Source: an uncultured Elusimicrobia bacterium (GTDB lineage: Bacteria; Elusimicrobiota; Elusimicrobia; 2-01-FULL-59-12). Taken from it: a stretch of DNA of 64,000 nt. The stretch is from contig CAZSAL010000004.1 of assembly GCA_964604825.1 (NCBI GenBank), positions 11,400 to 75,399 of the forward strand, in the 5' to 3' direction. The notes beneath the pieces were generated by a model. The model had not been told where the DNA came from. It searched no databases and saw only the letters and a program-made list of their open reading frames with translations. A program made the translations under genes and the position numbers. Of the stretch, positions 1 to 64,000 are shown in pieces (within the stretch, counting starts at the first letter, position 1; the number at the start of each line of letters is the position of its first letter).

Positions 1-755
1 GCGGCTGCGCTCTACGGTGCGATTACTGCACCTATCCACTTATCGAAGGCCGGTCCTATCGCCTGAAGGACCCCGTGCGCGTTGTCGATGAAATGATCGA
101 CCTAGCCCATAGGCCGGAAGTCACGCATTTCTTCATAGTGGACTCCGTATTCACAATTCCTCCGGCCCATGCTAAGGCTGTCTGCCGGGAAATGATCCGG
201 CGAAGGTTCGATATCCCCTGGACGTGTTACGGCAATCCCATCGGCTTTGATGCAGAGCTGGCACATTTGATGAGTGACGCCGGTTGCGCCGGGATTGAAG
301 TCGGTTCAGACTCGGGGTCTGATCGCGTGCTGAAGAATTTGCGCAAAGGTTTCACGACATCCTCCATTAAGAATTTCCACTATCTCTGTGCGGCCGAGGG
401 TCTCAAGGATTGCCACACATTCATCCTTGGCACCGAGGGCGAAACTCTAGATGAAGTTCAAACCACATTGCGGTTCGCTGCGGACCTCGATCCCTACGCT
501 GCCATACTATCTGTCTGGAACGATGACAATGACATCTTCGGTGGGAAAGCCGCTGCCGAGCGGACTCATTTTAGAAAAATCGTCTTGGAAGAAATCTCGG
601 CCAATCAGCATTTATTTCCCTATTGGGTGGTCCAGGAATTGGGCATTCTTTTTGATCCCTCCCTTTTTCAGTTGCTGAGGGCACGAGGGATTCAGGGTCC
701 CCTTTGGCAGTACATCCGCAATGCAGGCTCATCGTTCAAACTTAAGGAGGCATGA
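1..755 (+). CDS. radical SAM domain protein, 5'-partial; reading frame is open to the window start (listed ORF begins at GTG 75)
   Basis: Translation shows a radical-SAM/TIM-barrel-like C-terminal region (IEVGSDSGSD, TFILGTEGET). No in-frame stop between nt 3 and 75. Confidence 0.55.
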   Translation, partial: GCALRCDYCTYPLIEGRSYRLKDPVRVVDEMIDLAHRPEVTHFFIVDSVFTIPPAHAKAVCREMIRRRFDIPWTCYGNPIGFDAELAHLMSDAGCAGIEVGSDSGSDRVLKNLRKGFTTSSIKNFHYLCAAEGLKDCHTFILGTEGETLDEVQTTLRFAADLDPYAAILSVWNDDNDIFGGKAAAERTHFRKIVLEEISANQHLFPYWVVQELGILFDPSLFQLLRARGIQGPLWQYIRNAGSSFKLKEA

Positions 756-1156
756 TCGTGAAAAAGCCAAGCTTAATAATCGGGATTCTGTCGGCAGTGC
801 TAATCTCAGGGTGCTTCACGCATAGAGTTTTACTGAATCCAGAGGTCAATATTCCAGCGAATCTATCACAAACGGATGTCCAAACAGCCATACATAAAGC
901 TTTTGACAGTTACGGATGGACAGTGGATAAACAAGAATCTGGATTGATCACGGCACATTTGCAGCAGGACAAGTTTTTCGCGAGTGTTCGCGTGGTCTAT
1001 GATCAAAACAGGGCAACTATAGAATATGTCGAAAGCAAAAACTTCTGGCATGAAAAGTCCGTCACGGGGGAAGAAAGAATTCATAGCCGTTATAACGTCT
1101 GGGTTAAGAATATTGCTGAGAGCCTTGCGGTCAAGTTGAATCCCAAACACCAGTAA
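752..1156 (+). CDS. small lipoprotein (signal peptide with lipobox LISGC)
   Basis: N-terminal hydrophobic segment ending ...VLISGCFTH. ATGA overlap with the upstream gene. Confidence 0.45.
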   Translation: MIVKKPSLIIGILSAVLISGCFTHRVLLNPEVNIPANLSQTDVQTAIHKAFDSYGWTVDKQESGLITAHLQQDKFFASVRVVYDQNRATIEYVESKNFWHEKSVTGEERIHSRYNVWVKNIAESLAVKLNPKHQ

Positions 1157-1336
1157 ATATCTGACGGCGGCCTTGTTCTGATTAGTGATAAAATAACCTC
1201 CGCTATAGACCAAATCTGGCGACGATTTGTTGAGCTAATTTCATTTGCCCTGTTTGGATTAGGCGGCCTGATTCTGGGGACGTTTGTTTTCCCTTTTATA
1301 TGGATCCTTCCTGCTTCGCGGGCTGCGAAGACATCC

Positions 1337-1987
1337 TTGATTCAATGGGTTGTTTATCGTTCTTTTAGACTGTTTTTGGGGTTCATTGAAGCATTCAAAG
1401 GTATGGAATTCCGGTTTGAAGGAGCGGAATTCCTCAAAAGTCCTGGCGCCGGACTCATCATCGCCAATCATCCGACACTGCTTGATGTTGTTGTTCTAAT
1501 TTCACAGCTTCCACAGGTGGATTGTATCGTCAAGAAGGAACTGTGGAATAATTTCTTTCTTAAGCTAATCGTCTCTTGGGCGGGATATATTCCTAACGAC
1601 GATGGCTTAGGGTTAACAGAAGCCGCAATTCAACGATTAGGGGAAGGAAGAAAGGTCATAATCTTTCCAGAAGGGACCCGGTCTCCTCAAGAAGGAATAC
1701 GACCTTTCAATAAGGGCTTCGCATATATCGCCGTACGCTCTAGGTGTCTTCTGTGGCCGGTAGTCATGACCTGTCGTCCCGCCGCGTTAATGAAGGGGCA
1801 AAGCGTGTTTAGCGTTCCGCTCACGCGCGCGAGACTTACTGCCGTTGCCGGCAAGCCGCTCAATCCGGTGGACTATATCGAAGCTGGGGACCGCGATCCC
1901 ATTGCAGCCAGAAAAGTAGCCGCGGCCGTACAGCGATACTTTGAGGAGAAATTAGACGATGCAGAACTTGGAAGAACTGGAAAATGA
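1337..1987 (+). CDS. lysophospholipid / 1-acyl-sn-glycerol-3-phosphate acyltransferase family protein; N-terminus may extend upstream to about 1200
   Basis: HX4D motif (IANHPTLLD) and FPEGTRS motif of PlsC/LPLAT acyltransferases. A TM-like segment lies in the open frame upstream of the listed ATG. Confidence 0.7.
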   Translation: MIQWVVYRSFRLFLGFIEAFKGMEFRFEGAEFLKSPGAGLIIANHPTLLDVVVLISQLPQVDCIVKKELWNNFFLKLIVSWAGYIPNDDGLGLTEAAIQRLGEGRKVIIFPEGTRSPQEGIRPFNKGFAYIAVRSRCLLWPVVMTCRPAALMKGQSVFSVPLTRARLTAVAGKPLNPVDYIEAGDRDPIAARKVAAAVQRYFEEKLDDAELGRTGK

Positions 1988-2246
1988 AATTAAGGTCCTT
2001 ATCGTGAATTCATTGAGGCTCGAAGATGTAAAGCCTCATGACATTAAGAGCGGTCAACCTCTATTCGGGAAGGGATTAGGATTGGATTCCATCGATGCGT
2101 TGGAGCTCTCCGTCGCACTTGCAAAGAAATACGGTGTACTGCTAGATGGAAAGACAACCGACTATAAGAAGCATTTTGCGTCAGTGCGAAATCTGGCTTT
2201 GTTTGTGTCAACTCGGCCAAAGGGGAAAAACAAAAAAAAGCCATGA
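1959..2246 (+). CDS. acyl carrier protein
   Basis: LGLDSIDALEL phosphopantetheine-attachment motif; about 95 aa. Confidence 0.8.
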   Translation: MQNLEELENEIKVLIVNSLRLEDVKPHDIKSGQPLFGKGLGLDSIDALELSVALAKKYGVLLDGKTTDYKKHFASVRNLALFVSTRPKGKNKKKP

Positions 2247-2512
2247 TCACGAAAGAGGCAGTTACAAAAAAGGTAAAAGAAGTGTTTGAGCGCGAGTTCG
2301 ATATTGCACCGTCAGAAATGAAGCCGGGAGCCAATCTGTATAAGGATTTGGGCTTAGACAGTATCGACGCCATCGATCTGGTCGTCCGTTTGGAGGTCGA
2401 AACGGGATTAAAATTGAAAGCGACCGAGTTGAAATCTATCCGCACGTTTCAGGACGTGGTCGACGTTGTTTGGAAGAAACTCCAGAAGAAAAAAGCCGCC
2501 CGTGAGAAATGA
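2243..2512 (+). CDS. acyl carrier protein (second, tandem)
   Basis: LGLDSIDAIDLV motif; ATGA overlap with the preceding ACP. Confidence 0.8.
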   Translation: MITKEAVTKKVKEVFEREFDIAPSEMKPGANLYKDLGLDSIDAIDLVVRLEVETGLKLKATELKSIRTFQDVVDVVWKKLQKKKAAREK

Positions 2513-3153
2513 TGACACCAAGTGCAGGGACGCAAGACAAGGCATCCTGCCCAACTAAAGTCTTTTCGCTCGCTGTTGCAGCCCTTATTCTGACGTACCC
2601 CTTCTTGGTCTACTTTGGCTGGCAGCGGATCAGCCCGCGCCTTATTATGGGAGCAGCAATTGTTTTATTCGGATTACGTCTGCTTTTCGCAGCTTCCCGA
2701 CTGAGTCGATCCCAATGCAAGGAACTGGCAGAACCATGGCTTTTCCCTGCTGCATTCCTCTTGATCGCATTCGCTATAGGACGCCGGACATTGATTCTTT
2801 ATTGGCCAGCAACAATATCCACCGCACTACTTTTCGCGTTTGGCCGCACGCTGGCACACCCACCGACAGTTGTTGAACTCTTTGCCCGAGTTCAAAAATC
2901 AATACTGACAGACGAGGAAATCGCCTATTGCCGTAACGTCACGCGGATATGGTGTCTATTCTTTATGGCAAACGGATCGATCGCGCTATGGCTTGCATGG
3001 GGCGGCTCACTACGAGAATGGACGCTGTATAACGGAATGATTTCGTATCTGCTCATTGGAACTCTGATGGCCTCAGAGTATTTCTACCGTCACTGGCGAT
3101 TTCGACCGGAGGGCCATTTGTTGAGCAATTGGATGAATCGATGGACCCACTAA
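2509..3153 (+). CDS. integral membrane protein of the APE-type cluster
   Basis: Multiple hydrophobic helices; ATGA-coupled within the operon. Confidence 0.5.
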   Translation: MMTPSAGTQDKASCPTKVFSLAVAALILTYPFLVYFGWQRISPRLIMGAAIVLFGLRLLFAASRLSRSQCKELAEPWLFPAAFLLIAFAIGRRTLILYWPATISTALLFAFGRTLAHPPTVVELFARVQKSILTDEEIAYCRNVTRIWCLFFMANGSIALWLAWGGSLREWTLYNGMISYLLIGTLMASEYFYRHWRFRPEGHLLSNWMNRWTH

Positions 3154-4886
3154 ACTGCTTGATGTTGGCCAAGAGGCCGCGTCACGCCGTTGTCGCCTTA
3201 AACCGTAATCGAACGTATTCATGGGATGAATTCCAGAATCACGTGGGTGGCTTGTGTGCGCAATTATCGAAGTGCCCCGGTGGGCGTTGGCTGCTGACGT
3301 GCCAATCTAGTTATGCTTTCGCAGTTGGACTTTTTGCGTTGTGGCATACCGAGCGCGTAGCCGTGCTGGCGCCCAATCAACAACCCAAGAGTCTAGTGGA
3401 AGTGGCAAAAGGCGTCGCCGGTCTCATCACAGATAGTGATCATTCAGCACCTCGTATTCCTCGGCTACGACCCCTCGCGACGTCCGCCAGGGCGCGGGGG
3501 TGGGAGAAATTGAAGCTCTCTCAAACCTGTTTGGAGCTATTTACGTCGGGGTCGACCGGAGACCGCAAAGTGGTCTTGAAGAATCTATCTATGCTGCAAT
3601 GCGAAATTGCGGCTTTGGAAGCGACGTTTGGTAATCGACTGAGGGATTCTGCAGCCTATTCGACAGTTTCGCATCAGCACATTTATGGATTGCTCTTTCG
3701 ACTCTTATGGCCCCTAAGCTCCGCGCGACCATTTATCGATGAATCGGTGTCATTTTGGGAAGAATTGGACATAAGCATTGCTCGAGGAAGATCGGTCTAT
3801 TTAGTGAACTCCCCCACACATCTCGAACGAATCTCGTCAACAGGTCGTAAGGCGCTTGTAGCCGCCCATCCCCGAGCGATCTTTTCGTCTGGCGGGCCGC
3901 TCCGGGTATCTGCGGCCGCGCAAATAAGGGAAATACTCGGGGCAGCACCGATAGAGGTGTTTGGCTCAACGGAGACGGGTGGCGTCGGCTGGCGACTATG
4001 TAATAGGACTAAGAGATCGCAAGACTGGACACCCTTGAGAGGCGTAACAATTTCAGTAGAAGGCGCGGCCAGCATAGGGACTTTTCGCGTCAGCTCGCCG
4101 TTTGTAAGTTCAGCGGACGCATCGCTCATAATGGGCGATCGAGGAATAGTGTTACCCAATGGCAAGTTCCGTATTGAAGGTCGCATCGACCGAATCGTCA
4201 AAATATCGGAAAAACGTGTATCCCTCGACGACATGGAACGTCGCCTTTCGCGTCACCCCTGGGTAGCTGAAACCAAAGTCGTTCTGCTCCATTCTAACGA
4301 CGAGTCCTCCAGAAGTGTTCTTGGCGCGGCCATCGTTTTGAATTCGAAGGGCGAATCTCAACTTAAGCGGGGAGGGAGACCCGCGCTATCCGTGGCTTTC
4401 CGGAGACATCTTCAAAAACACTTTGATATATCAACGCTGCCTCGTATATTCCGATTCATTGAAGTCATGCCCGGAAATGCCCAGGGCAAAGTATCGGAAA
4501 TCTCTCTTAAGTCTATCTTCCAGAGCCAATTCGATTCTGCGGTGACGATGCCGCAACGACTTCGAGAGACCAAGACAAATTCAGCACTTCGAGTTCGCTA
4601 CCGTGTTCCTCGCGAATTGGCCTATTTTGAAGGGCATTTTCCGCACTATCCGGTCGTTCCAGGGATTGTCCAGATTCGCTGGGTGGTCGAAGCCGCGAGC
4701 CAATGGTTGGGAAGTCGGTTTGATATTCAACGCATGGAGGCGATCAAATTCAAGAACTTACTCCTTCCAAATCAGATGTTTTCCTTGACAGTAGATAAGG
4801 AACGTTCGGGAATGTCGTCGATATTGCGTTTTTCTCTTTCGGAGAAAAACACCCTCTACAGTTCAGGCCGCCTGGTGTTAGCATGA
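3129..4886 (+). CDS. AMP-dependent acyl-CoA/ACP ligase fused to a C-terminal hotdog (FabA/FabZ-like) dehydratase domain
   Basis: FTSGSTGDRK AMP-binding motif. C-terminal FEGHFPHYPVVPGIVQIRW hotdog dehydratase signature. Confidence 0.7.
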   Translation: MDESMDPLNCLMLAKRPRHAVVALNRNRTYSWDEFQNHVGGLCAQLSKCPGGRWLLTCQSSYAFAVGLFALWHTERVAVLAPNQQPKSLVEVAKGVAGLITDSDHSAPRIPRLRPLATSARARGWEKLKLSQTCLELFTSGSTGDRKVVLKNLSMLQCEIAALEATFGNRLRDSAAYSTVSHQHIYGLLFRLLWPLSSARPFIDESVSFWEELDISIARGRSVYLVNSPTHLERISSTGRKALVAAHPRAIFSSGGPLRVSAAAQIREILGAAPIEVFGSTETGGVGWRLCNRTKRSQDWTPLRGVTISVEGAASIGTFRVSSPFVSSADASLIMGDRGIVLPNGKFRIEGRIDRIVKISEKRVSLDDMERRLSRHPWVAETKVVLLHSNDESSRSVLGAAIVLNSKGESQLKRGGRPALSVAFRRHLQKHFDISTLPRIFRFIEVMPGNAQGKVSEISLKSIFQSQFDSAVTMPQRLRETKTNSALRVRYRVPRELAYFEGHFPHYPVVPGIVQIRWVVEAASQWLGSRFDIQRMEAIKFKNLLLPNQMFSLTVDKERSGMSSILRFSLSEKNTLYSSGRLVLA

Positions 4887-5638
4887 CGGAATCATCTATA
4901 CAGCACTGCATCGTCATTCCAGTTTATCGCCATTTTGGTCCCCTCGCAGTCGTCCTTGATCAGTTGGACCGATACGGTCTACGCTGCTATTTAGTGGATG
5001 ACTGCAATGAAACCCCTCTAAAGGACGCGATGGCCGCAGAACTTAGCCGCCGACCCCATGTCGAAGTACTTCGGTTGGAGATTCACGGCGGGAAAGGCGC
5101 TGCTTGTGTCGAAGGTGCACGCCTGGCGCATCGACACGGATTTAGTCACGCGATTTTTATAGATGCGGACGACCAGCACGAGGTGGCCGATATTCCTCGA
5201 GTGCTGGCGCTGTCACTCCAGAATCCGACGGCAATGATTCTAGGGAATCCGATGTTTGATCCATCTGCGCCAATGGCGCGACGTTTCGGACGGATTGTTA
5301 GCAACATGTGGGTATGGCTTGAGACATTATCGTTTGATATCAAGGACTCGCTCTGCGGATTTCGTTGTCTACCGCTTGATCCTTTTCTCCGAATTGCCTC
5401 GGGCTGTCAGCTGGGGCGCCGAATGGATTTCGATCCCGACATTGCGGTGCGTCTATTCTGGGAGGGCGTGCCGGCTGTAAATTTTGAAACTCACATACGC
5501 TATCCTCCCCAAGGAATCTCGAGCTTTGATTTTCTGCACGATAACGTAGCCTTGTTTCGGCTCCACTCTAAGCTCTTTTTTGGCATGGTGGTACGTAGTC
5601 CCCTTCTTTTGCTTCGCCATTGGTCACACGCCCCATGA
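4883..5638 (+). CDS. family 2 glycosyltransferase
   Basis: GT2-like N-terminus (VIPVYRHF...DDCNE...FIDADD, DXD-like); ATGA overlap. Confidence 0.6.
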   Translation: MTESSIQHCIVIPVYRHFGPLAVVLDQLDRYGLRCYLVDDCNETPLKDAMAAELSRRPHVEVLRLEIHGGKGAACVEGARLAHRHGFSHAIFIDADDQHEVADIPRVLALSLQNPTAMILGNPMFDPSAPMARRFGRIVSNMWVWLETLSFDIKDSLCGFRCLPLDPFLRIASGCQLGRRMDFDPDIAVRLFWEGVPAVNFETHIRYPPQGISSFDFLHDNVALFRLHSKLFFGMVVRSPLLLLRHWSHAP

Positions 5639-6576
5639 ACGAAAAACCTATAGCGCGTTGGCAAAACATTCGGGAAAAGGGGTCGATATGGGGGATGCTC
5701 TTTACCGCCAAGGTGTATCGGCTCTTGGGCCGTTGGGCCACAGAGCCGATCCTATGGGTCATTGTGTTTTACTTCTTTCTAAAAGACAGACGGACGCGGG
5801 GGGCCTCACGTCAATACCTCGAACGCATTTCCTCGACAAAGGCTAATTTAAGAAGACCACGATGGTGGGACGTGTATCGCCATCATTTATCGTTTGCTCG
5901 AACATCGTTGGATCGCTTTGACGTCTGGACAAATCGATTGGATGATTACACCTTCTATTACCACGGAGAAGAGAATGTGACCCGCCTATTGGAACAGGGG
6001 CGTGGCGCGGTCTTGATCGGAGCACATTTAGGGAACTTTGATACCTTGCGGGCGCTCGGGAAGCGGCGAGGCGGAAAGATCCATATCTTGACTGATCGAC
6101 GAAATTCTCAAAAGTTCTCACAGATTTTACGTCGCTTTTGTCCCGACATGGATGAAGGCATCGTAGAATATGAACCTGGCGCGGTCGAGACTATCTTCGA
6201 ACTAAAACAAGCCATCGAGCGCGGTGAGTTTGTCGGATTGCTGGGGGACCGAATCGGAGCGGTGGGAGGGCGTGCATTGCGGCGCGTCAGCTCCGCTACG
6301 TTTTTGGGCGCAAGCGCCTCTTTTCCTCAGGCGCCTTTTCTTTTTGCAGCGCACTTGGAATGTCCGGTACTGCTTCTCTTTGCCCTTCGAAGAGCACATC
6401 GGATTTACGATTTTTACGTAGAGCCGTTTGCAGAACGCATCGATTTGCCTGAGGCGGATCGCGATGAAGCCCTAAACCAATACGCGGCTGCCTTTGCGGC
6501 AAGACTGGAATATTATTGTCTGAAATCGCCTATGCAATGGTTTAATTTTTACGATTTTTGGGGGAAACTGTCATGA
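5635..6576 (+). CDS. lipid A biosynthesis (LpxL/HtrB-like) lauroyl/acyl transferase family protein
   Basis: LABLAT-like N-terminal TM plus acyltransferase body. ATG 5635 overlaps the upstream stop (ATGA); a TTG at 5620 is also possible. Confidence 0.55.
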   Translation: MNEKPIARWQNIREKGSIWGMLFTAKVYRLLGRWATEPILWVIVFYFFLKDRRTRGASRQYLERISSTKANLRRPRWWDVYRHHLSFARTSLDRFDVWTNRLDDYTFYYHGEENVTRLLEQGRGAVLIGAHLGNFDTLRALGKRRGGKIHILTDRRNSQKFSQILRRFCPDMDEGIVEYEPGAVETIFELKQAIERGEFVGLLGDRIGAVGGRALRRVSSATFLGASASFPQAPFLFAAHLECPVLLLFALRRAHRIYDFYVEPFAERIDLPEADRDEALNQYAAAFAARLEYYCLKSPMQWFNFYDFWGKLS

Positions 6577-8132
6577 CTCGACTCATTCGAATTGGTGATC
6601 GCCCCTGGCGAATAGAAGATGTCGTTGCGGTGGCCGAAGGCCGTGCGCGGGTTCAATATCGTCCCGATCCACGCACCCGCAGACTGATTCAGGCCGGGGT
6701 CGCCTTCGTCGATAAACTTTGGCGGGGGGAAGATCCTCTCTATGGAGTTACGACAGGCTTCGGAGCTTCCGTGGAACGTCCCGTTCCTGCAGCACTGGCA
6801 GTGCATCTTTCCAAGCAACTCGCGCGGTTCCATGGATGCGGTCTCGGAGACATATTTAGCGAGGAACAGACCTTGGCGATACTCGCCGCGCGGCTGATCT
6901 CCTTGGCCAGAGGCTATTCCGGTGTCCGAGAGCAAGTATTGCGCCGGCTCTGCGACATGATTAACCGGCGAGTGCTACCTGTAATTCCTCAGGAAGGCTC
7001 TGTCGGAGCAAGCGGGGATTTGACGCCGCTCTCCTATGTCGCTTCTGCGATCATGGGCGAGGGTCGAGTGCGCTTCAATGGCAGGATTGTTACCGCCCAA
7101 ATTGCGTTCAAACGCTTAGGATGGAAACCACTCGAATTAAATCCCAAAGAGGGGCTGGCTCTCATGAATGGCACAAGTGTTATGACCGCCCTGGCATGCC
7201 TAGCGCTCACGAGGGCGTCCTACCTCGAACAATTAGCCAGTCGAATTACAGCCGTGTCGGTTCTCGCGATAAAGGGGAATCCATCCCATTTTGATCGCCA
7301 ATTGTTCGAATTAAAGAATCATCCCGGACAAAAGCAATCAGCAGAACGGATCCGGAAGGATTTGCAAAGGTATTCACGTCAATCTGGCCGAACGGTTTCA
7401 CGTCTACAAGACCCCTATTCTCTGCGGTGTGCGCCCCATGTCGTCGGCGTTTTATCCGATGCGCTCCCATGGATGGTCCGTCAAATTGAGATCGAGCTCA
7501 ATAGCTCCAATGATAATCCGCTGATTGATGGAATAGGGGAACACGTGATGCACGGAGGTCACTTCTACGGTGGCCACGTCGCCTTCGTCATGGACTGTCT
7601 CAAGACGGCGGTCGCCAATGTGGCGGATCTCCTTGACCGTCAACTCGCACTACTTGTCGATATTCGAAGCAATGGGGGGCTGCCATCGAATTTGACAGGG
7701 TCATCTCAGGAACGAGCGTGCATTAATCATGGTTTTAAAGCCATTCAAATCGGCGCCTCCGCCTGGACCGCGGAAGCCTTGAAGCTGACAATGCCTGCAA
7801 GTGTGTTTTCCAGATCAACGGAATGCCACAACCAGGATAAAGTCAGCATGGGAACAATTGCCGCACGGGACGCTCTTCGAGTATTGGATTTAACGGAGCA
7901 AGTTGCCGCGGCTGTCCTGCTCGGAGCCATGCAGGGATTGGAATGCCGACTCATCGGGAAGCAGTTGGTCCGGGGGGATTATTCAATGGAGATTGACGTT
8001 CAACGACAGGCCATTCGCAGATACAGCCCATTTCTAAGAGAAGACCGCCCCCTGGAAGAGGATTTGCGCCGCACCATGAGAGAAATAGGCCGGCGCTCTT
8101 GGCCACTCTACGGGAAAACCAGCTCTTTATGA
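6573..8132 (+). CDS. aromatic amino-acid ammonia-lyase (HAL/PAL/TAL family; likely tyrosine ammonia-lyase supplying the aryl starter unit)
   Basis: GSVGASGDLTPLS contains the Ala-Ser-Gly triad that forms the MIO cofactor. ATGA overlap at 6573; alternative TTG at 6558. Confidence 0.8.
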   Translation: MTRLIRIGDRPWRIEDVVAVAEGRARVQYRPDPRTRRLIQAGVAFVDKLWRGEDPLYGVTTGFGASVERPVPAALAVHLSKQLARFHGCGLGDIFSEEQTLAILAARLISLARGYSGVREQVLRRLCDMINRRVLPVIPQEGSVGASGDLTPLSYVASAIMGEGRVRFNGRIVTAQIAFKRLGWKPLELNPKEGLALMNGTSVMTALACLALTRASYLEQLASRITAVSVLAIKGNPSHFDRQLFELKNHPGQKQSAERIRKDLQRYSRQSGRTVSRLQDPYSLRCAPHVVGVLSDALPWMVRQIEIELNSSNDNPLIDGIGEHVMHGGHFYGGHVAFVMDCLKTAVANVADLLDRQLALLVDIRSNGGLPSNLTGSSQERACINHGFKAIQIGASAWTAEALKLTMPASVFSRSTECHNQDKVSMGTIAARDALRVLDLTEQVAAAVLLGAMQGLECRLIGKQLVRGDYSMEIDVQRQAIRRYSPFLREDRPLEEDLRRTMREIGRRSWPLYGKTSSL

Positions 8133-8554
8133 CCACTTCCGCTAAAAACCGAAGTAAAAGAGCATCAAAAGTCGAAATCGACGTTCCCTTCTACGATGTA
8201 GATGGTCTAAATATCGTATGGCATGGGCATTACTTTAAGTACTTTGAAGCTGCTCGGACCGCGTTCTTACGCTCTATCGGGTTTGACGCGCCTGAAATGC
8301 GGCGATCTGGGTACATTTGGTTGGTTATCGAGTCCCATTGCCGTTACGTTGCTCCCATGCGCTACGGCATGAAAGTACTGGTCCGCGCTTCATTAGCGGA
8401 TTTCGAGCATCGCGTGAAATTTCTTTACACCGTTTTTGACAAGAAGACTCGGCGACGATTGGCCACCGGGTACACCGTCCAGGCCGCTGTCCATGCCAAA
8501 ACAGGAGAATTGTGTCTTATGACCCCTCCTATTTTTCTCCGCCATCTGAAATAA
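8129..8554 (+). CDS. 4HBT-family hotdog thioesterase
   Basis: YDVDGLNIVWHGHYFKYFE motif typical of 4-hydroxybenzoyl-CoA thioesterase-like proteins; ATGA overlap. Confidence 0.6.
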   Translation: MTTSAKNRSKRASKVEIDVPFYDVDGLNIVWHGHYFKYFEAARTAFLRSIGFDAPEMRRSGYIWLVIESHCRYVAPMRYGMKVLVRASLADFEHRVKFLYTVFDKKTRRRLATGYTVQAAVHAKTGELCLMTPPIFLRHLK

Positions 8555-8561
8555 GGCGTTA

Positions 8562-9260
8562 ATGCGTCAACGTCTCTCATGCCTCAATCATCCTTTACTG
8601 CTGACTGGATTATTTTTCATTTCATCCTTTAGGTCCATTTCAGCTTCCGACCCCGTTGTCATATCCACCCTTTCGGTGACCGATGTCGCATCTTCCGATT
8701 TTCAAACCGTTTGCGAGCATCTCCGGGCCGTGACCCTGGTTCAGGCAGATTTTGCCGAGGAAAAGACCCTCCATATTCTTACGCATCCGATTGCTTCCAC
8801 AGGAACGCTCTTATTTTCGCCAAAGTCGGGCGTCTACCGGGTCACGCTAACGCCTATCCATCAGGAACTTCTCATCACACGCTCACAATTTATCCAGAAA
8901 GATGCCCAAGGGAATGTCCAGCGAATGAGTGTGCAGCGCCAACCGGTTGCCCAAGCATTCGTTGACGTTTTTCTATCCTTTTTCGCAGGAGATAAGCAGG
9001 CTTGGGAGCGAACCTTTGAAGCATTCTTTTCCGGATCCCTCGAGCGTTGGCGAATCGTATTCCTTCCGCGACACAATAGCCCGGCTGCGAAAGCGATCCG
9101 CAAAATTGTTTTTGAGGGGCACGACGGAATTGTGGATGAAATCTCATTGATCGAAACCAATGGTGACGGGACACACACTATTTATACGCACCAGCGCGTT
9201 TCTCAGGGCGTACTAGCTGAATCTGATCAGAGGTTTCCTGCGGATCTGGCAACGCCATGA
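8562..9260 (+). CDS. LolA-like outer-membrane lipoprotein carrier family protein
   Basis: Signal peptide plus LolA-like size. Position immediately upstream of the MMPL exporter as in APE/flexirubin clusters. Confidence 0.5.
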   Translation: MRQRLSCLNHPLLLTGLFFISSFRSISASDPVVISTLSVTDVASSDFQTVCEHLRAVTLVQADFAEEKTLHILTHPIASTGTLLFSPKSGVYRVTLTPIHQELLITRSQFIQKDAQGNVQRMSVQRQPVAQAFVDVFLSFFAGDKQAWERTFEAFFSGSLERWRIVFLPRHNSPAAKAIRKIVFEGHDGIVDEISLIETNGDGTHTIYTHQRVSQGVLAESDQRFPADLATP

Positions 9261-11626
9261 ATAATCGACTCGTATTGGCACTTTGGGGTTGTGTAATAAC
9301 GGGTTGTCTTATATTCGGCGCCGCACGAATGTGGCGAGGTTCGGCAGTGGATACAAGTATTCTGTCGCTTCTCCCTGCGTCCGAAGGAGATCCATTACTG
9401 ACCGAATCCAACGCTTTACTGTCCCAGCGAGCGAGTCATTTGATGGCGTTCGTCATTGGTCATCGTGATGCGATGCAAACGGTATCCTTGGGCCAGGTCC
9501 TCAATGACCAGCTGAGGCGATCGCCATTTGTGAAGGAAATAGTAACGGAGCTCTCTCCAGAAAAACAAAAGGCATTCTACGATCTCTATTTTCCCTTTCG
9601 TTATCAAATGCTCTCACCTGAAGATCGACAGCACCTGACAGAACCCCATCCCTTGAATTACTTTGTGTCTCGCCTAGTTGGCAGTCTTTATAGTCCGACC
9701 TCGTCCTTTTTCACGCGCATCATCCCTCAAGATCCTCTTCTGTTCTTCCCGGCCCTCGTCCGCTCGTGGATGGAAATTGTCGATCCACGTCACTCTGCGG
9801 TGTCTGGTAATGGGATTTCCTTTGTCGATACGGACGGTACGTCTTATGCATTTTCAGCGGTTGAGCTGGTGCTCGATCCCTTCGAATCTAAGAATCAAGA
9901 CCGCATGCTTACCTGGCTGAGAGATTTGAGACGTGACATCCTGACGAAATCACCAGAATCCCATTTCTATGTTTCAGGCGTGTTGCCTTTTGCAGCAGCA
10001 GAGAGACTGCGTACTGAACGCGAAATGACGATCGTAAGTCTCGGCTCCCTCTTTGGCGTCCTGTTGTTAACATTGGTGGTTTTCGAGTCCATTAGAGCGG
10101 TAATTCTAGCAGCGCTTCCACTTCTCGTCGGATTTATTGCGGCCGTTGCAGCAACATTATTGTGTTTTGGGCATATTCACATTATAACGTTCGCATTCGG
10201 ATCTTCGTTAATCGGCGTTGCCATTGATTATCCAGTGCTTTATCTGGCTTTTCACCGCACGGCGGGTCAAGTGTGGGATGCCGAATTCGCGCTTCGCCAA
10301 GCATTGCCCGGCCTGTTGCTAGGAGCCACCACCACGTTGTTGGGATACGCGGCGCTCAGTCTGGCTCCCTTCCCCGGTCTAAGGCAAATGGCGCTCTTTT
10401 CATCAGTCGGTCTTTGTGCCGCATTGATAACCGTCATATTGGTCTTTCCGATATTAGTGGCTCGACCATCGACATGCCAGGCTGAACCACGCATACTTAC
10501 CTTCGGCAAATCGATTCTTATCAGGACATCTGCTTGGTGGCAAAGCCGGAAGAAAAGCGCCGCGCTCGGTTTAATTACGCTTTCGATATTCATCATTTGG
10601 GGCCTCTCGAAGATTCGATTTGACGACGATATTCGTCTGTTGCAAAGCCCGTCCGAATCAATTGTTCAGGAAGATTCTTTCGTGAGGAAGGTCATGAAGG
10701 GATTTGGTGGCAATCAGTTTATTCTTATCCGCGCGAGCACATTGGAAGAGCTGCTTGAGCGACAAGAATTGTTGCAGGAAAAGGTAAATCCCTTGATACA
10801 GGGAGGTGTGATTTCTTCGATCCAATCCTTAGCGCCTTTTCTGCCAAGCGTAAAGCGACAGGTAGAGAATAGACAATTGCTCGACTCCGTCATCCTCTCT
10901 CAACCTGCGTCCATTCGCGAACAATTAAGTGGGGTGGGTCTGAGTGCGGACATCTCCAATCATTTATTAAAAGATCTGAGCCATCCTTTCAAACCCTTCA
11001 CTGTTGACCAGTGGCTCGCGAGCCCGGCGTCTCATTTATTGCGTTCATTATGGATTGGATCATCACAGCATGAATTCGCCTCCGCAGTCCTCATCAGCGG
11101 TCTGTCCGATCCCGGCCGTTTGAGGGCGTCTTTAAAAGATATGAAGGGGATAAAATATTTCGATCAAATAGAGGAATACTCGAATCTCTTTCGTCGCTAC
11201 CGGCATTTAAGCCTGCGACTGATCCTGGCTGCCTATTGCGGGGTCTGGGTACTCACGATTCTGCGGTATGGATTCAAACGCGGGACATGGGTAACCTTTC
11301 CTGCTGTCGCAGCAGTTCTATTCACATTCGCTCTCTATGGCTGGTGTGGTGTCCGAGTTCAATTGATTCATTGCCTGGCGGCCCTGTTAGTACTCTCTAT
11401 GGGCATTGATTACACAATCTATTTCGCTGAATGTGCCCGCGCGCGCCGGCCAGTTGACTCGACTCTCTTAGCTGTTGAAATGTGCGCCGTCTCGTCGCTC
11501 CTGTCGTTTGGCCTCTTGGCCTTATGTAAAACGCCGGTCTTATCGTCCATTGGCATGACGGTATTTTGTGGAATGCTGATCGCCTTTCTCTTATCACCGA
11601 TGCCATATTGGGAGTCCGTCCTGTGA
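9257..11626 (+). CDS. MMPL/RND-superfamily exporter (about 789 aa)
   Basis: Two blocks of about 6 TM helices separated by periplasmic domains. Confidence 0.7.
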   Translation: MNNRLVLALWGCVITGCLIFGAARMWRGSAVDTSILSLLPASEGDPLLTESNALLSQRASHLMAFVIGHRDAMQTVSLGQVLNDQLRRSPFVKEIVTELSPEKQKAFYDLYFPFRYQMLSPEDRQHLTEPHPLNYFVSRLVGSLYSPTSSFFTRIIPQDPLLFFPALVRSWMEIVDPRHSAVSGNGISFVDTDGTSYAFSAVELVLDPFESKNQDRMLTWLRDLRRDILTKSPESHFYVSGVLPFAAAERLRTEREMTIVSLGSLFGVLLLTLVVFESIRAVILAALPLLVGFIAAVAATLLCFGHIHIITFAFGSSLIGVAIDYPVLYLAFHRTAGQVWDAEFALRQALPGLLLGATTTLLGYAALSLAPFPGLRQMALFSSVGLCAALITVILVFPILVARPSTCQAEPRILTFGKSILIRTSAWWQSRKKSAALGLITLSIFIIWGLSKIRFDDDIRLLQSPSESIVQEDSFVRKVMKGFGGNQFILIRASTLEELLERQELLQEKVNPLIQGGVISSIQSLAPFLPSVKRQVENRQLLDSVILSQPASIREQLSGVGLSADISNHLLKDLSHPFKPFTVDQWLASPASHLLRSLWIGSSQHEFASAVLISGLSDPGRLRASLKDMKGIKYFDQIEEYSNLFRRYRHLSLRLILAAYCGVWVLTILRYGFKRGTWVTFPAVAAVLFTFALYGWCGVRVQLIHCLAALLVLSMGIDYTIYFAECARARRPVDSTLLAVEMCAVSSLLSFGLLALCKTPVLSSIGMTVFCGMLIAFLLSPMPYWESVL

Positions 11627-12819
11627 CGCGTTCTCCTATAGCCTTGACCGCATTAGGAATGGTCAATGCTCTCGGTCATGAGTCGCGCACAATCTGGAAG
11701 CGTCTCCTGGCTGGTGACCAATCGAAACTGACTTTGCAGCGCAATTATCTAAAAGACCGCACAGTTCGGGTTGGAAAAGTCGCCGGAAAGTGGCCGGAGT
11801 TTCCTCACTCTCTAAGGCGATACAAATGCCGTAACAATTCATTAGCCCTCATCGCCTTTGAAGAGATCGAAGCAGAAGTCCGCCTCGCTATCAAGAAATA
11901 CGGCCGCCAACGCATCGGCGTCGTTATGGGATCGAGTACTTCGGGAATGGCTGCCACCGAATCGGCTTTCGCGCATTGGCATTCTTCGGGAAAGCTCCCG
12001 CGCGCTTTTGACTATGTCCAGCATGAAATGGGGGGGCTTTCACAATTCCTATCTGCTCTTGCCGGAGTGAATGGCCCGGCCTATACACTTTCGACAGCCT
12101 GTTCATCCAGCGCAAAGGTGCTAGCCTCTGCCCGTGCGCTCATTTACCAGGGTTGGTGTGACGCGGTTCTTGTCGGCGGGACCGATTCCCTATGTCGATT
12201 AACGCTTCAGGGGTTCGCCTCGCTGGAGGCACTCTCTAATGAACCCTGCAACTCTATGAGCCGCAACCGGACCGGATTCAATATTGGAGAAGGCGCGGCA
12301 ATGTTTTTGATGGAACGCTCAGAGACGGGGGTGCGACTCCTTGGTGTCGGAGAATCCTCCGATGCATATCATATTTCCGCTCCAGATCCTGATGGTAAAG
12401 GTGCTTATACGGCGATGAAAGAGGCGCTGTCCGATGCAAGCCTAAAACCAGAGGATATCTCTTACATCCATCTTCACGGAACAGGAACAGCCTTGAACGA
12501 TCATATGGAAAGCCGCGCGGTGGCCCGGTTATTTCCAAAGGTACCCGCTAGCTCAAGCAAAGGAATGCTAGGCCACACATTGGGCGCCTCCGGCGCGATG
12601 GGAGTCGGTATCTGCTGGCTTGCTCTCACCCACTCGTGTCAAAATACGATTGCACTTCCGCCTCACCTTTGGGACGGCCAGCGTGATCGGAACCTGCCTC
12701 GTTTGGCATTGGTGAACGTTGGGCAAACAATCAAGGCGAAAAGCCAAGCCGCTTTAATGAGTAATTCATTCGGATTTGGCGGAAGCAACTGTTCTATTAT
12801 TATTCAGAGCCATTTTTAA
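11623..12819 (+). CDS. beta-ketoacyl-ACP synthase
   Basis: KS fold: STACSSS active-site Cys context, HLHGTGT, GHTLGASGA. GTG 11623 overlaps the MMPL stop (GTGA); the listed ATG 11566 would overlap by 60 nt. Confidence 0.75.
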   Translation: MTRSPIALTALGMVNALGHESRTIWKRLLAGDQSKLTLQRNYLKDRTVRVGKVAGKWPEFPHSLRRYKCRNNSLALIAFEEIEAEVRLAIKKYGRQRIGVVMGSSTSGMAATESAFAHWHSSGKLPRAFDYVQHEMGGLSQFLSALAGVNGPAYTLSTACSSSAKVLASARALIYQGWCDAVLVGGTDSLCRLTLQGFASLEALSNEPCNSMSRNRTGFNIGEGAAMFLMERSETGVRLLGVGESSDAYHISAPDPDGKGAYTAMKEALSDASLKPEDISYIHLHGTGTALNDHMESRAVARLFPKVPASSSKGMLGHTLGASGAMGVGICWLALTHSCQNTIALPPHLWDGQRDRNLPRLALVNVGQTIKAKSQAALMSNSFGFGGSNCSIIIQSHF

Positions 12820-12831
12820 TGTCGACACTAA

Positions 12832-13251
12832 TTGGAGGATTCTATGGTCAGGAAATTGTCGCTAATCATTGCCTTTGTCTTGTCTGGTTGTTCTGCGCAC
12901 AATCCTTTTATCGTATCGAATACGACTGATACTCAAGCCGTATCAACGACAAAATACCCTCCCCATACAAACAAAGTGTATGTAACTGAAAACAGCCTGC
13001 CCGCTTCTATGAAGTATGAGATTTTAGAGTCTATCGAGGTTGGGAAAGTCTGGTACGGCTCATCCGACAATGTAAAAAAGTCTATGGCGGATAGGGCGCG
13101 TGAGATTGGGGCTAATGCTGTTATTGAGATTAAGACCTGGCATCAGCCCTCAGGATTCTCATGGGCAGCGCCGCATGGGTCTGGGAAGGCCGTCAGAATG
13201 TCGCAGCCCGATTTCGAAACCCTTTCTAAACGGCAAGACGAGTGGTTTTGA
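12832..13251 (+). CDS. lipoprotein (lipobox LSGCS)
   Basis: Signal peptide ending FVLSGCSAH. Confidence 0.45.
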   Translation: MEDSMVRKLSLIIAFVLSGCSAHNPFIVSNTTDTQAVSTTKYPPHTNKVYVTENSLPASMKYEILESIEVGKVWYGSSDNVKKSMADRAREIGANAVIEIKTWHQPSGFSWAAPHGSGKAVRMSQPDFETLSKRQDEWF

Positions 13252-13276
13252 CGATTCATGCAAAGGGGGATGTACT

Positions 13277-13870
13277 ATGAAACACACCAGTAGAATTGCC
13301 ATCGCACTCCTGCTCGCTGGTTTTAGCGCTTGCGCCACCGTAAAGGCACGGCTCGAGAATATTCCGTTAATATGGAAACCGACTTCGGAAATCGACCTTC
13401 CTCCGGGTACGGTAGACACAATCGTTGGGACGAAAATAGAGTTCGACGTATTCAAGGACGTACGCCAGCAGCCGGAGATGATAGCCCAAAACCTCGAAGA
13501 CGCCGTTTCTAAGCCCGTCACGACGCGTGACAATGTTGGACAGTTTGTTAGAACGCATGTTCGCGAAGCCTTTTACAAGGCGGGCTTGAATACAGTGGAT
13601 AGCGATGGCGACGTTATCATCACGGGTGAAATTCGTCAGTTTTTCGTGGACGAAACGACGATTTATAAAGGGACTGTCCTGCTACGCCTAAACGTTCAAA
13701 ACCATGCTGGCGAAAAGTTATGGAGCGGCGTTGCTTCCGGGACTGCAAAGCGCTTTGGCCATTCCTATTCTGCAGAAAACTACTATGAAGTTCTTTCCGA
13801 TTCAGTGCTCAACGCAATATCTTCATTGTTGAGAGATGTGGAATTTCGGAAGGCTTTAGCGCAGAAATAG
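13277..13870 (+). CDS. lipoprotein (lipobox LAGFSAC)
   Basis: Start at MKHTS, preceded by a GGGGGA Shine-Dalgarno sequence. The listed 13100 start overlaps the previous gene and lacks an SD. Confidence 0.45.
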   Translation: MKHTSRIAIALLLAGFSACATVKARLENIPLIWKPTSEIDLPPGTVDTIVGTKIEFDVFKDVRQQPEMIAQNLEDAVSKPVTTRDNVGQFVRTHVREAFYKAGLNTVDSDGDVIITGEIRQFFVDETTIYKGTVLLRLNVQNHAGEKLWSGVASGTAKRFGHSYSAENYYEVLSDSVLNAISSLLRDVEFRKALAQK

Positions 13871-13913
13871 ATGAGAAAGGAACGGCATCCTTCATGACTG
13901 TGAGACATAGCTT

Positions 13914-14669
13914 TTGAAGTTTCGGGTCCTTCAATGGACGGCTTGGGCTCCTGGTGTAACGACTCAGCACGAATGGCTTAAATTCTTCGCCGATACCAGG
14001 CCGCCTCAATCCAGCGGCTCGCCCGATATGTCGGATATCCAGCCCATGCTTCGACGACGCATGAGCCGCCTCACTCGCATGTCAATAGTCGTGGCAGCCG
14101 ACTGTTGCCGCCAGGCTGGCATCTCCGTGAGCGACGTGCGGACGGTGTTCGCTTCGAGGCATGGGGAGATGCAAGTGACTGTCGAACTTCTCAAACAGAT
14201 GGTTGTCGGGTCAACCATATCGCCAATCGACTTTTCCGGTTCGGTTCATCATACGGCACTGGGTTATTTGAGTATTGCTTCGAAAAGCCTAGAACCTATG
14301 CGTGCCGTGGCAGGGGGAGAGGCCTCTTTTTGTTATGGATTTTTGGAAGCTTTAGGCATGTTAGCTGAAACAGACGGGTCTCCGGTTTTACTTATTGCCG
14401 CAGATGACATCGTGCCTGCGCCCTTTGATGACTTCGTGAGAAGGAGCAGTTTTCCTTATGCAGTCGCCTTTTTACTTTCCAGCGCTCGATCCCGACAGGG
14501 CAAATCTTTAACGTTTACTATTCCCTCCGGGTCGCTCAACCAAACGCAACGGAAAAGTGACTCAAAATGGCTGAATATTCCGGCCTTGGACTTTCTATAT
14601 TGGTACTTGAAAAGGAATAATCCTTTAGAATTACGCCTTTCGAAACGGAATTGGCGATGGGAAAAATGA
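13914..14669 (+). CDS. KS-like chain-length-factor / beta-ketoacyl synthase N-terminal-domain protein lacking the canonical active site
   Basis: KS N-terminal fold similarity (thiolase-like); short, about 251 aa. Confidence 0.5.
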   Translation: MKFRVLQWTAWAPGVTTQHEWLKFFADTRPPQSSGSPDMSDIQPMLRRRMSRLTRMSIVVAADCCRQAGISVSDVRTVFASRHGEMQVTVELLKQMVVGSTISPIDFSGSVHHTALGYLSIASKSLEPMRAVAGGEASFCYGFLEALGMLAETDGSPVLLIAADDIVPAPFDDFVRRSSFPYAVAFLLSSARSRQGKSLTFTIPSGSLNQTQRKSDSKWLNIPALDFLYWYLKRNNPLELRLSKRNWRWEK

Positions 14670-15124
14670 CTTTACCCGTATTGGTAGATGAAGTAGTGCC
14701 TCATAAGCGACCGATGTCCCTATTGCGACATGTCGTTGCGCATAATTCACATACCACTATCTGTGACGTACATATTGAAGCTAATTCCCTTTTCAACGAG
14801 AATGGCTGCGTCAGTTCCTGGGTAGGACTAGAATACATGGCCCAAGCGGTGGCAGCTCATGCCGGTATGAAATCGCGTCAACGAGGGGAGTCGCCAGAAA
14901 TCGGTTTTTGGCTCGGAACTCGTAGGGCGGATTTTTTTACGGACCGATATCGCCTGGGTCAGACCTTGCATATTGCCGTGCGACATATCTGGGGAGAAGG
15001 GGATTTGTTTTCATTCGACTGTTCAATCACTGATGCAGGCGATGGACGCCAATTGGCTGTAGCTCAACTAAACGTATTCCGCCCTTCAGAGGCGGAGCTT
15101 GTCCTTTCGAGGAGAACAAAATGA
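14651..15124 (+). CDS. hotdog-fold 3-hydroxyacyl-ACP dehydratase (FabZ/ApeP-like)
   Basis: About 157-aa hotdog-sized protein between the CLF-like KS and FabG, as in APE clusters. Confidence 0.5.
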   Translation: MAMGKMTLPVLVDEVVPHKRPMSLLRHVVAHNSHTTICDVHIEANSLFNENGCVSSWVGLEYMAQAVAAHAGMKSRQRGESPEIGFWLGTRRADFFTDRYRLGQTLHIAVRHIWGEGDLFSFDCSITDAGDGRQLAVAQLNVFRPSEAELVLSRRTK

Positions 15125-15846
15125 AACGCAGAGTCCTTGTGACAGGGGCGAGCGGTGGCATTGGTTGCGCCATTGCTCGGACATTGGCCGATGCTGGGTT
15201 CCATTTGACGCTCCACTATCGTCGCGACCGGCAGTCGGCGGAAAATACGGCGATGGCGATTCGAAAAAACGGGGGACGTCCAAGACTGATACATTTTGAT
15301 GTGACCGATCGAAACGCAAGCCGACATGCTCTTGAACAAGAGATAAAGAAGCATGGCGCATTCTGGGGCGTGGTTTGTAGTACAGGAGTGATCGCCGACG
15401 GCCCATTCCCAGCGATGACCGGATCTGATTGGGATCGAGTCATTCGGACTAATCTTGACGCTTTTTACAATATCCTATCCCCTCTGACTATGCCCATGAT
15501 CCATCTGAAGGATGGCGGGCGTATCGTCACTTTGTCCTCCTTGTCAGGCTTGGCGGGGAATCGCGGGCAGGTTAACTACAGTGCGGCAGAAGCTGGCATC
15601 ATCGGTGCAACGAAAGCTCTTTCCAAAGAACTCGCCAAGCGCCAAATCACCGTCAATAGCGTGGCTCCTGGTTTGATTGAAACTGATTTGATCACACCGG
15701 AGATACGCGAGCAGGTTCTACCGAACATTCCGATGCATCGACTAGGACATCCACAAGAAGTGGCGGCGACCGTGGCATTTCTATTTTCTGAAGGCGCGGG
15801 ATACATAACGGGCCAGGTTCTGTCCGTAAATGGGGGCATCCTGTGA
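15121..15846 (+). CDS. fabG: 3-oxoacyl-ACP reductase (SDR family)
   Basis: TGASGGIGCAIA Rossmann motif; SDR catalytic region YSAAEAGIIGATKAL (YxxxK). Confidence 0.85.
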   Translation: MKRRVLVTGASGGIGCAIARTLADAGFHLTLHYRRDRQSAENTAMAIRKNGGRPRLIHFDVTDRNASRHALEQEIKKHGAFWGVVCSTGVIADGPFPAMTGSDWDRVIRTNLDAFYNILSPLTMPMIHLKDGGRIVTLSSLSGLAGNRGQVNYSAAEAGIIGATKALSKELAKRQITVNSVAPGLIETDLITPEIREQVLPNIPMHRLGHPQEVAATVAFLFSEGAGYITGQVLSVNGGIL

Positions 15847-17090
15847 AACGTCGGGTTGTTGTGACGGGAATGGCCGGGATTTCTCCCATTGGATCTGATT
15901 GGCCCACAGTGCGGAAACATCTGAGAGAGGGCATTTCGGGTGTTTCCTCGATGCCGGAGTGGGTAGGTTGTAAGGGCCTTCAAAGTCATCTAGTCGCAAA
16001 GGCCAAATTCGAGATTCCGCAAGAATGGCATAGAAAACAGATCCGCACAATGGGGCGCGTTGCGCTCATGGCGACTTATACAGCACAGGAAGCCCTTCGC
16101 CAAGCACGGCTACTGGATCATCCCTCACTAACTGACGGATCATGTGGAGTATCATACGGCTCCACAGAAGGTTCGCCGCCTGCAGTCGAAGAATACTTTC
16201 GCAGTCTCGCTATCAAGCGAAGCTTAAAAGGACTCTCACCGTACACCTATATACAGCTGATGAGCCACACATGCGCAGCAAATCTCAGTCAATTTTTCAA
16301 AATTAAGGGCCGTATCATCCCGACTTGTTCCGCGTGTACATCGGGGAGTCAGGGTATAGGGTACGCCTATGAAGCCATTAAAAACGGATATCAACGTGTC
16401 ATGGTCGGCGGGGGCGCCGAAGAACTACACCTGGCTGCAACCGTTGTCTTTGATGTTATGTTCGCGACTTCTACACAAAATCAAAAGCCTACGTCAACGC
16501 CCAGACCATTTGATAAACACCGAGACGGCCTCGTTATCGGTGAAGGGGCTGGAACATTGATTGTGGAAGACTTGGTTCACGCGAGAACCAGAGGCGCTAC
16601 CATTTATGCCGAGTTGGTAGGCTTTGGTACTAATAGCGATGGTGCTCATATTGTAAATCCCAGCATCGACGGTATGGAAGCCGCCATGCGACTTGCGCTT
16701 GACGACGCAAAGCTCCGACCCTCAGGCATCGGGTATGTCAACGCCCACGGCACTGCAACGGAGTTGGGTGATATTGCTGAAACTCAGGCGACTGCTCGAA
16801 TCTTCGGTAAACATATGCCCATTAGCTCTCTGAAGAGCTATATGGGTCATACCCTCGGAGCCTGCGGCGCTTTGGAGGCTTGGATGTCTATCGAGATGAT
16901 GCGAGAAGGATGGTTTGCTCCAACCCTTAATTTACGTGACGTCGACAAGCGTTGTGGCCGTTTGGACTACATTCGAAAGAAGCCTCGGGAGCTAAAAGTG
17001 GACTATGTGATGTCGAATAATTTTGCCTTCGGCGGCGTGAACACTTCACTCATCTTCAGGCGCTGGTCGGGTTCCGGTGGATTACACTGA
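15843..17090 (+). CDS. beta-ketoacyl-ACP synthase I/II (FabB/FabF-like)
   Basis: CSACTSGSQ active-site Cys, HGTATELGD and GHTLGACGA His motifs. Confidence 0.85.
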   Translation: MKRRVVVTGMAGISPIGSDWPTVRKHLREGISGVSSMPEWVGCKGLQSHLVAKAKFEIPQEWHRKQIRTMGRVALMATYTAQEALRQARLLDHPSLTDGSCGVSYGSTEGSPPAVEEYFRSLAIKRSLKGLSPYTYIQLMSHTCAANLSQFFKIKGRIIPTCSACTSGSQGIGYAYEAIKNGYQRVMVGGGAEELHLAATVVFDVMFATSTQNQKPTSTPRPFDKHRDGLVIGEGAGTLIVEDLVHARTRGATIYAELVGFGTNSDGAHIVNPSIDGMEAAMRLALDDAKLRPSGIGYVNAHGTATELGDIAETQATARIFGKHMPISSLKSYMGHTLGACGALEAWMSIEMMREGWFAPTLNLRDVDKRCGRLDYIRKKPRELKVDYVMSNNFAFGGVNTSLIFRRWSGSGGLH

Positions 17091-17101
17091 TTGCCAGAGG
17101 C

Positions 17102-17728
17102 TTGACCGCCGTATTTGCCCTTCACCTCCTGACCGCCGCAGCGATGGCCGCGACCGTGGAACTGATGCCGATGGTCGGATTCCAAGTTAACGGATCGAAG
17201 GATTTGGTAGGCCCGCGCAATGACCGAATGGACCTCAAAAACGTTGCTTTACGAGGAGTCTCAATCGGATATATGAACAAAGATAATGGAGAACTTGAAT
17301 TTTCCTGGACACGAGCGAACAGCTCAGCGCAAATTCAACGATCCGGCGGCTTCCCTTCGGACCAATTTGATGTGAAAATCGACCAATTTCACCTCAATGC
17401 TCTTTACATGTTTAGTGATGATGCCGTACAGCCCTTCATACTGATTGGCGCAGGGGCCACACACCTGGCGCCGGTAACAGACCGCTCACCGACGACCCTA
17501 TTTTCGATGGCACTTGGTGGCGGTGTGAAATGGCTTTGGAACGATTACATTGGCCTCCGGCTGGACGGCAGATGGACTCCAGCCCTTTCACCTCAGGGCA
17601 CGCATTTCTTCTGCGATAACACCGGAGACACGGGATGTTACAGCACGCAAGCCAATTCCTACGCCAGCCATGTTGTCCCCGCACTGCAAAGCTTTGAATT
17701 CACCAGCGGATTGCTCTTAAGGTATTAA
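17102..17728 (+). CDS. outer-membrane beta-barrel protein (OmpW/OmpA-like)
   Basis: Signal peptide, alternating amphipathic strands, C-terminal aromatic residue. Confidence 0.4.
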   Translation: MTAVFALHLLTAAAMAATVELMPMVGFQVNGSKDLVGPRNDRMDLKNVALRGVSIGYMNKDNGELEFSWTRANSSAQIQRSGGFPSDQFDVKIDQFHLNALYMFSDDAVQPFILIGAGATHLAPVTDRSPTTLFSMALGGGVKWLWNDYIGLRLDGRWTPALSPQGTHFFCDNTGDTGCYSTQANSYASHVVPALQSFEFTSGLLLRY

Positions 17729-18960
17729 TCTTTCTGCATTCGAACATGATCCGCGAGCGTCTTAACCGCACGCGCATGCTGTTTAACAAATGGATTAGTG
17801 TCATCCCAGACATATCCCGCCAGTACTGAGCAAATCTGCTTTTTGATTTTCGGGTCTTGTACCTTGGAGAAAAAGATCTCCTGCAAATCCCCGTTATACC
17901 AGCCGGTTACATAGGTCCGGAAAGTATTGATTCCACGCATCATGTAGTCAACATACTCCTTTTGGAAATCGACCTCTCCGCCCTTCAATTTACGCGAAAC
18001 TAACTTTGCCGCCACCGATCCTGACTCCATGGCGAAGGTGACTCCCGAAGAGAACACGGGATCAAGGAATTCCGTCGCATTTCCAACCGTCACATAGCCC
18101 TTATCAAAGAATTTAGTTGATGTAATGGCGTAGCCTTCGATTGTGCGGGGCTCAATGACCATTTCTTGGTCAATAAATCGATCACGTAAGTAACGGGAGT
18201 CCCTAATCAACGCTCGCATGCGATCCGAATTCCCGGAAGGGTACGTTTGAAAAAACTCAGGGCTCCCCACGTAACCAACGGAGGTATTTCCGTTTGAAAA
18301 GGGAATAATCCAAATCCAGACATCGCGCTTATGAACTACGACCGTGATCCTGTTTCCTCCAACACCTTCAGGCCGATGACTGTCTTTCATGTGCGTAAAA
18401 TGTGTTTTTCGAGGATCGAAGCTGGATCGCTTATTTAGACCCAGCATGGTTGGAACGACCCGTCCATATCCACTCGCGTCAATCACGTAGCGAGCACTGA
18501 TTTGCTTCCTGTGCCCGTTTGCATCTCGCAAAGTCGTTACAGACGGCTCATCATCATTGAATTGTATCGAGACGACTTCCATTTCGAATTCTATTTGAAC
18601 GCCTTTCCTGACCACTTCTTCTGCCAAGATCTGGTCAAAGTCAGCACGGGGTACTTGCCACGTCCATGACCAACCTTTCGTGAATTGTTCGGAGAAATTA
18701 AAGTCACAGGCTTTATCATCCATGAAGAATTGGGCACCATACTTCTTCTGAAACCCAGCCTTTTTGACGGCTTCTAGAAGCCCGGTCTCGTCCAAGTGGT
18801 CCATGACCCTCGGCAGGAGGCTCTCGCCTATTACAAATCGTGGGAATTTAGCCTTTTCGATAACCCGCACGTTAAGTCCGCTTTGATGAACGATAGAGGC
18901 AGCGATGCATCCGGCAGGCCCCGCTCCAATTACTAATACCTCTGTCTTTTCAATATCCAT
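17725..18960 (-). CDS. flavin-dependent halogenase
   Basis: N-terminal GAGPAG FAD motif and the WxWxIP signature (VWIWIIP) of flavin-dependent halogenases. Convergent with the cluster. Confidence 0.75.
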   Translation of the reverse strand: MDIEKTEVLVIGAGPAGCIAASIVHQSGLNVRVIEKAKFPRFVIGESLLPRVMDHLDETGLLEAVKKAGFQKKYGAQFFMDDKACDFNFSEQFTKGWSWTWQVPRADFDQILAEEVVRKGVQIEFEMEVVSIQFNDDEPSVTTLRDANGHRKQISARYVIDASGYGRVVPTMLGLNKRSSFDPRKTHFTHMKDSHRPEGVGGNRITVVVHKRDVWIWIIPFSNGNTSVGYVGSPEFFQTYPSGNSDRMRALIRDSRYLRDRFIDQEMVIEPRTIEGYAITSTKFFDKGYVTVGNATEFLDPVFSSGVTFAMESGSVAAKLVSRKLKGGEVDFQKEYVDYMMRGINTFRTYVTGWYNGDLQEIFFSKVQDPKIKKQICSVLAGYVWDDTNPFVKQHARAVKTLADHVRMQKD

Positions 18961-19475
18961 TCGCTCTTTGCATTTTATAAGAGCTGGAAAAGAAATTCTG
19001 AAAATACGTGCATATTATGTTGGCCGAATTAAGGGGATCTTCCTTCCGTATGGCTAGGCCTTTGAGTGAATCCTCCACAAATGAGTATTACATCTTATCT
19101 TGTCAGTGCAGAGGTACAATGATTAAGCCCACCTGAAATCAGACTTCGCAGTATAAGGATCGCGTGAATAAATTCGACAAGGACACCGGATGGACCCAGA
19201 CCAAGGCCATGTCGGCTTGTGGTTGTGGTCACAGGGAGAAGAGCCATCGACCCATCAGCCGGAAATGCAGTTTGTGCGACTGCCAGCAATTCAAGCCCGC
19301 TCAAAAATCGAAAACACATGACCCACGATAGTGTCGCATGGACGGTTCAGCCAGTGTTAACAAGCGCCGTAAAACCGAACCCGTAATTCATCCTATACGG
19401 GTGTATAATCTGGGCTAAATGTGGCTGTTCATCACGATTTATTCTGAGTCGAACAATTCATAAGGTCGAGACAAA

Positions 19476-20699
19476 ATGGAAATACTGATCGCTGTCGGGT
19501 GTTTTACGGCAGGATTTCTTGTGGCGTGGGCGGTGTTCGGTCGTTCGCGAGGAATCCCTCGGGAACAGTATGACAATCTCCTCAAGGAGAAAACGGAAGC
19601 GACCAGCGCGGTTTTGGGGTTAACCGGGAATGTCAGCCGTTTGGAAGCCGAAAAACAGGGGCTTCTGGAAAAACTGAAATCCGATAAGGCGGACCTCGAA
19701 AACATCCAACAGAAATTTGAGGATCGCTTTAAAACTCTTGCGCAGGAAATTCTTGAAGCTCAACAAAAGAAGTTCCAGGAGTCCGGCGAGGCTGGCATCA
19801 AGTCCCTTGTTGATCCGCTTTGGAAACAGCTGAAAGACCTGCAGGAATACGCGATCGAGGCCAAAACCTTGAATCAGGATATGACTAAGGAAACCAAAAG
19901 CCTGGTCACCGCACTGCGCGGGGACTCCACAACGCAGGGACGCTGGGGGGAAATGCAGCTAAACCACATCTTAGATCGTTCAGGCCTCAAGGAAGGTGAA
20001 GGCTATGTGGTTCAAGGGAAGGGCCTTGGGCTCAAAGGGGAAGATGGGGAACTTCAAAAACCGGACGTTATAATCAACATCCCAGATCCCGAGAAACCCA
20101 AGCACTTGATCATCGATTCCAAGGTCTCTCTTACCTCTTACGACGCCTACGTCAATTCGGATGACATGGATGTCAAACAACAATCCATCAAGGAATTTTT
20201 AGTCTCGATAAGAAATCACGTTGATGATCTGGGTGGCAAACGTTACGACCGAAGCGAAAAGCTGAATTCGCCTGATTTCGTCTTAATGTTTATTCCTATT
20301 GAAGGAGCCTTCGCATTGGCCGTCCAATCGGATAAGGACATTTTCGCCGATGCCTGGGAAAAGCACATCGTCATCGCCAGCCCTACCACGCTTTTGGCGA
20401 CCCTGAGAACGGTAGCCGCCCTATGGAGCCAAGAACGGGTCAGCCGCAACGTCCTGGCTATCGCCGAACGAGCAGGCAAGCTGCATGAAAAATTCGCGGG
20501 GTTCCTGGGCGATCTCGAAGAAGTCGGTAAGAAACTCAAAAGTGCCCAATCCAGTTATGATGAAGCGATCAACAAGATCACTGGCCGTGGAGGCCTCACA
20601 TCTCAAGTCGAATCCCTCAAATCCCTGGGTGCCAAAACCTCCAAAACAATCGACGCAAAATTCTTGCCAGTCACTGAAAACGAGAGTGACAAATACTAA
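19476..20699 (+). CDS. rmuC: DNA recombination protein RmuC
   Basis: N-terminal TM, long coiled coil, RmuC C-terminal domain (IIDSKVSLTSYDAY). Confidence 0.8.
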   Translation: MEILIAVGCFTAGFLVAWAVFGRSRGIPREQYDNLLKEKTEATSAVLGLTGNVSRLEAEKQGLLEKLKSDKADLENIQQKFEDRFKTLAQEILEAQQKKFQESGEAGIKSLVDPLWKQLKDLQEYAIEAKTLNQDMTKETKSLVTALRGDSTTQGRWGEMQLNHILDRSGLKEGEGYVVQGKGLGLKGEDGELQKPDVIINIPDPEKPKHLIIDSKVSLTSYDAYVNSDDMDVKQQSIKEFLVSIRNHVDDLGGKRYDRSEKLNSPDFVLMFIPIEGAFALAVQSDKDIFADAWEKHIVIASPTTLLATLRTVAALWSQERVSRNVLAIAERAGKLHEKFAGFLGDLEEVGKKLKSAQSSYDEAINKITGRGGLTSQVESLKSLGAKTSKTIDAKFLPVTENESDKY

Positions 20700-20706
20700 T
20701 GCAGCT

Positions 20707-22434
20707 ATGCAGTTAAAGTACATAGATCAATTCCTAGCGGCCAATGGCCTCGCAAACCCATCTTTGGCTGTCCTTCGTTCAACGGGGGACCGTTATGATG
20801 CGATGCTTCTTCAGCCTGACTCTGAAGTTGTATGTCGGAATGATTTTATCGGTAATGCCGACCCCACAACAGCGGATAAGAAGCACTTGGCTTTCTTTCA
20901 GCTCGCCTCCTCTAAAGCAGTCCACCTCGCTATAACTCCAGAATACTCGACTCCTTGGCAAACCGTTGAGAAACTTATTAATCGGTCAGTTATGCCTTCG
21001 GACGATGCGCTATGGGTGATTGGCTGTGAAGCCATAACCCCTGCTGCACTATCAACATTTCGGCAAGAGCATCCAAGCGTGACTTGGATAATTCCTGAAT
21101 CGCCACAGCGTGGTACACGTACCTTTTTAGATCCGCTGTTGTACCTGTTCAAAACACGGACTCAAGCTGGAGATAGCAAGATCGTTAGCCTGGTGCAATT
21201 CAAGACTCAAGAAATGGGGGGAGATCGTGACGCCTTCCTGGAGCGGAATAACTTAATCAAGGGTGATACGATCTTTATTCTAAGAAACGATGAGGGTTCC
21301 ATCTACCTGTTCACGCTTATTTGTTCAGATGCTTTGAGTTTTACGCCCAGAGACCTTAAGAACCCAGAACAACCGCATCTTATATTGCACATCCAACTTA
21401 ACCCCGACCCACGACATCCGGCCATCCAGAAATACCGTAAGGACTTATTTGACACAAAATCGGACAACAAGGAAATTCTATGCTTGAACTGGGCTAGAAA
21501 CATCCGTGTTCAAGGCAAAGACGATCCTTTAAACGAGATTTCGGGATCGGCTATATACACCAAGTCCCCCGAACTCGATACAAGGGACGCATCCGTATTG
21601 AACAACCATGCGGGTGGTCTATATTTGACGCATTGGAAATCGGCTCGAGGAAATGTTTTTTTTCTCAACTATATTGAGTCTGTGTTCTACTTTTCATCAA
21701 CACGCCCATCACAAACGGAAGCTCCCCCTCAAACCGCAACTAGAACGGGACCTCAGATGATGTCGACTTTTCGCTGGGATTCTCGCGGACTTGATTGGCT
21801 GCAGGTCTCAGAGGCTGATAGCGGCATAGCAGGGCTTTGCAGTCAATTCGATCTGGCGCAATTTAAACGGACCGCCGCATCGGATAATCCTCTAGAATTC
21901 GAGCGCCTGCTAACGCTTTCATGTGGGCTGATAAAAGGCACTACATGGAACCCATCGCCAGACTTTTTGCGAATATTTGAGATCGACGACAAAGAGCTTG
22001 TTTTTAGAGTGGCCTTTTGCCAGGACCCACACCCAGATGCTAGCGCTTTCAGAGGTCGCACACTCAATCACTTGAAGGCATTGCGTGACATCTTGGCTGA
22101 TCCTAGCCAATTCCCGATGACAATTGCTGACTTGGCTGGTAATTGTGAGATCAAATACATGTCTGCAGAAGCACCATTGAACCTATTCTCGGTCACGACG
22201 GGAGATCCCGCATTCGTTGCTTATGTTGGTCACGAAGGATCGCTTGCCGATAAGCGACAGCTTTACGATAAGATGGTCACATTCTGCTCTGCCAAGGATA
22301 ATGCCCGGAGTCGGGTTGTTTTGTGGTACCACGTCGGTCTTAGCATAGACAAAGTATTCGATCAGACTGCTCCAACTGTTGCCAAGGACTTAACTGAACC
22401 ACCTCAATCGATCGTCAAGGATTCTAACCCATGA
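20707..22434 (+). CDS. hypothetical 575-aa protein; N-terminal about 300 aa weakly resembles the nitrilase/CN-hydrolase (amidase) superfamily; candidate effector partner of the downstream SMC-like ATPase
   Basis: Start set at ATG 20707, just after the rmuC stop. The listed ORF start 20485 lies inside rmuC. Possible E-K-C triad: ITPEY around aa 79, SKIVSLV around aa 158, LICSDALSF around aa 206. Confidence 0.55.
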   Translation: MQLKYIDQFLAANGLANPSLAVLRSTGDRYDAMLLQPDSEVVCRNDFIGNADPTTADKKHLAFFQLASSKAVHLAITPEYSTPWQTVEKLINRSVMPSDDALWVIGCEAITPAALSTFRQEHPSVTWIIPESPQRGTRTFLDPLLYLFKTRTQAGDSKIVSLVQFKTQEMGGDRDAFLERNNLIKGDTIFILRNDEGSIYLFTLICSDALSFTPRDLKNPEQPHLILHIQLNPDPRHPAIQKYRKDLFDTKSDNKEILCLNWARNIRVQGKDDPLNEISGSAIYTKSPELDTRDASVLNNHAGGLYLTHWKSARGNVFFLNYIESVFYFSSTRPSQTEAPPQTATRTGPQMMSTFRWDSRGLDWLQVSEADSGIAGLCSQFDLAQFKRTAASDNPLEFERLLTLSCGLIKGTTWNPSPDFLRIFEIDDKELVFRVAFCQDPHPDASAFRGRTLNHLKALRDILADPSQFPMTIADLAGNCEIKYMSAEAPLNLFSVTTGDPAFVAYVGHEGSLADKRQLYDKMVTFCSAKDNARSRVVLWYHVGLSIDKVFDQTAPTVAKDLTEPPQSIVKDSNP

Positions 22435-25400
22435 ATCTTGCAAGCCTAGAAACCTTCCTAGATAAGAATTTTCAAGTCGTGGAGCATCGTAAGTCTGAAC
22501 GGATAATCACCGCCCACTTGATTCGTCGGGAATGCGTTGTGGCAATGTACTTTTTCGATTACAGTGAACATATCTTGGAACCCGGGTTTAACCTCTCGAC
22601 CTTCCAAGAAGACAATATAGCTAAGGAATATTACAAGCAGAGTTCATGGCTGCAATGGAATATGAATCTCATTTTTGTAATGACACCAGAGCACTTTCAT
22701 AATATCGCTGGGTCACCCACGCAAATCTCAATCGAAGCCGATCGTTTGTACTGCCGCAAGCATATTTGCTCTGTCACAGACCTCGACTCATTATTCCCGC
22801 TATCAAAGCCGATCTTTTCTGACAGCCAAGGGATGAGTTCTGACTTGACCAGCCGTTGGCATGAGAAATTAGCCGGCGCTGGACTTCATGATGTGTTGTC
22901 GGAGGCCCCATTTGCGCAAGTCATTCGGGAAATCATCGAGCCGCCATCCGACAAGGTTCCTTCTCCTCAGATTGACCTTAGCACAAGAGATGTCAGCGAC
23001 AACGCTGGATTAAAAGTGCAGCTGGATAGGCTAGATATTAGGAACTTTCGCGTGAAACCATCCCACAAAGCCTATAAATTAGGCATGGTTAATATTATTT
23101 GTGGTCCAAATGGCGTCGGTAAAACGTCTTTTCTCGAGGCCATCGAACTATGTCTATGCGGCCGAACGTTCCGCGGTGGCGCGCAACTCGGAAGCGATAT
23201 AGCTTACTGGGTTCGAGGTTTAGGACAATCGCTTACACTTGCGCTCGATGACAACAGGCTCTATCAGAGTCGCGATCTGCGCTGGTACAACAATCGGTAT
23301 TCTAGGGGGAATAATCTCTCTCATAGTTTTAATAAATTCAATTTCTACGACACAGATCAGGCCTATAGGCTCTCATACAAGACCGACCCCAATGAAATCC
23401 GGTCTGCCTTTGCAAGTCTGGCGCTGGGAGAACGAGTCAACTTTTTCGACGAACGCATTCGCCGTGTGCGTCATGAACTCGGAGATGAACTAATTCGCCG
23501 ACAGGCTAGGATAAAGGCTCTTGAGGCCCAGATTCAACAAAATGAATTAGAAATTAAGGAGCTATCGCTGGGCCTGCCCCCACCCGAGCCAATACTGGAG
23601 GTTCTAACGAATGATCTCCGCCGCATTTTATGGAAAGGATCTATTCCTCTCGAGAACGACAATAATCTATCGACGATAGAAGCGCCGCTCCTTGACGCTC
23701 GATCTAAACTCCGAGAATTAATGCAAATCCTAAACCCTTGGGTTTCGCCTCTTTCCAAGAAAGCGATCGCCGATGTAGATACCAAGCTCAGTAAAGTTCT
23801 TTCGAAAGTCGCAGAATTGGAAGCCCGAATTGAGAATTCCTCTAAATCAGGTAATGCGACGCAGACCGCGATCAACGGAAAGCTCCGGACTGTTGAATTG
23901 TTAAAACGCGCATTGGAGTATGCACGCATTGGGCCCTGGAACCGCTTTTCAGGTGTAGACGAACGCATTGCTAAGCTGGAAAACACTTTGACTCGCCTAG
24001 ATGTTGTTCTTCAACTCATATCGGACTGCGATACGACACTTTTCCAAGACAATCATACGCCCGTCTTGACATACGTACAACAGCTGACTTCAAAATGCGA
24101 AGCCTTTCAAGCTGAATTAGATCGCATGAGCAAAGCAATTAACAATTTACGTAAAACATTAGACCACCTGGGTCAACTGAGTTCCGATCTACGCAGAATT
24201 GGTTTAGAGATCATCTCTCTCAAGCCGGATTCAGAGGAGTGTCCGCTTTGCCATGCAAATCATCCAAAGGGGGAGCTGAAGGTTCATGTAGAGCAGGTGG
24301 ATTCGAGGCTAGCGACCTTGCCCGATTTGGAAAAGCTAAATGCGCAATACAGTAAGCTAACTACTAATTTAAAAGATGCCCGACAACTACTTGATTCTGC
24401 CCGGATGATTCAACGCGCAATCCGCGAGTATTCTTCAGCTCCGAACAGTGACCGAGTGGATTTCGTGGCGGCTATCGCTTCATTGAAGGGGATTTTACCA
24501 GCTCGTGAAATTGCCGCAAACGAGCATGGCCGGGAGGTCGCATTTCGGCAATCTTTAGCGGCTAAGAGGCTTTCAGAAGATGACCTACGGACCATCGCTG
24601 CCGACTTAACGGAAATGAAGGACGGGTTTCAATTGCATTTGCAAACTGAAGAATCTCTGTCTGTACAACTCAATAACTTGAATGAAGAAATACTGACACT
24701 CCGTCAAGAACTGACAAAGCATGGCGCTGAGCGTCAGCGTGATCAGCAAGCTTTGCTAACATTGTGTCAGGATGTGTTAATCGAGGAAACCGATACCCAG
24801 AAATCACTTCTTATCATACGCTCAAGATCCACAGCGTGCCGACGTGCTATTGGGAATCTTCAGGATATAGAGCAGGCAATTGACGTCTCAGACGACATGA
24901 TCCTGACTGATTTACTAAATGTTACTGAACGTGCCTTAGGATACCTCGGCAAACTCAACCAACTCAGGACTGAAGCCCAAAGCCGGACAAAAGCGTTGCA
25001 ATTTCGAAGCAACGCAGTTGCAACGCTCAAGGCACAACATTTGGCAGAAAGCGAACCTCTCCGCCGGATAAAGAATGCGCTCGAACCACTAGAATATATT
25101 GTTCAACACGACAACAAGGAACAAGCGTTAGAAACATTCTTCGCTGCCTACAGGGATAGAATTCTGCAAATATTTCGGACAATGCATTCCCCGAGGGAAT
25201 TCGATGACATCATGATAAGCGATAGTACGGTCACTTTGCGCAATCTAAATGGGAATATTTCTGGTTTAAACAATATTAGCACCGGCCAACGAGCGGCGCT
25301 CGCACTTTCCATATTTCTGTCCCTCAATGCCTCTCTGCAAGATGGCCCATCAATGATTCTCATTGATGATGCTGTTGCCAATGTGGATGACATTAATTGC

Positions 25401-25544
25401 GTAGCCTTTTTAGATTTTCTAAGGGAATTTGCGGTTACAAGGAAGAGACAGCTGTTCTTTGCAACAGCAAATACGAGACTCGCAAATCTATTTACTAAGA
25501 AGTTTTCTTTCTTGGGTGACGAATTCGTAAATATTACCCTATGA
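22431..25544 (+). CDS. Rad50/SbcC-like SMC-family ATPase with a central zinc hook and an N-terminal extension of about 200 aa of unknown fold
   Basis: Walker A GPNGVGKT near aa 225. CPLC zinc-hook near aa 603, flanked by long coiled-coil sequence. C-terminal signature-like STGQRA plus Walker B MILIDD. ATGA overlap with the upstream gene. Confidence 0.75.
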
Positions 25545-25620
25545 GACCCTCGATCAAGTATTTAGAAGAATTGGCGCTCATCATTTGTTCGAATCGCCGT
25601 ACATCCTTAATAGGTATCTG

Positions 25621-27192
25621 ATGCCAAACAACTTAGCCGAACTCGAAATGAAACTCTGGGACGCCGCAGATGAGCTTCGGGCCAATTCCAAGCTTAGTGC
25701 TGCCGAGTATTCCACCCCGGTGCTGGGGCTCATCTTCCTCCGGTTTGCAGACCACAAGTTCACCGTAGCCGAAAAGGAACTATCCAAGACCGGTACGGGC
25801 CGCCGCACCATCGGGAAAACTGACTACCAAGCCCGGGGTGTGCTTTACCTACCCCCCGAAGCACGATTCTCCCGATTGATCGCCCTCCCGGAGGGAGAGA
25901 ATATTGGCAAAGCCCTTAACGATGCCATGAAGGTGATCGAAGCCGACAACGAGGACCTCAGGGGCATCCTTCCGAAAACCTACACGCAATTTGAGAACAA
26001 GATGCTTGTCGAGCTTCTGAAACTTATGAACTCGATCCCTATGGATATCGAAGGGGACGCCTTTGGAAAAATTTACGAATACTTCCTTGGGGAATTTGCC
26101 TTGACCGAGGGCAGGGATGGAGGAGAATTCTTTACGCCGACCCCTATCGTAAAGCTCATCGTCGAGGTCATCGAGCCCTTTCACGGCAAGATCTATGACC
26201 CCGCTTGTGGTTCTGGGGGCATGTTTGTGCAGTCTGCCCGATTTGTGGAAAACCACAAAAAGAGAGCATCCGATGAGATAAGCGTCTACGGGCAGGAAAA
26301 AACGGCAGAAACAGTACGGCTCTGCAAAATGAACCTCGCTGTCCATGGACTTTCAGGCGACATTCGAGAAGCCATCTCGTATTACGACGATCTCCATAAT
26401 TCGCCGGGACAGTTTGATTTCGTAATGGCAAATCCACCCTTTAACGTGGATCGTGTAGATAAAGAGCGCATCAAGGATGATAAGAGGCGATTCCCATTCG
26501 GGATGCCTTCCATCGACAATGCCAACTTTTTGTGGATTCAACTCTTTCTGAGCTCCTTAAACAAAACGGGAAGAGCAGGATTTGTCATGACTAACACAGC
26601 CGCAGATGCACGATCTTCTGAAATGGAGATTCGGAAGAAGATTATTACGTCGAATGTAGTTAACGCAATCGTTTCTGTTGGCCCAAATATGTTCTACACG
26701 GTCATTCTCCCCTGTGATCTTTGGTTTTTTGACAAAGCCAAGTCTAAGACGAAACAATCCGGCACTATCCTATTCCTTGATGCCCGTGATATATATCACC
26801 AGATTGATCGATCCCATAGAGATTGGACAGATGACCAAATTGGCTTTCTAGGAAATATCGTGCGACTCTATCGGGGTGAATCTTTGGATTTTAAACAAGG
26901 CGGGAGAGATACTGAATTGAAGATCTTGGAGTTATTCGGTAAAAAGCCAAAGTATACGGACATCCCCGGTCTTTGCAAGGTGGTCACGCTGAAGGATGTT
27001 GAAACTCAGAATTGGTCCTTGAGTCCGGGCAGTTATGTGGGGGTCGATTCAGGAATGAAGTTTAATCAAGACCGATTTGGCCAAAGCTTTGAGGTCTTAA
27101 CTCAGCAATTCGTTCAACTTACTTCAGAGGCACATCTTCTCGAATCCACAATTGTTCGAAACGTGAAGACTATCCTCAAGACTCTAGAATGA
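25621..27192 (+). CDS. hsdM: type I restriction-modification system methyltransferase subunit HsdM
   Basis: N6-adenine MTase motif IV NPPF (MANPPFN), typical HsdM N-terminus. An alternative start at 25585 is in the same frame. Confidence 0.85.
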
Positions 27193-28397
27193 AGCTTTCC
27201 GATTACGTAGCCTTCAATCCTCGTGTTTCTTTGGAAAAAGGAGTGAGGGCTAACTTTGTCTCAATGGATGCGATTAGGCCGGGGCTTCGTTATGTATACC
27301 CCGACCAGGAAAGAATAGTGAATGGCTCCGGGTCAAGATTTGTTCCAGGAGATATTCTCTTTGCACGCATCACGCCATGCTTAGAGAATGGAAAGATCGC
27401 TCAATATTCCGGTGATTCTAATGGTTTTGGCTCAACTGAGTTCTTCGTACTCCATGCGATCGAATCTTCAACCGATCCGGCATATCTCTATTACTTCTCG
27501 CAGAAATCTGATTTACGAGCCGCCGCTGCTAAGAGTATGACAGGGGCGTCGGGTCGACAAAGGGCAAACATCGACGCTTTAAAGGAATATCCATGCGTAT
27601 TCCCATCTTTGCGTGAGCAACGTTCTATTGCCGCCGTTCTTACGGCCTATGATGAGCTTATCGATAATACCCTCAAACGTATAAGAATTCTGGAAAAGAT
27701 CGCGCATTCTATCTTTCGAGATTGGTTCGTGTTATATCGCTTTCCTGGTCACGAAACTCAACGGTTTACCAAATCACCTCTAGGCCGAGTTCCAACAAAG
27801 TGGTCAGTTAAAAAGGCGACAGAGGCCATTTTTGTAAATCCTAAAACAGTGGTGAGAAAGCGTAAATCTATCCCTTTTGTCTCAATGAGTTGTCTTTCAG
27901 ATGATTCAATGATTATTCGTGACGGAGAGACTAGAAGTGCAGCTTCTGGGCCAAAGTTTCAGAAGGGCGATACGCTTTTTGCTCGCATTACTCCTTGCCT
28001 AGAAAACGGCAAAACAGGGTTTGTTCAATTTTTAGTGGGTGACGAGCCTGCTTGTGGATCAACTGAATTCATCGTCTTGCGTTCAAAGACCTTGTGTCCA
28101 GAATATGTGTACTTATTGGCACGTACAGATGAATTCCGCGGCAACGCCATTAAGAGTATGACCGGAGCAACCGGACGCCAGCGAGTCAGGGAGTCCTGTT
28201 TTGACAACTTTCTGATAGCTCATCCTGACACAGATACTTTGAAGAACTTCCATGATTGTGTAAGCCCAATCTTTCACCAAATATACTTGTTATTCTTGAG
28301 AAATCAGAATCTTCAACGGACCCGAGATTTGATCTTGCCCTGTCTTATCTCTGGCCAACTCGGACTGAGCCAAATGGAGAACCCCACCAAATCATGA
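27189..28397 (+). CDS. hsdS: type I R-M specificity subunit HsdS (two target-recognition domains)
   Basis: Internally duplicated conserved region: [12 protein letters not shown] ... GSTEF appears twice. ATGA overlaps on both sides. Confidence 0.8.
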
Positions 28398-31300
28398 CCC
28401 TTTCCGGCTATTCCGAGGATCGCCTTATACAGGCCCCGACCGTTGAGCTATTCGGCAAGCTGAAATGGGACACGGCAGATTGTATGGGCGAGTTCGATAG
28501 CGGAAAAAGCACGCTTGGCAGGGAATCGAAAGGCGACGTCGTGCTGGTCAAGAAATTGCGCCCCGCCCTTCGCAAACTGAACCCGGACCTGCCAGAAGAG
28601 GCCATCTCCCTTGCCATCGAAGAGATCACCCGTGACCGGAGCGTGATGAGCCCGGTTGCCGCCAACAAGGAAATCTACGAGGCGTTGAAAACCGTGGTGA
28701 AGGTTTCTTGCCGGAGCCAGGAGGCGCAGGAAGAGGAGACGTACACGGTCAACGTGGTCGATTGGCAGACGCCAGCAAACAACGATTTCTTCCTTGCGTC
28801 GCAGTTTTGGGTGGCAGGGGATATGTATACCCGTCGTGCGGACTTGGTCGGTTTCGTCAACGGGCTCCCCCTGGTTTTCATCGAATTGAAGGCCGCTCAC
28901 CGCAACTTGGAAGAAGCCTACCGGGGCAACTTGCGGGACTACCGAACAGCCATCCCGAAACTCTTTTGGTACAACGCCTTCAACGTCCTATCCAACGGTA
29001 TCGACAGCCGGATCGGCACGATCACGAGCGATTGGGAGCACTTCGCCGAATGGAAGAAGATCAACAGCGAGGGCGAAGAGGGCATTATTTCCTTGGAAAC
29101 GATAATCAGGGGAGTCTGTGATAAGGAAAAGCTCCTTGATTTGGTCGAGAATTTCACCCTATTCGTCGAAGCGAAGGGCGGTCCGGTCAAGATGTTGGCC
29201 AAGAACCATCAGTATCTTGGCGTAAACAATGCCGTTCAGGCGTTGACCCAGATCAAAGAGAAAAAGGGCCGTCTCGGCGTCTTTTGGCATACGCAGGGAA
29301 GCGGGAAGAGCTATTCAATGGTGTTCTTTTCGCAGAAGGTCCTCCGGAAGAAGCCAGGTAATTGGACGTTCCTTGTCGTAACCGATCGTAAAGAGCTGGA
29401 CACTCAGATTTATAGGAACTTCGCTAGTGCCGGGGCGGTCACGGAACAGGAAGCGCAGGCGACTAGCGGGGCTCACCTGAAACAGCTTCTCAGGGAAGAT
29501 CATCGCTTTGTTTTTACCTTGATCCAGAAGTTCGGGACGGACGGGGGCGCAGCCTTTCCCGTGCTTTCGGAGCGTTCCGACATTATTGTAATCACCGACG
29601 AAGCACACCGATCGCAATACGATACCCTGGCCTTGAATATGCGGACGGCATTACCCCAGGCCGCCTTCATCGCTTTTACTGGGACACCTCTCATCGTCGG
29701 CGAAGAGAAGACCAAGGATGTCTTCGGCGATTACGTCAGTGTCTACAACTTCCGGCAATCCGTGATCGATGGGTCTACCGTCCCGCTTTACTACGAGAAC
29801 CGCATCCCGGAGCTTCAGCTTACTAACCAGCATCTGAACGAGGATATGGAAACATTGCTTGAGGCCACCGACTTGGACGAGAACCAGCAGCGACGCCTCG
29901 AGCAGGAGTTCAGCCGGGAATACCACTTGATCACCCGCGAGGATCGCCTGAAACGGATAGCGGAAGACGTGGTCGAACACTTCACGGGCCGGGGCTTTCA
30001 GGGCAAGGCGATGGTCATCAGCATCGACAAAGCTACCGCCGTTAAGATGTATGACCGAGTCAAAACCCGTTGGCCGATTCATTTAGCCAAGCTGCGCCAG
30101 GAACTTCAAAGCACCCAGGATGCCGAACAGAAAGCCGATTTGGAAAGACGGATCACCTTCATGCAAACGACGGACATGGCGGTCGTCGTATCACAGGGGC
30201 AGAACGAGGTTGAGGATTTGAAAGCAAAAGGGGTGGACATTACGCCTCACCGCTATCGTATGGTCCACGAAGATTTAGAAACCAAGTTCAAGACTTCCGA
30301 AGACCCGCTACGACTCGTTTTCGTTTGCGCCATGTGGATGACGGGCTTTGATGTCCCGTCATGTTCAACGATCTACCTGGACAAGCCGATGCGGAACCAC
30401 ACGCTTATGCAGACGATCGCCCGGGCTAACCGTGTATGCGGCGAGAAACTGAACGGCTTGATCGTGGATTACGCCGGCGTCTTTCGCAGTCTGCAGAAAG
30501 CCTTGGCTATCTACGGCACAGGGGTAGGCGGCACGGCGACCCAAGGCGATATGCCCGTTCAGGCCAAGCAGGAACTTATTGAAGGATTGCGCCACCACGT
30601 GGCACTGACGGTCGATCTATGCGAATCAAAGGGCGTAGACCTGTCGAAGATTATTACGAGCACGGCGTTCGAGCGTGTTAAGCAGATGGAGGATGCCCGG
30701 GAGACCATGATCGCTGACGACCAGACAAAGAAGCAGTTTTTGGCTTCTGCGACTTCTATTCACCGCCTTTTCAAAGCCATCCTTCCTGACCCGGCCGCAA
30801 AGGAATTGTCGCCACAATGTTCGGCTATCGTCAGGCTGGCCGACAGCATCCGTTCGTTGGCAGGACCCGTCGATATCTCTGAAGTCATGCAGGATGTCGA
30901 AGAATTGTTGGACGATTCCGTGGCGTCCGCCGGGTACGTGATCCGGGATCGGGGGCCAGAGAAGCGGATCGACTTATCTAAGATTGATTTTGAAGCCCTT
31001 CAGAAGAAGTTTGCTGCCGGATACAAACGGACGGAGATTGAACGGCTGAAGGCTTTGCTTCAAGGGCGACTCGTTGTCCTTGTGCAAAAGAATCGCACGA
31101 GGATGGACTTCCTTGAACGCTTCCAGAAGATGATGGATGAATACAACGCCGGGGCGGTCAACATCGATGAGTTCTTCAAGCAATTGGTTGCCTTCTCCCG
31201 GCAGTTGGACGACGAAGACAAGCGGGGGATTACCCAGAATTTAAGCGAAGAAGAGCTGGCCGTCTTCGATCTGCTCACAAAGCCGGAGCCAAAGCTCACC

Positions 31301-31555
31301 AAGAAGGCCGAAGTGGAAGTGAAGAAGGTAGCGAAGCAATTATTAGAGAAATTAAAAGCTGAAAAACTCGTTCTCGACTGGCGGAAACGTCAGCAATCCC
31401 GGGCCGCTGTCCGGCTATGTATCGAAGAAGTTCTTGACCAACTACCGCAGGATCTCTATCCCAAGCCAGTCTATGCCAAAAAATGCGACCTAGCCTATCA
31501 GCACATCTACGAAGCTTACTATGGAAGTGGCGCAAGCATCTATCAGACGGCATGA
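28394..31555 (+). CDS. hsdR: type I R-M restriction endonuclease/helicase subunit HsdR
   Basis: SF2 helicase motifs including DEAH (VITDEAHRSQ). Start ATG 28394 overlaps the hsdS stop (ATGA). The listed start 28256 is internal to hsdS. Confidence 0.85.
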   Translation: MTLSGYSEDRLIQAPTVELFGKLKWDTADCMGEFDSGKSTLGRESKGDVVLVKKLRPALRKLNPDLPEEAISLAIEEITRDRSVMSPVAANKEIYEALKTVVKVSCRSQEAQEEETYTVNVVDWQTPANNDFFLASQFWVAGDMYTRRADLVGFVNGLPLVFIELKAAHRNLEEAYRGNLRDYRTAIPKLFWYNAFNVLSNGIDSRIGTITSDWEHFAEWKKINSEGEEGIISLETIIRGVCDKEKLLDLVENFTLFVEAKGGPVKMLAKNHQYLGVNNAVQALTQIKEKKGRLGVFWHTQGSGKSYSMVFFSQKVLRKKPGNWTFLVVTDRKELDTQIYRNFASAGAVTEQEAQATSGAHLKQLLREDHRFVFTLIQKFGTDGGAAFPVLSERSDIIVITDEAHRSQYDTLALNMRTALPQAAFIAFTGTPLIVGEEKTKDVFGDYVSVYNFRQSVIDGSTVPLYYENRIPELQLTNQHLNEDMETLLEATDLDENQQRRLEQEFSREYHLITREDRLKRIAEDVVEHFTGRGFQGKAMVISIDKATAVKMYDRVKTRWPIHLAKLRQELQSTQDAEQKADLERRITFMQTTDMAVVVSQGQNEVEDLKAKGVDITPHRYRMVHEDLETKFKTSEDPLRLVFVCAMWMTGFDVPSCSTIYLDKPMRNHTLMQTIARANRVCGEKLNGLIVDYAGVFRSLQKALAIYGTGVGGTATQGDMPVQAKQELIEGLRHHVALTVDLCESKGVDLSKIITSTAFERVKQMEDARETMIADDQTKKQFLASATSIHRLFKAILPDPAAKELSPQCSAIVRLADSIRSLAGPVDISEVMQDVEELLDDSVASAGYVIRDRGPEKRIDLSKIDFEALQKKFAAGYKRTEIERLKALLQGRLVVLVQKNRTRMDFLERFQKMMDEYNAGAVNIDEFFKQLVAFSRQLDDEDKRGITQNLSEEELAVFDLLTKPEPKLTKKAEVEVKKVAKQLLEKLKAEKLVLDWRKRQQSRAAVRLCIEEVLDQLPQDLYPKPVYAKKCDLAYQHIYEAYYGSGASIYQTA

Positions 31556-31643
31556 TCCCCTGCAACTCAGCCAACCGCGCAATCTAATTTCCGCTTAATT
31601 CTTTAATTCTTCCTTCTCAGGCCCACGCTTAAGTCCACGAATT

Positions 31644-31676
31644 TCGGGAATATTTTTGCGTTTTCGACACTAATGC
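31644..31676 (+). promoter_or_regulatory. conserved 33-nt motif copy A (TCGGGAATATTTTTGCGTTTTCGACACTAATGC)
   Basis: One of three near-identical copies (also 33379..33411 and 56309..56341), each shortly upstream of a start codon. Confidence 0.5.
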
Positions 31677-31783
31677 TTGGACCGTTGTACAGGCATTGAT
31701 CAGGAGACGAGCATGGAGCGCCAGAAAGGGTCTGGGTACCCCGGATTGGGTGGGGAACTTGGCAATCAGGGTAGGCAGGATAC

Positions 31784-31834
31784 GCATTTTGTAAACAAAA
31801 TGCCCTCGCCCCCGATTGCGGCCCTTCGGGCCGC
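31784..31834. promoter_or_regulatory. candidate oriT region: two perfect hairpins immediately upstream of mobC
   Basis: GCATTTTG-TAAA-CAAAATGC at 31784-31803 and GCGGCCC-TTC-GGGCCGC at 31818-31834, between the 33-nt motif and the mobC SD. Confidence 0.35.
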
Positions 31835-31886
31835 GGCTCTTGCGGGCTCCTGCCTTACCCTGATTGCCGACCTTAAGGAGGTTTCA

Positions 31887-32285
31887 ATGAAGAGAAAACC
31901 GGCATCCGAATTGTTGAGCAAGATTGTGAACGTGCGCGTACCTTATGACGAATACCATGGATTCCGCAAGCTGGCGGAGTATCTCAAAGTCAGCCCGGGC
32001 AGGTTGATCCGACACATCCTCCGCGAAAACTACATGGGACAATCCGATCCCTTGCCCGACCACATGAAAGGCTTCCGCGAGGCCGTTAACCAGCTGGCGG
32101 CAGCCGGCCGTAATCTCAATCAACTAGCCCGCGCTGCCAACAGCGGGCAACGGGTCGATCAAACTGAGGCCCAAGCTGTCATGGCTGAGATCCAAGCAGC
32201 GCTCAATCGAATGGGTGTGGAAATCAAAGCCTACATGTCGCGGCGCCGCAAACTGGAATGCGTTGAGCCCCGAAAAGCCGCTTGA
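31887..32285 (+). CDS. mobC: MobC-family relaxosome accessory protein
   Basis: MobC-like LNQLARAANSG core. Strong SD AAGGAGG 7 nt upstream of ATG 31887. The same frame is open back to 31677/31713, so a longer form cannot be excluded. Confidence 0.65.
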   Translation: MKRKPASELLSKIVNVRVPYDEYHGFRKLAEYLKVSPGRLIRHILRENYMGQSDPLPDHMKGFREAVNQLAAAGRNLNQLARAANSGQRVDQTEAQAVMAEIQAALNRMGVEIKAYMSRRRKLECVEPRKAA

Positions 32286-33243
32286 TTTCTCTTACCGGCC
32301 GCTCGTTAAAGGGCATGGCCTGGTCGTTGCCTTGCCGCTCGCAGAACGCCTGCGGGCGGCAAGGGGCGTTCCGCAGGCCGTGGTCAAAGTAGCTGGCTAC
32401 GGTCACGGGACCCCGGCAGCCAAGCGCCTCCTCCGATACATCAGCCGCAAAGGGGAATTGCCGCTCGAAACTGAATTGGGGGAGGTTCTGACCACCACCG
32501 ATGAACAGAAGGCCCTAGTGAATGATTGGGCCATCGATTTTGACGCACGAGGGGACAGCCGAGATACCGTTCACCTCATCTTCTCCATGCCGCCGGGGTC
32601 TTCTCCCGAAGCCTTGCGCCGCACCATCCGGACGGTTCTGCAGCGGCGGTTCCAGGGGCATGAGGCGGTCTTTGCCATCCATGAAGACAAGAAGCATCCG
32701 CATGCCCATGTGGTGGTCAAGATGTTCAATGTCGAAACTGAAAAGAAATTGCGCCTCAACCGACCCGACCTTTATCGCCTGCGCGAAATCTATGCTGAAG
32801 CCGCGCGAGAGGAAGGGGTTGAAATGGCCGTGTCACCCCGGGCCGCGCGGGGAATCGGACGAAAGGGCAGCCGTCGCGTCGCTCATCAGCTTCATCGCAA
32901 GGGGATCGTACCGCGCGCTGAGAAAGAGACCGCACGTGAAGTCCTTGAAAGTCTGGAAAAAGGCGATCTACGGGCGAAACCCTGGGAAGTCGCCATGCGG
33001 CGCCGCAATGACCTCGAAAGGCAAGCCTACCGAACCGAAGCCGAACGGCTCCGCACCGCCGCGCTCCAAAACGTCAAAGACAGGGACGCGCTCTTGAAGG
33101 CGGCGGCCGACCTCGAACGATTTTCCCGCGCGATGCCCACGCCCAAGACACTCCGCCAAACAATGATTGACCAGCTTCTCCAATCGCCGCGTCCCAAGAA
33201 TCCGGGATCCTCCCGGGACCACGACGGCGGTCTTGAGCGCTAA
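32215..33243 (+). CDS. conjugative relaxase (MobA/VirD2-like, MOBP/MOBQ-type)
   Basis: N-terminal Tyr region (VVKVAGYGHG) and histidine triad HEDKKHPHAHVVV. The exact start is uncertain because the ORF overlaps the end of mobC. Confidence 0.75.
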   Translation: MWKSKPTCRGAANWNALSPEKPLDFSYRPLVKGHGLVVALPLAERLRAARGVPQAVVKVAGYGHGTPAAKRLLRYISRKGELPLETELGEVLTTTDEQKALVNDWAIDFDARGDSRDTVHLIFSMPPGSSPEALRRTIRTVLQRRFQGHEAVFAIHEDKKHPHAHVVVKMFNVETEKKLRLNRPDLYRLREIYAEAAREEGVEMAVSPRAARGIGRKGSRRVAHQLHRKGIVPRAEKETAREVLESLEKGDLRAKPWEVAMRRRNDLERQAYRTEAERLRTAALQNVKDRDALLKAAADLERFSRAMPTPKTLRQTMIDQLLQSPRPKNPGSSRDHDGGLER

Positions 33244-33378
33244 TCCCGATTCACCTCCACTGTTCGCTTTGTGCGCATCCCTCGTAGCTAGATAAATCTC
33301 CGCATGCTATTTTTCACCTTTTTATTTTGAGTTTCGTTGATTTTCTCCGCGCGAAATGAAAAGTGCCGAACCAGGTAA

Positions 33379-33411
33379 TCGGGAATATTTTCGAGTTTTC
33401 GACACTAACGC
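33379..33411 (+). promoter_or_regulatory. conserved 33-nt motif copy B, upstream of the T4SS operon
   Basis: TCGGGAATATTTTCGAGTTTTCGACACTAACGC, 40 nt upstream of ATG 33452. Confidence 0.5.
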
Positions 33412-33451
33412 TTCGAAGGGCAGCACTATCGCAAGTTGGAAAGGAGCCGCT

Positions 33452-33700
33452 ATGCAGATGGAAATTGAAGGACAAGAGGTCGTCTACAAGGATCTTCCTG
33501 ATCTCCAGGGGAAGTTGACGGGACTCCTGGACAAGATCACGCAGGAGCGCGTGCTCCATGACCAGGAAGCCAAGCGCCTGCGTCATCAGGAGAAAAAGCT
33601 CCGTGCGTTTCTAGGGAATTCCGGCACTATGCCGGTCGCCACGACGGATCGTGACTCCGACCCGGCAGATGTCGCAGGCAAAGGGGGCGCCCATGAATAA
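33452..33700 (+). CDS. small coiled-coil hypothetical protein preceding the pilin gene
   Basis: SD AAGGAG 6 nt before ATG 33452; charged helical sequence. Confidence 0.3.
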   Translation: MQMEIEGQEVVYKDLPDLQGKLTGLLDKITQERVLHDQEAKRLRHQEKKLRAFLGNSGTMPVATTDRDSDPADVAGKGGAHE

Positions 33701-33980
33701 CAGGGGGTTCCTCACATTGGGTCTGTTGGCTGTACTCATGCTTTCGGTCGCGCTTCCGGCCTTGGCTGACATGGGAGGCTTGCCTTGGGAAACACCCCTT
33801 CAAGTCGTTGTTAACGCTCTCAGCGGTTCCACCGGCACCCTCCTGGCCGTTCTGGCGGTCATGGCCGTTGGCGTGATGGCTTTAGCCGGGCGAGTCTCCT
33901 GGGCGCATGCAGGCGCGGTCCTTTTCGGAATCGCCTGCATCTTCGGTGCGGCGCGGATCGTGGCGATCTTCAATGGTTGA
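33693..33980 (+). CDS. virB2: T4SS pilin VirB2/TrbC family
   Basis: Signal peptide plus two hydrophobic helices (LPALADMGG...). Size and position before VirB3/VirB4. Confidence 0.7.
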   Translation: MNNRGFLTLGLLAVLMLSVALPALADMGGLPWETPLQVVVNALSGSTGTLLAVLAVMAVGVMALAGRVSWAHAGAVLFGIACIFGAARIVAIFNG

Positions 33981-34266
33981 GAACCGGAACAACGATCCGC
34001 TTTTTCTCGGGCTTACTCGTCCGGCGATGATCTGGGGCGTGCCCCAACCGGTTTTTATCCTGAACGGGATGGTATCCATGGTCGGGTTTCTTGTCTTCAA
34101 CTCCTTTTATCCGCTCTTCATTGGAGCGCCGGTCCTGCATGGAGTGGCCTATCTACTTTGTCTCAAAGAAGCCCGCATTTTTGACCTGTGGTTCATCAAA
34201 GCGCGCTTCCTGCGATGCCTGAATCGCCGCTATTGGGGAGCCAACAGCTACGACCCTTTCCAATGA
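33973..34266 (+). CDS. virB3: T4SS protein VirB3/TrbD
   Basis: About 97 aa with two TM segments; directly upstream of and coupled to VirB4. Confidence 0.65.
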   Translation: MVENRNNDPLFLGLTRPAMIWGVPQPVFILNGMVSMVGFLVFNSFYPLFIGAPVLHGVAYLLCLKEARIFDLWFIKARFLRCLNRRYWGANSYDPFQ

Positions 34267-36659
34267 TCCAACTCAACGAACATCGCCCCGCGAAAGGCCA
34301 CCTCTCCGGTTCGGAGATCCCGGTGGGGACCTTCATCCCTTACGCCTGCCATTACGATGACCAAACCATTCTGACCAAGAATGGGCACCTCATCCAATTT
34401 CTGCGACTGGACGGATTTGCCTTTGAGTCCGCCGACCCCGAGGACATCGATGTTCGAAAGCGCCTTCGGAACGTGCTTCTCAAATCTCTGGCCGGTCCCG
34501 AATATGCCTTATGGTTTCACACGATTCGCAGCCGACAGCCGGCCTATCCGGAAGGCCAGTTCGAACCTGGGTTCGCGGAGATTCTCAACAACCGCTGGAA
34601 AGAGAAGAACGCCGGCCGCAATTTATTCCAAAACAGTCTATACGTTTCGATAGTTAAACGCGGCCACGTAGGACATGCGGGAAGTTTTCAGCAATTCCTG
34701 GGAATCTTCACGCAGAAGGGCAGTGACGCAGCACATGCCGAGACCTTGGGGGCTGCCTGCCAGGATTTAAAAGACATCACCCATCGCCTTGAATCCACCT
34801 TATCCGATTATGGCCCACATCTCCTCACGACACATTCGACACCGGCGGGCGTTATGTCCGAGCCATTGGCTTTTCTAGCACGGCTGATCAATCTGGAAGA
34901 CCGCCCGGTACTGGTTCCCGCGATGGACCTCTCGCGTTATCTCGCCTGGAAGCGCCTTTTCTTTGGCGGCAATGCGATCGAGTGCCGCGGAGCGACCCAT
35001 AGCCGGTTGGCCGCGATGGTCTCTATAAAGGAATACGCACCGGAAACGTATGCAGGGCTTCTGGACGGGTTTTTCTCGCTGCCTTTTGAGTTTGTTCTCA
35101 CGCAGTCCTTTACCTTTGTGCACCGTCAAACGGCACTTTCCGCGATGCAGCTCCAACAGCGTCGCATGGAGCAAACCGGGGATCTGGCCGTTTCGCAGAT
35201 GGAAGAAATCGACCAGGCGCTGGATGACGCGACCGGTGGTGCGATCGCGTTCGGCCAGCATCACCTGACCGTTCAGCCCATCGTCAATACCATGAAGGAA
35301 CTGGATGAAGCCATCGCGCGCATCGACACCGAGCTCATGAACCTGGGCATCCTGGGCGTCCGCGAAGACCTCAACATGGAACCCTGCTTTTGGGCGCAGC
35401 TTCCGGGCAATTTCGAGTACATCGCCCGGCGCGCCACGGTAAGTACGGCCAATCTGGCCGGCTTTGTTTCACTCCATAATTTTCCAGCCGGTCGCCCCTC
35501 AGGCAATCACTGGGGTCCAGCCGTCACCGTCCTTGAGACCAAATCCGGGACGCCCTACTTCTTTAATTTCCATTCGGGAGATGTGGGGCACACGACGTTC
35601 ATCGGTCCGACCGGGTGCGGCAAGACGGCACTTCTCAATTTCCTATGCGCACAAAGCCGGAAGTTCGGTGGTCGGGTTTTTTATTTCGACCGCGACCGCG
35701 GCTCGGAGATTTTCCTGCGGGCATTGGGAGGGACTTATCGCAACCTGGGCGCCGCGCATCCTTCCGGCTTTAACCCGCTCCAACTGGCCGACACACCTTC
35801 TAACCGCGCCTTTCTCGTGGACTGGCTGAAAAGCATGCTCATAGCCTCTGGAGATGCCTTCACCGGTGAAGAATTGGCTCGTGTGGGCGAAGCCGTTGCC
35901 GGCAACTACAAGCTCGCCTGGGACCATCGGACACTTGATAACGTGGCTCCCTTTCTGGGAATGGGCGGCCCTGGGAGCCTGGCGGGACGGCTTGCAATCT
36001 GGCATGGCCAGGGGGAAAAACGAAATCTCTTTGGTAATTCTGCCGACCTCCTGTCCTTAGACCAAAAGGTGATGGCTTTCGAGATGGGTCCACTGATGAA
36101 CGACACTTCAAGTATCACCCCGGTACTTTTGTATCTCTTCCACCGGATCAGTTCGGCCCTGGACGGCACGCCCACGATGATCGTACTGGAAGAAGCCTGG
36201 GCACTCCTCAAAAATCCCATCTTTGCCGCCAAGATCGAGGATTGGCTCAAAACCTTCCGAAAGTTGAATGCCCTTGTCATCTTTGCCACACAGAGCGTCG
36301 AAGATGCCGTGCGTTCGGCGATCAGCCCGGCCCTGATTGGGCAAACCGCCACACACATCTACTTTCCGAATCCCAAAGCCACCGAGGAATACCGCAACGT
36401 CTTCAAACTGTCCGAACGAGAGATGCACCTCATCCGTGACGTGTTGGACAAAGAGAGCCGCTGCTTTTTGCTCAAACAGGCGCACGATTCGGTGGTTGCG
36501 CGCGCCGACTTCTCGCCCATGCCGGACATTCTGGCTGTCCTCTCCGGTCGTGCCGAGACTGTCGCGATCGTCGATCGCCTGCGCTCCGATGTGGGGGATG
36601 ATCCGGCAGTCTGGCTTCCACTTTTTCAACAGGAGGTTTCACATGGGCTCAAGTCTTAA
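34263..36659 (+). CDS. virB4: T4SS ATPase VirB4/TrbE
   Basis: Walker A GPTGCGKT and VirB4/CagE-like body. ATGA overlap with virB3. Confidence 0.9.
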   Translation: MIQLNEHRPAKGHLSGSEIPVGTFIPYACHYDDQTILTKNGHLIQFLRLDGFAFESADPEDIDVRKRLRNVLLKSLAGPEYALWFHTIRSRQPAYPEGQFEPGFAEILNNRWKEKNAGRNLFQNSLYVSIVKRGHVGHAGSFQQFLGIFTQKGSDAAHAETLGAACQDLKDITHRLESTLSDYGPHLLTTHSTPAGVMSEPLAFLARLINLEDRPVLVPAMDLSRYLAWKRLFFGGNAIECRGATHSRLAAMVSIKEYAPETYAGLLDGFFSLPFEFVLTQSFTFVHRQTALSAMQLQQRRMEQTGDLAVSQMEEIDQALDDATGGAIAFGQHHLTVQPIVNTMKELDEAIARIDTELMNLGILGVREDLNMEPCFWAQLPGNFEYIARRATVSTANLAGFVSLHNFPAGRPSGNHWGPAVTVLETKSGTPYFFNFHSGDVGHTTFIGPTGCGKTALLNFLCAQSRKFGGRVFYFDRDRGSEIFLRALGGTYRNLGAAHPSGFNPLQLADTPSNRAFLVDWLKSMLIASGDAFTGEELARVGEAVAGNYKLAWDHRTLDNVAPFLGMGGPGSLAGRLAIWHGQGEKRNLFGNSADLLSLDQKVMAFEMGPLMNDTSSITPVLLYLFHRISSALDGTPTMIVLEEAWALLKNPIFAAKIEDWLKTFRKLNALVIFATQSVEDAVRSAISPALIGQTATHIYFPNPKATEEYRNVFKLSEREMHLIRDVLDKESRCFLLKQAHDSVVARADFSPMPDILAVLSGRAETVAIVDRLRSDVGDDPAVWLPLFQQEVSHGLKS

Positions 36660-37401
36660 GAAATATCTTCTGCGACAACCGTCCTTTGGCGTCATGCTGG
36701 AACGCGCCGCAGGGCTAACGATATTCGTTCTGGTCGTTGTGATTCTGACCGAACTCGTCACCCCTACTTCTTCGCAGGCAACCCTACCGGTTCTTGATTA
36801 TGCGGCCGTGAGTCAGATGCTCGTTCAGACAGAGCAGTTTACTCAGCATCTCTCCATGATGGCCCAGCAGATCACGATGCTCAAACAACAGGTTCAGTCC
36901 ATGAGCGGCCATTACGGGATCGGAAATCTAAGCGGCCCCATCAATGGGTGGGGCACGAGTTCCTGGGGGGATATAGTCGGGATGGTGAACACCGGCGTGA
37001 ATCCCGGTGACGCCTCCCAAGTCCAGGCTTACAAAGCCGCCCACTCGCAGGTTGCCGCCCAGTACCCTCCGCTTGATCCGAACCTGGCCGCGTCCAACCC
37101 ACGCATGCAGGCGGTCTGGAGCGGAACCTATCAGGCGGCGATCACAGGTTTAAGCGCCGGCCAGGGCACGTTTAACGCCGCGTCCGTGCCTCTTGCCGAT
37201 CTGCAGGCCTACCAGAACCGGATTGAACATACCGATACCGTCAAAGCCGCGCTCGACTTAAACACGGCGGTCGGAATTAAATCGGCTCAGATCAACGCCG
37301 AGCTTCTGCGTACAAACGCCATGCAGTTGTATCTACAGGCCAATGCCCAGAACGCTATCGCGAGCGGACAGGCCGCGCAATCAGACTTTTTCGCCAATTA
37401 A
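36643..37401 (+). CDS. VirB5/TrbJ-like minor pilus protein
   Basis: SD AGGAGG then ATG 36643; signal anchor, helical secreted protein; position between VirB4 and VirB6. Confidence 0.5.
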   Translation: MGSSLKKYLLRQPSFGVMLERAAGLTIFVLVVVILTELVTPTSSQATLPVLDYAAVSQMLVQTEQFTQHLSMMAQQITMLKQQVQSMSGHYGIGNLSGPINGWGTSSWGDIVGMVNTGVNPGDASQVQAYKAAHSQVAAQYPPLDPNLAASNPRMQAVWSGTYQAAITGLSAGQGTFNAASVPLADLQAYQNRIEHTDTVKAALDLNTAVGIKSAQINAELLRTNAMQLYLQANAQNAIASGQAAQSDFFAN

Positions 37402-37411
37402 GGAGCCACTC

Positions 37412-38419
37412 ATGGATTCTTATCTCGGACTGAGCAATATCTTGAACCTCGTCGACGCGTCGATTCAGATCTATGTCCAATCCACCTATCAGGCGCTTTC
37501 CTCTGCGCTCGCGCCGACCTTGAAGCTTCTCATGATCCTCTATGTGGTCTTCTTCGGGATCGGACATTTAACAGGCCATACGCCGTTTAATCTCTGGCGA
37601 ACGCTAAGGCATCTCGCCGTCATGGTTGTCGTGTCGGCGTTTGTTACGCAATGGGATTTCTTCACCCTCTATTTCGCCAACCTCTTTACGAATGGCCCCG
37701 GGAGGCTAATGGCCATCATTTCCGGTGGATCGGCCGATCCGAACGCCATGCTGGGCGACGTGCTGGATCGTGGGGTCATGGCTGCCAACGCGATCAACCA
37801 GACGGCGAGCGTTTTCACACTGGGTTTTCTGATCGTGGGCTACAGCCTGTTTTACATGACGCTCATTTCGGTCGCGTACGCACTTTATCTCCTGGTGCTT
37901 TCAAAGATTGCGCTCTCTATTCTCCTGGGGCTGGCTCCATTCTTTTTTCTTTTTCTGCTTTTTGATGCCACGCGTGATTTCTTCGTGCATTACTTTCGGC
38001 AGGTCTTTAATTTCGCTCTCATTCCCATTTTCACTGCTGCGGTCCTGAGCATCATGCTCAAAATACCTCAGCAGGCCCTCATGCAGCTGCAGTCGGCACT
38101 CGCCGCACACAGCGGGCATGGGGGACTTTATTGCGTGTATGTCCTGCTCTCGTTCTTCATCCTCCTGGGGCTTCTGCACCAGGTCACGGGTTTGCCGCCG
38201 GCATCTCGGGCGGCGGCCTGCATCTGCATCCGGGTGGCTTCGCCGCGATGTCTACGGCGATCGCGGTCGTTGGCGCCCAGCGAGGGGCCAAGCGCATTGT
38301 GGAAGCCGCCAGGCGCGGACGTGAGAAGATCCGCTCCCTGCGCCGGGAGAAGCGATCATGAACGGACTCCTCTTTCAGAATCCCTTCAAGACGCTTTCCT
38401 ATCCAGCCGAGGCCTATGA
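37412..38419 (+). CDS. virB6: T4SS inner-membrane protein VirB6/TrbL
   Basis: Polytopic membrane protein; SD AAGGAG before ATG 37412. Confidence 0.65.
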   Translation: MDSYLGLSNILNLVDASIQIYVQSTYQALSSALAPTLKLLMILYVVFFGIGHLTGHTPFNLWRTLRHLAVMVVVSAFVTQWDFFTLYFANLFTNGPGRLMAIISGGSADPNAMLGDVLDRGVMAANAINQTASVFTLGFLIVGYSLFYMTLISVAYALYLLVLSKIALSILLGLAPFFFLFLLFDATRDFFVHYFRQVFNFALIPIFTAAVLSIMLKIPQQALMQLQSALAAHSGHGGLYCVYVLLSFFILLGLLHQVTGLPPASRAAACICIRVASPRCLRRSRSLAPSEGPSALWKPPGADVRRSAPCAGRSDHERTPLSESLQDAFLSSRGL

Positions 38420-39047
38420 CTGGTATCAGGACCGCTATCAATCGGTGCACGTGAGCCGCAATCGCTGGCTCTGTACCGCCTGGGCGGCATTAGCTCTGGC
38501 CCTTCTCGAAGCCGCCGCGCTGATGACTCTTATCCCGCTCAAGACCTCCGTTCCTTTTCTCATCAAAGAGGAGACCTCGGGAGCCGTTACGACTGTCGCG
38601 CCCCTGGCCGGCGACCCATCCATGACTTACGACGAAGCCATCCGCAAATACTTCCTCGGCCATTACGTCATTGACCGGGAGACCTACGATCCAGCGGATC
38701 TGGCGGAGAATTACCGCGCGGTTGATCTGATGTCGGGTTCCTCTGAGCGGCGGTTGTTTGATCAATGGATCGCTTCCAATAATCCGACCGGACCACTCGC
38801 TGTGTATGGAAATCAGATTCGGCGATTCGTCCACGTGAAATCAATCGCATTCCTGCCGGGACAGATGGCGCAGTTGCGCTTCACAGCGACGGAACAGAAG
38901 GCGTCGAGCGCTCCCAAAGTCAGCGAATGGATCGCCACGGTGACCTGGCGTTTTGGACCCGCACCCATCGCCGAGGCGGACCGGCTCGTCAATCCACTCG
39001 GATTCTGTATCACCCATTACCGCATCGACCAGGAGGTCATTTCATGA
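38358..39047 (+). CDS. virB8: T4SS protein VirB8
   Basis: Single N-terminal TM plus an NTF2-like periplasmic domain pattern typical of VirB8. Confidence 0.7.
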   Translation: MNGLLFQNPFKTLSYPAEAYDWYQDRYQSVHVSRNRWLCTAWAALALALLEAAALMTLIPLKTSVPFLIKEETSGAVTTVAPLAGDPSMTYDEAIRKYFLGHYVIDRETYDPADLAENYRAVDLMSGSSERRLFDQWIASNNPTGPLAVYGNQIRRFVHVKSIAFLPGQMAQLRFTATEQKASSAPKVSEWIATVTWRFGPAPIAEADRLVNPLGFCITHYRIDQEVIS

Positions 39048-39766
39048 TTCGCATTCGCCTTATGTTTAGTCTGCTGTTTCTCTTTGCGGCTTATTCTGTC
39101 CATGCAGAGAGCGTTCCGCGTGCCACGGTCACGGATGACCGGGTCAAATTGCTCGTCTACAGCCCCAACCAGGTCTATCGGCTCGTCGCGTATTACGGCT
39201 ATCAGATCGACATTCAAATCGGAGACGCTGAAGAGATCAAAACCATCGCGGCCGGCGACTCCATCGGCTGGCAGATCGTTGGCGCGGGCCAGCATATCTT
39301 CATCAAACCGATGGCCGATGGGGCCCGCACAAACCTCTCGCTCGTGACGAACAAGCGAACCTACATATTTGATCTTGTCGCCCGATCGCCCCTCAGGCGC
39401 GAGGACATCACATACCTCATACGCTTTCGCTATCCCGAAACGGAGGCGTTCGCTTCATTGGTGCCGAGTGCGGCAGACAAAGACGGACCGAACTTCAATC
39501 TCAATTACAAGATCGCGGGGGCAAAAAGCATTCAACCGCTTCATGTCTTTGATGACGGCCAATTTACCTATTTTGAATTTGATCATACCCGGTCTCTTCC
39601 GGCCATCTTTGTGGTCGGGTCTGACGGCAAAGAAAGCCTCGTGAATTACCGCATGGAAGGCACCTACGTGGTCGTCGAACGCCTGGGCGACTTTTACACG
39701 ATGCGCAGCGGCAATGAAACCGCTACCGCAATCAATCAGAAGAAATTGTTGACGGACCCCGCTTAA
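39044..39766 (+). CDS. virB9: T4SS outer-membrane core protein VirB9/TrbG
   Basis: Signal peptide, VirB9/CagX conserved beta-rich domain. ATGA overlap with virB8. Confidence 0.8.
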   Translation: MIRIRLMFSLLFLFAAYSVHAESVPRATVTDDRVKLLVYSPNQVYRLVAYYGYQIDIQIGDAEEIKTIAAGDSIGWQIVGAGQHIFIKPMADGARTNLSLVTNKRTYIFDLVARSPLRREDITYLIRFRYPETEAFASLVPSAADKDGPNFNLNYKIAGAKSIQPLHVFDDGQFTYFEFDHTRSLPAIFVVGSDGKESLVNYRMEGTYVVVERLGDFYTMRSGNETATAINQKKLLTDPA

Positions 39767-39777
39767 GGAGAGCCGAC

Positions 39778-40827
39778 ATGGAAGAACAGACACCCGAACC
39801 GAATCTGACTCCCGTGGTACCTGCCGAGATCCCGAGCGCTGTCCGTTCCGGGACGTCATGGAACCCGGGTCTTTGGCTCGCGCTGGCGGCGCTCTTGTTT
39901 CTGGCCTTCTTTTTCATGAAGGGGGGAAAGCGTAGAGCTCCAATGGCTGCAAATGAAAGCGACTTCAATACGGCAAGCGCCTCGCCCTCGACCGCCCCCA
40001 CGTTAGCGGTACCCACAATTCCTATTCTCCCACCGCCGGCGGCCTGGCAGAGACCGGAACAGGCGTCTCTGCGTGATGCGCGCCGCAATTCCCCCGTCGT
40101 CCTCTACACCAACACCGCCGCCACCCCCGGCGCGGGGTCGGGCGCCTCCTCCCCCGACCCCGCGGCCGGCCCTCCCATGCCTTCCGGGTTTCATCCCACC
40201 AGCAGCGGCTCGGCCCGTTCGTCGACCCTGGGCGACCGGGAATTCATCATCGCGGAAGGAAAACTCCTGGATGCGGTCCTCGAAACAGGCATCAACACGG
40301 ATCATCCGGGCATGCTCCGGGCGCTTATCTCGGACGATATCTACGGAGATTCCGGCCGCACGGTGCTCTTGCCGCGAGGCTCACGGCTGATCGGGCAGTA
40401 CGACGCGGACGTCGCTCAGGGACAATCCCGCGTCTTCGTCATCTGGCAGCGCGCCATCAGACCGGACGGCATCGACATCGCCTTGGGTTCCGGTGGGACT
40501 GATTCTCTCGGGGAAGCCGGGCTTTCAGGCGATGTGAACCGTCATTTCTTCACGATGTTCGGGGCGGCCACGCTTTTGTCTATTATCGGGGCTTCGGCTG
40601 CGACCATCGGCGTCGGTGCCCAGGATGCTGGGAACTCCCTGGCGACCTATCGGAGTTCGATGGCGCAGGGGTTCAGCGAGGCGACCAACAATGTGATGGG
40701 CGTGTTTGTGCGCATAAAACCCACGATCTCCGTCCCGCCCGGGACTTCGGTCAAAGTATTTGTGGCCCGTGATCTCTATTTCGATCCGGCGGCTATCGCT
40801 TCCCGCCGGGTCCAGGTTATTCCATGA
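39778..40827 (+). CDS. virB10: T4SS core protein VirB10/TrbI
   Basis: TM helix, Pro-rich linker, C-terminal VirB10 beta-barrel domain. Confidence 0.8.
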   Translation: MEEQTPEPNLTPVVPAEIPSAVRSGTSWNPGLWLALAALLFLAFFFMKGGKRRAPMAANESDFNTASASPSTAPTLAVPTIPILPPPAAWQRPEQASLRDARRNSPVVLYTNTAATPGAGSGASSPDPAAGPPMPSGFHPTSSGSARSSTLGDREFIIAEGKLLDAVLETGINTDHPGMLRALISDDIYGDSGRTVLLPRGSRLIGQYDADVAQGQSRVFVIWQRAIRPDGIDIALGSGGTDSLGEAGLSGDVNRHFFTMFGAATLLSIIGASAATIGVGAQDAGNSLATYRSSMAQGFSEATNNVMGVFVRIKPTISVPPGTSVKVFVARDLYFDPAAIASRRVQVIP

Positions 40828-41798
40828 GCCGAGTAGCCCTTCGAACGTTTCTATCGCCTCTTGATTCCCTCTTGAGCGAGGATGACGTGAGCGAGATCTC
40901 AATCAATCAGCCCGGGGAAGCCTGGGTCGAGCGCAAAGGGGAAATGAAGAGGCTCGATCTGCCTGCTCTCGATCCCGAACACCTTCGTCTCATGGCGGAT
41001 TTAATCGCGGAATCCTCCCAACAGCAACTGTCGCCCGAAAAGCCGCTTCTTTCCGCAACTCTGCCCGAGGGGCACAGAGTTCAGATTGTTCTCCCGCCCG
41101 CCGCTGAAGACTTCTGCTGTTCGATACGAAAACCGGGCGTCATTCACTACGACCTGGCCGCTTATGAAGAACAAGGGGCCTTTGCCGAAACCGCCACCGC
41201 TCATGAGGTATCGCCCGACGAAGCTCTCCTTACCGGCCTTTTGCGCCATCACGACATTCCGACCTTCATCCGCACCGCGGTCCAAAGTCGCCGCAATATC
41301 CTGATTTCAGGGGGAACTTCGACCGGCAAAACGACTTTCTTAAACGCTTGTCTTCAGGCCATCCCCGATCACGAAAGGTTAGTCACTGTGGAAGATGCCC
41401 GCGAAGTGCGCGTGCGCCAGCCCAACCGCGTTCATCTTCTGAGTTCGCGCGGCGGCCAGGGGCGAGCCCAGGTCACGCCTCAACAGCTGATCGAAGCGTC
41501 TTTACGCCTGCGGCCCGACCGCATCATCATGGGCGAATTGCGAGGGGTCGAAGCCTTCGCTTTTCTGCGCGCGATTAATACGGGTCATCCGGGCTCGATC
41601 GCAACGATTCACGCTGACTCACCCGAGATGGCCTTTGAACAACTGGCCCTCATGGTCCTGCAAGCCGATCTCGGCATGACTCGGCCGCAAGTTCTGGACT
41701 ACGTTCGTCATGCCATTCCCATAGTGCTTCAGCTCCACCGAGGCGACGCCGGACGTCGGGTGGTCTCGGAAATCTACTACGCGGGGTATTCCTCATGA
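40824..41798 (+). CDS. virB11: T4SS ATPase VirB11
   Basis: Walker A GGTSTGKTT; PulE/VirB11 family. Confidence 0.85.
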   Translation: MSRVALRTFLSPLDSLLSEDDVSEISINQPGEAWVERKGEMKRLDLPALDPEHLRLMADLIAESSQQQLSPEKPLLSATLPEGHRVQIVLPPAAEDFCCSIRKPGVIHYDLAAYEEQGAFAETATAHEVSPDEALLTGLLRHHDIPTFIRTAVQSRRNILISGGTSTGKTTFLNACLQAIPDHERLVTVEDAREVRVRQPNRVHLLSSRGGQGRAQVTPQQLIEASLRLRPDRIIMGELRGVEAFAFLRAINTGHPGSIATIHADSPEMAFEQLALMVLQADLGMTRPQVLDYVRHAIPIVLQLHRGDAGRRVVSEIYYAGYSS

Positions 41799-43537
41799 AT
41801 CAAACACGCGGCATCTGGTGGTCGGCGGCAGGCCTCACCGCATTGATCGCATGGTCTTGGCTCGCCGGCTTTGTCTTTTGCGTTCTGGCACGACTTCCGT
41901 TCCATCAAGTCACGCCCTGGACGCTCTGGCATTACTTTCCCTTTTACTTTACTTCCCCTCCGGTTCGACAGCTCATGAACACCTCCACCATCGCCGCCTT
42001 TGTTCTGTTGGCGCTTCTGGTCGGGTCCTGGATCAAGAATCAGAAGCTCATCAGCCCTTACGGCGATGCCCGCTGGGCGTCGTGGGGTGAGGTGCGGCGA
42101 GCGGGCCTCCTCTCCCGGACTGGCATTTTGCTGGGACGGCGCGCGGGACGGTTCCTCTGCATGCCGGGCTGGGAGCACGTGATGTGTTTTGCGCCGTCCG
42201 GCTCCGGCAAGGGAGTAGGCATTGTCATCCCGAACCTTCTCCATTGGTCAGATTCCGCGATCGTCCACGACGTGAAGGGGGAGAATTTCCGCCTCACGAG
42301 CGGTTACCGCGCCGCGCATGGACAAAAAGTGTATTTCTTCAATCCCGGTGATCCGGATGGGCGCACTCATCGGTACAACCCCTTCCAGTTCGTAAGCGAC
42401 GATCCAGGACTTCGAATCGACGATCTTCAGAAAATTGCCCATCTCTTATTGCCCAAGCACGATTTCTGGGAAAACGAGGCCCGTACGCTTCTCGTGGGTT
42501 TGGCGCTTCATTTATTGGATGAATCGGGCGCAGCGGTGTCTTTCGGCAACATTCTCTGCACCATCCGGGAATCGAACTTTTTTGATTATGTGCATGACCT
42601 GTTGACGCGGCGCCGGGATGGGATGAATCCCGTAGCCTGCATGGCCTTAAACGCTTACATTCAAAAAGCCGAGAAGGAACGAAGCGGAGTCCTTTCCACA
42701 TTGAGTTCCGCCCTGGAGCTTTGGGCAAACCCTCTGATCGACGCCGCCACCTACGCGAGCGACTTCGACCTGCGCCGCTTCAAGAAAGAACGGATAACGC
42801 TTTATGTAGGGGTCTCCCCGAACAACCTCCACCGTTTGCGGCCTCTCCTTCAGATCCTTTACCAGCAGGCCACCGACATTCTCACCGAAAAGGAACCCGA
42901 CCCAAAGACAGAACCTTTCGGCGTGCTCTTTCTGATGGACGAATTCGCCAGCCTCGGGCGCATGACGCAGTTTGAGCAGGCGAGTGCCTATTTTCGCGGC
43001 TACCGGGTCCGATTCATGATGATCATTCAGGACTTACCTCAGTTGGAGCGGCATTATGAACGGACGGGCCTTTATTCGTTTCTCGGAATGTCCAAGGTAA
43101 AAGTGACTTTCGCCTCCGGCGATTATGAGACGGCGGAAGTCATCTCCAAATATCTGGGGAATTTCGGAGCTCGTACCGAATCCGAGAGTCAAAGCGAGCC
43201 TACGGGATCGCTTTGGCTTTCAGGCCGCACCAGCCGGTCGTTCTCTGAGACTTCTCGAGCCCTGCTCCTTCCGCAGGAAATCCTTCAGCTCCCACCGGAT
43301 GAGGAAATCGTCATGATCGAGGGACTGCCTCCCATTCGCGCAAGCAAGATCCGCTATTTTCAAGAATCCGTCTTTACGTCCCGGATGATTCCACCGATAC
43401 CGATTACTCCCATCACACCCATTCTGCGTGAGCTCAAAGTCGTTTCCTTGCCTCCGGCGCGCGAATTGAGCGAGCAGGAAAAGGATCAGTTCCGGCAGCA
43501 ATACGCGATCGACGACCATCCTCAAGACGCCGCATGA
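41795..43537 (+). CDS. virD4: type IV coupling protein VirD4/TraG
   Basis: N-terminal TMs, Walker A APSGSGKG, TraG/VirD4 body. Confidence 0.85.
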   Translation: MNQTRGIWWSAAGLTALIAWSWLAGFVFCVLARLPFHQVTPWTLWHYFPFYFTSPPVRQLMNTSTIAAFVLLALLVGSWIKNQKLISPYGDARWASWGEVRRAGLLSRTGILLGRRAGRFLCMPGWEHVMCFAPSGSGKGVGIVIPNLLHWSDSAIVHDVKGENFRLTSGYRAAHGQKVYFFNPGDPDGRTHRYNPFQFVSDDPGLRIDDLQKIAHLLLPKHDFWENEARTLLVGLALHLLDESGAAVSFGNILCTIRESNFFDYVHDLLTRRRDGMNPVACMALNAYIQKAEKERSGVLSTLSSALELWANPLIDAATYASDFDLRRFKKERITLYVGVSPNNLHRLRPLLQILYQQATDILTEKEPDPKTEPFGVLFLMDEFASLGRMTQFEQASAYFRGYRVRFMMIIQDLPQLERHYERTGLYSFLGMSKVKVTFASGDYETAEVISKYLGNFGARTESESQSEPTGSLWLSGRTSRSFSETSRALLLPQEILQLPPDEEIVMIEGLPPIRASKIRYFQESVFTSRMIPPIPITPITPILRELKVVSLPPARELSEQEKDQFRQQYAIDDHPQDAA

Positions 43538-43590
43538 CGCACCCTCGCGGAGCCTGAAGCCCGAGGCATTACCTCAAAGGAGATACCACC

Positions 43591-44145
43591 ATGGCCACCA
43601 AAGCCGCAAAGACAACGAAAGAAAAAGTAGCGCCTGCGCCGGAGACCAAAACCCCGCCCGCCAAAGCTCCCGAGCCGACTCAACAGCCGAGTCCATCAAC
43701 GCCTGCGCCGCAGCAGACGTCTGTCGCCGATGCGCCCGCCGTATCCACACAAGCTTCCGTTGCGCCGCCGAATGGTGTTCGCATGCCGGCGATCAATGAC
43801 GTCCGCGTAGCGGGACGCCTCACTCGCGATCCCGTCATTCGGGAAGTCGGCAGCCAGAAAGTCGCCAACTTCGACATCGCCGTTGAGAAACGCTACCGCG
43901 ACGCACAGAACCAGTGGCAGAAGCAGGTCTCCTTCGTCCCCTGCGCCGTTTGGGGAGTCGTGGCCGACCGCGCGAGGGAATTCCTAAAGAAAGGCAGTCC
44001 GGTCTATCTCGAAGGACGGCTTCGCTCCCAGTCCTGGCAGACCCGCGATGGTCAGAAGCGTTCCATCATGCGTCTGGAAGCCTTCAAAGTGCAGTCGTTG
44101 GCCAGAGGGCAAGCGCGGAGCCAGGGACAGGAAGTCGGCGACTGA
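43591..44145 (+). CDS. ssb: single-stranded DNA-binding protein with a Pro/Ala-rich disordered N-terminal extension of about 65 aa
   Basis: SSB OB-fold core (RLTRDP...VWG...YLEGRL...W...). Lacks a canonical acidic C-terminal tail. Confidence 0.7.
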   Translation: MATKAAKTTKEKVAPAPETKTPPAKAPEPTQQPSPSTPAPQQTSVADAPAVSTQASVAPPNGVRMPAINDVRVAGRLTRDPVIREVGSQKVANFDIAVEKRYRDAQNQWQKQVSFVPCAVWGVVADRAREFLKKGSPVYLEGRLRSQSWQTRDGQKRSIMRLEAFKVQSLARGQARSQGQEVGD

Positions 44146-44154
44146 GGCTAAGCC

Positions 44155-44565
44155 ATGGTTGATACGAACCCAGCTCCAAATAATGCGTATCCGCCTGACG
44201 ACGTGTCCCGTGCAAATGACTTCCGCCTGGCGGGACGCGTCGCGGGCGATGCCATCTTCCGCGGTCTTGACGGGCGAAGGTTCCTCCAATTCCGCCTGGC
44301 CGTCGAAAGAGACTACAGGGATGTTTCGGACCGGGAAGAAAAGCAGGTCACCTATGTTCCGGTGGCCGTTGGGGGAACGTTGGCGACTTACTGCCGGCCA
44401 TTTCTGCGGGATGGGACCCCGATCTATATCGAAGGACGGGTGCACTCACATACCGTGAAAACTCCGGACGGCGGTCAACGTACTCAATTGCGCTTCGACG
44501 CCTTCAAGGTGCAGTCGCTCGCGCGGGGCCAAAGCCGGAGCCAGGGACAGGACATTGCAGACTAA
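44155..44565 (+). CDS. SSB-like OB-fold protein (paralogue 2)
   Basis: Paralogous to the upstream ssb; shares the C-terminal FKVQSLARGQ.RSQGQ tail. Confidence 0.65.
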   Translation: MVDTNPAPNNAYPPDDVSRANDFRLAGRVAGDAIFRGLDGRRFLQFRLAVERDYRDVSDREEKQVTYVPVAVGGTLATYCRPFLRDGTPIYIEGRVHSHTVKTPDGGQRTQLRFDAFKVQSLARGQSRSQGQDIAD

Positions 44566-44589
44566 ACAGCACCGTCGGGAGGTTTATCC

Positions 44590-44985
44590 ATGAATGACAC
44601 AGTTCGGAAACAAGCACCGCCGGGCCTTCTGACGCAGAAGGCTCCGCGGATGCTGTCGGTCAACAAGGTTCGTCTGGCAGGACGTCTGACCCAGGACCCG
44701 GAAATCCGGTCGGCGATCGGCGACAAAATGATCGTGCATTTGAATCTGGCACTTGAGCGTCCTTACCAAGGCAGTACCGGACATCTGCGACAAGAGCTCA
44801 CGTTTGTTCCGGTCACCGTTTGGGATAGCCTGGCGGACAGTGCGACCCGGGATCTCAAAAGGGGAAGTCCAATCTACGTTGAAGGCAGGCTTAAGAGTGA
44901 TCGATGGAAGGCCGGAAGCGGAGAGGTTTGTTCCGCGCTGAAAATCGAAGCCTCCAAACTCCAGATGCTTTCAGCGGCGGCTTAA
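44590..44985 (+). CDS. SSB-like OB-fold protein (paralogue 3)
   Basis: Paralogous OB-fold core (RLAGRLTQDPE...YVEGRL); divergent C-terminus. Confidence 0.65.
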   Translation: MNDTVRKQAPPGLLTQKAPRMLSVNKVRLAGRLTQDPEIRSAIGDKMIVHLNLALERPYQGSTGHLRQELTFVPVTVWDSLADSATRDLKRGSPIYVEGRLKSDRWKAGSGEVCSALKIEASKLQMLSAAA

Positions 44986-45275
44986 GGCGCCGCGCGCCTT
45001 GGCCGGCGCAGGCTTTCCCACTCGGCTAGAAATCCCTGTCGGCTAAGCTTGACTCTTTTGAGCCGATCGCTAGTCGTTGCGGCCAAAGCCAAGCAGGCGC
45101 TGCACAACGAATACACATACTGTTCCTTCCAGGAGAGTAAGACTGTGAGACCGGCCGTCAACAAAATACTGATTCCCTGAGCATAAGCCTGTAAATCTAT
45201 GAAATTTCCTTTCTTTGCCACTTCATCGCGGTACTGGATTCTCGCGTCTTTTGTTCCGTTCTTCGTCATTGTCAT
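44982..45275 (-). CDS. hypothetical small membrane protein (two predicted TM helices)
   Basis: Minus-strand ORF in the 720-bp gap; start taken at MTMTK with an AAGGA upstream. Only weak support. Confidence 0.25.
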   Translation of the reverse strand: MTMTKNGTKDARIQYRDEVAKKGNFIDLQAYAQGISILLTAGLTVLLSWKEQYVYSLCSACLALAATTSDRLKRVKLSRQGFLAEWESLRRPRRAAP

Positions 45276-45706
45276 TGGTCCTTTCGATGCTTCGCTATCC
45301 GCGAAGACACCGCGAACCAACGGCGAGCAATGAAGGGTCCCGCCCAGGGATCGACCGGCCCGCAGGGATCGGGGAGACCTGGAACATTCAGGGCGTCCTG
45401 AGAAGGCGTCACCACGCCGGTTCATGCCGTGGATACATCACGGCATGGAGGGGCGACCGAGCGTCAGCGACGGAGAGGGAGGAGGGGAGGGATAAATGCG
45501 AAGCGTTTATGCTCGCCAGCGACCTTGACGAGATCCATCACAGTCGCCGGCCATGTGGCGACCCCTCGCCCCGCGAGCTGGGGCAGCTGCTAAAATGGAG
45601 CGTCTACGGGGGAAAGCTCAGCCCCAACCACTATTCTCACTAAGGCCTTCGATAGCTGCTGTCGAAGCGTTGACTTGCCTCCTAAAAATGGGTAGAAAAT
45701 GCCCCA

Positions 45707-45735
45707 TTGACAATTGGCCATCTAATTAATATGGT
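45707..45735 (+). promoter_or_regulatory. candidate sigma70-type promoter for the Ubl-like / E2 / E1 / JAB operon
   Basis: TTGACA, 17-nt spacer, then TATGGT, about 30 nt upstream of the AGGAGG-ATG of the first gene. Confidence 0.4.
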
Positions 45736-45764
45736 ATGTGCAATTGTAGTAATCAGGAGGAAAG

Positions 45765-45959
45765 ATGGACAAAAAACCGACAATTCAGGAGCTGGAAGCT
45801 CTGCTAAACAGCGAAGAGGAGACTCCTATCCAGATTCTACCCAACGGGGAAATCCGACCTGTGGGCCAGGTGAACCCTGCAGATCTAGGAACAAAAAAAC
45901 CTCTGACGATGAAAGAAAATCTGGGGGGCGAGTACGGGGGGCAGCCTGGTGGATATTAA
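45765..45959 (+). CDS. small acidic protein (64 aa) ending in Gly-Gly-Tyr; candidate ubiquitin-like / Pup-like modifier or tag
   Basis: AGGAGG SD. C-terminus ...GGQPGGY. 11-nt overlap with the GTG start of the E2-like gene. Confidence 0.4.
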   Translation: MDKKPTIQELEALLNSEEETPIQILPNGEIRPVGQVNPADLGTKKPLTMKENLGGEYGGQPGGY

Positions 45960-46326
45960 CCGGATTCAGCGAGAATTTTTGGAAGCACAAAAGACGTTCG
46001 CGTATTTAGAACTGCATCCGACCGCAGATGGACGGGTATTCGCGAAAACTGCCCTTCAAACGTCCATTCAAATGTACGTTTTATCGATTAAATTCCCTGA
46101 CAATTACCCTTATGAAATGCCCAGCGTTTATGTTGATACGCCTCCAATCGCCATTTCACCGCACCGGTACAATAGCGGCAATATATGTTACCTGCATCAT
46201 GCGATGTGGAATCCCGGCATTCACCAACTTTCCTTTGTTATCGGACGCGCGGCAAAATGGTTAAACAAGTACGAAATTTGGAAACGCAATGGTGGCCAGT
46301 GGCCCGGCGCAGAGATAAAGCACTAA
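45949..46326 (+). CDS. ubiquitin-conjugating-enzyme (E2/UBC)-like protein with candidate catalytic Cys
   Basis: UBC-like HPN-region analogue FPDNYPYEMPSVYV and catalytic-Cys context NSGNICYLHH. Confidence 0.55.
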   Translation: MDINRIQREFLEAQKTFAYLELHPTADGRVFAKTALQTSIQMYVLSIKFPDNYPYEMPSVYVDTPPIAISPHRYNSGNICYLHHAMWNPGIHQLSFVIGRAAKWLNKYEIWKRNGGQWPGAEIKH

Positions 46327-46335
46327 GAGGTCATC

Positions 46336-46866
46336 TTGAAAATTGAATTTAAAACTCTAAATATGATGCAGCTCAGAAAATCTCCCGGAGAGGTCCTGGA
46401 TCGTGTTGCCCGAGATGGGGAGGTCTTCGTTGTGGAAAGGAACGGGCAGCCCAAGGCTTGTTTGGTCCCCGTCTCATTCCTCATGCCGGATGTATCGCCT
46501 GACCGCATTACCGATGAGCTAAACAAGCTCCGCGATAAAAATGAAAATTTCAAGGTGACCATTAGCGACGGCAAAGAGTTGGAAATCAGCTTCCACGAAG
46601 TCGCCGCGGGCGAAAACGTTGTGGTGACCGTCACTCTACCTCACGGATATCCCAATTCTGCCCCTCGAATTCAAGTTCCACAGTTGCCGTCGAACACGCC
46701 CAAACGATGGCAAGATGGTTCCTTGTCCATTTTTGGAGCGACGGCGACGTGGAATACAAAAAATCACGACGTCGTTTATGCGCTGGGCGAGGCGAGACGA
46801 TGGCTACGACAATATGCAAAGTGGCGCAAAAATGGTGAGTGGCCGACAACGCCGGAGGGCGCTTAA
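46336..46866 (+). CDS. E2-like paralogue lacking the catalytic Cys (UEV-like), with a Phd/YefM-antitoxin-like N-terminal extension
   Basis: LPHGYPNSAPRIQV and DGSLSIF (Cys replaced by Ser) are paralogous to the upstream E2-like. N-terminus QLRKSPGEVLDRVARDGEVFVVERNGQPKACLVPV resembles Phd/YefM. Confidence 0.5.
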   Translation: MKIEFKTLNMMQLRKSPGEVLDRVARDGEVFVVERNGQPKACLVPVSFLMPDVSPDRITDELNKLRDKNENFKVTISDGKELEISFHEVAAGENVVVTVTLPHGYPNSAPRIQVPQLPSNTPKRWQDGSLSIFGATATWNTKNHDVVYALGEARRWLRQYAKWRKNGEWPTTPEGA

Positions 46867-47720
46867 TGAGCGAGGACCGAATTTTTGAGCGAATCGAATC
46901 ACTTTTTGACATTCAGCTGTTAGCGCCCGTCAAAGTCCTAATCGCTGGATGTGGGTCCGGCGGCGGGAGCGTAGCCTTGGCTCTTGTCATGTCTGGGATC
47001 CGCCACTTCGCGCTATTAGATCGCGATGTGTTAGGCCCGGAAAATGTCATCCGGCATGTCTGCGGAAGACGGTTTATCGCCAGGAAAAAAGTGGACGCTC
47101 TCGCCGAAGTTCTGCTGGATCGAAACCCGAACGCCGATATACGAAAAATAGAAGCGGACATCATGAGCTATCCCGATATCGAAACGGAGATTAAAGCGGC
47201 GGATGTGGTCGTGCTCGCGACCGACAATGAACCGTCCCGCTACAAAATTAACGAAATCTGCGTTCGAAATGCCATCCCCTTTGTGGTCGGTCGCGTCTTC
47301 ACCCGAGGAATCGGCGGGGAAGTCTTCAGTTACAGGCCCGAATCGGGGGGATGTTTGGCTTGTCTTGAAGCGTCCTTACAGCGGACCCCGTTTAGAGAGG
47401 GCATCAAAGAGATTGACTTGGTTTCTGAGGAAGAACGGCAAAAAGTCTATGGGATGGAAATATCGGAAATAAAGGATTCCCCCGGACTGATCATCGACAT
47501 ATCCTTTATTACCTCCTTTCATGCGCGCTTTGTCTTAGACGCAGTCGCGCGACGGTTGAAAGAACGTCCGAAATATCTGAGCTTGATTGACGAAAATTAT
47601 CTCATTTGGGGAAATCGTCCCACCCACCCCTTTAAAAGGCATTTTCAGGTGCAGCGAATCATTCTGAATCGCCAAGAGGCTTGCGGAGTTTGTTCCGGGA
47701 AGGTTGGGGCCGATGTTTAG
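46839..47720 (+). CDS. E1-like ThiF/MoeB-family activating enzyme
   Basis: Rossmann GCGSGGG motif and a ThiF-like central region (ATDNEPSRYKINE). Confidence 0.8.
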   Translation: MADNAGGRLMSEDRIFERIESLFDIQLLAPVKVLIAGCGSGGGSVALALVMSGIRHFALLDRDVLGPENVIRHVCGRRFIARKKVDALAEVLLDRNPNADIRKIEADIMSYPDIETEIKAADVVVLATDNEPSRYKINEICVRNAIPFVVGRVFTRGIGGEVFSYRPESGGCLACLEASLQRTPFREGIKEIDLVSEEERQKVYGMEISEIKDSPGLIIDISFITSFHARFVLDAVARRLKERPKYLSLIDENYLIWGNRPTHPFKRHFQVQRIILNRQEACGVCSGKVGADV

Positions 47721-48615
47721 ATCAAAAACTTTGCAGATTCGCGTGTCGATCGCGAAAAAGGCTCTTGAGGCCATCTTTGACGAATGCGACCGGTTTGATA
47801 TGGATGAAACGGGTGGACGAATTATCGGCGACTATCGAAAAAAAGATTTGCGGTATGACATCGAGGTTCGAGGGGTCATTGGGCCGGGTCCCAATGCCAA
47901 GCGAACGGCCACGAGTTTTTTTCAGGACGGGGATTATCAGGAAAAGGTGTTCCGGTCTGTTGAACAAAGTCATCCGGATATCGAACATCTGGGTAATTGG
48001 CACACGCATCATGTGAACGGCTTGTCCACGCTCAGCTCGGGAGATAAAGCAACTTACCAAAACATCGTGAATCATGATCAACACAATACTGACTTCTTTT
48101 ATGCAATTCTGGTCGTCCGGAAAACTCCCGGCCGAAATCAACGCTACGACGTCAAACACTATTTCTTCCGACGTGATGATCGCGCAGTTTATGAGATACC
48201 CGACTACGAGGTTCAGATCGTCGATACGCCCATTCTTAGCCCGCTGCTCTCAGAAGGAACCGTTTCTGCGCCCACCCCATCGCGGCAATACGATGTTCTA
48301 GGCTACGCCAACCAGGAACGCGTCAGAGATCAGGAATTCTTTTCCGAGTTCTTTCCGGCGTTCAGACCCTTATTGTCCAAGAGCACGGGCACTTTCTATT
48401 GGAAAGGAAAATTGGACCTAATCGATGGGCGCGCAATCGATGTTCTGGCCATGGAAATCGCCGGCACATCGTCTTATTCCGTTACCGTGTCAGGACAAAA
48501 GATACCCACCTTGGACACCATCGCAAATTATAGGGACCGTGCTTTTAAATCAGCCCGGCAGGCCGTCATGGATCTGGAGAGAGATATGAATCAAGAAATG
48601 TACCGCAAGAAATGA
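47704..48615 (+). CDS. JAB/MPN (JAMM) metalloprotease-domain protein
   Basis: Upstream Glu, then HTHHVNGLSTLSSGD (HxH...SxxD JAMM-like motif). Confidence 0.7.
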   Translation: MGPMFRSKTLQIRVSIAKKALEAIFDECDRFDMDETGGRIIGDYRKKDLRYDIEVRGVIGPGPNAKRTATSFFQDGDYQEKVFRSVEQSHPDIEHLGNWHTHHVNGLSTLSSGDKATYQNIVNHDQHNTDFFYAILVVRKTPGRNQRYDVKHYFFRRDDRAVYEIPDYEVQIVDTPILSPLLSEGTVSAPTPSRQYDVLGYANQERVRDQEFFSEFFPAFRPLLSKSTGTFYWKGKLDLIDGRAIDVLAMEIAGTSSYSVTVSGQKIPTLDTIANYRDRAFKSARQAVMDLERDMNQEMYRKK

Positions 48616-48619
48616 CCCC

Positions 48620-49465
48620 ATGAACATTATTACGGTCAATGTGGGTCAAGGCGCTCTCTCCATAGTCCGGCATCAGACGGAAGCCATTATTGTAGATTCG
48701 AGAATTCCTCCGTCGGATGACGACACTGTAGCCTTTGTCAAAGGAATGCTGGCCACGTCATTGAAAGGCCACTATGTGAAAGGGTTAGTATTGACAGGAT
48801 TTGATAGCGACCATCTGGATGTTGTCGGTCTCTCGATCGTTCTCCCCAAGTATCGGCCCGATTGGGTCATGTATCCCAAATACTATAAAGACAGCGAAGA
48901 GGCCAAATTGGCGTTTGATCTCATCACCGAACAAGAAGACCTTCGACGTGGTTCCGCCAATCCGTTGGAAAGAGTATCCGTCCGGCTTGACGTGCTGTCC
49001 AACCGCAAACTTTCCGGTCTCTCCTCCAACTTCGACTTTGAGCTATTCTCGCCGCACATTGCGGATATGGATAATTCGAATAATTCCAGCATTGTTCTCA
49101 AATTGACAGGAATAGGGGCAGGTGGATTTTCCTACTTGATCACTGGCGATACGGAAAACGAACGATGGAAAACGATCAGCGAATTGTTCGGAGGTGCCTT
49201 GAAGGCACATGTTTTGGCAGCGCCCCATCATGGGTCAAAAAATACCACTCATCCCGCCTCATTGCTTCATATCAATCCGCACACCGTTCTGATCAGCGCC
49301 GGCGTAGACAGTCAATATGGCCATCCCAGTCCAGAAGCCGTTAAAGTCTATCAACGAGTTGCAAGATATGTTTTCTCGACCAATATGGGAAACGGCGTTT
49401 CACTCCTCACTCAACCAGGTCTCACCGAGATCACGACGACACTAATCCCGAGTTCGGATGCATGA
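48620..49465 (+). CDS. metallo-beta-lactamase-fold protein (ComEC C-terminal-domain-like)
   Basis: LTGFDSDHLD and APHHGSKNT motifs of the ComEC-type MBL domain. Confidence 0.6.
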   Translation: MNIITVNVGQGALSIVRHQTEAIIVDSRIPPSDDDTVAFVKGMLATSLKGHYVKGLVLTGFDSDHLDVVGLSIVLPKYRPDWVMYPKYYKDSEEAKLAFDLITEQEDLRRGSANPLERVSVRLDVLSNRKLSGLSSNFDFELFSPHIADMDNSNNSSIVLKLTGIGAGGFSYLITGDTENERWKTISELFGGALKAHVLAAPHHGSKNTTHPASLLHINPHTVLISAGVDSQYGHPSPEAVKVYQRVARYVFSTNMGNGVSLLTQPGLTEITTTLIPSSDA

Positions 49466-50121
49466 AAAAGGGAAAAAGTAGTGCACCCACCGCTTACTTA
49501 AAAAGCAAGAACGCGATCTCTCTATGGTCATTCATCGGCGTGCATCTGGCCATTTTCCTCTCCCTGTCTATCGGCAAGCAATGGAATAGTGCCTCGGTGA
49601 ATCATTTTTGGGGTCGCATTACGACAAAAGATGGTCTGATTGCTGCCTGCATGCCCATCATCACCATTGTCTTGACCGGACTTCTCGGCGATACCGGAAA
49701 GGCGCGACTGATTTTCTGGCGGTGGCGTGATCCCTTGCCGGGATGCCGAGTGTTTACGGAACTTATGGCAGCAGATCCGCGCATTGATCACGGAATTCTA
49801 AAGACCAAACACGGAACACTCCCTTCTGAACCCCACGCGCAAAACGCCCTGTGGTATAGGCTTTACAAAAAGCATCTGGCCAAAGCGAATGTAAGCGAAT
49901 CGCATCGAATCTATTTGTTGATGCGTGATATGACAGTTGTCTCGGCCATCTTCGCTGTCCTGCTTCCAGTCGGCGTTTTCATGGTGTCGGTCGACAGGCA
50001 AGTCGTCATCATTTACAGCGCCGCTCTTATAGCGGAATACATGATCCTTGCTACCTCGGCGAGAAATTACGGCGAACGGTTTGTTTTAAACGTTCTCGCT
50101 GAAGAAGGTAATGCGCCTTAG
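49462..50121 (+). CDS. hypothetical polytopic membrane protein
   Basis: ATGA-coupled to the MBL gene; about 4 hydrophobic helices. Confidence 0.4.
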   Translation: MKKGKSSAPTAYLKSKNAISLWSFIGVHLAIFLSLSIGKQWNSASVNHFWGRITTKDGLIAACMPIITIVLTGLLGDTGKARLIFWRWRDPLPGCRVFTELMAADPRIDHGILKTKHGTLPSEPHAQNALWYRLYKKHLAKANVSESHRIYLLMRDMTVVSAIFAVLLPVGVFMVSVDRQVVIIYSAALIAEYMILATSARNYGERFVLNVLAEEGNAP

Positions 50122-50292
50122 CGTTAGCCAGTGAATCTTAAGACCTAAATCCTCCTTTCTCTGGTTCCGTCCGAGACTCCTCGGGGCCAAATAGAACGAT
50201 TTCCGGTTCCCTCATCCTCTCTTTAGCAAACCCTATCAGGTTCTAATCGTACGACGAACTTCAACATTATTTTCCGTCTCGCTTTTTCATTC

Positions 50293-50544
50293 TAAGGGTT
50301 GGCGGGTGGAGGCATAGCGGGCAGGCGACACAAAATCGTTGCCCCCTGCGCTTGCGGGGCCCCACCATTTTGTCCCGCCGGATCGCGCCCGCTACTCCCT
50401 ACCCCACGGACGGCCGTCAACCGTGGGGTGTCGCTCGATCCGCCAGACGTCTGGCGGATCGGTTAAACCTCCTCCCTCCAACCCTTTACCCGAATTGTGG
50501 CTCGCCAGATGCGTGGCGGGACTACTTCACGAGGAGACAATCAC
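50293..50544 (+). ncRNA. unclassified structured leader element, copy 1 (multi-hairpin, anti-SD-containing), immediately upstream of a hypothetical gene
   Basis: About 80% identical to 53248..53494. Conserved hairpins with compensatory changes. CCUCCUCC anti-SD-like segment and a downstream GAGGAG SD. Confidence 0.5.
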
Positions 50545-51180
50545 ATGAATAACGAAGTGCCGGTTAAAGAAGTGGCCGCCAAGATGCTGGCGGTCTGCAA
50601 CAGCCTGGGATGGAAGGTTGATATGCCATCGGATGAATTCAGTCACGTGTACCTGAAGGCGCAGGTCGAGGGGTTTCCATCCTCCTACGCCTCACTCACC
50701 TATGGACGGTATCCCTGCGAAGGACGGATCACGGTCACGGCCAATTCCAACCATGATTCGGCCATCTACCGCTACGGAGAAAAGCACCTGAGCATCAGCG
50801 TGAGCGCCAGTCGACCCGCCGAGGCAATCCTGAAAGAAATCCAGCGGCGGTTTGTTCCGACCTATCTTGAGATCGCCCGGAAAGCGGAAGAAATCCATCA
50901 CCGGCACGAGGAATACAGCCGGAAACTGGAGTCCTGTATGGGAGATTTGAAGGGGGAACCCCTGGATGAGCCCGAAAGGACAAATGGGAAGGTTCGTTTT
51001 CACTTGGACGATATCTGGGGAGCGGTGCAGTATGCGAGCGATGACCAACTCGCCATCGACTTTCATAATGTCCCGGCGGAGAAAGTAGGCCGCATCCTGG
51101 CGATTCTGCGGGAGAAGGTTGGTTCACTGAAGGAGGAATCCCTTGTATCGGATTCAGTGAGAGGTAACTGCCATGAATAG
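50545..51180 (+). CDS. hypothetical protein (211 aa)
   Basis: ATG 50545 follows SD GAGGAG; the rest of the listed ORF lies inside the structured leader. Confidence 0.5.
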   Translation: MNNEVPVKEVAAKMLAVCNSLGWKVDMPSDEFSHVYLKAQVEGFPSSYASLTYGRYPCEGRITVTANSNHDSAIYRYGEKHLSISVSASRPAEAILKEIQRRFVPTYLEIARKAEEIHHRHEEYSRKLESCMGDLKGEPLDEPERTNGKVRFHLDDIWGAVQYASDDQLAIDFHNVPAEKVGRILAILREKVGSLKEESLVSDSVRGNCHE

Positions 51181-51475
51181 AAAATATCTAGCGCTCCACG
51201 AAGCGATCAGCGAAGGCCGCGCGGAGTGGGGCAATGTTCAGATTCCGTCCAGCTTGTTACCTCCTGGACGCAAGTGCCTCAATCAGTTCTGCGAAAGTCT
51301 CTTCTGCAGTCGCCATCACCCGGTCCCGTCATTGGCCGAGGAGCGATGGTACGTCAAACGGTTCCTTGGAGTGAGCTGGATCTTTTTCGTACCTCGGAAT
51401 CATTGGCGTCGGTGGTGCTTGCTTGCCGCGTTTAAATCGCACCGTGACGCGCAGGTTTACCTGAACACGCTGTAG
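51173..51475 (+). CDS. small hypothetical protein with a CxxxxC...CxxHH cluster
   Basis: ATGA-type coupling with the upstream ORF; Cys/His cluster KCLNQFCESLFCSRHH. Confidence 0.35.
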   Translation: MNRKYLALHEAISEGRAEWGNVQIPSSLLPPGRKCLNQFCESLFCSRHHPVPSLAEERWYVKRFLGVSWIFFVPRNHWRRWCLLAAFKSHRDAQVYLNTL

Positions 51476-51539
51476 GGAAGTTTAACCACAGAACCTGGGA
51501 GGCGCTTAACCGCCTTTCGTATATGGGTTGTATGCAGTG

Positions 51540-51590
51540 AGGGCGGGTTGTTCACCAGACCGTTGGTGGATGGCCCGCCTTCTTTATTGT
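51540..51590 (+). terminator. candidate rho-independent terminator
   Basis: GGGCGGG ... CCCGCC stem with an inner CACCA/TGGTG helix, followed by TTCTTTATTGTC. Confidence 0.45.
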
Positions 51591-51637
51591 CTGACTCGCT
51601 TCCTCTGGAGGCGAGAACTTAAAACAAGGAGAACAAC

Positions 51638-53119
51638 ATGCCAACGAAAGAAGTCGCACAGCTGCAAATGGCCGTAAAAGAGATCGTGGAAGGGTCGAAT
51701 TGCCGCAGCCGGATGAATCCCGGCAAGTTCGAGGAGCTGGTGCAGAACGTCAAGAAAGTGGGGATTTTGGAACCGGCGCTTGTGAGGAGGGACGCGGAAG
51801 GGAAGGTCATTCTGATCGCAGGGCATCGGCGCCTGGCGGCGGCCAAAGCCGCTGGGTTGGAAAATATACCGGTGCGGCTCTTGGAAGTGGATGAGAAGCA
51901 GGCTGCCGAAATACAGACCTTGGAGAATCTCCACCGGGAAGACCTTGCGTCGATGGATGAAGCTCGGGCCTTCAAACAACTCCTGGATGGGGGTTCGCAC
52001 ACGATCGAGTCACTGGCCGCTCAAATAGACAAGTCACCTACCTACGTCTATCGGAGCCTGAGGTTGCTCGAATTGCCGGCCAAAGCAATCAAGGCTCTGG
52101 AGGAGGGGATTATCACCACCGGCCACGCACAGCAAATCCTGCGCGCCCCGGAGAAAAACGCCGAAGCGCTCGTGGCCTTTGCGACCACACGTATGGAATG
52201 GCAGAAACGCTATCCCAGCGTTTCGGAACTGCGGGAATACGTCGAGAAACGCATCGCCAAGGACCTTGCGGCGGCGCCGTTTCCGAAAGACGTACCGTAC
52301 GCAGAACAGGTCGCGTGCAACGCCTGCCCGTTCAATACCGGCAACCAGAACGTGCTCTTTGATGGCGCAACCAAGGGTCACTGTACGAACCCCGGCTGCT
52401 TCAACCGCAAAACAGCCGCCTACTACAAAGAGCTACAGACCACGGCAGCCGCCAGGTACGCGGGGCTGAAGTTCCTGGGAACCGCTTCAGATAACGGGTA
52501 CGCTTCGGGCCCCCAACAGATCAAAGGGGCGTATGTGGTGGAAAAGCTCGACGACAAAATCAAGAAGGCCATTCAGGCCAAACCGGATCAGTTCGGGTTC
52601 GGGATCGTAAAGCCCTCACGCTGGGGAGGGAAGAAGGCGCGTGTCGTTCTTCTCTGCAAAGAAGCGAAGTTGGCGGGGGTGAAGGAAGTGAATCGTGCAC
52701 CGGCCTATCGGGAACAAACCCCTGAAGAGCGCGAACGAGAGGAGTTTATTCGAAGCCATGTTCAAAGAACCTACGCTGCGCTTGCCGTCGAAATGCTGGA
52801 GTTTGATAAAGAGGACCTCCTCGCGCTTCTACAGGAGGAATGGGACGATGATTGGAAACGTCGCCGGGTCCTGCCATTCCTGGAAGCCTCGGGAGTTTCA
52901 GAATCAGATGCAGAGGAGGGTAAGTTTCCGGCAGAGGTTCTGGAAAAGAAAAGCCGGGATTCGTTGATCCAACTCGTGCTCTTGTCGATGCTCAATGACA
53001 ACAGCGATTCGATCGGCTCACTTTTGGAGGTCAAAAAAGTGAAAGTGCAGGAAGTGCTCAATAAAGCTCAGGCCGAGGCGCTCAAGGTCTGGAACGAGAA
53101 GCATCCCCAGGCCGCATAA
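51638..53119 (+). CDS. ParB/Spo0J/KorB-like N-terminal-domain protein
   Basis: ParB N-terminal domain (ILEPALVRR...IAGHRRLAAAKAAGLENIPV); SD AAGGAG. Confidence 0.75.
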   Translation: MPTKEVAQLQMAVKEIVEGSNCRSRMNPGKFEELVQNVKKVGILEPALVRRDAEGKVILIAGHRRLAAAKAAGLENIPVRLLEVDEKQAAEIQTLENLHREDLASMDEARAFKQLLDGGSHTIESLAAQIDKSPTYVYRSLRLLELPAKAIKALEEGIITTGHAQQILRAPEKNAEALVAFATTRMEWQKRYPSVSELREYVEKRIAKDLAAAPFPKDVPYAEQVACNACPFNTGNQNVLFDGATKGHCTNPGCFNRKTAAYYKELQTTAAARYAGLKFLGTASDNGYASGPQQIKGAYVVEKLDDKIKKAIQAKPDQFGFGIVKPSRWGGKKARVVLLCKEAKLAGVKEVNRAPAYREQTPEEREREEFIRSHVQRTYAALAVEMLEFDKEDLLALLQEEWDDDWKRRRVLPFLEASGVSESDAEEGKFPAEVLEKKSRDSLIQLVLLSMLNDNSDSIGSLLEVKKVKVQEVLNKAQAEALKVWNEKHPQAA

Positions 53120-53140
53120 GTCATTCCCGTCGCACTGAAG

Positions 53141-53182
53141 GCCGGCTCTCTCCCAAACGGAGAGGGTCGGCCTTTTTTTTCG
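53141..53182 (+). terminator. rho-independent terminator
   Basis: 14-bp GC-rich stem (GGCCGGCUCUCUCC / GGAGAGGGUCGGCC, two G-U pairs), 5-nt loop, then a run of 9 T. Confidence 0.7.
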
Positions 53183-53247
53183 ACTGCATACCTCGAAAAC
53201 GGAAATCCTGATTTATCGCGTCGTGGTTGGAAAGCGTGCTATCGAGC

Positions 53248-53494
53248 ATTCCCATTGTAAGGGTTGCCGGAAGGAGGCATAGCGGACAGACGGAACAAAA
53301 TCGTTGCCCCCTGCGGGGCCCCACCATTTTGTTCCGTCTGATCGCGTCCGCTACTCCTTACCCCACGGGCGGCCGTCAACCGTGGGGTGTCGCCCGGCCC
53401 CTTCCGGGGCCGCGTTAAACCTCCTCCCGTCAACCCTTTGCCTTTCAGTGGCTCGCCAGACACACGGCGAGACTATCACGCGAAGGAGAAAGAC
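53248..53494 (+). ncRNA. unclassified structured leader element, copy 2
   Basis: Paralogous to 50293..50544; same helices with compensatory substitutions. The anti-SD CCUCCUCC opposes the downstream GAAGGAG SD. Confidence 0.5.
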
Positions 53495-53776
53495 ATGACG
53501 ACCATACGAGACAACATGAAGGACCTGGTGCAGCGGATGCTGGTGACCAAGGGGATTACTTCTGAAGAACAGGCGTATGAATGGGCCTGTGGGATTGCCG
53601 ATCACCTGGGATTGGATGGGTTGGAGGGGGATCAAATCGGGCGGCTGGCCTGTGTGATCCTCACCACATTGAAGGGAACGACGACCCTTTATCACAAGCC
53701 GGCCGAGGTGCCGGTGGTGTGGATCAACTTTGACGATCTCAGGCGCGAAGGCGTCGAGTCCGTGGAGGTGTTCTAG
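53495..53776 (+). CDS. hypothetical protein (93 aa)
   Basis: ATG 53495 after SD GAAGGAG; the rest of the listed ORF lies inside the structured leader. Confidence 0.45.
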   Translation: MTTIRDNMKDLVQRMLVTKGITSEEQAYEWACGIADHLGLDGLEGDQIGRLACVILTTLKGTTTLYHKPAEVPVVWINFDDLRREGVESVEVF

Positions 53777-53778
53777 CC

Positions 53779-54453
53779 ATGGAAACCACCCAACAAGCTG
53801 ACTTGATCCGGGATTTGCCGCCCTGCATTCGTCCTCTGTCGCGACTGGGAACCTTGGGTGTGGAAGCGCTCAAGGAGGCCGAGCTGCTTTCGCTGGCGGT
53901 CCGGTCACGCTCGCTGCGCTGGCCAGAGGAAGTGCTGGGTCGTCACAGTGTGAAGGAATTGCTGGGGATGCCCTGGCAGAGACTGGCTTCGCTGCGCGGG
54001 ATAAGCCATGCGGGAGCGGCGGCGCTTTTAGCTTCGGCGGAACTGGTACGGCGCGCGTCGGGCCAACCGGATGCGGGCCGGCCCGTTCTTCAATCGGTGG
54101 GGGATGTGGCGGTGCAGGCTCTGGAGATACGAGACAAGAAAAAAGAGTACCTGCTCGCCTTCTTTCTGAATGCCCGGCATCAGCTGATCGCTAAAGAGAT
54201 CATCTCGATCGGGACGCTGACGGCGTCTCTGGCACATCCTCGAGAGATCTTTGCTCCGGCGATTGGACAGGCCGCGGCGGGGGTCGTGCTCGTGCATAAC
54301 CACCCCTCGGGAGATCCTTCACCCTCGGATGAAGACGTCCGACTGACCAAGCGCATCGCACAGGCGGGCCAGATCATGGGCATAGAGTTGCTCGACCACC
54401 TTATTCTGGCTTCGTCTGGAACTTTTTCGTTTAAGACCAGCGGTGCGCTCTGA
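53779..54453 (+). CDS. radC: RadC-like JAB-domain protein
   Basis: HNHPSGDPSPSDEDVRLT JAMM motif and RadC family C-terminus. Confidence 0.85.
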   Translation: METTQQADLIRDLPPCIRPLSRLGTLGVEALKEAELLSLAVRSRSLRWPEEVLGRHSVKELLGMPWQRLASLRGISHAGAAALLASAELVRRASGQPDAGRPVLQSVGDVAVQALEIRDKKKEYLLAFFLNARHQLIAKEIISIGTLTASLAHPREIFAPAIGQAAAGVVLVHNHPSGDPSPSDEDVRLTKRIAQAGQIMGIELLDHLILASSGTFSFKTSGAL

Positions 54454-54983
54454 TGGATGCTCGAACGTTTACGGAGCTTCATTTGGATTGCAGGAAACGT
54501 GTGCTTTTCGGGATTCGAGGGTATGTACGCAATCACGATGAGGCGGAGGATGTGACGGCTTCGGCTTTTGCGACCGCCTTTCAAAAGCGCAAGAGCTTCC
54601 GTAATGAGTCATCCTTCTACACCTGGGTTTATCGGATCGCCGTCAACCGTGCGACGTCGTCCCTGCGCAGGCGGCGGACGGTATCGCTGGATCTGCTTGA
54701 GGGAGCGTTACCGGATTCATTGATCGAATCGGACTTGATGGACCGCGCGATTGACCGGGAGGAGTGCTGCCGGAAGCTGCGCTGGGCGCTTCGGAAAATT
54801 CCGGTCTATTACCGTCAGGTCCTGGTGGACCATTTCGTCCGGGGCTTTTCGATCCGGCAGATCGCCCGGCGTCATCGCATTCCGATCGGAACGGTGTTGA
54901 GCCGGATCTTCAGCGCCAAGCGGCGGCTTCGGCGGGCGTGGAAAGGCAGGGAATCAATAAGAGCCGACTTAAGAGGGTCGTAA
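54453..54983 (+). CDS. ECF-type RNA polymerase sigma factor
   Basis: Sigma70 region 2 (YTWVYRIAVNR) and region 4 HTH (FSIRQIARRHRIPIGTVLSRI). Confidence 0.8.
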   Translation: MDARTFTELHLDCRKRVLFGIRGYVRNHDEAEDVTASAFATAFQKRKSFRNESSFYTWVYRIAVNRATSSLRRRRTVSLDLLEGALPDSLIESDLMDRAIDREECCRKLRWALRKIPVYYRQVLVDHFVRGFSIRQIARRHRIPIGTVLSRIFSAKRRLRRAWKGRESIRADLRGS

Positions 54984-55275
54984 ATACTTAAAAAATACGA
55001 GGACCCTCGCACTTATTCTCGCTTCGCTCCGTCACCGCCTGCTCCGCTCGAATGGGGATGCGCTATTAGGGGGGATGAATTGACGGGCAAAAAATGGCGT
55101 TTTGAGGGTGACAGGCAGAACTCACCGTTGGCTCACAGAAAGTCCCAGGCGTCAGAGGACAAAAGACTGTGGGCATTTCAGCCGTGAATTTGGCCTGATC
55201 GCCCCATTGATGCTTTCGGGTTTCCGAGCCAACCTTAGAGTCGAGGGGCATCGATTCGGAAAGGGCCACCAAACC

Positions 55276-55944
55276 ATGCGGATTCTGCTTGTTGATGGAG
55301 ACAAACGATCCAGCCTCTTTTTAAAAGAAGGGCTGTCCCGTGAGGGATTCGCCGTCGACGTTGCCGGCGACGCTGAAGAAGCCCTGCAGATGACGGGAAA
55401 CATTCCCTATGACGGTCTGCTCTTGAATGGCCGCTTTCCAGACCGGACCGCTTACGGGCTTCTCGCCGCGCTGCGCAAACAGGGTTGCCCTGCCGCCATC
55501 CTCATGCTGTCGGGGCAAAACCCTCCGCCGGGAAATACCTCCTTGCCTCACCCCTCGGAATCCAGCCCCCGTCTTACGGACATCACCGCCCGCCTGTACG
55601 CGGCGATGGAGACGAGCCGGGCCCTTCAGGAAAGCGAAGGTCACTCACCCCAACTTCGATCGGGCGACCTGCGAATGGATCTGGGTGCGCACCGCGTCCT
55701 GTGGCGCGGAAAAGAGGTCGATCTCACCAAAAAAGAATTCGAACTCCTGGAATGCCTGCTCCGCCATCCGGGCCGGGTCCTCTCCCAGCACGCCATCGCT
55801 CAGGAAATCTGGAACATCGACTTTCAGGGCCATTCGAACATCGTCGAAACCCACGTCAAACGCCTGCGCGCGAAATTGGGGGATCGGTTTCCCGTTCATC
55901 TCATCCAGACCATTCGCGGTGTCGGCTACCGACTCGTCGTGTAA
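55276..55944 (+). CDS. OmpR/PhoB-family response regulator with an atypical receiver (phospho-acceptor Asp position occupied by Asn)
   Basis: Receiver domain plus winged helix (GVGYRLVV). Aligns LLLNGRFP where canonical receivers have LLLD; the acidic pocket is VDGD. Confidence 0.75.
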   Translation: MRILLVDGDKRSSLFLKEGLSREGFAVDVAGDAEEALQMTGNIPYDGLLLNGRFPDRTAYGLLAALRKQGCPAAILMLSGQNPPPGNTSLPHPSESSPRLTDITARLYAAMETSRALQESEGHSPQLRSGDLRMDLGAHRVLWRGKEVDLTKKEFELLECLLRHPGRVLSQHAIAQEIWNIDFQGHSNIVETHVKRLRAKLGDRFPVHLIQTIRGVGYRLVV

Positions 55945-56008
55945 GTCAGTCCCTCTGCCATACTCCAGCTGCCGGTTCCGCTGGCTGAATTCCTCATATC
56001 TCAACTTC

Positions 56009-56105
56009 CGCCATTTTCCCGCCATCTGATCGCCATCTGACCGCCATGTAAATATCATCAAATCGCCATCCAATCTCCATCGTCCCGTCAGCGGATCGCC
56101 AGATT
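56009..56105. repeat. array of CGCCAT-containing direct repeats with 11-bp periodicity; candidate response-regulator operator
   Basis: CGCCAT at 56012, 56021, 56032, 56043 and 56065; degenerate copies CTCCAT at 56076 and CGCCAG at 56098. Spacings are 9, 11, 11, 22, 11 and 22 bp. Confidence 0.5.
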
Positions 56106-56308
56106 CACTCCTTAGAATTTAAGGCGGTGAATGTTCGTGTTAATAACTGATCCCTTCATCGGAACCCTTTCAGACCTGGCCCCAGGCCGGTCCCGGACAG
56201 CCGACACCCCCCAATTCTCCGCATGCCCAATAGTCCTATTTTTACGTGGCACGCCCTCCGATCTTCCGTCGAGAGAGCTTCTTTTTCAATCATGCGGGTT
56301 TAGGGAAG

Positions 56309-56341
56309 TCGGGAATATTTTTCGATTTTCGACACTAATGC
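56309..56341 (+). promoter_or_regulatory. conserved 33-nt motif copy C, upstream of the PorV-like gene
   Basis: TCGGGAATATTTTTCGATTTTCGACACTAATGC, ending 14 nt before ATG 56356. Confidence 0.5.
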
Positions 56342-56355
56342 ACAGGATGGCAATA

Positions 56356-57483
56356 ATGCGGACGCGAACCTTGATCCTGATTCTGACCTTGATGCTGACC
56401 GGACTCCTGCGGGCTTCTGACCCTGGAACGACGGCGGCGGATTTCCTGAACCTGGGAGCCGGTCCCCGCGCGATCGCAATGGGGGATGCCCAGGTGGGCC
56501 TGGCCAACGATGTCTATTCGACTTATTGGAACCCGGCGGGCCTCTCCACTTTAAGGACTCAGGAAGCCGCTTTTGTCCAGACGCAGTACCTCCAGAATAT
56601 TTCCCAGGAGTATCTGGCCTATGCCATGCCTCAAACCCGTTTTGGTTCTTTTGGCGCGAGCTTCACTTATCAAGGCTACGGAAGTTTCTCCGGATACGAC
56701 GCCTCGGGCCAACCGACCGCCAGCGTGGGCGCCAATGACATGGATCTGGGGATCTCTTACAGCCGTGATCTCTATAAGGATGAACGCTATGGCTCCGAGT
56801 TGTCGGCCGGCGTCACTGGGAAATGGATCCGCGAGCAACTGGACCAGGCCAGCGCCAATGCCTACGCGGGAGACTTTGGACTGCTTTTTTCCCCCGGCAT
56901 CCGGTGGGGGGAATCTCTAAACGGCTGGAAAGCGGGTTTGGCGCTGCGCAATGTCGGCACCGCCATGACTTTTGATCAGGAATCCTTTGCGCTTCCCCGA
57001 ACTCTCGCCGCCGGACTCTCCTATACGGGCAACTGGCGGGATGAATCCATCACTGTCACTTTGGACGGCCGGCAGCCGAATAGTGGAGCGCGGAGCATGG
57101 GAGCGGGTCTTGAAATCTGGACCCTGCAATCCTTTGTTCTGCGCGGAGGTTACACCACGGAAGGTGATTTGGGCAGCGGTCTGCGCGTCGGCGCAGGGAT
57201 TCGCTTTAAGACGATCGAAGTCGACTATGCCTTCGCCTCGGAGGGCCCGTTAGGCAACACGCAGCGATTCGGACTCACGCTTCGATTTGCCGCTCCGAAA
57301 GAAAATCCCGTGCTCCTGGCGCAGCATTCCTTTGAAAGGGGCATGCACGAATTCAACAAAGGACGTTATACCGAGTCGCTCGCGGATTTTAATAAAACGC
57401 TCGAAGTCGATCCCACGCATCCGCAGGCGCTCGACATGATGAAACGAACTTATGAAAAGCTCAATGAACCTTCAGCGCAATAG
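56356..57483 (+). CDS. PorV/PorP(SprF)-like outer-membrane beta-barrel protein with a C-terminal TPR region
   Basis: Signal peptide, then the PorP/PorV family N-terminal motif (RAIAMGDAQVGLANDVYSTYWNPAGL). C-terminal TPR-like helices. Confidence 0.5.
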   Translation: MRTRTLILILTLMLTGLLRASDPGTTAADFLNLGAGPRAIAMGDAQVGLANDVYSTYWNPAGLSTLRTQEAAFVQTQYLQNISQEYLAYAMPQTRFGSFGASFTYQGYGSFSGYDASGQPTASVGANDMDLGISYSRDLYKDERYGSELSAGVTGKWIREQLDQASANAYAGDFGLLFSPGIRWGESLNGWKAGLALRNVGTAMTFDQESFALPRTLAAGLSYTGNWRDESITVTLDGRQPNSGARSMGAGLEIWTLQSFVLRGGYTTEGDLGSGLRVGAGIRFKTIEVDYAFASEGPLGNTQRFGLTLRFAAPKENPVLLAQHSFERGMHEFNKGRYTESLADFNKTLEVDPTHPQALDMMKRTYEKLNEPSAQ

Positions 57484-58897
57484 CCTGATTCTGGCGTTGC
57501 TCTTTTTCCCCGTGGGGCTCCATGCCGTGGCGGCCAGCGGAGGTGACTACACCCTGACCAAATGCCTTGCCGGGGAATCCGGAGTCAATCAGGTTTCTTC
57601 CGCGGATTACGGAACGCCTTACACGCTGGGCGAAGACGCCGCGGGCGTCGACATGCAAAGTACGGATTACGATCTGGTCACCGGCTACTTCAGCGGTTAT
57701 CCCAGCGGCACCGTCGGACCTTTCAGTCTCTTAAGTTCTAATGTGGGCACAACCAAAATCCTGCAGGATGGCGTTCAGGTCGGTGTGCCCGTAAACGCCA
57801 CAGTCCAGCTCACGTTTTCAAGTCCGCTTGATCCGACCACGATCGCCGGGGGCATCCAGGTCATGATGGTCATGGACCATCTCGGGCAACCTCAGGATGT
57901 CATTGTGCTGTCCTCCTATACCTACGATGCTGCCGGGTCTACGGTCGTTTTCTCGCCGCAAGGCGCGTGGCCGGGCAATACGCTCCTGGACGTGATCGTC
58001 AACAGCCAATTGCAGTCGATCGACGGCTTTGCGCTCGCCCAGGAAGCGCACGTTCGATTCATCACGGTTCTGGACCCTGCTCAGGAGAACGTTGTCCTGC
58101 ATCCCATTCCGATTCCGGGGCTGGCTCAGGCCTCGGCTGTCGGCAGCGCGCCGTCTTTAAACCTCGATATCCCAACCGGGTCCCTCTCCAGTTACGCGTA
58201 TGTGCTGGTCAGCCAGGACCCGATTCATTCCCCGCTCCAGGCAAACCCCAGCGTCATCCAGACGGCGACGCAGAAAGCCCAAAACTCGGGCGGCGCCTAC
58301 CAGACGCCGCTCGCCCTTGAAGAAATTGCCGCTTACAACCAGCAGGGTCAACCCATGAGTCTGGCCAAGGCAATCAGTTTTTCAATCACCTCCAGTGGAA
58401 GTCAGGGCTTTACGGGCGGGACGACCGTGCCGATCAACCCACAGACGCTCTCTCTCTGGACATTGGATTCGGCGCACTCCTTGTGGGTCAAAATGCCGGA
58501 CAGCCGCCCGGATGGAGCGGGTGTGGCCGGATCGGTCACCCAGTTCTCGGTTTATGCCCTGATGGGGAGCGCCGCCACCGATGCTTCCAATACCTATGTC
58601 TTTCCGTTGCCCTGGCGGCCGCACGGTCCGAATTCCGGCGACGGCCCTGGTCAGACGGGGACCGACTCCGGCGGCATCACGTTCTCAAACCTTCCGTCCG
58701 AGTGCTCGATCAAGATTTACACCGTGACAGGGGGGCTTGTGCGCAACCTGCATCATTCCGATTTAGCCGGACCGGTCGGCCAGGAAAAGTGGGACGGCAA
58801 CACGTCGAGCGGGGAGCACGCCGCCAGCGGAGTATACCTCTGGCGCGTGGAATCGTCCGCCGACGGCAAAAACGGCAAGCTCATGCTCATACGCTAG
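57452..58897 (+). CDS. secreted protein with a T9SS-type C-terminal sorting domain-like tail
   Basis: Signal peptide. C-terminus IKIYTVTGGLVRNL...GVYLWRVESS...KLMLIR resembles the Por secretion-tail / FlgD-Ig-like CTD. Confidence 0.45.
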   Translation: MKSSMNLQRNSLILALLFFPVGLHAVAASGGDYTLTKCLAGESGVNQVSSADYGTPYTLGEDAAGVDMQSTDYDLVTGYFSGYPSGTVGPFSLLSSNVGTTKILQDGVQVGVPVNATVQLTFSSPLDPTTIAGGIQVMMVMDHLGQPQDVIVLSSYTYDAAGSTVVFSPQGAWPGNTLLDVIVNSQLQSIDGFALAQEAHVRFITVLDPAQENVVLHPIPIPGLAQASAVGSAPSLNLDIPTGSLSSYAYVLVSQDPIHSPLQANPSVIQTATQKAQNSGGAYQTPLALEEIAAYNQQGQPMSLAKAISFSITSSGSQGFTGGTTVPINPQTLSLWTLDSAHSLWVKMPDSRPDGAGVAGSVTQFSVYALMGSAATDASNTYVFPLPWRPHGPNSGDGPGQTGTDSGGITFSNLPSECSIKIYTVTGGLVRNLHHSDLAGPVGQEKWDGNTSSGEHAASGVYLWRVESSADGKNGKLMLIR

Positions 58898-58905
58898 AGC
58901 ACCGT

Positions 58906-59877
58906 ATTCAGGAGATGACCATGAAGAAGATCACGGTTTTACTCATGTTGATGCTGACAGCCAGCGCGGCCCTCCGGGCCATGCCTGCGCAGATCACCTT
59001 CCAGGGAACGCTCAAGCAAAAGAATGTTCCGGTCAATGTCGCCAAGAACATGCAGTTCAGTTTTGTGGACTCCTCCGGCAGCAGCATCCCGGGGACTGTT
59101 CCCGTCGCCATCGCGAACGTCCAGGTGACGAACGGATTGTTTGCCGTTCAACTGCCGCTCGACCCGACGATTCCGTGGGACAAGTATCAGCCGTACATCC
59201 AGGTCTCCGTGGAAGGGCAGGTCCTCGGCCCCAATCAGCCGCTGAATGCCAACGCCTATGCCATGGTGGCCAATAGCGTAGTGGACGGCTCCATCACCTA
59301 TGCGAAACTGGCCCCCAGCGCGCAAACCGCCACGGTGCCACCGGGCGCGGTGATGGCCTTCGACGGATCGGTGGCTCCCGGCGGCTGGCTATTCTGTGAC
59401 GGCTCCGCCGTCAGCCGAACCACTTATTCCAGCCTGTTTGCCGTCATGGGCATCAACCACGGAAGCGGGGACGGAACCAGCACCTTTAACCTTCCGGATT
59501 ACCGGGGCCGCTTCCTGCGCGGTCAGGACCAGGGGACTGGCCGTGACCCCGATGCGGCCGGCCGCAGCGCGATGAACGCCGGGGGCAATGTCGGGGATGC
59601 GATTGGCACTGTAGAAGGCGGTGCGACCGCCATGCCGAACAATACCTTCGCGACGGATAAATCCGGCGCTCATACGCACCAGTATTTACGACCCATTCAC
59701 GGGTGGGGTGACCAGTCCGGCTCCAATGGCGTGCCCTGGGTCATTGCGGGTGATCAATATGGCACGACCGGCCAGCCGGAAGGGACCGCGGACGGAGCGC
59801 ATAGCCACAAAGTGGTCGGCGGCGACAACGAGACGCGGCCGGTGAATGCCTCCGTGAACTGGATCATTAAGTACTAG
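58906..59877 (+). CDS. phage tail-collar domain protein (MdpB-like), secreted
   Basis: Signal peptide; collar-domain core AFDGSVAPGGWLFCDGSAVSRTTYSSLFAVMG...FNLPDYRGRFLRG. Confidence 0.7.
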   Translation: MQEMTMKKITVLLMLMLTASAALRAMPAQITFQGTLKQKNVPVNVAKNMQFSFVDSSGSSIPGTVPVAIANVQVTNGLFAVQLPLDPTIPWDKYQPYIQVSVEGQVLGPNQPLNANAYAMVANSVVDGSITYAKLAPSAQTATVPPGAVMAFDGSVAPGGWLFCDGSAVSRTTYSSLFAVMGINHGSGDGTSTFNLPDYRGRFLRGQDQGTGRDPDAAGRSAMNAGGNVGDAIGTVEGGATAMPNNTFATDKSGAHTHQYLRPIHGWGDQSGSNGVPWVIAGDQYGTTGQPEGTADGAHSHKVVGGDNETRPVNASVNWIIKY

Positions 59878-59879
59878 CC

Positions 59880-61181
59880 ATGAGGCTCATCGTTCCTCAT
59901 CGCGTTAAACGTTCAGGTCTGCCAGTTCTCTTGCTGCTTCTGGCCAGCGCTCTGAGCCTGCAGGCGGAGAGCCTGAACCCTCCCGAACTGGCGCAGGGGA
60001 TTCAAGCCTATCAGGAAGAGCGCCTCTTGACCGCCCTGGGGCATTTCATTCATGTCATCGAGAAGAACCCATCCAACACGCAAGCCCAGACCTATGTGAA
60101 ATTGATCGCGCAGAAATTGCAGGACCGGCAGGCAGAGCGCGCGCGTGAGGAAGAAGTGGCGATTCTGTCTGCGACGTCCAGACTCCTGGACAGCCGGCGA
60201 ATGGATACCCGGGCCGTTGATCGGGACTTGCGAGAAATCATGAACGCGAAATCCGAGCGCGAGGCGGCGGAACGCCATTCCAAGTGCACGATGGCGCAGA
60301 TGGAAGCTCAATTGGGGCGACTGGCGGTGGCCAACGATTTGGTTTTTCAAGTCATCGCCCAGTGCCCGACTGATTCAGAGGCCCAACGCCTCTTGAGCGA
60401 TTTGCAGAGTCAGATCCGGCAAACTCTGGACGGGCGCAAGGACCTCTCTGTCCCCGAGCGCCGGACCCTCGAAGGATTTTACGCCTACGGCCAGGCGGAC
60501 TACACGTCGGCCGCGGCGGCATGGGGTCAGGCCCGGAGCGCCCTTGATCAGAGTCTGCCCGGACCCGAGGCGATTCATCAAGTGGCGCTCCTCCATTTTG
60601 AAGCGTATGAGAAAATCGCCCGAGCGCATGTCGACGAAGAACTGGAGGCTGCCCGGCTTCGGCTCCTCTTCGGTGAAGGCGTGGCCGCCTATGAGAAACA
60701 GGACTTTAGTAAAGCGCTGAACTCTTTCCGTCAGGTGGCTCTCGCCGATCAAACCTATCCGCAATTGGGCCAATACCTCGTCCAGTCGGAAGTGGCCGTC
60801 GAGCGAAACCGCACGAGCGCCTTGAGCGACGCCAAGCGGCAGGAAGCTTCACAGGCCTTTGCCAAAGGCATGGCCAATCTCGAAAAAGGCGACTACGCGC
60901 TCGCCAGGACTTCTTTCGAAGCGGTACTTGCGCTGGATCCCGCTCATCCTCAGGCCAAACTGTATTTGCAGCAGATCGACTCTCAGAAAACCCGGCCCAC
61001 CGATCCTTTGGCCGGTCAGCAGCATTATGAGGCGGGACTCATGGCCTTTGTCGGAGGCGATATGGAGCAGGCGATCCGCGAATGGCACATCGCGCTCAGG
61101 TTTGATCCGGAGAATCCCAAGGTGACCAGCTCTCTAAACAAGGTCCAAAGGGAATTGGCGTCGGCCCACGAACTCCCTTAA
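59880..61181 (+). CDS. TPR-repeat protein (secreted)
   Basis: Signal peptide; multiple TPR-like helical hairpins. Confidence 0.55.
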   Translation: MRLIVPHRVKRSGLPVLLLLLASALSLQAESLNPPELAQGIQAYQEERLLTALGHFIHVIEKNPSNTQAQTYVKLIAQKLQDRQAERAREEEVAILSATSRLLDSRRMDTRAVDRDLREIMNAKSEREAAERHSKCTMAQMEAQLGRLAVANDLVFQVIAQCPTDSEAQRLLSDLQSQIRQTLDGRKDLSVPERRTLEGFYAYGQADYTSAAAAWGQARSALDQSLPGPEAIHQVALLHFEAYEKIARAHVDEELEAARLRLLFGEGVAAYEKQDFSKALNSFRQVALADQTYPQLGQYLVQSEVAVERNRTSALSDAKRQEASQAFAKGMANLEKGDYALARTSFEAVLALDPAHPQAKLYLQQIDSQKTRPTDPLAGQQHYEAGLMAFVGGDMEQAIREWHIALRFDPENPKVTSSLNKVQRELASAHELP

Positions 61182-61200
61182 CGGGAATGGAGGTTTAGCT

Positions 61201-62592
61201 ATGCGGCTTTTTCCAAAATTGGCTCTCCTGGTTTCCGGACTCCTCCTGGCCGCCGTGGTGGGGTTGAGTGCGCTCTATTACGTGAGCGAGGAACGACTCA
61301 TCCGGCAACAGGCGCAAGCTCACCAGCAGGAGCTTCTCCAGAACCTGGTGTTGATCGCCCAGGATGCCTATTTCTCGACAGACGACCTCCTGCTGGCCAC
61401 CTACACGCACCGGTTGTTGAAATGGAATCCGGAACTCCTGAGTGCAAGTGTCGTGGACCCGCGCGGGCGGATCAAGGCACATTCCGAACCGCACAACATC
61501 GGCAAGATGAGCGATGCGGTCACGCCGTCTTCCGCCCTGGTCTTAAGTCAGCCCGTTAAATACGGGCAATTATATTTAGGGACCGCCTCCGTGATGTTTT
61601 CTCAGAAAGTGCTGGACGCTATGCTTCAGGCCCGTCTGGACGAACTTAAAAAGCGTGTCCTCAGTTTGACCATCACAGTGCTCCTCCTGGGCCTGGCCGG
61701 TTCCTTTGGGATGGCCTTGTCCTGGACGCGGCCGATCAAGCGCGTCATTGTCGGAGCCGAAGCGATCGGCAAAGGCCGCTGGGACATTGATCTGGGAGTT
61801 TCAGAAGAGCGCCGCGATGAGTTGGGAATCCTCTCGCGCTCGATCCGAGCCATGGCCGGCGAGCTCAAAGAGCTCGATCAAATGAAAGAGGATTTCGTGA
61901 CAGCCGTCACGCACGAGCTGCGTTCACCTTTGGGCGCCATCGAATGCTTCCTGAATAAGATCGCCGACGAGCGTCGCCTGGGTCGCCCGCAGACCCAATG
62001 GGACGACTACCACAACCGCATGGCGCAGAATGTCCAGCGCCTGACGCGTTTTGTTAACGATCTTCTGGATGTCGCCGCTCTCGACCGGGGAAAGGTTCAA
62101 CTGCAGCCTGAAGTCGTCGATATGGGAGTGATGACGCGTGAGGTGGTGGCGCTCTTTGAAGCGACGCTCCAGCAAAAACGCATGCGCGCCGAAATTGAGC
62201 TGCCGGACCGGCTTCCCAAGGTTTTGGCCGATCCGGACAAGATTAACCAGGTGGTCGTCAATCTCCTATCCAACGCCATCAAATTTACGCCGGAGGGGGG
62301 ACTGATCAGGATTCGCTTGGACGATTTGGATCCGAAACCATTCCTGCAAATTTCCGTCGTGGATTCGGGCGTTGGAATCCGTCCGGAAGACCAGGTCAAA
62401 CTTTTCAACAAATTTGAACAGGTGAAGTCGACCCGTCAGAAACTAAAAGGGCCGAAAGGAACCGGGCTTGGTCTGGCGATCTGCAGGGGCCTCGTCGAAT
62501 TGCATGGAGGCGAAATTCAAGTCTCCAGCGAACTGGAACAGGGAAGCACGTTTACCTTCACGCTTCCCGTTGTTCCCGTCGCGTTAAATTGA
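61201..62592 (+). CDS. sensor histidine kinase
   Basis: TM-extracytoplasmic-TM architecture, H-box THELRSPL, and HATPase_c G-boxes (GTGLGLAI). Confidence 0.85.
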   Translation: MRLFPKLALLVSGLLLAAVVGLSALYYVSEERLIRQQAQAHQQELLQNLVLIAQDAYFSTDDLLLATYTHRLLKWNPELLSASVVDPRGRIKAHSEPHNIGKMSDAVTPSSALVLSQPVKYGQLYLGTASVMFSQKVLDAMLQARLDELKKRVLSLTITVLLLGLAGSFGMALSWTRPIKRVIVGAEAIGKGRWDIDLGVSEERRDELGILSRSIRAMAGELKELDQMKEDFVTAVTHELRSPLGAIECFLNKIADERRLGRPQTQWDDYHNRMAQNVQRLTRFVNDLLDVAALDRGKVQLQPEVVDMGVMTREVVALFEATLQQKRMRAEIELPDRLPKVLADPDKINQVVVNLLSNAIKFTPEGGLIRIRLDDLDPKPFLQISVVDSGVGIRPEDQVKLFNKFEQVKSTRQKLKGPKGTGLGLAICRGLVELHGGEIQVSSELEQGSTFTFTLPVVPVALN

Positions 62593-62608
62593 CCCAAAAG
62601 GAGCCGTC

Positions 62609-63568
62609 ATGGATACAAACCCTATTCTGTACGTGGAAGACGAGCCGGACTATCAGGTCCTGGTTTCTGGAATTCTTTCCGAAGCAGGCATCTTCACGGA
62701 AGTAGCCGATACCGGCGAAGACGGCATGGAGAAGCTCTCCCGAAGGACACCCAGCCTTCTGCTCTTGGACGTCAATCTCCCGGACACGAGCGGCTATGAC
62801 CTGTGCAGCCGCATCCGTCAGGAAGAAGCCTGGGCGGATCTTCCGATTGTGATGTTGACGGTCCGCGGTCGACCGAATGAATGGCTGGAGGGATTCTCCA
62901 AAGGAGCTGATGACTATCTGTCCAAGCCCTTCAATCCGCCGGAGCTGATCGAACGAGTGCAGTCGATCTTAAACGGAAAACGCGACCGGCGTTTGAACTC
63001 GGATGATCCGGAACATCTTCTGATCGAAGCCGCGCTGGCCGGCAATCGCAGGGCCTTTGAAGTGCTCATCACCCAGTACAGAATGCCACTTCTTCACAGC
63101 GTCAGGAGACTTGCGGACAATCCTGCCGTGGCCGAAGATATTGTCGCCGCCGCCTTTTCGACTGCCTATGAAACGCTAGGGCGATTCAACGGCAACTCTT
63201 CCTTCTTCACGTGGCTCTATGGCATCGCTGACAATCAAATTCATACGGAGTGGCGGAGCCACAGTGTCGCCCCCCTGGTTGAATTCAATGAAGAGCACCC
63301 GGCGCGCTCGAGCCATTCCTCCGTTTCCATTTCGGCCAACCAATCCGAGTTGTATCTGAAGGCAATGCGCAAGCTCGATCGTGCCATTACCAGCCTGCCG
63401 GCGGACTATCGCACGCCGGTCCGCCAACATTGCATCAATGAGGTTCCGGTCGAAGATCTCGCCCGTCAGCTCAAGCTCCCCGTCGGGACCGTCCTCTCCC
63501 GGATCCACAGGGGGAAAGCCCTCCTCCGGAAAATCTTCAGACGATACCCCAAGCCGGAAGCTCTTTAA
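62609..63568 (+). CDS. response-regulator receiver domain fused to an ECF-like sigma factor
   Basis: Canonical REC (VEDEPD, LLLLDVNLPD, MLTVRG, SKPF), then sigma70 region 2 and region 4 (DLARQLKLPVGTVLSRIHRGK). Confidence 0.75.
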   Translation: MDTNPILYVEDEPDYQVLVSGILSEAGIFTEVADTGEDGMEKLSRRTPSLLLLDVNLPDTSGYDLCSRIRQEEAWADLPIVMLTVRGRPNEWLEGFSKGADDYLSKPFNPPELIERVQSILNGKRDRRLNSDDPEHLLIEAALAGNRRAFEVLITQYRMPLLHSVRRLADNPAVAEDIVAAAFSTAYETLGRFNGNSSFFTWLYGIADNQIHTEWRSHSVAPLVEFNEEHPARSSHSSVSISANQSELYLKAMRKLDRAITSLPADYRTPVRQHCINEVPVEDLARQLKLPVGTVLSRIHRGKALLRKIFRRYPKPEAL

Positions 63569-63681
63569 AATCCTAGCGCATCCTCCGCGCGGTCAGCGTC
63601 ACTAAATCCCTCTGACCGCCATTACAGCCTCTCGCCGTCGACAGCTTGCACAAGTCCCCTGACAGAAAGGAATAGACGCCT

Positions 63682-64000
63682 ATGAACGCCATCCTCCCCA
63701 CAGAACCCATTGAAGACCGAATTCTCATGATTCGCGGTCAGAAAGTCATGCTGGACGCCGACTTGGCCGAAATCTACGGAGTCACGACCGCGCGCTTAAA
63801 CCAGCAGGTGAATCGAAACCGTCACCGCTTCCCGGATGATTTCATGCTGACGCTAACACTCGCCGAGAAAGCGGAGCTTATTGCAAAACGCAATAACCTT
63901 CAGAAGCTCAAATACTACCCCGGGCTACCCAAAGCCTTCAGCGAACACGGTGCCGTTATGCTCGCGAGCGTCATAAACAGCCCGGTCGCCGTGCGCGCGA
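63682..64000 (+). CDS. ORF6N-domain protein, 3'-partial (runs off the window)
   Basis: ORF6N-like motif IRGQKVMLDADLAEIYGVTTARLNQQVNRNRHRFPDDFMLTLT. Confidence 0.5.
   Translation, partial: MNAILPTEPIEDRILMIRGQKVMLDADLAEIYGVTTARLNQQVNRNRHRFPDDFMLTLTLAEKAELIAKRNNLQKLKYYPGLPKAFSEHGAVMLASVINSPVAVRA

Follow-up and report, generated by a model that had tools for sequence, protein, structure and literature searches.

In a 64,000-nucleotide stretch of a contig from an uncultured Elusimicrobia bacterium (hereafter, the window), two overlapping genes, here called A and B, raise the question of whether a putative hydrolase and a Rad50-like ATPase form a Lamassu-type defense system or something distinct, a point on which the preliminary description did not decide. 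Our analysis favors the former; the pair reads not as a distinct system but as a divergent Lamassu within the known "long" branch, which has LmuC of the MC1 type. We consider it probable that A and B constitute a two-gene system of this long, Rad50-like branch of Lamassu (ABC-3C), a family directed against phages and plasmids, and we put the pair forward as a candidate in which the effector is of the nitrilase type.

The gene pair and its distribution

Gene A (20707..22434, forward strand) encodes a candidate LmuA-like effector of 575 amino acids (aa), a length taken from its open reading frame (ORF) and translation, and gene B (22431..25544, forward strand) encodes a 1,037-aa protein that we interpret as an LmuC(MC1)-LmuB fusion. 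The ATGA coupling of the two genes, reported previously, is borne out by the ORF coordinates and by the letters of the junction (CC-ATG-A), where the ATG of gene B overlaps the TGA stop of gene A. The frame of gene A is open back to position 20485, but because this extra stretch runs into rmuC (19476-20699), and because residues 1 to 36 counted from the ATG at 20707 are conserved among homologs (with little or no variation at L20, L23, Y30, and Q36), we regard the start at 20707 as sound.

The two genes travel together: among 50 informative genome loci, which represent more than a dozen phyla, 44 have the complete fused B beside A, and a comparison of their coevolution gave a Mantel r of 0.966. 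The pair is also found on plasmids of Polaromonas and of haloarchaea, and both proteins belong to large conserved families, which points to more than chance. Several copies are decayed or frameshifted, as is typical for accessory genes.

The ATPase and its N-terminal module

The Rad50/SbcC architecture proposed for gene B holds at the level of its motifs, all on the forward strand: a Walker A (GPNGVGKT, 23103..23126, aa 225 to 232, with G225, N227, G230, K231, and T232 invariant), a zinc hook in the middle of the coiled-coil arm (CPLC, 24240..24251, aa 604 to 607, the sole CxxC of the protein, with C604, P605, and C607 invariant), an ABC signature-like motif (STGQR, 25278..25292, aa 950 to 954, with S950, G952, Q953, and R954 invariant), and a Walker B of the hhhhDD type (MILIDD, 25353..25370, aa 975 to 980). 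All 44 full-length relatives keep the Walker A, the single CPxC, the signature, and the Walker B, and the two arms (aa 346 to 600 and 611 to 890) have an E/K/R/Q/L/A fraction of 0.50 to 0.55, compared to 0.39 in the heads. The best profiles are, however, those of Lamassu LmuB; four PADLOC LmuB models match gene B, with E values of 4.5e-38 (aa 195 to 1023), 1.4e-29, 3.2e-21, and 1.3e-19. Pfam SMC_N is matched at 45.2 bits (cutoff, 40), and the protein falls far under the Rad50 and RecF equivalog cutoffs (e.g., 43 bits versus 700). The LmuB part comprises 842 aa with an hhhhDD Walker B, the consensus published for long LmuB, and one CxxC, and in length and motifs alike it agrees with how long LmuB proteins have been described; gene B thus fits, by its sequence, an LmuB-like protein of the long Lamassu branch. 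Consistent with the earlier observation that an Mre11/SbcD gene is missing nearby, the gene list contains none within 10 kb on either side of the pair, and the GNH[DE] motif occurs in no ORF of at least 150 aa anywhere in the window.

The N-terminal module of gene B (22431..23015, forward strand, aa 1 to 195) consists of a globular core (aa 1 to 122) and a linker with helices at residues 139 to 149 and 161 to 169. It had been suggested that this region could be a fused LmuC-like module, and profile searches across the family agree: Pfam MComp1 (ABC-3C Middle Component 1) matches 7 of 19 gene B homologs (best E value, 1.6e-6) and is precomputed annotation on two of the homologs (P0122 and P0123), PADLOC LmuC matches 2 of 16 family members (best E value, 1.5e-8), and in Methanosarcina the module is a separate polypeptide. 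In the window protein itself MComp1 scores 23.3 bits, below the cutoff of 27.3, and neither window protein is matched by a PADLOC LmuA or LmuC model; the assignment is carried by evidence from the family. Taken together, the identification of the first ~195 aa as a fused LmuC-type module is supported by sequence comparison. MC1 is described in the literature as accompanying a large LmuB of 800 to 1,000 aa; we found no mention of an LmuC-LmuB fusion in the Lamassu literature examined.

The effector

Gene A has 119 homologs of ~575 aa each. The window protein has no sequence match in Pfam, PADLOC, NCBIfam, or PDB, and its head is matched by no CN_hydrolase sequence profile. An AlphaFold2 (AF2) model with a pLDDT of 92.6 and a pTM of 0.91 predicts an alpha-beta-beta-alpha nitrilase/C-N hydrolase fold for the head (20707..21717, forward strand, aa 1 to 337). 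Residues invariant across 77 homologs, and also present in a distant haloarchaeal homolog, DL31, make up a predicted catalytic tetrad, encoded on the forward strand: Glu79 (ITPEY, codon 20941..20943) in strand 74-82, Lys166 (VQFKT, 21202..21204) directly past strand 157-165, a second glutamate, Glu179 (21241..21243), in helix 178-182, and the predicted nucleophile Cys206 (LICSD, 21322..21324), which the model puts at a nucleophile-elbow position, with strand 200-205 before it and helix 208-211 after it. The E-K-C pattern perceived in the preliminary description stands for E79 and C206, but the lysine is K166 of VQFKT and not K157 of SKIVSLV. The head is predicted to be a nitrilase-superfamily C-N hydrolase on the basis of this modeled structure and of residue conservation.

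Compared to characterized members of that superfamily (Nit2 omega-amidase, aliphatic amidases, the glutaminase domain of NAD synthetase, Nta1, and Lnt), gene A shares the motif contexts hhhhPE, K, and hhhCxD and is alike in spacing (87 residues from Glu to Lys, 13 from Lys to the second Glu, and 40 from Lys to Cys). However, its head is just 9 to 17% identical to these enzymes and is not recognized by Pfam CN_hydrolase, the protein has ~50 extra N-terminal residues and a 240-aa C-terminal domain, and, instead of being tied to a metabolic operon, its gene is linked to one for an SMC-like ATPase.

The C-terminal domain (CTD; 21718..22434, forward strand, aa 338 to 575) is modeled with high pLDDT as helices mixed with strands and presumably serves in docking and oligomerization. 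None of the 77 gene A family members matches a Pfam ABC-3C CTD family, and the domain matches no solved LmuA. One PADLOC LmuA model (PDLC03850) matches 3 of the 77 (E value, 2.8e-8), a hit that does not tell head from CTD, while the Pfam and PADLOC profiles miss the window effector. A profile built from the CTD alone recovered 379 representative clusters among 1.84 billion, and all 150 of the matches listed have the same architecture or are fragments.

Genomic neighborhood

The gene list upholds the reported location of the pair 5' of hsdMSR and between rmuC and a conjugative element. rmuC ends 7 bp 5' of gene A, hsdM (25621-27192) begins 76 bp 3' of gene B and is followed by hsdS (27189-28397) and hsdR (28394-31555), all on the forward strand, and genes for a relaxase, TrbC, VirB3, and VirB4 come after hsdR. 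The block from rmuC through A and B to hsdMSR (19165..31546) is co-inherited; by blastn it has 78 to 84% identity to a related contig (L066), except in the hsdS recognition domains, and its flanks are unrelated between the two contigs. Elsewhere the pair is found near type I and type III restriction-modification genes, Wadjet JetC/JetD, Shedu, nSTAND3, a CAP12/Pycsar-effector TIR domain (PF10137), and integrases. The defense island setting suggested earlier is supported. In 59 distant loci, rmuC recurs in none and type I restriction-modification-like genes are near the pair in three (L012, L013, and L037); judged by this distribution, rmuC and hsdMSR are lineage-specific neighbors and not obligate partners or components of the system.

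Discussion

The pair most resembles the long, or subfamily 1, Lamassu systems, which combine an MC1-type LmuC, a large Rad50-like LmuB, and an LmuA with CTD1 to CTD5. Common to both are an LmuB of ~840 aa with hhhhDD and a single CxxC, the MC1-type middle component, and a first gene whose product has an enzymatic head and, behind it, a C-terminal domain. The pair differs in that LmuB and an N-terminal middle component form one polypeptide, so that the operon has two genes and not three, and in that the CTD of gene A matches no Pfam CTD family. The Bacillus Type I Lamassu (LmuA-LmuB) likewise consists of two genes, an effector and then an SMC-like ATPase, but there LmuC was lost (clade S of short Lamassu), whereas gene B retains it as a fused domain; its LmuB is short (~600 aa) with a Walker B unlike hhhhDD, and its effector is a Cap4 nuclease in place of the predicted nitrilase-fold enzyme. 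C-N hydrolase is among the LmuA effector heads listed in a 2023 review, and the A-B pair is thus a putative new member of a known family. An analogous effector is found in the reverse transcriptase systems DRT1 and DRT11 (UG1/UG5), where a nitrilase-superfamily domain with an intact tetrad is a presumed abortive-infection effector; in DRT1 it acts in abortive infection and is activated by tetramerization, and in DRT11 it is required. This likeness is one of domain class; the sensor there is a protein-primed reverse transcriptase with a DNA adduct fused to the nitrilase, while here it would be an SMC-like ATPase and A a separate, releasable protein.

Among the alternatives, rmuC, A, B, and hsdMSR might together be one composite system; DNA ends left by type I restriction or by the RmuC nuclease could, for instance, be sensed by the Lamassu module, which would then escalate the response to cell death. 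The six genes share one strand, their junctions are a 7-bp gap, a 4-bp overlap, a 76-bp gap, and two more 4-bp overlaps, no convincing terminator separates them, the block is conserved in the second contig despite unrelated flanks, RmuC-like DUF2130 genes adjoin the pair in four distant loci, and it has been proposed that Lamassu can escalate other defenses. The promoter and terminator scan argues neither way, as it was at background level, and the rarity of these neighbors in the 59 distant loci, where no neighbor family occurs in more than four, together with the presence of the pair by itself in numerous genomes as well as on plasmids, makes a composite system unlikely.

We give less credence to the possibility that the N-terminal module of B is an active nuclease of the restriction endonuclease fold, with B a self-contained SbcCD-like protein and A a regulator or second effector. 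The invariance of D43, E102, R109, and K110 would suit such a module, but it lacks a canonical D...(D/E)xK (D43 is at a strand end, E102 is in a helix, and K110 is eight residues further on), MC1 modules occur in Lamassu systems with other dedicated effectors, and the invariant predicted tetrad argues that A, and not B, is the enzyme under selection. A housekeeping DNA repair or metabolic module, composed of an SbcC/Rad50 paralog and an amidase, seems very improbable, even though source databases label B a "DNA repair exonuclease SbcCD ATPase subunit," Rad50 heads are its closest solved sequences, and the upstream rmuC is recombination associated. B shares with SbcCD and Mre11-Rad50 an ABC head, a long coiled coil, and a CxxC zinc hook, and Lamassu has been proposed to descend from SbcCD, but B has no SbcD/Mre11 phosphoesterase partner within 10 kb, fails the equivalog models while scoring much better with LmuB models, and is paired with a predicted nitrilase-fold enzyme. 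The accessory, mobile distribution also speaks against housekeeping, with those 379 clusters spread patchily over distant phyla and plasmids, pseudogenized copies, and defense or mobile neighbors.

Under the preferred Lamassu reading, a mechanism is likely by analogy to solved Lamassu complexes. To our knowledge, all solved mechanisms come from the short branch (CTD7/CTD12, with MC3 or without LmuC). Sequestration, DNA-end sensing, release, and tetramerization have been demonstrated for Cap4-type Lamassu, and one paper suggests that in the long branch the effector binds near the heads. The LmuB2:LmuA1 sequestration model of Type I Lamassu may carry over to the pair. Gene B would be the sensor, an SMC/Rad50-like ABC ATPase that dimerizes via its single zinc hook and carries MC1 at its N terminus, and gene A the effector, with the predicted Glu79-Lys166-Glu179-Cys206 active site followed by a docking and oligomerization domain. 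In the uninfected cell, the B dimer would grip one A monomer through its C-terminal domain and keep it inactive. The heads of the ATPase, together with MC1, would bind DNA ends or hairpins from replicating phage or plasmid DNA, and ATP-driven head engagement would set A free to oligomerize and become active; nitrilase-superfamily enzymes require oligomerization for activity. Active A would then cleave a carbon-nitrogen (amide-type) bond of an abundant essential molecule, most likely a small metabolite or, alternatively, a protein side chain, whereby the cell would stop and the infection would be aborted.

Gene arrangement and the ATPase

The operon consists of two genes on the forward strand, gene A (20707 to 22434), encoding a putative effector of 575 aa, and gene B (22431 to 25544), encoding a putative ATPase of 1,037 aa. 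These are exactly the coordinates and lengths given in the preliminary description, which had reported the two open reading frames as ATGA coupled; the junction reads CCATGA, so that the stop codon of A overlaps the start codon of B. Although the reading frame of A extends open back to 20485, the additional stretch falls within rmuC (19476 to 20699), and the start at 20707 is sound because homologues conserve residues from this methionine onward. Promoter and terminator scans returned background levels.

The product of gene B matched four LmuB models (the SMC/Rad50-like ATPase of Lamassu systems) in PADLOC, the best being PDLC03859 (E = 4.5e-38, aa 195 to 1023), and LmuB profile matches were also found in its distant relatives. 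It exceeded the Pfam cutoff for SMC_N (45.2 bits against a cutoff of 40), whereas matches to the NCBIfam Rad50/RecF equivalogs fell far under threshold, with the Rad50 models scoring 19.5 to 43 bits against cutoffs of 700 to 1,000; the only solved structures matched were head fragments of Rad50 and RecF. The four motifs noted earlier are all present in the translation, namely, a Walker A motif (GPNGVGKT, aa 225 to 232), a hook (CPLC, aa 604 to 607) that is the sole CxxC of the protein, a signature-like motif (STGQR, aa 950 to 954), and a Walker B motif (MILIDD, aa 975 to 980). An alignment of 19 relatives of 1,007 to 1,056 aa showed G225, N227, G230, K231, T232, C604, P605, C607, S950, G952, Q953, R954, and D979 to be invariant and D980 nearly so, and all 44 full-length relatives from the genome scan retain the Walker A motif, exactly one CPxC, S.GQ[RK], and hhhDD. 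Together with its coiled-coil arm, these features of an SMC/Rad50-like ABC ATPase and the LmuB profile matches indicate that B is an LmuB, in keeping with the earlier suggestion of a Lamassu-type ATPase.

At the position where the H-loop histidine is usually found (aa 1005 to 1014, 25443 to 25472), the protein reads FFATAN, with no histidine, and the family consensus is likewise FFATAN. This site, assigned as the H-loop by position alone, and a Walker B motif ending in DD rather than DE suggest slow ATP hydrolysis, a property that has been discussed for other LmuB proteins.

A fused middle component

The N terminus of B had been proposed to hold a fused module resembling LmuC, the Lamassu middle component, and comparisons across the family bear this out. 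The window module itself scored 23.3 bits against Pfam MComp1 (PF20289), just under the threshold of 27.3, and MComp1 was matched by 7 of 19 family members at an E value of ≤0.01 (best E = 1.6e-6). Two relatives of B carry MComp1 as a precomputed domain, and the PADLOC LmuC model was matched by 2 of 16 isolated modules (best E = 1.5e-8). A homology search with the alignment of the N-terminal modules gave zero matches, and the corresponding profile recovered only noise among PDB sequences. By this family-level bridging, with the window copy itself subthreshold for both MComp1 and LmuC, the first ∼195 aa of B are best read as a middle component of LmuC type MC1, present as a fused N-terminal domain.

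In an AF2 model of aa 1 to 200 of B, a core spanning aa 1 to 122 is confidently predicted (pLDDT of 82 to 94) and is followed by a poorly predicted linker with two short helices, the first of which bears the invariant W143. The fold of the module resembles that of restriction endonucleases, and its invariant residues, which are D43, W76, E102, R109, K110, and W143, include acidic and basic ones. Since these residues form no canonical PD-(D/E)xK motif, a role in DNA binding or docking appears more likely than catalysis.

The system is built differently in Methanosarcina sp. KYL-1 (L002 and L010, two loci carrying A homologues; L002:2908-11466), where the module is found on a separate polypeptide. 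The first gene encodes a 1,687-aa TPR protein with an LmuB-like ABC core from which the mid-arm, hook included, is deleted (profile positions 290 to 544); the next encodes a nitrilase-type effector of 586 aa, and the third encodes a 560-aa protein in which an MC1-like module (E = 3e-39 to the module profile) is fused to TPR repeats. This arrangement shows that the module behaves as an independent unit.

A probable nitrilase-type effector

The window copy of the effector had zero matches in Pfam, PADLOC, NCBIfam, or PDB sequences. Homologues of A comprise 119 matches of about 575 aa in bacteria and archaea; none of 77 homologues contained a Pfam domain, CN_hydrolase included, and the family profile recovered only noise and no nitrilase among PDB sequences. 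The nitrilase relationship is visible at the fold level only: the head (aa 1 to 337) has a predicted structure with the four-layer alpha-beta-beta-alpha fold of the nitrilase superfamily, and fold matches did not discriminate among substrates. Invariant residues among the 77 homologues include P78, E79, Y80, K166, E179, and C206. In the AF2 model of A, E79 lies at the end of a strand (aa 74 to 82; motif ITPE), K166 immediately past another (aa 157 to 165), E179 within a short helix, and C206 at a strand-to-helix elbow (motif LICSD), placing these four at the sites expected for the nitrilase Glu-Lys-Glu-Cys tetrad and making them the predicted catalytic residues. All four are also retained in a haloarchaeal plasmid homologue with about 23% identity. 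Of the Glu-Lys-Cys pattern claimed in the preliminary description, the glutamate of ITPEY (E79) and the cysteine of LICSD (C206) are invariant, but the conserved lysine is K166 (VQFKT) and not that of SKIVSLV.

The remainder of the protein (aa 338 to 575) forms an alpha/beta domain of its own. Searching 1.84 billion proteins with a profile of this domain alone recovered 379 representative clusters, and because all 150 of the matches listed are either fragments or proteins with the ∼575-aa architecture of A, the domain is dedicated to its head. Its profile found only noise among PDB sequences, Foldseek with the full model of A gave no match for it, and none of the 77 homologues matched the Pfam ABC-3C C-terminal domain families at an E value of ≤0.1. 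The PADLOC LmuA model PDLC03850 was matched by 3 of the 77 homologues (E = 2.8e-8), a match not localized to the head or the C-terminal domain. Like LmuA, the Lamassu effector, A combines an enzymatic head with a C-terminal domain and is encoded directly upstream of the ATPase in the same operon. Judging from the modeled fold, we regard A as a probable effector of the nitrilase superfamily that has a C-terminal domain peculiar to it.

Pairing and distribution

We scanned species-representative genomes with an alignment of 10 closer sequences and recovered 59 loci in more than a dozen bacterial phyla and in Methanosarcina. Downstream sequence was sufficient for 50 of these loci to be informative; a full-length fused B adjoins A in 44 of them, a decayed B is found in 4, and A stands alone in 2. 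Both genes are intact and on the same strand in 41 of the 44, with A frameshifted in two cases and B inverted in one. Distance matrices of A and B from these 44 pairs are tightly correlated (Mantel r = 0.966; 0 of 999 permutations reached this value), and A and B are one unit. A third conserved gene could be ruled out, with no neighbor family present in more than 4 loci. The pair is also carried by haloarchaeal plasmids and by pPNAP01, a conjugative IncP plasmid of Polaromonas; it was looked for in phage genomes and not found.

A Planctomycetia MAG (L012:1272-12529) encodes a C-terminally shortened effector homologue of 544 aa right behind type I hsdS and hsdR. Downstream, we found small open reading frames only and no LmuB-like ATPase, and this homologue is probably a remnant left by loss of the ATPase.

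Genomic context

The window matched a metagenome contig of 151 kb. Upstream of rmuC, the region from ∼9900 to 18960 encodes several ketoacyl synthases, an ApeP-like dehydratase, a short-chain reductase, and a flavin-dependent (tryptophan-halogenase-like) enzyme, a gene content reminiscent of a cluster for aryl-polyene or polyketide-type lipids. Downstream of B lie hsdM, hsdS, and hsdR, followed by relaxase and type IV secretion genes. G+C content rises from about 0.47 at 20 to 28 kb to 0.55 to 0.61 beyond about 32 kb, where the relaxase, TrbC, VirB3, and VirB4/TrbE genes begin, which suggests that the region from ∼31600 to 64000 is an integrated conjugative element or plasmid-derived segment beside the defense block.

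The rmuC-A-B-hsdM-hsdS-hsdR block is shared with a related contig (L066; effector 88% identical) at 78 to 84% DNA identity, and the flanks are unrelated. Within hsdS (27041 to 28320), DNA homology between the two contigs breaks exactly over the target-recognition region while hsdM and hsdR stay 78 to 84% identical; it is therefore likely that the sequence specificities of these two type I systems differ.

The defense context inferred earlier from the hsdMSR and rmuC neighborhood holds elsewhere in the sense that defense and mobility genes adjoin the pair, but those particular neighbors do not recur: rmuC was found in none of the 59 distant loci searched and type I restriction-modification genes in only about three. 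An obligate link of the pair to either is thereby ruled out, as neither is conserved beyond close relatives. Other loci have type III restriction-modification genes directly upstream of the pair (L021 and L022) or, in its vicinity, Wadjet JetC/JetD (L029 and L035), Shedu (L003), ResIII helicases, nSTAND3, a CAP12/Pycsar-effector TIR domain (PF10137), and integrases. With neighbor families that vary yet are rich in defense and mobility genes, the pair is thus an autonomous module that settles in defense islands.

RmuC adjoins the pair on the same strand both in the window and in L066, and DUF2130 proteins do so in four distant loci (L014:6709-7992, L015:6715-7989, L026:9957-11234, and L031:12744-14216), accounting for 4 of 103 immediate neighbors. 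The similarity of RmuC to DUF2130 is limited to a weak collinear match at the C terminus (E = 0.008), and such proteins may be either an accessory nuclease or chance island neighbors. In four Bacteroidota genomes, the effector is directly preceded, on its own strand, by an unannotated gene pair (L007:3900-7978, L038:3623-7852, L039:3713-7941, and L040:3640-7880). The products, of about 1,083 and about 315 aa, match nothing in Pfam, and the pair may be another candidate defense system.

Relation to known systems

The Rad50-like architecture of B raises the alternative of a canonical SbcCD complex. Consistent with the earlier observation that no Mre11/SbcD-type gene is adjacent, none was found within 10 kb on either side of the pair, no open reading frame of ≥150 aa with the GNH[DE] phosphoesterase motif occurs in the 64-kb window, and no phosphoesterase was found among ten representative neighbors of the pair that were scanned. 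With no SbcD and the Rad50 models failing, canonical SbcCD is ruled out. Type I Lamassu (LmuAB) consists of a Cap4 (DUF4297) effector and a short LmuB with no LmuC, whereas here there is no Cap4 match, LmuB is long, and an LmuC-type module is fused to it. The closest known system is instead the long, MC1-type Lamassu branch. The "long" LmuB proteins described by Haudiquet et al. have about 800 aa, a Walker B motif of the form hhhhDD, and a single CxxC, and B, which measures 842 aa without its N-terminal extension, has all three properties. In this branch, MC1-type LmuC pairs with a large LmuB (800 to 1,000 aa) and LmuA C-terminal domain types CTD1 to CTD5 to form a Rad50/Mre11-like subfamily; the features of B (an LmuB in this size range with hhhhDD, one CxxC, and an MC1-type LmuC) are those of this subfamily 1.

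DefenseFinder has a "Lamassu-Amidase" subtype; literature searches on this name and on LmuB with amidase found nothing. Among the LmuA effector heads given in a 2023 review is "C-N hydrolase," with Millman 2022 and Krishnan 2020 as the sources, and the effector class is therefore already catalogued. The Lamassu literature that we searched, which did not extend to the original ABC-3C study (Krishnan et al. 2020), contained no mention of an LmuC-LmuB fusion, no detailed account of a nitrilase or amidase effector, and no experimental test of such a system.

Proposed mechanism

In Cap4-type Lamassu, cryo-EM and biochemistry have established that an LmuB dimer with LmuC sequesters monomeric LmuA via its C-terminal domain, that DNA ends are bound by a head and LmuC, and that an ATP-dependent rearrangement frees LmuA, which is active only as a tetramer. 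The authors of that work noted that the same logic could extend to non-nuclease effectors dependent on oligomerization, a requirement that would fit nitrilase-superfamily enzymes; the nitrilase effector of DRT1 is activated by tetramerization. On the basis of Cap4-type Lamassu and DRT1, we propose that sensing of DNA ends by the MC1-LmuB dimer formed by B would release A, that freed A would oligomerize, and that the oligomer would hydrolyze an amide-type C-N bond of an essential molecule and thereby abort infection. The domain makeup, conserved catalytic and ATPase residues, coinheritance, and context of A and B were computed here; the mechanistic analogies all come from the short Lamassu branch, whereas B is of the long type. 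A tentative and, taken as a whole, rather unlikely extension would be a minimal two-protein Rad50-like Lamassu in which a released, oligomerization-activated C-N hydrolase destroys an essential amide metabolite or deamidates a key protein, a chemistry so far not shown for any immune system and perhaps with a substrate logic in common with the DRT1 and DRT11 nitrilases, and in which the fused MC1 serves as a DNA-end reader or a second nuclease.

Conclusions

We regard the A-B pair as a probable new, uncharacterized member of Lamassu whose predicted effector head belongs to an already catalogued class. Because the effector escapes Pfam, NCBIfam, and PADLOC alike and the ATPase goes under the name "SbcC" in source databases, censuses of defense systems based on these profile sets probably overlook this subtype. 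Lamassu systems are present in roughly 10 to 15% of prokaryotic genomes, and mechanistic work to date has addressed nuclease-armed, short-type systems only; the A-B family represents the Rad50-like long branch in a compact form of two proteins. Finding the C-N hydrolase substrate of A would add a new killing chemistry to those of abortive infection and might account for the nitrilase domains in DRT1 and DRT11 as well.

What the first reader, a model, noticed from the sequence alone, without database searches (positions are those of the whole stretch)
31644..56341. A conserved 33-nt motif occurs three times, each immediately upstream of a start codon (mobC leader, T4SS operon, PorV-like outer membrane protein gene)
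The three copies are 31644-31676, 33379-33411 and 56309-56341. They are 28-30/33 identical, with blocks TCGGGAATATTTT ... TTTTCGACACTAAYGC; only a 3-4 nt central segment varies. All are in the same orientation, 14-40 nt upstream of an ATG or of the mobC leader. The motif is not palindromic and does not fit sigma70 or sigma54 consensus well. It links the conjugation genes to a distant envelope/T9SS-like locus, which suggests a common regulator (perhaps one of the two ECF-type sigma factors in the window) or a conserved 5' leader.
Basis: seen in the sequence. Interest (0 to 1): 0.6.

Follow-up and report, generated by a model that had tools for sequence, protein, structure and literature searches.

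The report
Sigma-factor promoter shared by conjugation operons
The three 33-base repeats are most likely copies of one specialised promoter, through which a mobile element's own sigma factor, probably one fused to a signal-receiver domain, switches on its DNA-transfer genes and a cell-surface gene cluster together.

Summary
TCGGGAATATTTT-N4-TTTTCGACACTAAYGC occurs exactly three times (31644, 33379, 56309, all + strand), with zero expected by chance. The repeat is only 33-38 nt long.

All three copies lie inside one ~47-kb integrative conjugative element (ICE). They precede oriT-mobC-relaxase, the VirB/D4 operon, and a six-gene operon: PorV-like, Big_5, Collar, TPR, histidine kinase, REC-ECF-sigma fusion.

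In related metagenomic elements the same positions keep two blocks, CGGGAATATTTT and (A/T)CTAA(C/T), 17-18 nt apart, while the spacer varies. This is the layout of an ECF-sigma promoter (-35 GGAAT, -10 CTAA).

The core pattern also sits 13-16 nt upstream of two chromosomal PorV...REC-sigma operons that have no conjugation genes and no stand-alone ECF sigma in the 21 kb fetched. Changes in the -35 box follow changes in the REC-sigma region 4.2 helix.

Best model: the kinase phosphorylates the REC-sigma fusion, which transcribes its own operon plus the mob and T4SS operons. The stand-alone ECF sigma (54453-54983) remains a rival or a co-reader.

Sigma70, sigma54, RNA-leader, operator and mobile-repeat readings were tested and not supported. 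No transcription start was mapped.

The parts
31644..31676 (+). Motif copy 1, the predicted ECF-type promoter of the oriT-mobC-relaxase unit. The -35 core GGAAT is at 31647-31651 and the -10 core ACTAA at 31669-31673.
   Evidence: Orthologous sites lie before the mobC leader in L016 (9376) and L019 (1492), and a homologous site (91.7% over 36 nt) lies upstream of a mobC-containing unit in L008 (4030).
31774..31803 (-). oriT core. GGCAGGATA (31774-31782) is the reverse complement of TATCCTG|CC, a MOBP-type nic-like site on the minus strand. Next to it is the inverted repeat GCATTTTGT/ACAAAATGC (31784-31803).
   Evidence: GGCAGGATA is invariant in four elements, and the adjacent inverted repeat is kept through compensatory changes. 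The nic consensus YATCCTG|Y comes from my own knowledge of IncP/Ti systems.
31887..33243 (+). mobC (31887-32285) and a MobA/VirD2-type relaxase (ORF 32215-33243; the called product of 326 aa implies a start near 32263).
   Evidence: Pfam MobC/NikA-like and Relaxase. A 100% identical 326-aa protein is P0121.
33379..33411 (+). Motif copy 2, the predicted ECF-type promoter of the T4SS operon. GGAAT is at 33382-33386 and ACTAA at 33404-33408.
   Evidence: Orthologous sites lie before the T4SS operon in L016 (11108) and L018 (11036).
33452..44985 (+). T4SS operon: an 82-aa ORF, VirB2, B3, B4, a B5-like gene, B6, B8, B9, B10, B11 and VirD4, followed by three SSB genes. Gene gaps are small or overlapping.
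   Evidence: Pfam; intergenic gaps.
54453..54983 (+). Stand-alone ECF sigma factor. Its start overlaps the radC stop. It is a rival or additional reader of the motif.
   Evidence: Pfam Sigma70_r2/r4_2. About 90 homologues form a discrete metagenomic family. Its region 4.2 helix GTVLSRI is identical to that of the REC-sigma. No motif copy lies upstream of it.
55276..55944 (+). OmpR-family regulator with an atypical receiver: Asn replaces the phospho-acceptor Asp. It is followed by an 11-nt-phased CGCCAT array.
56309..56341 (+). Motif copy 3, the predicted ECF-type promoter of the PorV-like...REC-sigma operon. GGAAT is at 56312-56316 and ACTAA at 56334-56338.
   Evidence: Orthologous sites occur in L009, L010, L011, L018, L022 and in the chromosomal loci L020 and L021.
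56356..61181 (+). PorV/PorQ-family outer-membrane protein (56356-57483), a Big_5 protein with a FlgD_ig/PorZ-like C-terminus (about 57452-58897), a Collar-domain protein (58915-59877) and a TPR protein (59880-61181).
   Evidence: Pfam and NCBIfam. Gaps of -20, 17 and 2 nt.
61201..62592 (+). HAMP/HisKA/HATPase_c sensor histidine kinase, the predicted partner of the REC-sigma.
   Evidence: It is always adjacent to the REC-sigma in relatives.
62609..63568 (+). Fusion of a receiver domain and an ECF sigma factor: REC 1-121, sigma2 134-219, flexible linker, sigma4 243-312. It is the last gene of the operon driven by motif copy 3 and the predicted cognate sigma of the motif.
   Evidence: Pfam. D11, E12, D54, T84 and K106 are conserved in 32 homologues. 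AlphaFold model pLDDT 87. The parts resemble the PhoB receiver and AlgU. The region 4.2 helix varies with the -35 box.

Best explanation
**What it is.** The 33-nt motif is a promoter of the ECF (group IV sigma) type. Its -35 block is CGGGAATATTTT and its -10 block is (A/T)CTAA(C/T), 17-18 nt after GGAAT.

**What it drives.** The promoter is private to an integrative conjugative element. Three copies drive three transcription units: oriT-mobC-relaxase; the VirB/D4 T4SS operon with its SSB genes; and the operon PorV-like, Big_5, Collar, TPR, histidine kinase, REC-ECF-sigma.

**Who reads it.** The most likely reader is the REC-sigma fusion (62609-63568). Inferred sequence: the neighbouring kinase phosphorylates Asp54 of the receiver domain. 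This releases or activates the sigma2/sigma4 part. The sigma then binds core RNA polymerase and starts transcription a few bases downstream of CTAA. The result would be positive feedback on its own operon and co-induction of DNA processing, the mating channel and the surface module.

**Shown versus inferred.** Shown: the motif, its positions, its bipartite conservation across relatives, its link to the REC-sigma operon, and conserved phospho-acceptor residues. Inferred: sigma dependence, the transcription start, phosphorylation control and the signal.
For: **1. Promoter anatomy.** Sixteen sites from about nine elements put the information in CG-GGAAT-ATTTT and (A/T)CTAA(C/T), with a low-information spacer of 17 or 18 nt. 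Every site is on the coding strand, directly upstream of an operon. The layout matches ECF hallmarks: an A-tract/AAC-type -35 such as GGAACTT or ATTGAAACCTTT, followed by a short -10 (PMC8103513).

**2. Orthologous positions keep the boxes but not the spacer.**
- L009 PorV: TCGGGAATATTTTTCAACTTCTCAGTCTAAC.
- L016 mobC and T4SS: CGGGAATATTTTC...GTCTAAC.
- L018 PorV and T4SS: CGGGAAGAT...TTTCTCAC.
- L022 PorV: TTGGAATATTC...GGTACTAAC.

**3. Each element has its own version.** All promoters within one element share that version.

**4. Autoregulation layout.** Copy 3 heads a tight operon (gaps -20 to 19 nt) that ends in the REC-sigma gene.

**5. The pattern goes with the REC-sigma operon.**
- L018 has PorV...REC-sigma directly upstream of mobC and the T4SS, with two promoter copies and no stand-alone ECF sigma in the 21 kb fetched.
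- The chromosomal loci L020 and L021 have no T4SS and no ECF-sigma homologue in the 21 kb fetched. Each has exactly one match to [GCT]GAAT-N17/18-[AT]CTAA[CT] in 21 kb. That match lies 13-16 nt before the PorV start, where 0.08-0.14 matches per locus are expected.

**6. Co-variation.**

| REC-sigma region 4.2 helix | -35 box | Loci |
|---|---|---|
| GTV(L/M)SR(I/L) | GAAT | five |
| ATVKSRF | AAAAC | L011 |
| GTVWSRV | GGAAG | L018 |

The stand-alone ECF sigma begins the helix with the same GTVL in L011 (the rest is lost to a frameshift in that assembly).

**7. The receiver looks functional.** D11, E12, D54 and T84 are invariant and K106 nearly so in 32 homologues. The model shows a PhoB-like REC followed by an AlgU-like sigma2-linker-sigma4.
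Against: - No transcription start, binding or expression data exist.
- The stand-alone ECF sigma has the same region 4.2 helix (GTVLSRI) as the window's REC-sigma, so it may read the same -35 box.
- A position weight matrix trained only on ICE sites did not rank the chromosomal PorV sites first: L021 was rank 4 at 10.1 bits and L020 fell below the cut-off. Their support rests on a relaxed core pattern chosen after seeing the data, plus their position.
- Whether the full L018 and L022 elements lack the ECF sigma is inferred only from contig lengths missing from the hit list. It was not read from sequence.
- The co-variation rests on seven loci.
- In the window the spacer TTTTCGAC is also identical in all three copies. 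A promoter alone does not require that, so a second factor or recent homogenisation may be involved.
- The leader at copy 3 would be very short: 17 nt from CTAA to the ATG.
Confidence: 0.6

Rival explanations
1. The motif is an ECF-type promoter, but its reader is the stand-alone ECF sigma (54453-54983), alone or together with the REC-sigma. For example, it could be an early factor made on entry into a recipient that then switches on the mob, T4SS and PorV...REC-sigma operons.
For: - Its region 4.2 helix GTVLSRI is identical to that of the window's REC-sigma, and its region 2 is similar.
- It is conserved at the same place (radC, sigma, then OmpR-like, then PorV) in L009, L011 and the P0026 contig, and without the OmpR-like gene in L010.
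- It lies downstream of a conserved, highly structured ~260-nt element that looks like a single-strand promoter. The homologous element directly precedes its homologue in L012/L013.
Against: - No motif copy precedes its own operon.
- L012/L013 carry a 48% homologue and have no motif within 10 kb on either side.
- The motif persists in L018, L020, L021 and L022, where no homologue is seen in the fetched sequence.
- In L011 the -35 box changed to AAAAC while this sigma's helix still begins GTVL.
Confidence: 0.2
2. The motif is a promoter read by a host-encoded ECF sigma of the RpoE/AlgU type, which would tie transfer to the host's envelope-stress response.
For: The boxes resemble RpoE/AlgU-type promoters (GGAACTT...TCTGA/TCAAA; PMC8103513 and my own knowledge). 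Both element-encoded sigmas score best against RpoE-like models.
Against: - The window has no other site, including its 19 kb of chromosomal genes.
- Each ICE lineage has its own version, shared by all its promoters. That points to an element-encoded reader.
- The strict motif was absent from 185,579 reference genomes.
Confidence: 0.07
3. The motif is an operator for a DNA-binding regulator (the OmpR-like protein, MobC or another element protein) rather than the promoter itself.
For: - All 33 nt, spacer included, are nearly identical among the three window copies. That is more than sigma contacts need.
- Copies 2 and 3 contain a direct repeat of TTTTCGA.
- An OmpR-like gene lies next to copy 3.
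Against: - In relatives the spacer and the TTTTCGA repeat are not kept. Only the two boxes at fixed spacing are.
- The motif persists where the OmpR-like gene is absent.
- A better candidate OmpR-type site exists elsewhere: the 11-nt-phased CGCCAT array at 56008-56102.
- The motif has no dyad symmetry.
Confidence: 0.06
4. The motif is transcribed and acts as a conserved 5' leader RNA element.
For: It has the same orientation and lies close to the start codons at all three sites.
Against: - No Rfam match at E <= 1.
- The predicted folds differ between copies and are no better than shuffles, with z-scores of -0.87, +0.87 and -0.59.
- Conservation is in two blocks with a variable 17/18-nt spacing and shows no paired covariation.
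- Distances to the start codon range from 14 to 210 nt.
Confidence: 0.02
5. The motif is a remnant or end of a repeated mobile sequence, or a recombination site.
For: There are three near-identical copies within one element.
Against: - The repeat is only 33-38 nt long with unrelated flanks, and it has no inverted-repeat partner.
- Only three copies exist in 64 kb, and essentially none in the large collections.
- The copies sit at orthologous, gene-proximal positions in diverged elements.
Confidence: 0.01

Closest known systems
ECF sigma-dependent promoters (E. coli RpoE GGAACTT...TCAAA; B. subtilis SigW TGAAACCTTT...CGTA; P. aeruginosa AlgU)
   Same: A bipartite -35 with an A-tract followed by a T-rich stretch, a short -10, and 16-18 nt spacing. 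The promoter sits in front of the operon that encodes the sigma (positive autoregulation). The sigma has only sigma2 and sigma4 (PMC8103513).
   Different: The -35 reads GGAAT rather than GGAAC in most lineages. The -10 is CTAA rather than CGT. No anti-sigma gene is evident. The regulon consists of conjugation genes on a mobile element. The likely sigma carries an N-terminal receiver domain.
PorY-PorX-SigP cascade of Porphyromonas gingivalis (PMC4800418)
   Same: A histidine kinase, a receiver-domain protein and an ECF sigma act together to control genes that include a PorV-family outer-membrane protein. In P. gingivalis the response regulator binds the sigma directly.
   Different: Here the receiver and the sigma are one polypeptide, and the kinase is encoded next to it. 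No core T9SS genes (PorK/L/M/N, Sov) are in the locus. The targets include mob and T4SS operons. The sequence relationship to SigP or PorX was not tested.
PhyR-NepR-EcfG general stress response of Alphaproteobacteria
   Same: A receiver domain is fused to an ECF-sigma-like domain and controlled by phosphorylation (10.1101/2019.12.11.873521).
   Different: In PhyR the sigma-like domain is N-terminal and acts as a decoy (an anti-anti-sigma), not as a sigma. Here the order is REC then sigma2-sigma4. The sigma part has intact region 2 and region 4 matches, and there is no NepR-like partner.
Global regulons of conjugative plasmids (IncP KorA/KorB/TrbA operators) and ICE master activators (SetCD of SXT, BisDC of ICEclc) - from my own knowledge
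   Same: One element-encoded factor and one repeated DNA site coordinate the relaxosome and mating-pair-formation operons.
   Different: Those sites are operators or activator boxes used with the host's housekeeping sigma. Here the repeated site appears to be the promoter itself, read by an element-encoded alternative sigma.

Membership tests
ECF (group IV) sigma-dependent promoter | Bipartite -35 (A-tract/AAC-like, T-rich 3' side) and short -10, with a spacer of about 16-18 nt | tested here: met
   GGAAT-N17/18-(A/T)CTAA. The information profile peaks at the two blocks. The reference boxes GGAACTT and ATTGAAACCTTT are in PMC8103513. The -10 lacks the textbook CGT in the window copies, but L016, L008c and L009 have (C)GTCTAA.
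ECF (group IV) sigma-dependent promoter | Located upstream of transcription units and co-oriented with them | tested here: met
   All three copies and all 13 sites in relatives are on the coding strand, directly upstream of operons.
ECF (group IV) sigma-dependent promoter | A cognate ECF sigma is encoded nearby, typically in an operon preceded by the same promoter | tested here: met
   Copy 3 heads the operon that ends in the REC-sigma gene. The same layout occurs in L009, L011, L018, L020, L021 and L022.
ECF (group IV) sigma-dependent promoter | Boxes conserved and spacer free at orthologous sites; boxes co-vary with the sigma | tested here: met
   Region 4.2 helix against -35 box, (seven loci only).
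ECF (group IV) sigma-dependent promoter | Transcription starts 5-10 nt downstream of the -10 and depends on the sigma | not testable with these tools
   This needs 5'-RACE or dRNA-seq, in-vitro transcription or reporter assays.
Sigma70 housekeeping promoter | TTGACA-N16-18-TATAAT | tested here: not met
   No match at copies 1 and 2. At copy 3 the only match is TCGACA-17-AATAAT, whose -10 overlaps the start codon, and it is not conserved in the other copies.
Sigma54 promoter | TGGCAC-N5-TTGCW (GG and GC 10 nt apart) | tested here: not met
   Read directly. Only copy 1 has a TTGC at the right distance, and it falls in the variable 4-nt segment that differs in copies 2 and 3.
Known cis-regulatory RNA (Rfam) | Match to a covariance model, or a shared stable fold | tested here: not met
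   No Rfam match at E <= 1. The folds are not significant and differ between copies.
OmpR/PhoB-type operator | Direct repeats at a 10-11 nt period; dependence on the adjacent OmpR-like gene | tested here: not met
   The repeat spacing differs between copies (7 or 9 nt) and is absent in relatives. The motif is present where the OmpR-like gene is absent.
Repeated mobile sequence (MITE or IS end) | Longer repeat unit, terminal inverted repeats, many copies | tested here: not met
   The unit is 33-38 nt with unrelated flanks. There are three copies in the window, and the large scans are nearly empty.
PorXY-SigP / T9SS regulon | Core T9SS genes (PorK/L/M/N, Sov) and separate PorX and SigP proteins | tested here: not met
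   Only a PorV/PorQ-family protein and a protein with a PorZ-like C-terminus were found. No other T9SS family turned up in the window proteins scanned. The receiver and the sigma are fused. This is an analogy, not membership.

The most novel reading that the evidence does not exclude
The element runs a private two-tier sigma circuit.

- **Tier 1:** a stand-alone ECF sigma, made early in a new host from an Frpo-like single-strand promoter (the structured repeats at 50288-50548 and 53253-53498).
- **Tier 2:** a kinase-controlled REC-ECF-sigma fusion.

Both would read the same element-specific promoter. The relaxosome, the mating channel and a PorV-like surface module would then be transcribed only by the element's own holoenzyme, in response to an envelope or cell-contact signal. 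Each ICE lineage would have evolved its own promoter version, which would insulate co-resident relatives from each other.
Probability: 0.2. Interest if true: 0.8.

Novelty: new variant of a known kind. Interest (0 to 1): 0.55.

Why it matters
**Regulatory design.** In well-studied elements, conjugation genes are controlled by repressors, activators or quorum signals that act on housekeeping promoters. Here the promoters themselves appear to belong to an alternative sigma factor carried by the element. The likeliest candidate is a response regulator whose output domain is a sigma factor. I found no description of that architecture: it is absent from the ECF classification I read. Only about seven full-length representative clusters appeared among the 150 best hits in a library of 1.84 billion proteins.

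**Consequences if confirmed.** This would be a direct two-component-to-sigma route for switching on horizontal gene transfer. It would also provide a set of naturally diverged sigma/promoter pairs, and a function (regulation and perhaps mating-surface display) for PorV-like modules outside Bacteroidota.

**Testability.** The hypothesis can be tested in E. coli with synthetic genes and three short promoters.

Tried and rejected
- **Miscounted spacer.** My first loose search used a spacer one base too long and missed even the true sites. I discarded it.
- **Genome scan.** The strict pattern found only three hits in unrelated contexts, in AT-rich genomes, which I treat as chance.
- **Metagenome scan.** One relative (L008) and one unrelated-context match (L007).
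- **Viral contigs.** The motif scan gave two unrelated-context hits that I read as chance. The relaxase and REC-sigma protein scans found nothing.
- **Plasmid database.** A REC-sigma protein search found no fused homologue, only separate response regulators and sigmas.
- **Taxonomy.** Cluster names gave no organism. The only named relative is a 45%-identical REC-sigma from an Elusimicrobiota MAG. The host remains unknown.
- **tRNA integration site.** None in the window.
- **Sigma70, sigma54, Rfam and RNA folding.** All negative.
- **Anti-sigma gene.** None convincing after the ECF sigma.
- **ICE-trained weight matrix on chromosomal loci.** It did not rank the PorV sites first. Only the relaxed core pattern plus position supports them.
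- **Possible fourth site near the excisionase-like gene.** It lies just outside the window and is confounded by coding-sequence conservation. I left it open.
- **Missing sequence.** The P0026 contig could not be read because no DNA was available. Flanks of 10 kb could not link the sigma genes and the T4SS promoters on a single fetched locus, except in L018.

Full report
**Observation**

The three sites read TCGGGAATATTTTTGCGTTTTCGACACTAATGC (31644), TCGGGAATATTTTCGAGTTTTCGACACTAACGC (33379) and TCGGGAATATTTTTCGATTTTCGACACTAATGC (56309).
- A search allowing three mismatches finds only these three sites, all on the + strand. None of 100 shuffles gave a match.
- The repeat unit is 33-38 nt long and its flanks are unrelated.
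- Looser k-mer searches, a weight-matrix search and a core-pattern search find no further convincing site in the 64 kb. The next best is a 17.6-bit match inside a gene at 25250, against 28-29 bits for the three copies.

**Context**

The window comes from a 151-kb metagenomic contig, JGI 3300041809, Ga0455670_0000768.
- Positions 1 to about 19,000 carry chromosomal biosynthesis genes.
- From about 19.2 kb onward the order is: RmuC, an ABC-3C-like system, and a type I restriction-modification system.
- Next come motif copy 1, the oriT, mobC and the relaxase. Then motif copy 2 and a complete VirB2-B11/VirD4 operon with three SSB genes.
- After that: a toxin-antitoxin pair, a PRTRC-type E2/ThiF/JAB/ParB set, radC, a stand-alone ECF sigma and an OmpR-like regulator.
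- Motif copy 3 follows, then PorV-like, Big_5, Collar, TPR, histidine kinase and a REC-ECF-sigma fusion.
- Just beyond the window lie ORF6N, an excisionase-like gene and an integrase.

All three copies therefore lie inside one integrative conjugative element (ICE) of roughly 47 kb. The PorV locus is part of that element, not a separate chromosomal locus.

The interval between copy 1 and mobC is the oriT. GGCAGGATA, the reverse complement of the MOBP-type nic sequence TATCCTG|CC, is invariant in four related elements. It adjoins an inverted repeat that is kept through compensatory changes.

**Relatives**

The strict motif is essentially absent from 596 Gb of reference genomes and from the metagenome collection, apart from one relative, L008. 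I therefore reached relatives through proteins.
- The stand-alone ECF sigma has about 90 metagenomic homologues at 45-89% identity, then a gap down to 38%.
- The relaxase has about 75 homologues.
- The REC-sigma has about 40 full-length homologues. Only about seven full-length hits appeared among the 150 best in a library of 1.84 billion cluster representatives.

The gene order VirD4, SSB..., ParB, radC, ECF sigma, (OmpR-like), PorV..., kinase, REC-sigma..., integrase is conserved in L009, L011 and one contig without DNA. L010 keeps the same order in the part fetched, without a called ParB or OmpR-like gene.

**The motif at orthologous positions**

| Locus | Position | Sequence |
|---|---|---|
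| L010 | before PorV | identical 40 nt |
| L009 | before PorV | TCGGGAATATTTTTCAACTTCTCAGTCTAAC |
| L016 | before the mobC leader | TCGGGAATATTTTCCACCTATCCCAGTCTAAC |
| L016 | before the T4SS operon | ACGGGAATATTTTCGACCCATCGCCGTCTAAC |
| L022 | before PorV | TTGGAATATTCACCTGCCCCTCGGTACTAAC |
| L011 | before PorV | CCGAAAACCTTTCGATGCCTCCTGGTACTAAC |
| L019 | before mobC | AAGCAAACTTTTTGACCCCTTTTGGCTCTAAT |
| L018 | before PorV | TCGGGAAGATATTCGGCATCTTTGTTTCTCAC |
| L018 | before the T4SS operon | TCGGGAAGATTTCGACCTTTTTTGTTTCTCAC |
| L008 | upstream of a mobC-containing unit | three to four tandem copies |

Aligned on the two blocks, the information lies in CG-GGAAT-ATTTT and (A/T)CTAA(C/T). The blocks are 17 or 18 nt apart, and the spacer and outer flanks carry little information.

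This is the anatomy of an ECF-sigma promoter. The reference -35 boxes are GGAACTT (RpoE) and ATTGAAACCTTT (SigW), with a short -10 and frequent positive autoregulation (PMC8103513).

Each element has its own version of the boxes, and all promoters within one element share that version. This argues for a reader encoded on the element.

**Which sigma**

Both element sigmas are two-domain ECF proteins of the RpoE-like kind. They are 32% identical to each other and share the region 4.2 helix GTVLSRI. Four observations favour the REC-sigma.

1. Copy 3 heads a tight operon (gaps -20 to 19 nt) that ends in the REC-sigma gene. This is the classical autoregulatory layout. No copy precedes the radC/ECF-sigma operon.
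2. In L018 the PorV...REC-sigma module lies directly upstream of oriT, mobC, the relaxase and the T4SS. It has two promoter copies and no stand-alone ECF sigma in the 21 kb fetched.
3. L020 and L021 carry the PorV...kinase/REC-sigma operon in chromosomal surroundings (Mfd in both; a transglycosylase and a tRNA methyltransferase in L020), with no T4SS or ECF-sigma homologue in the 21 kb fetched. L021 comes from the same metagenome as the window.
   - Each locus has exactly one match to the core pattern [GCT]GAAT-N17/18-[AT]CTAA[CT] in 21 kb.
   - That match lies 13-16 nt before the PorV start codon. By chance 0.08-0.14 matches per locus are expected.
4. The REC-sigma recognition helix varies with the -35 box:
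   - GTV(L/M)SR(I/L) goes with GAAT in five loci.
   - ATVKSRF goes with AAAAC in L011.
   - GTVWSRV goes with GGAAG in L018.
   - The stand-alone sigma's helix still begins GTVL in L011; the rest is lost to a frameshift in that assembly.

Caveats:
- The weight matrix trained on ICE sites did not rank the chromosomal sites first.
- The core pattern was defined after seeing the data.
- The co-variation rests on seven loci.
- Absence of the stand-alone sigma from the complete L018 and L022 elements is inferred, not read from sequence.

**The REC-sigma itself**

The acidic pocket (D11, E12), the phospho-acceptor D54 and T84 are invariant, and K106 is nearly invariant, in 32 homologues. The AlphaFold model has a mean pLDDT of 87. 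It shows a receiver domain (1-121), sigma2 (134-219), a disordered linker and sigma4 (243-312). The nearest solved folds are the PhoB receiver and AlgU, and no solved chain covers both parts as a fusion. The adjacent HAMP/HisKA kinase is the obvious partner.

The ECF classification paper I read describes C-terminal and a few N-terminal extensions, and two-component systems encoded nearby. It describes no receiver-sigma fusion.

The closest functional precedent is PorY-PorX-SigP of P. gingivalis. There a kinase, a receiver protein and an ECF sigma cooperate to control genes that include porV (PMC4800418).

**Rejected readings**

- **Sigma70.** No match at copies 1 and 2. At copy 3 there is only a non-conserved match whose -10 overlaps the start codon.
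- **Sigma54.** The GG/GC spacing is met only in copy 1, within the variable segment (read directly).
- **RNA leader.** No Rfam hit and no shared or significant fold.
- **OmpR-type operator.** The internal repeats are inconsistent and absent in relatives, and the motif persists without the OmpR-like gene.
- **Mobile repeat.** The unit is too short, with unrelated flanks, too few copies and orthologous gene-proximal positions.

**Mechanism proposed**

*Inferred:* an unknown envelope or contact signal activates the kinase, which phosphorylates D54 of the REC-sigma. The freed sigma2/sigma4 binds core polymerase and opens the three promoters. This gives positive feedback through its own operon and co-expression of the relaxosome, the mating channel and the PorV-like surface module. 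The stand-alone ECF sigma may read the same -35 box and could prime the system.

*Shown:* only the sequence anatomy, the conservation, the linkage and the co-variation.

**Verdict**

The feature is a new variant of a known kind: an ECF promoter regulon that is placed on a conjugative element and probably read by a rare response-regulator/sigma fusion. Interest is moderate to fairly high, because the hypothesis is specific and cheap to test.

Noticed in passing
window 53253-53498 and 50288-50548 (also L009 2266-2564, L011 1176-1452, L012/L013 9618-9997): Two copies (78% identical) of a ~260-nt non-coding element with nested inverted repeats. One precedes orf86-radC-ECF sigma and the other precedes the 211-aa ORF at 50545. 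The first copy is 84-95% conserved in relatives whose proteins are only 60-87% identical. A homologous element sits directly before the ECF-sigma homologue in L012/L013. The minus strand (the predicted transferred strand) folds far better than shuffles (z = -7.2 and -5.7). Both copies share the same architecture, and one inner hairpin is kept by a different sequence. This is a candidate Frpo-like single-strand promoter of a leading region (compare PMC11541004)..
   Followed up: partly
window 31774-31803: The 'mobC leader' is an oriT. It holds an invariant GGCAGGATA (a MOBP-like nic TATCCTG|CC on the minus strand) next to an inverted repeat kept through compensatory changes. In L018 the same oriT is inverted relative to mobC (L018 9560-9605).
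   Followed up: partly
window 56008-56102: An array of CGCCAT-like hexamers in strict 11-nt register (eight of nine slots filled). It lies just after the OmpR-like gene and about 210-300 nt upstream of motif copy 3. L011 has a CGTCAGC array at the same place. These may be binding sites of the OmpR-like protein.
   Followed up: partly
window 55276-55944: The OmpR-family regulator has Asn where the phospho-acceptor Asp should be (LLLNGRFPD), and its receiver scores below the Pfam cut-off. It is probably an atypical, phosphorylation-independent regulator.
   Followed up: no
L020 4742-10960; L021 4022-10969: The PorV-like, Big_5, TPR, kinase and REC-sigma gene set also exists as a chromosomal operon beside housekeeping genes (Mfd in both loci). 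One instance comes from the same metagenome as the window. The ICE module may have been captured from such an operon, and cross-talk between the two is possible.
   Followed up: partly
L004 20076-20111 (about window 64528, just outside the window); L009 20247: A weaker motif-like site (TGTGAATATTCTGGCGGCGAATGCGTCTAAC, 16.9 bits) lies at the 5' end of the excisionase-like gene before the integrase. A counterpart exists in L009. It may be a fourth promoter for excision genes, but the similarity could instead reflect a conserved protein N-terminus.
   Followed up: partly
L008 4031, 4170, 4267, 4673: Three to four tandem copies of the promoter motif lie within 650 nt, upstream of two unknown ORFs and a mobC homologue, right after chromosomal gap and cysE-like genes. 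The reason for the tandem arrangement is unknown.
   Followed up: partly
L011 4355-4400 and L019 1440-1485: In this sub-lineage an extra conserved block (GATCGATCCATAAACTCC...CGAATCCAC.TTTTTT) lies about 45 nt upstream of the -35 box, both at a PorV promoter and at a mobC promoter of a small integrase-bearing element. It may be an activator site or an UP-like element. L019 may be a mobilisable element that uses the sigma of an L011-type ICE.
   Followed up: no
window 45949-53119: A PRTRC-type cassette: an E2-like protein, ThiF, JAB and a 493-aa ParB that matches TIGR03734. It sits between the SSB genes and radC.
   Followed up: no
window 43591-44985: Three consecutive SSB-family genes directly follow VirD4.
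   Followed up: no
window 25250-25285: TGGGAATATTTCTGGTTTAAACAATATTAGC is the only other site with a -35 block like the motif (17.6 bits). It lies inside the 1037-aa ABC-3C-like gene, about 300 nt before hsdM. It is probably chance.
   Followed up: no
window 18960-19476: This is the likely left boundary of the element. GC content drops from about 0.51 to 0.45-0.48, and the gene content changes from biosynthesis genes to RmuC and defence genes. No tRNA gene is present, and attachment-site repeats were not searched for.
   Followed up: no

Follow-up and report, generated by a model that had tools for sequence, protein, structure and literature searches.

An integrated conjugative element of an uncultured Elusimicrobia bacterium carries, directly behind its coupling-protein gene, a tandem array of three diverged genes for single-stranded DNA-binding proteins (hereafter SSB1, SSB2 and SSB3), whose termini depart from the canonical SSB design. 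We analyzed this array within a stretch of 64,000 nucleotides (hereafter the window) and compared it with the corresponding loci of related elements. The reading that we favor, with moderate confidence, is that these proteins coat the element's single-stranded DNA (ssDNA) during conjugative processing or transfer and that they are uncoupled from the host SSB interactome.

An SSB array ends the T4SS gene block of a conjugative element

The element is organized in the order MobC/NikA, relaxase, VirB3-B11, VirD4, SSBs, cargo, ParB, RadC and sigma factor. The SSB array forms the end of a co-oriented, tightly packed block of relaxase and VirB-type type IV secretion system (T4SS) genes and starts 53 nt after virD4. 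The array and its immediate neighbors, in window coordinates, are:

41795-43537, + strand: virD4/traG, type IV coupling protein, last T4SS gene, just upstream of the SSB array (PF02534)
43577-43582, + strand: Shine-Dalgarno sequence AAGGAG of SSB1, 8 nt before the ATG (read from the sequence)
43591-44145, + strand: SSB1, 184 aa, the backbone SSB, OB fold at about residues 68-170 (PF00436, AF2, Foldseek)
44155-44565, + strand: SSB2, 136 aa, younger duplicate of SSB1 (PF00436, AF2)
44590-44985, + strand: SSB3, 131 aa, older paralogue (PF00436, TIGR00621)
44982-45275, - strand: convergent small ORF, about 95 aa, two hydrophobic segments by eye, right-hand boundary of the array

The initial annotation, made from the sequence alone, had called three tandem SSB genes behind a coupling protein. 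The three ORFs agree exactly with that call, and the VirD4 assignment is borne out by a PF02534 score of 399.9 bits together with matches to TraG-D_C and TrwB_AAD_bind. The convergent small ORF had no match in Pfam or PHROG.

Gaps of 9 nt (SSB1-SSB2) and 24 nt (SSB2-SSB3) separate the genes. Each gene has a purine-rich Shine-Dalgarno-like sequence ahead of it. Those of SSB1 and SSB3 (the latter with its own GGGAGG) are strong, and that of SSB2 is weak (a 4-nt GAGG); the AAGGAG ahead of SSB1 is also found in five related elements (L003, L005, L006, L029 and L030). No sigma-70-like promoter or terminator consensus was found from the virB genes through SSB3, using an E. coli-type consensus that may not fit this uncultured lineage. 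Given the tight same-strand packing, the Shine-Dalgarno-like sequences and the lack of such consensus signals, the three SSBs are most likely made together with the T4SS. The spacing between SSB1 and SSB2 is 8-9 nt at every locus, and translation of SSB2 is probably coupled to that of SSB1. Read-through or fusion of the three genes, which share a frame in the window, was considered and rejected, as the shared frame is absent in L005 and L009 and two stop codons part SSB1 from SSB2. A weak stem-loop (-2.1 kcal/mol consensus, 6 pairs) lies between virD4 and SSB1, and a conserved non-coding block is located some 300 bp past the downstream end of the array; an Rfam scan of the window and the local region gave no matches.

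The relaxase, accompanied by a MobC/NikA accessory protein, is a 342-aa protein of the MobA/VirD2 type (PF03432) whose only domain is the nuclease. Neither a helicase domain nor a gene for a helicase was seen within the transfer module, so a host helicase would be required. The search for oriT turned up a perfect 9-bp inverted repeat (31784-31803) near mobC. The SSB array itself sits at the end of the T4SS block, not in a recognizable leading region. ParB (51638-53119) follows 6.6 kb downstream of the array with variable cargo in between. There is no topoisomerase gene near the array, and the ORFs scanned contained neither a PsiB nor an ArdA domain. The cargo slot beside the array is hyper-variable, holding E2/E1/JAB genes here and AbiE, HipA, SIR2-like or PLD-SNF2 genes in relatives. 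The neighboring cargo looks like defense rather than anti-defense.

All three proteins are SSBs, and SSB2 is altered at its predicted DNA contacts

The initial annotation had made its reading depend on membership in the SSB family, and profile searches place all three proteins inside the SSB OB-fold family. Scores against PF00436 (cut-off 26 bits) were 85.2 bits for SSB1, 50.5 for SSB2 and 77.5 for SSB3; against TIGR00621 (cut-off 53.95), SSB1 (94.9) and SSB3 (84.6) pass and SSB2 (33 bits) falls below. SSB families were the sole confident matches for all three in Pfam, NCBIfam and PHROG scans. The marginal matches were a sub-threshold tRNA_anti-codon OB match for SSB3 and a weak match to phrog_26861 for SSB1 and SSB3. 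Pairwise identities are 48% (SSB1/SSB2), 41% (SSB1/SSB3) and 36% (SSB2/SSB3). PriB is a single OB-fold dimer and primosome component encoded in the rpsF-priB-rpsR operon; we found no PriB-specific family match for the three proteins, which are encoded in a T4SS module and not among genes for ribosomal proteins.

An AF2 model of SSB1 had a pLDDT of about 90 for residues 68-170 and below 50 for residues 1-58 and 176-184, and its best Foldseek matches were SSBs. The AF2 model of the SSB2 OB fold superimposed on solved SSBs with a TM-score of 0.90 (normalized to target length) and an rmsd of 1.4 A. The predicted folds of SSB1 and SSB2 match homotetrameric SSBs. Three beta-strand motifs that we take to belong to the subunit interface, N-x-V-R-L-A-G-R, P-[VI]-Y-[LIV]-E-G-R and K-[VL]-Q, are common to all three proteins. 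In a sequence search against solved structures, the best match of SSB2 was to 1se8, the two-OB SSB of Deinococcus, at its second OB fold (E = 3.9e-12), and two-OB SSBs also rank high in the profile search.

The paralogues differ in the residues expected to stack on ssDNA. As placed by alignment only, the positions equivalent to W40, W54, F60 and W88 of E. coli SSB are Y/F/W/W in SSB1 and SSB3 and Y/Y/G/V in the window's SSB2, which contains no tryptophan at all. In the alignment of SSB2 orthologues, the Phe60-equivalent was aromatic in none of 15 (always Gly, Ser or Ala), and the W88-equivalent was variable. Judged by these alignments, at least one of the aromatic residues that contact ssDNA has been lost from SSB2.

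A conserved tail replaces the canonical tip in SSB1 and SSB2

The C-terminus of a canonical SSB consists of a disordered Gly/Pro/Gln-rich linker followed by an acidic, D-D-D-I-P-F-like tip that recruits partner proteins. A D-D-[DL]-[IL]-P-F tip is absent from all three proteins here. SSB1 ends in ...FKVQSLARGQARSQGQEVGD and SSB2 in ...FKVQSLARGQSRSQGQDIAD; the SSB1 tail comprises residues 171-184 (ARGQARSQGQEVGD), and the SSB2 tail (ARGQSRSQGQDIAD) is of the same type. Both follow a 14-aa pattern, ...ARGQxRSQGQ[ED][VI][GA]D, with an acidic last residue, and the tail, RSQGQE[VI]G[DE] in SSB1, is near-invariant over 28 SSB1 and 16 SSB2-type sequences. The tail has a net charge of 0 and terminates in Asp or Glu. 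SSB3 stops three residues past the OB fold (...KLQMLSAAA) and is tail-less. The initial annotation had described the three proteins as lacking canonical acidic tails, which is right as to the DDIPF-type tip and needs correction in that the short conserved tail of SSB1 and SSB2 still ends acidic.

Identity at third codon positions is 0.5 in the tail against a gene average of 0.53. With third-position identity no higher in the tail than elsewhere, gene conversion was rejected as the source of the shared tail, and its conservation is at the protein level. Outside the element, the closest relatives, at about 50% identity, terminate in DDIPF or EEVPF. None of 18 more distant SSBs from species-representative genomes has the element-type tail, and 12 of the 18 end in an acidic ...[ILV]PF.

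The N-termini are also unusual. SSB1 is very basic (pI 10.3), and the 63 residues before its OB fold are rich in Pro, Ala, Thr and Lys; with 13 Pro and 13 Ala among them and low pLDDT, they match the Pro/Ala-rich N-terminal extension first annotated on this copy. This N-terminus of about 63 aa is predicted to be disordered. Extension length, the motifs VAD[AG]P and GVRMP and the tail are all conserved in an alignment of 28 SSB1 sequences, and dN/dS within SSB1 was 0.10-0.44 for the extension and 0.03-0.16 for the OB fold. By these patterns of change, the extension is translated and under constraint. We considered whether it reflects a mis-called start and rejected this on three grounds: a Shine-Dalgarno sequence and an ATG mark the upstream start in the examined loci, its dN/dS is in the range just given, and the 28 sequences conserve an MA[NT] start and VAD[AG]P with indels that are all in-frame. 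SSB3 has a conserved N-terminal peptide of its own, ..QAPPGL..K..RM.

The array recurs in related elements with one to four copies

A search for the same array in other elements, suggested by the initial annotation, was successful. The backbone was found in at least 10 distinct related metagenomic contigs, which come from 7 or more different samples, and this recurrence in independent metagenomes puts the array far beyond chance. In every case the SSB genes lie between virD4 and the convergent small ORF. This ORF directly follows the last SSB gene, or the acidic Cys-rich protein gene of one-copy elements, as a minus-strand ORF of 91-102 aa in L001-L006, L009, L029 and the P0027 contig; the exceptions are 71 aa in L008 and 78 aa in L030, where it is cut by the contig end. 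In PLSDB, no entry reached 40% identity to SSB1, and none exceeded 40% identity to VirD4. Species-representative genomes yielded one close relative, on a 5.8-kb contig binned as Elusimicrobiota.

The number of SSB genes at the virD4-adjacent position is 1, 2, 3 or 4, and SSB1 is a core backbone gene. Two-copy elements (L029 and L030) have SSB1 and SSB3. In one-copy elements, an unrelated, very acidic, Cys-rich protein of 179 aa sits between SSB1 and the convergent ORF; a 208-aa protein occupies the same slot in the P0027 contig and is assumed to be its equivalent. Copy number and the contact residues of SSB2 differ even among close relatives.

SSB1, SSB2 and SSB3 form three separate orthologous clades. 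What had been annotated as a triplication is really the outcome of two successive duplications, in which SSB3 split off first and SSB2 arose later from SSB1. Across compared elements, where synonymous sites are near saturation (dS 0.6-1.7), dN/dS was 0.07-0.25 for the SSBs (0.13-0.25 for SSB2 and 0.14-0.25 for SSB3) against 0.05-0.12 for virD4/virB11. The separate clades and these ratios indicate that all three genes are under purifying selection and that none is a pseudogene; the initial annotation had named decay of two of the three as evidence against its reading, and all are intact. Its further suggestion of specialization accords with the orthologous clades, the low dN/dS and the paralogue-specific termini and residue changes.

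A proposed role in coating element ssDNA, and its alternatives

In the reading that we favor, the SSBs would bind the element's ssDNA, meaning the strand displaced after nicking at oriT, rolling-circle intermediates and/or the transferred strand. Their ancestor would have been a canonical SSB that lost its Gly/Pro-rich linker and D-D-I-P-F tip. With the tip lost, host enzymes that interact with SSB, such as exonucleases, RecQ/RecO and PriA, would not be recruited to the coated DNA, and the loading of RecA on it would be hindered. This would leave the transfer intermediate protected and SOS dampened. The low-complexity N-terminus of SSB1 may substitute for the missing linker. Its tail, ...SQGQE[VI]G[DE], is a candidate site at which a partner encoded by the element, possibly the coupling protein, would dock. 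Docking on the coupling protein would also permit SSB transfer into the recipient, as reported for the F-plasmid SSB and VirE2. SSB3 would be an old tail-less companion, and SSB2 a recent duplicate with weakened DNA contacts that may co-assemble with SSB1. The signals of VirB/D4 T4SS substrates are usually positively charged C-termini, and the zero net charge of the tail speaks against a translocation signal within it.

Coating by element-encoded SSBs has precedents. The SSB of pED208 passes through the T4SS and suppresses mating-induced SOS in recipients (PMC8406263), and the protective genes of plasmid leading regions are enriched in SSBs, alongside toxin-antitoxin genes (PMC11541004). SsbB of the gonococcal genetic island (GGI) is a tetramer that binds ssDNA with high affinity and does not complement an E. 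coli ssb deletion; its deletion or over-expression left DNA secretion unaffected (PMC3334931), so that transfer itself need not depend on an SSB of the element. Simple coating does not account for the need of two to four paralogues.

It is possible, if doubtful, that the SSBs are instead relaxosome or helicase accessory factors similar to HelP, acting on the displaced strand at nicked oriT to keep a host UvrD/PcrA-type helicase processive and/or to stimulate the relaxase, without bulk coating. The nuclease-only relaxase of 342 aa and the lack of a visible helicase in the module would suit such a role, as would the aromatic contacts lost in SSB2. HelP-type genes adjoin the coupling-protein gene and are mostly paired, the two members belonging to separate clades and differing in length by about 20 aa (PMC3542172), a layout mirrored by tailed SSB1/2 and tail-less SSB3 beside virD4. 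However, HelP does not resemble SSB significantly in sequence (PMC3542172), whereas the three proteins clearly belong to the SSB family, and SSB1 and SSB3 keep all four aromatic contact positions and the motifs of tetrameric SSBs. HelP systems also go with MOBT (Rep_trans-type) relaxases in Firmicutes, not with a MobA/VirD2-type relaxase and a VirB-type T4SS, and the SSB genes stand behind the coupling-protein gene instead of ahead of it and do not adjoin the relaxase. The heterotrimer raised by the initial annotation, or more plausibly a mixed tetramer, would be an obligate hetero-oligomer of tailed and tail-less, binding and weakened subunits, comparable to RPA or the Deinococcus SSB dimer. 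The invariant 8-9 nt between SSB1 and SSB2 suggests translational coupling and matched stoichiometry, the presumed interface motifs are common to all three proteins, and the missing aromatic residue at the SSB2 Phe60-equivalent is expected of a partner-reliant subunit; the closeness of SSB2 to the second OB fold of 1se8 recalls that asymmetric OB combinations are a known solution. Yet otherwise syntenic elements with 1, 2, 3 or 4 copies leave no fixed stoichiometry, SSB1 evidently works alone in some of them, and ordinary homotetrameric SSBs conserve the same motifs, all of which makes an obligate assembly unlikely. We regard as similarly improbable a more elaborate model in which a mixed tetramer of tailed SSB1/SSB2 and tail-less SSB3 would be a conjugation-specific bacterial counterpart of RPA. 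VirD4 would recognize its tip, the complex would travel with or ahead of the T-strand into the recipient and there conceal the DNA from immunity and from the SSB interactome of the host, and the SSB1 arm would replace the linker and drive cooperative or condensate-like coating.

The setting of the array beside a hyper-variable slot, with differing defense or toxin-antitoxin modules in each relative, raises the idea that altered SSBs act as anti-defense factors or decoys, shielding the incoming strand from ssDNA nucleases or titrating or evading SSB-sensing immunity, with copy variation as the mark of an arms race. SSBs are counted among the protective genes of anti-defense islands (PMC11541004), the acidic Cys-rich protein of one-copy elements recalls DNA-mimic anti-restriction proteins, and close relatives differ in copy number and in the contact residues of SSB2. 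We consider this very unlikely, given that the low dN/dS values (0.07-0.25) give no hint of diversifying selection, that the paralogues are orthologous across elements and not rapidly replaced, and that the adjacent cargo resembles defense systems, not anti-defense genes; the SSBs themselves matched no PADLOC or anti-defense family in scans that contained no anti-defense library. Least credible of all, and already largely refuted, is that the genes are redundant duplicates, decaying pseudogenes or a host housekeeping SSB. The sub-threshold TIGR00621 score of SSB2 and the missing tryptophans of the window's copy might hint at decay, but three full-length genes, each with a Shine-Dalgarno-like sequence, have been kept as separate clades at dS 0.6-1.7 with dN/dS of 0.07-0.25. 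As the initial annotation had surmised, this is no housekeeping SSB: the array is fixed inside the conjugative backbone, always from virD4 to the convergent ORF, and the lack of an interaction tip makes a replicative role unlikely (inferred from PMC3334931 and PMC5945547).

SSBs of mobile elements are usually regarded as spare copies of a host protein. The design seen here, which purifying selection has maintained in an uncultured lineage, differs in having a new conserved peptide in place of the host-interaction tip, a low-complexity region shifted to the N-terminus and an expansion to two to four specialized paralogues physically linked to the coupling-protein gene. Should the tail be a docking signal specific to the element, or should the copies assemble with one another, the array would offer a simple natural system in which to study the insulation of ssDNA intermediates from host repair and immunity by conjugative elements, the rewiring of SSB-partner specificity and the separate contributions of linker and tip. 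[quoted passage not shown]

Comparison with known systems

The plasmid Ssb proteins of F/pED208 and ColIb-P9, encoded in the first-transferred leading region, typically alongside psiB/ardA-type genes, are alike in being true SSB-family proteins on conjugative elements that are thought to coat the transferred strand. They occur as single copies and have retained the acidic tip of canonical SSBs. The array described here, in contrast to plasmid SSBs, has one to four tandem copies straight after virD4 and no canonical tip. Plasmid SSB genes lie near oriT, often by psiB and often behind Frpo ssDNA promoters (PMC11541004).

SsbB of the GGI and the SSBs of clc-like ICEs are likewise encoded in T4SS-bearing integrated elements and form a family apart from housekeeping SSBs (PMC3334931). 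GGI SsbB, which we compared by layout, differs in being single-copy, in a parA-parB-...-ssbB-topB cluster, and co-transcribed with topB, whereas the present array follows virD4, has no topoisomerase and lies 6.6 kb upstream of ParB.

Among ICEs, HelP (ICEBs1), Orf22/Orf23 (Tn916) and OrfL/OrfM (ICESt3) are also OB-fold proteins encoded beside a coupling-protein gene; they are usually two diverged paralogues, one with a C-terminal extra of about 20 aa, and are needed for unwinding or the relaxosome (PMC3542172, PMC12614216). The likeness is one of layout only, namely tailed and tail-less clades abutting virD4 and elements with the two copies SSB1 and SSB3. OrfL and OrfM are mainly monomeric, and the HelP-type genes precede the coupling-protein gene.

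The Deinococcus-Thermus two-OB SSB resembles the array in combining two diverged SSB OB folds in one assembly, but its folds are fused in one chain, whereas here they are separate genes whose co-assembly is hypothetical. It keeps the canonical C-terminal tip.

SsbB of B. subtilis and of S. coelicolor and SsbB/SsbC of S. aureus are additional SSBs with an OB fold of about 110-130 aa, no acidic tip and a role in one DNA transaction (PMC5945547, PMC3616714). Unlike the present proteins, these tail-less chromosomal SSBs have no tandem arrays and no N-terminal low-complexity extension, and they serve competence or sporulation, not conjugation. Set beside these systems, the array is a conserved and slightly unusual form of something that mobile elements are known to do, and not a new kind of system.

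Three intact SSB paralogues in the transfer module

Three tandem genes behind the coupling-protein gene virD4 encode intact SSB-fold proteins of the transfer module. The ORF list gives them as follows:

43591-44145, + strand: SSB1, 184 aa
44155-44565, + strand: SSB2, 136 aa
44590-44985, + strand: SSB3, 131 aa

Profile searches placed all three in the SSB family, with Pfam PF00436 (SSB) scores of 85.2, 50.5 and 77.5 bits for SSB1, SSB2 and SSB3 (cut-off 26). SSB1 and SSB3 also passed the TIGR00621 threshold, whereas SSB2 fell below it (33 vs 53.95 bits). PHROG 44 (SSB) was the best and sole confident PHROG match for each protein, and SSB1 and SSB3 matched phrog_26861 weakly. Pairwise identities were 48% (SSB1/SSB2), 41% (SSB1/SSB3) and 36% (SSB2/SSB3). 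None of the three C-termini carries a DDDIPF-type tip: SSB1 ends in ARGQARSQGQEVGD, SSB2 in ARGQSRSQGQDIAD, and SSB3 stops three residues past the OB fold. Residues 1-63 of SSB1 include 13 Ala, 13 Pro, 9 Thr and 6 Lys. The initial annotation had described three tandem, divergent SSBs lacking the canonical tip, the first with an N-terminal extension, and ORFs, PF00436 matches, identities, termini and composition bore out every particular. The three start codons lie in one reading frame (offsets of 564 and 999 nt), interrupted by two stop codons between SSB1 and SSB2 and one between SSB2 and SSB3. This common frame is probably a coincidence, since the related loci L005 and L009 do not keep it.

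We modeled SSB1 with AlphaFold2 from a 28-sequence family alignment. The OB fold (residues 68-170) had a pLDDT of ~90, and residues 1-58 and 176-184 were below 50. The model matched solved tetrameric SSBs, such as H. pylori 2vw9, with TM scores of 0.89-0.91 (target-length normalised) and an rmsd of 1.5-1.6 A. SSB2 was likewise predicted to adopt an SSB-type OB fold (S. aureus SsbA 8gw5_B; TM 0.90, target-length normalised; rmsd 1.4 A).

Aligning the paralogues to E. coli SSB to assign residue positions revealed the following differences.

Differences among the three SSB paralogues
SSB1: W40/W54/F60/W88 equivalents Y/F/W/W; three Trp in the window copy; pI 10.3, net charge +12
SSB2: F60 equivalent always Gly/Ser/Ala, W88 equivalent variable; no Trp in the window copy; pI 8.9
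SSB3: W40/W54/F60/W88 equivalents Y/F/W/W; two Trp in the window copy; pI 9.9

At the W88-equivalent position of SSB2, about half of the orthologues have W and the window copy has V; in SSB2, GRVAGDA replaces the GRLT.DP motif.

Genomic neighbourhood

The conjugation module upstream of the SSB array is complete, and a convergent ORF and cargo genes lie downstream:

31677-32285: MobC/NikA-like protein
32215-33243: MobA/VirD2-type relaxase, 342 aa, without a helicase domain
between relaxase and virD4: VirB3, VirB4, a T4SS-family PF07996 protein, VirB6, VirB8, VirB9, VirB10 and VirB11 (the last at 40824-41798)
41795-43537: coupling protein VirD4
44982-45275, - strand: convergent small ORF, ~95 aa, facing SSB3, with two apparent hydrophobic segments by eye
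45949-46326: E2 (cargo)
46336-46866: Phd-like/E2-like protein (cargo)
46839-47720: E1 (ThiF; cargo)
47704-48615: JAB peptidase (cargo)
48620-49465: nuclease-like protein with weak LmuA/Avs-effector-like matches (cargo)
51638-53119: ParB, followed by RadC and a sigma-70 family factor

The SSB genes are most likely co-expressed with the transfer module. A 53-nt spacer with an AAGGAG Shine-Dalgarno sequence lies between the virD4 stop and SSB1; 9 nt separate SSB1 from SSB2 and 24 nt separate SSB2 from SSB3, which is preceded by GGGAGG. No sigma-70-type promoter or terminator consensus was found from the virB genes through SSB3, with a scan that may not suit this lineage. The SSB1-SSB2 spacing is invariant across loci at 8-9 nt, which suggests that these two genes are translationally coupled, and SSB3 always has a strong Shine-Dalgarno sequence of its own in the loci compared. 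The virD4-SSB1 spacer holds a small stem-loop (43543-43566, CCTCG...CGAGG) with some compensatory changes in relatives; its consensus energy is very weak (-2.1 kcal/mol), and it is missing from relatives with a short spacer of 18-30 nt.

The convergent ORF had no Pfam or PHROG match and was found in every related element. A GC-rich palindrome, AAGGCGC-CGC-GCGCCTT (44983-44999), overlaps its stop codon and that of SSB3. The cargo genes at 45949-49465 form a ubiquitin-like conjugation set that lacks a cyclase. A defence cluster (20485-31555), possibly part of the element, lies on the left side of the transfer genes; it has a Lamassu-like LmuB SMC ATPase (22431-25544), a 649-aa ORF without assigned function upstream of it, and the hsdM, hsdS and hsdR genes of a type I restriction-modification system (25585-31555). 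Positions 1-18960 hold an aryl-polyene/flexirubin-like biosynthetic cluster with an aromatic amino-acid ammonia lyase, two ketosynthases, an AMP-ligase with an ApeI-like dehydratase, an MMPL-like transporter and a halogenase-type flavoprotein. A 151-kb JGI metagenome contig includes a stretch identical to the window. It follows that the conjugative element is integrated, within a contig of chromosome size.

A fixed array of varying copy number

Every related contig of sufficient length carried the same backbone, with the SSB array between virD4 and the convergent ~95-aa ORF. The slot behind the array is a cargo hotspot, as it carries AbiE, HipA, SIR2-like or PLD-SNF2 modules, or DUF4326, in different relatives. 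The initial annotation had asked whether other conjugative elements share the triplet; four related loci do, and others carry one, two or four copies.

SSB copy number behind virD4
One SSB plus an acidic Cys-rich protein: L003, P0027 contig
Two (SSB1 and SSB3): L029, L030
Three: window, L004, L006, L008, L009
Four: L005

L004, L008 and L009 come from ERZ25039480, which has frameshifts typical of long-read assemblies, and were used only with intact reading frames. In L003 (NCBI GCA_936410565.1, 10676-11215), an unrelated, Cys-rich and strongly acidic protein of 179 aa takes the place of SSB2/SSB3; it had no precomputed Pfam match and could be a DNA mimic/anti-restriction protein or a zinc-binding factor. 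A 208-aa gene in the same position of the P0027 contig is assumed to be its equivalent.

Public metagenomes contain at least 50 clusters (90% identity) of SSB1-type proteins, alike in length (~180-195 aa), N-extension and tail. Among 1.84 billion representatives of a 50%-identity library, the full SSB1 architecture formed one cluster (P0014); P0125, a more distant member, has the N-extension and ends in ...KGQSQSKGQEIGD. The family has so far been seen only in metagenomes, the sole genome match being a 5.8-kb contig binned as Elusimicrobiota, and no match to a PLSDB plasmid exceeded 40% identity.

Evolution and selection

In a neighbour-joining tree, SSB1, SSB2 and SSB3 formed separate orthologous clades. 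SSB3 branched first, the extra L005 copy was a divergent sister of SSB2, and all element copies were monophyletic relative to other SSBs. Outside the element, the closest relatives share ~50% identity with the SSB1 OB fold and are canonical SSBs with a DDIPF or EEVPF terminus, indicating that loss of the canonical tail took place in the element lineage.

Nei-Gojobori dN/dS among orthologues was 0.07-0.24 for SSB1, 0.13-0.25 for SSB2 and 0.14-0.25 for SSB3, compared with 0.05-0.12 for virD4 and virB11 (dS ~0.6-1.7). Within SSB1, the N-extension alone gave 0.10-0.44 and the OB fold plus tail 0.03-0.16; the extension is therefore translated and constrained, more loosely than the rest. The tail motif S-x-G-Q-E-[VI]-G-[DE] is near-invariant across 28 SSB1 and 16 SSB2-type sequences, and the final residue is acidic in all of the latter. 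Third-codon-position identity between SSB1 and SSB2 tails was not above the gene average, so that tail conservation reflects selection on the peptide; the same result rules out recent gene conversion behind the likeness of the tails. Pseudogene and housekeeping-SSB readings were refuted.

Candidate oriT features

The convergent ORF and the cargo flank a non-coding block (45290-45570) whose nucleotide sequence is conserved across L003, L004, L005, L006 and L009 (for example ACCGAGCGTCAGCGACGGAGAGGGAGGAGGGGAGGGATAAATGCGAAGCGTTTATGCTC...CGACCTTGACG), even at coding dS values above 1. It contains a hairpin (45421-45449) whose sequence varies between loci and a possible leader ORF of 7-11 codons (MRSVYA...) behind GGAGG, with synonymous variation at an Arg codon. 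The block had no Rfam match; it could be an oriT, an ssDNA promoter or single-strand origin, or a leader that regulates the cargo slot. The 5' end of the MobC/NikA-like ORF region carries GCATTTTGT-AC-ACAAAATGC (31784-31803), a perfect 9-bp inverted repeat that may be associated with oriT.

Proposed role and alternatives

We propose that the SSBs bind ssDNA intermediates of the element. Having lost the linker and tip that tie SSB to host genome-maintenance proteins, they would coat DNA without recruiting those enzymes, and such tail-less SSBs would compete with RecA. More speculatively, the conserved new tip, a good candidate for this, may serve as an element-specific docking peptide, and the low-complexity arm of SSB1 may replace the lost linker. 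Among known systems, the pED208 SSB travels through the T4SS and suppresses the SOS response that mating induces (PMC8406263), plasmid leading regions typically include SSBs among their protective genes (PMC11541004), and SsbB of the gonococcal genetic island is a high-affinity tetramer unable to replace E. coli SSB (PMC3334931). Several points count against the proposed role. The SSB genes lie outside any recognisable leading region. VirB/D4 signals are usually positively charged, and the tail does not resemble them. DNA secretion is also unaffected by gonococcal SsbB (PMC3334931).

The strongest rival is that the array supplies accessory factors like HelP, an OB-fold protein encoded beside the coupling-protein gene in Firmicute ICEs, mostly in pairs of a longer and a shorter version that belong to different clades, that renders the host PcrA/UvrD helicase processive (PMC3542172). 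The helicase-free relaxase and the pairing of tailed and tail-less SSBs fit this layout, but by sequence the proteins here are SSBs and lie outside the HelP family, and their element differs from HelP systems in the type of relaxase and of T4SS. An obligate SSB heteromer is weakened by the range of one to four copies among related elements; mixed tetramers are compatible with SSB1-SSB2 coupling and with the weakened DNA contacts that the alignment suggests for SSB2, and asymmetric two-OB SSBs exist. An anti-defence or decoy role of the array would suit its neighbourhood but not the low dN/dS.

Mobile-element SSBs, SSB paralogues without a tail, and pairs of OB-fold proteins that act in conjugation are already known. 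What is new is their combination: two to four bona fide SSB paralogues fixed behind virD4, with a conserved non-canonical C-terminal tip and an N-terminal disordered arm.
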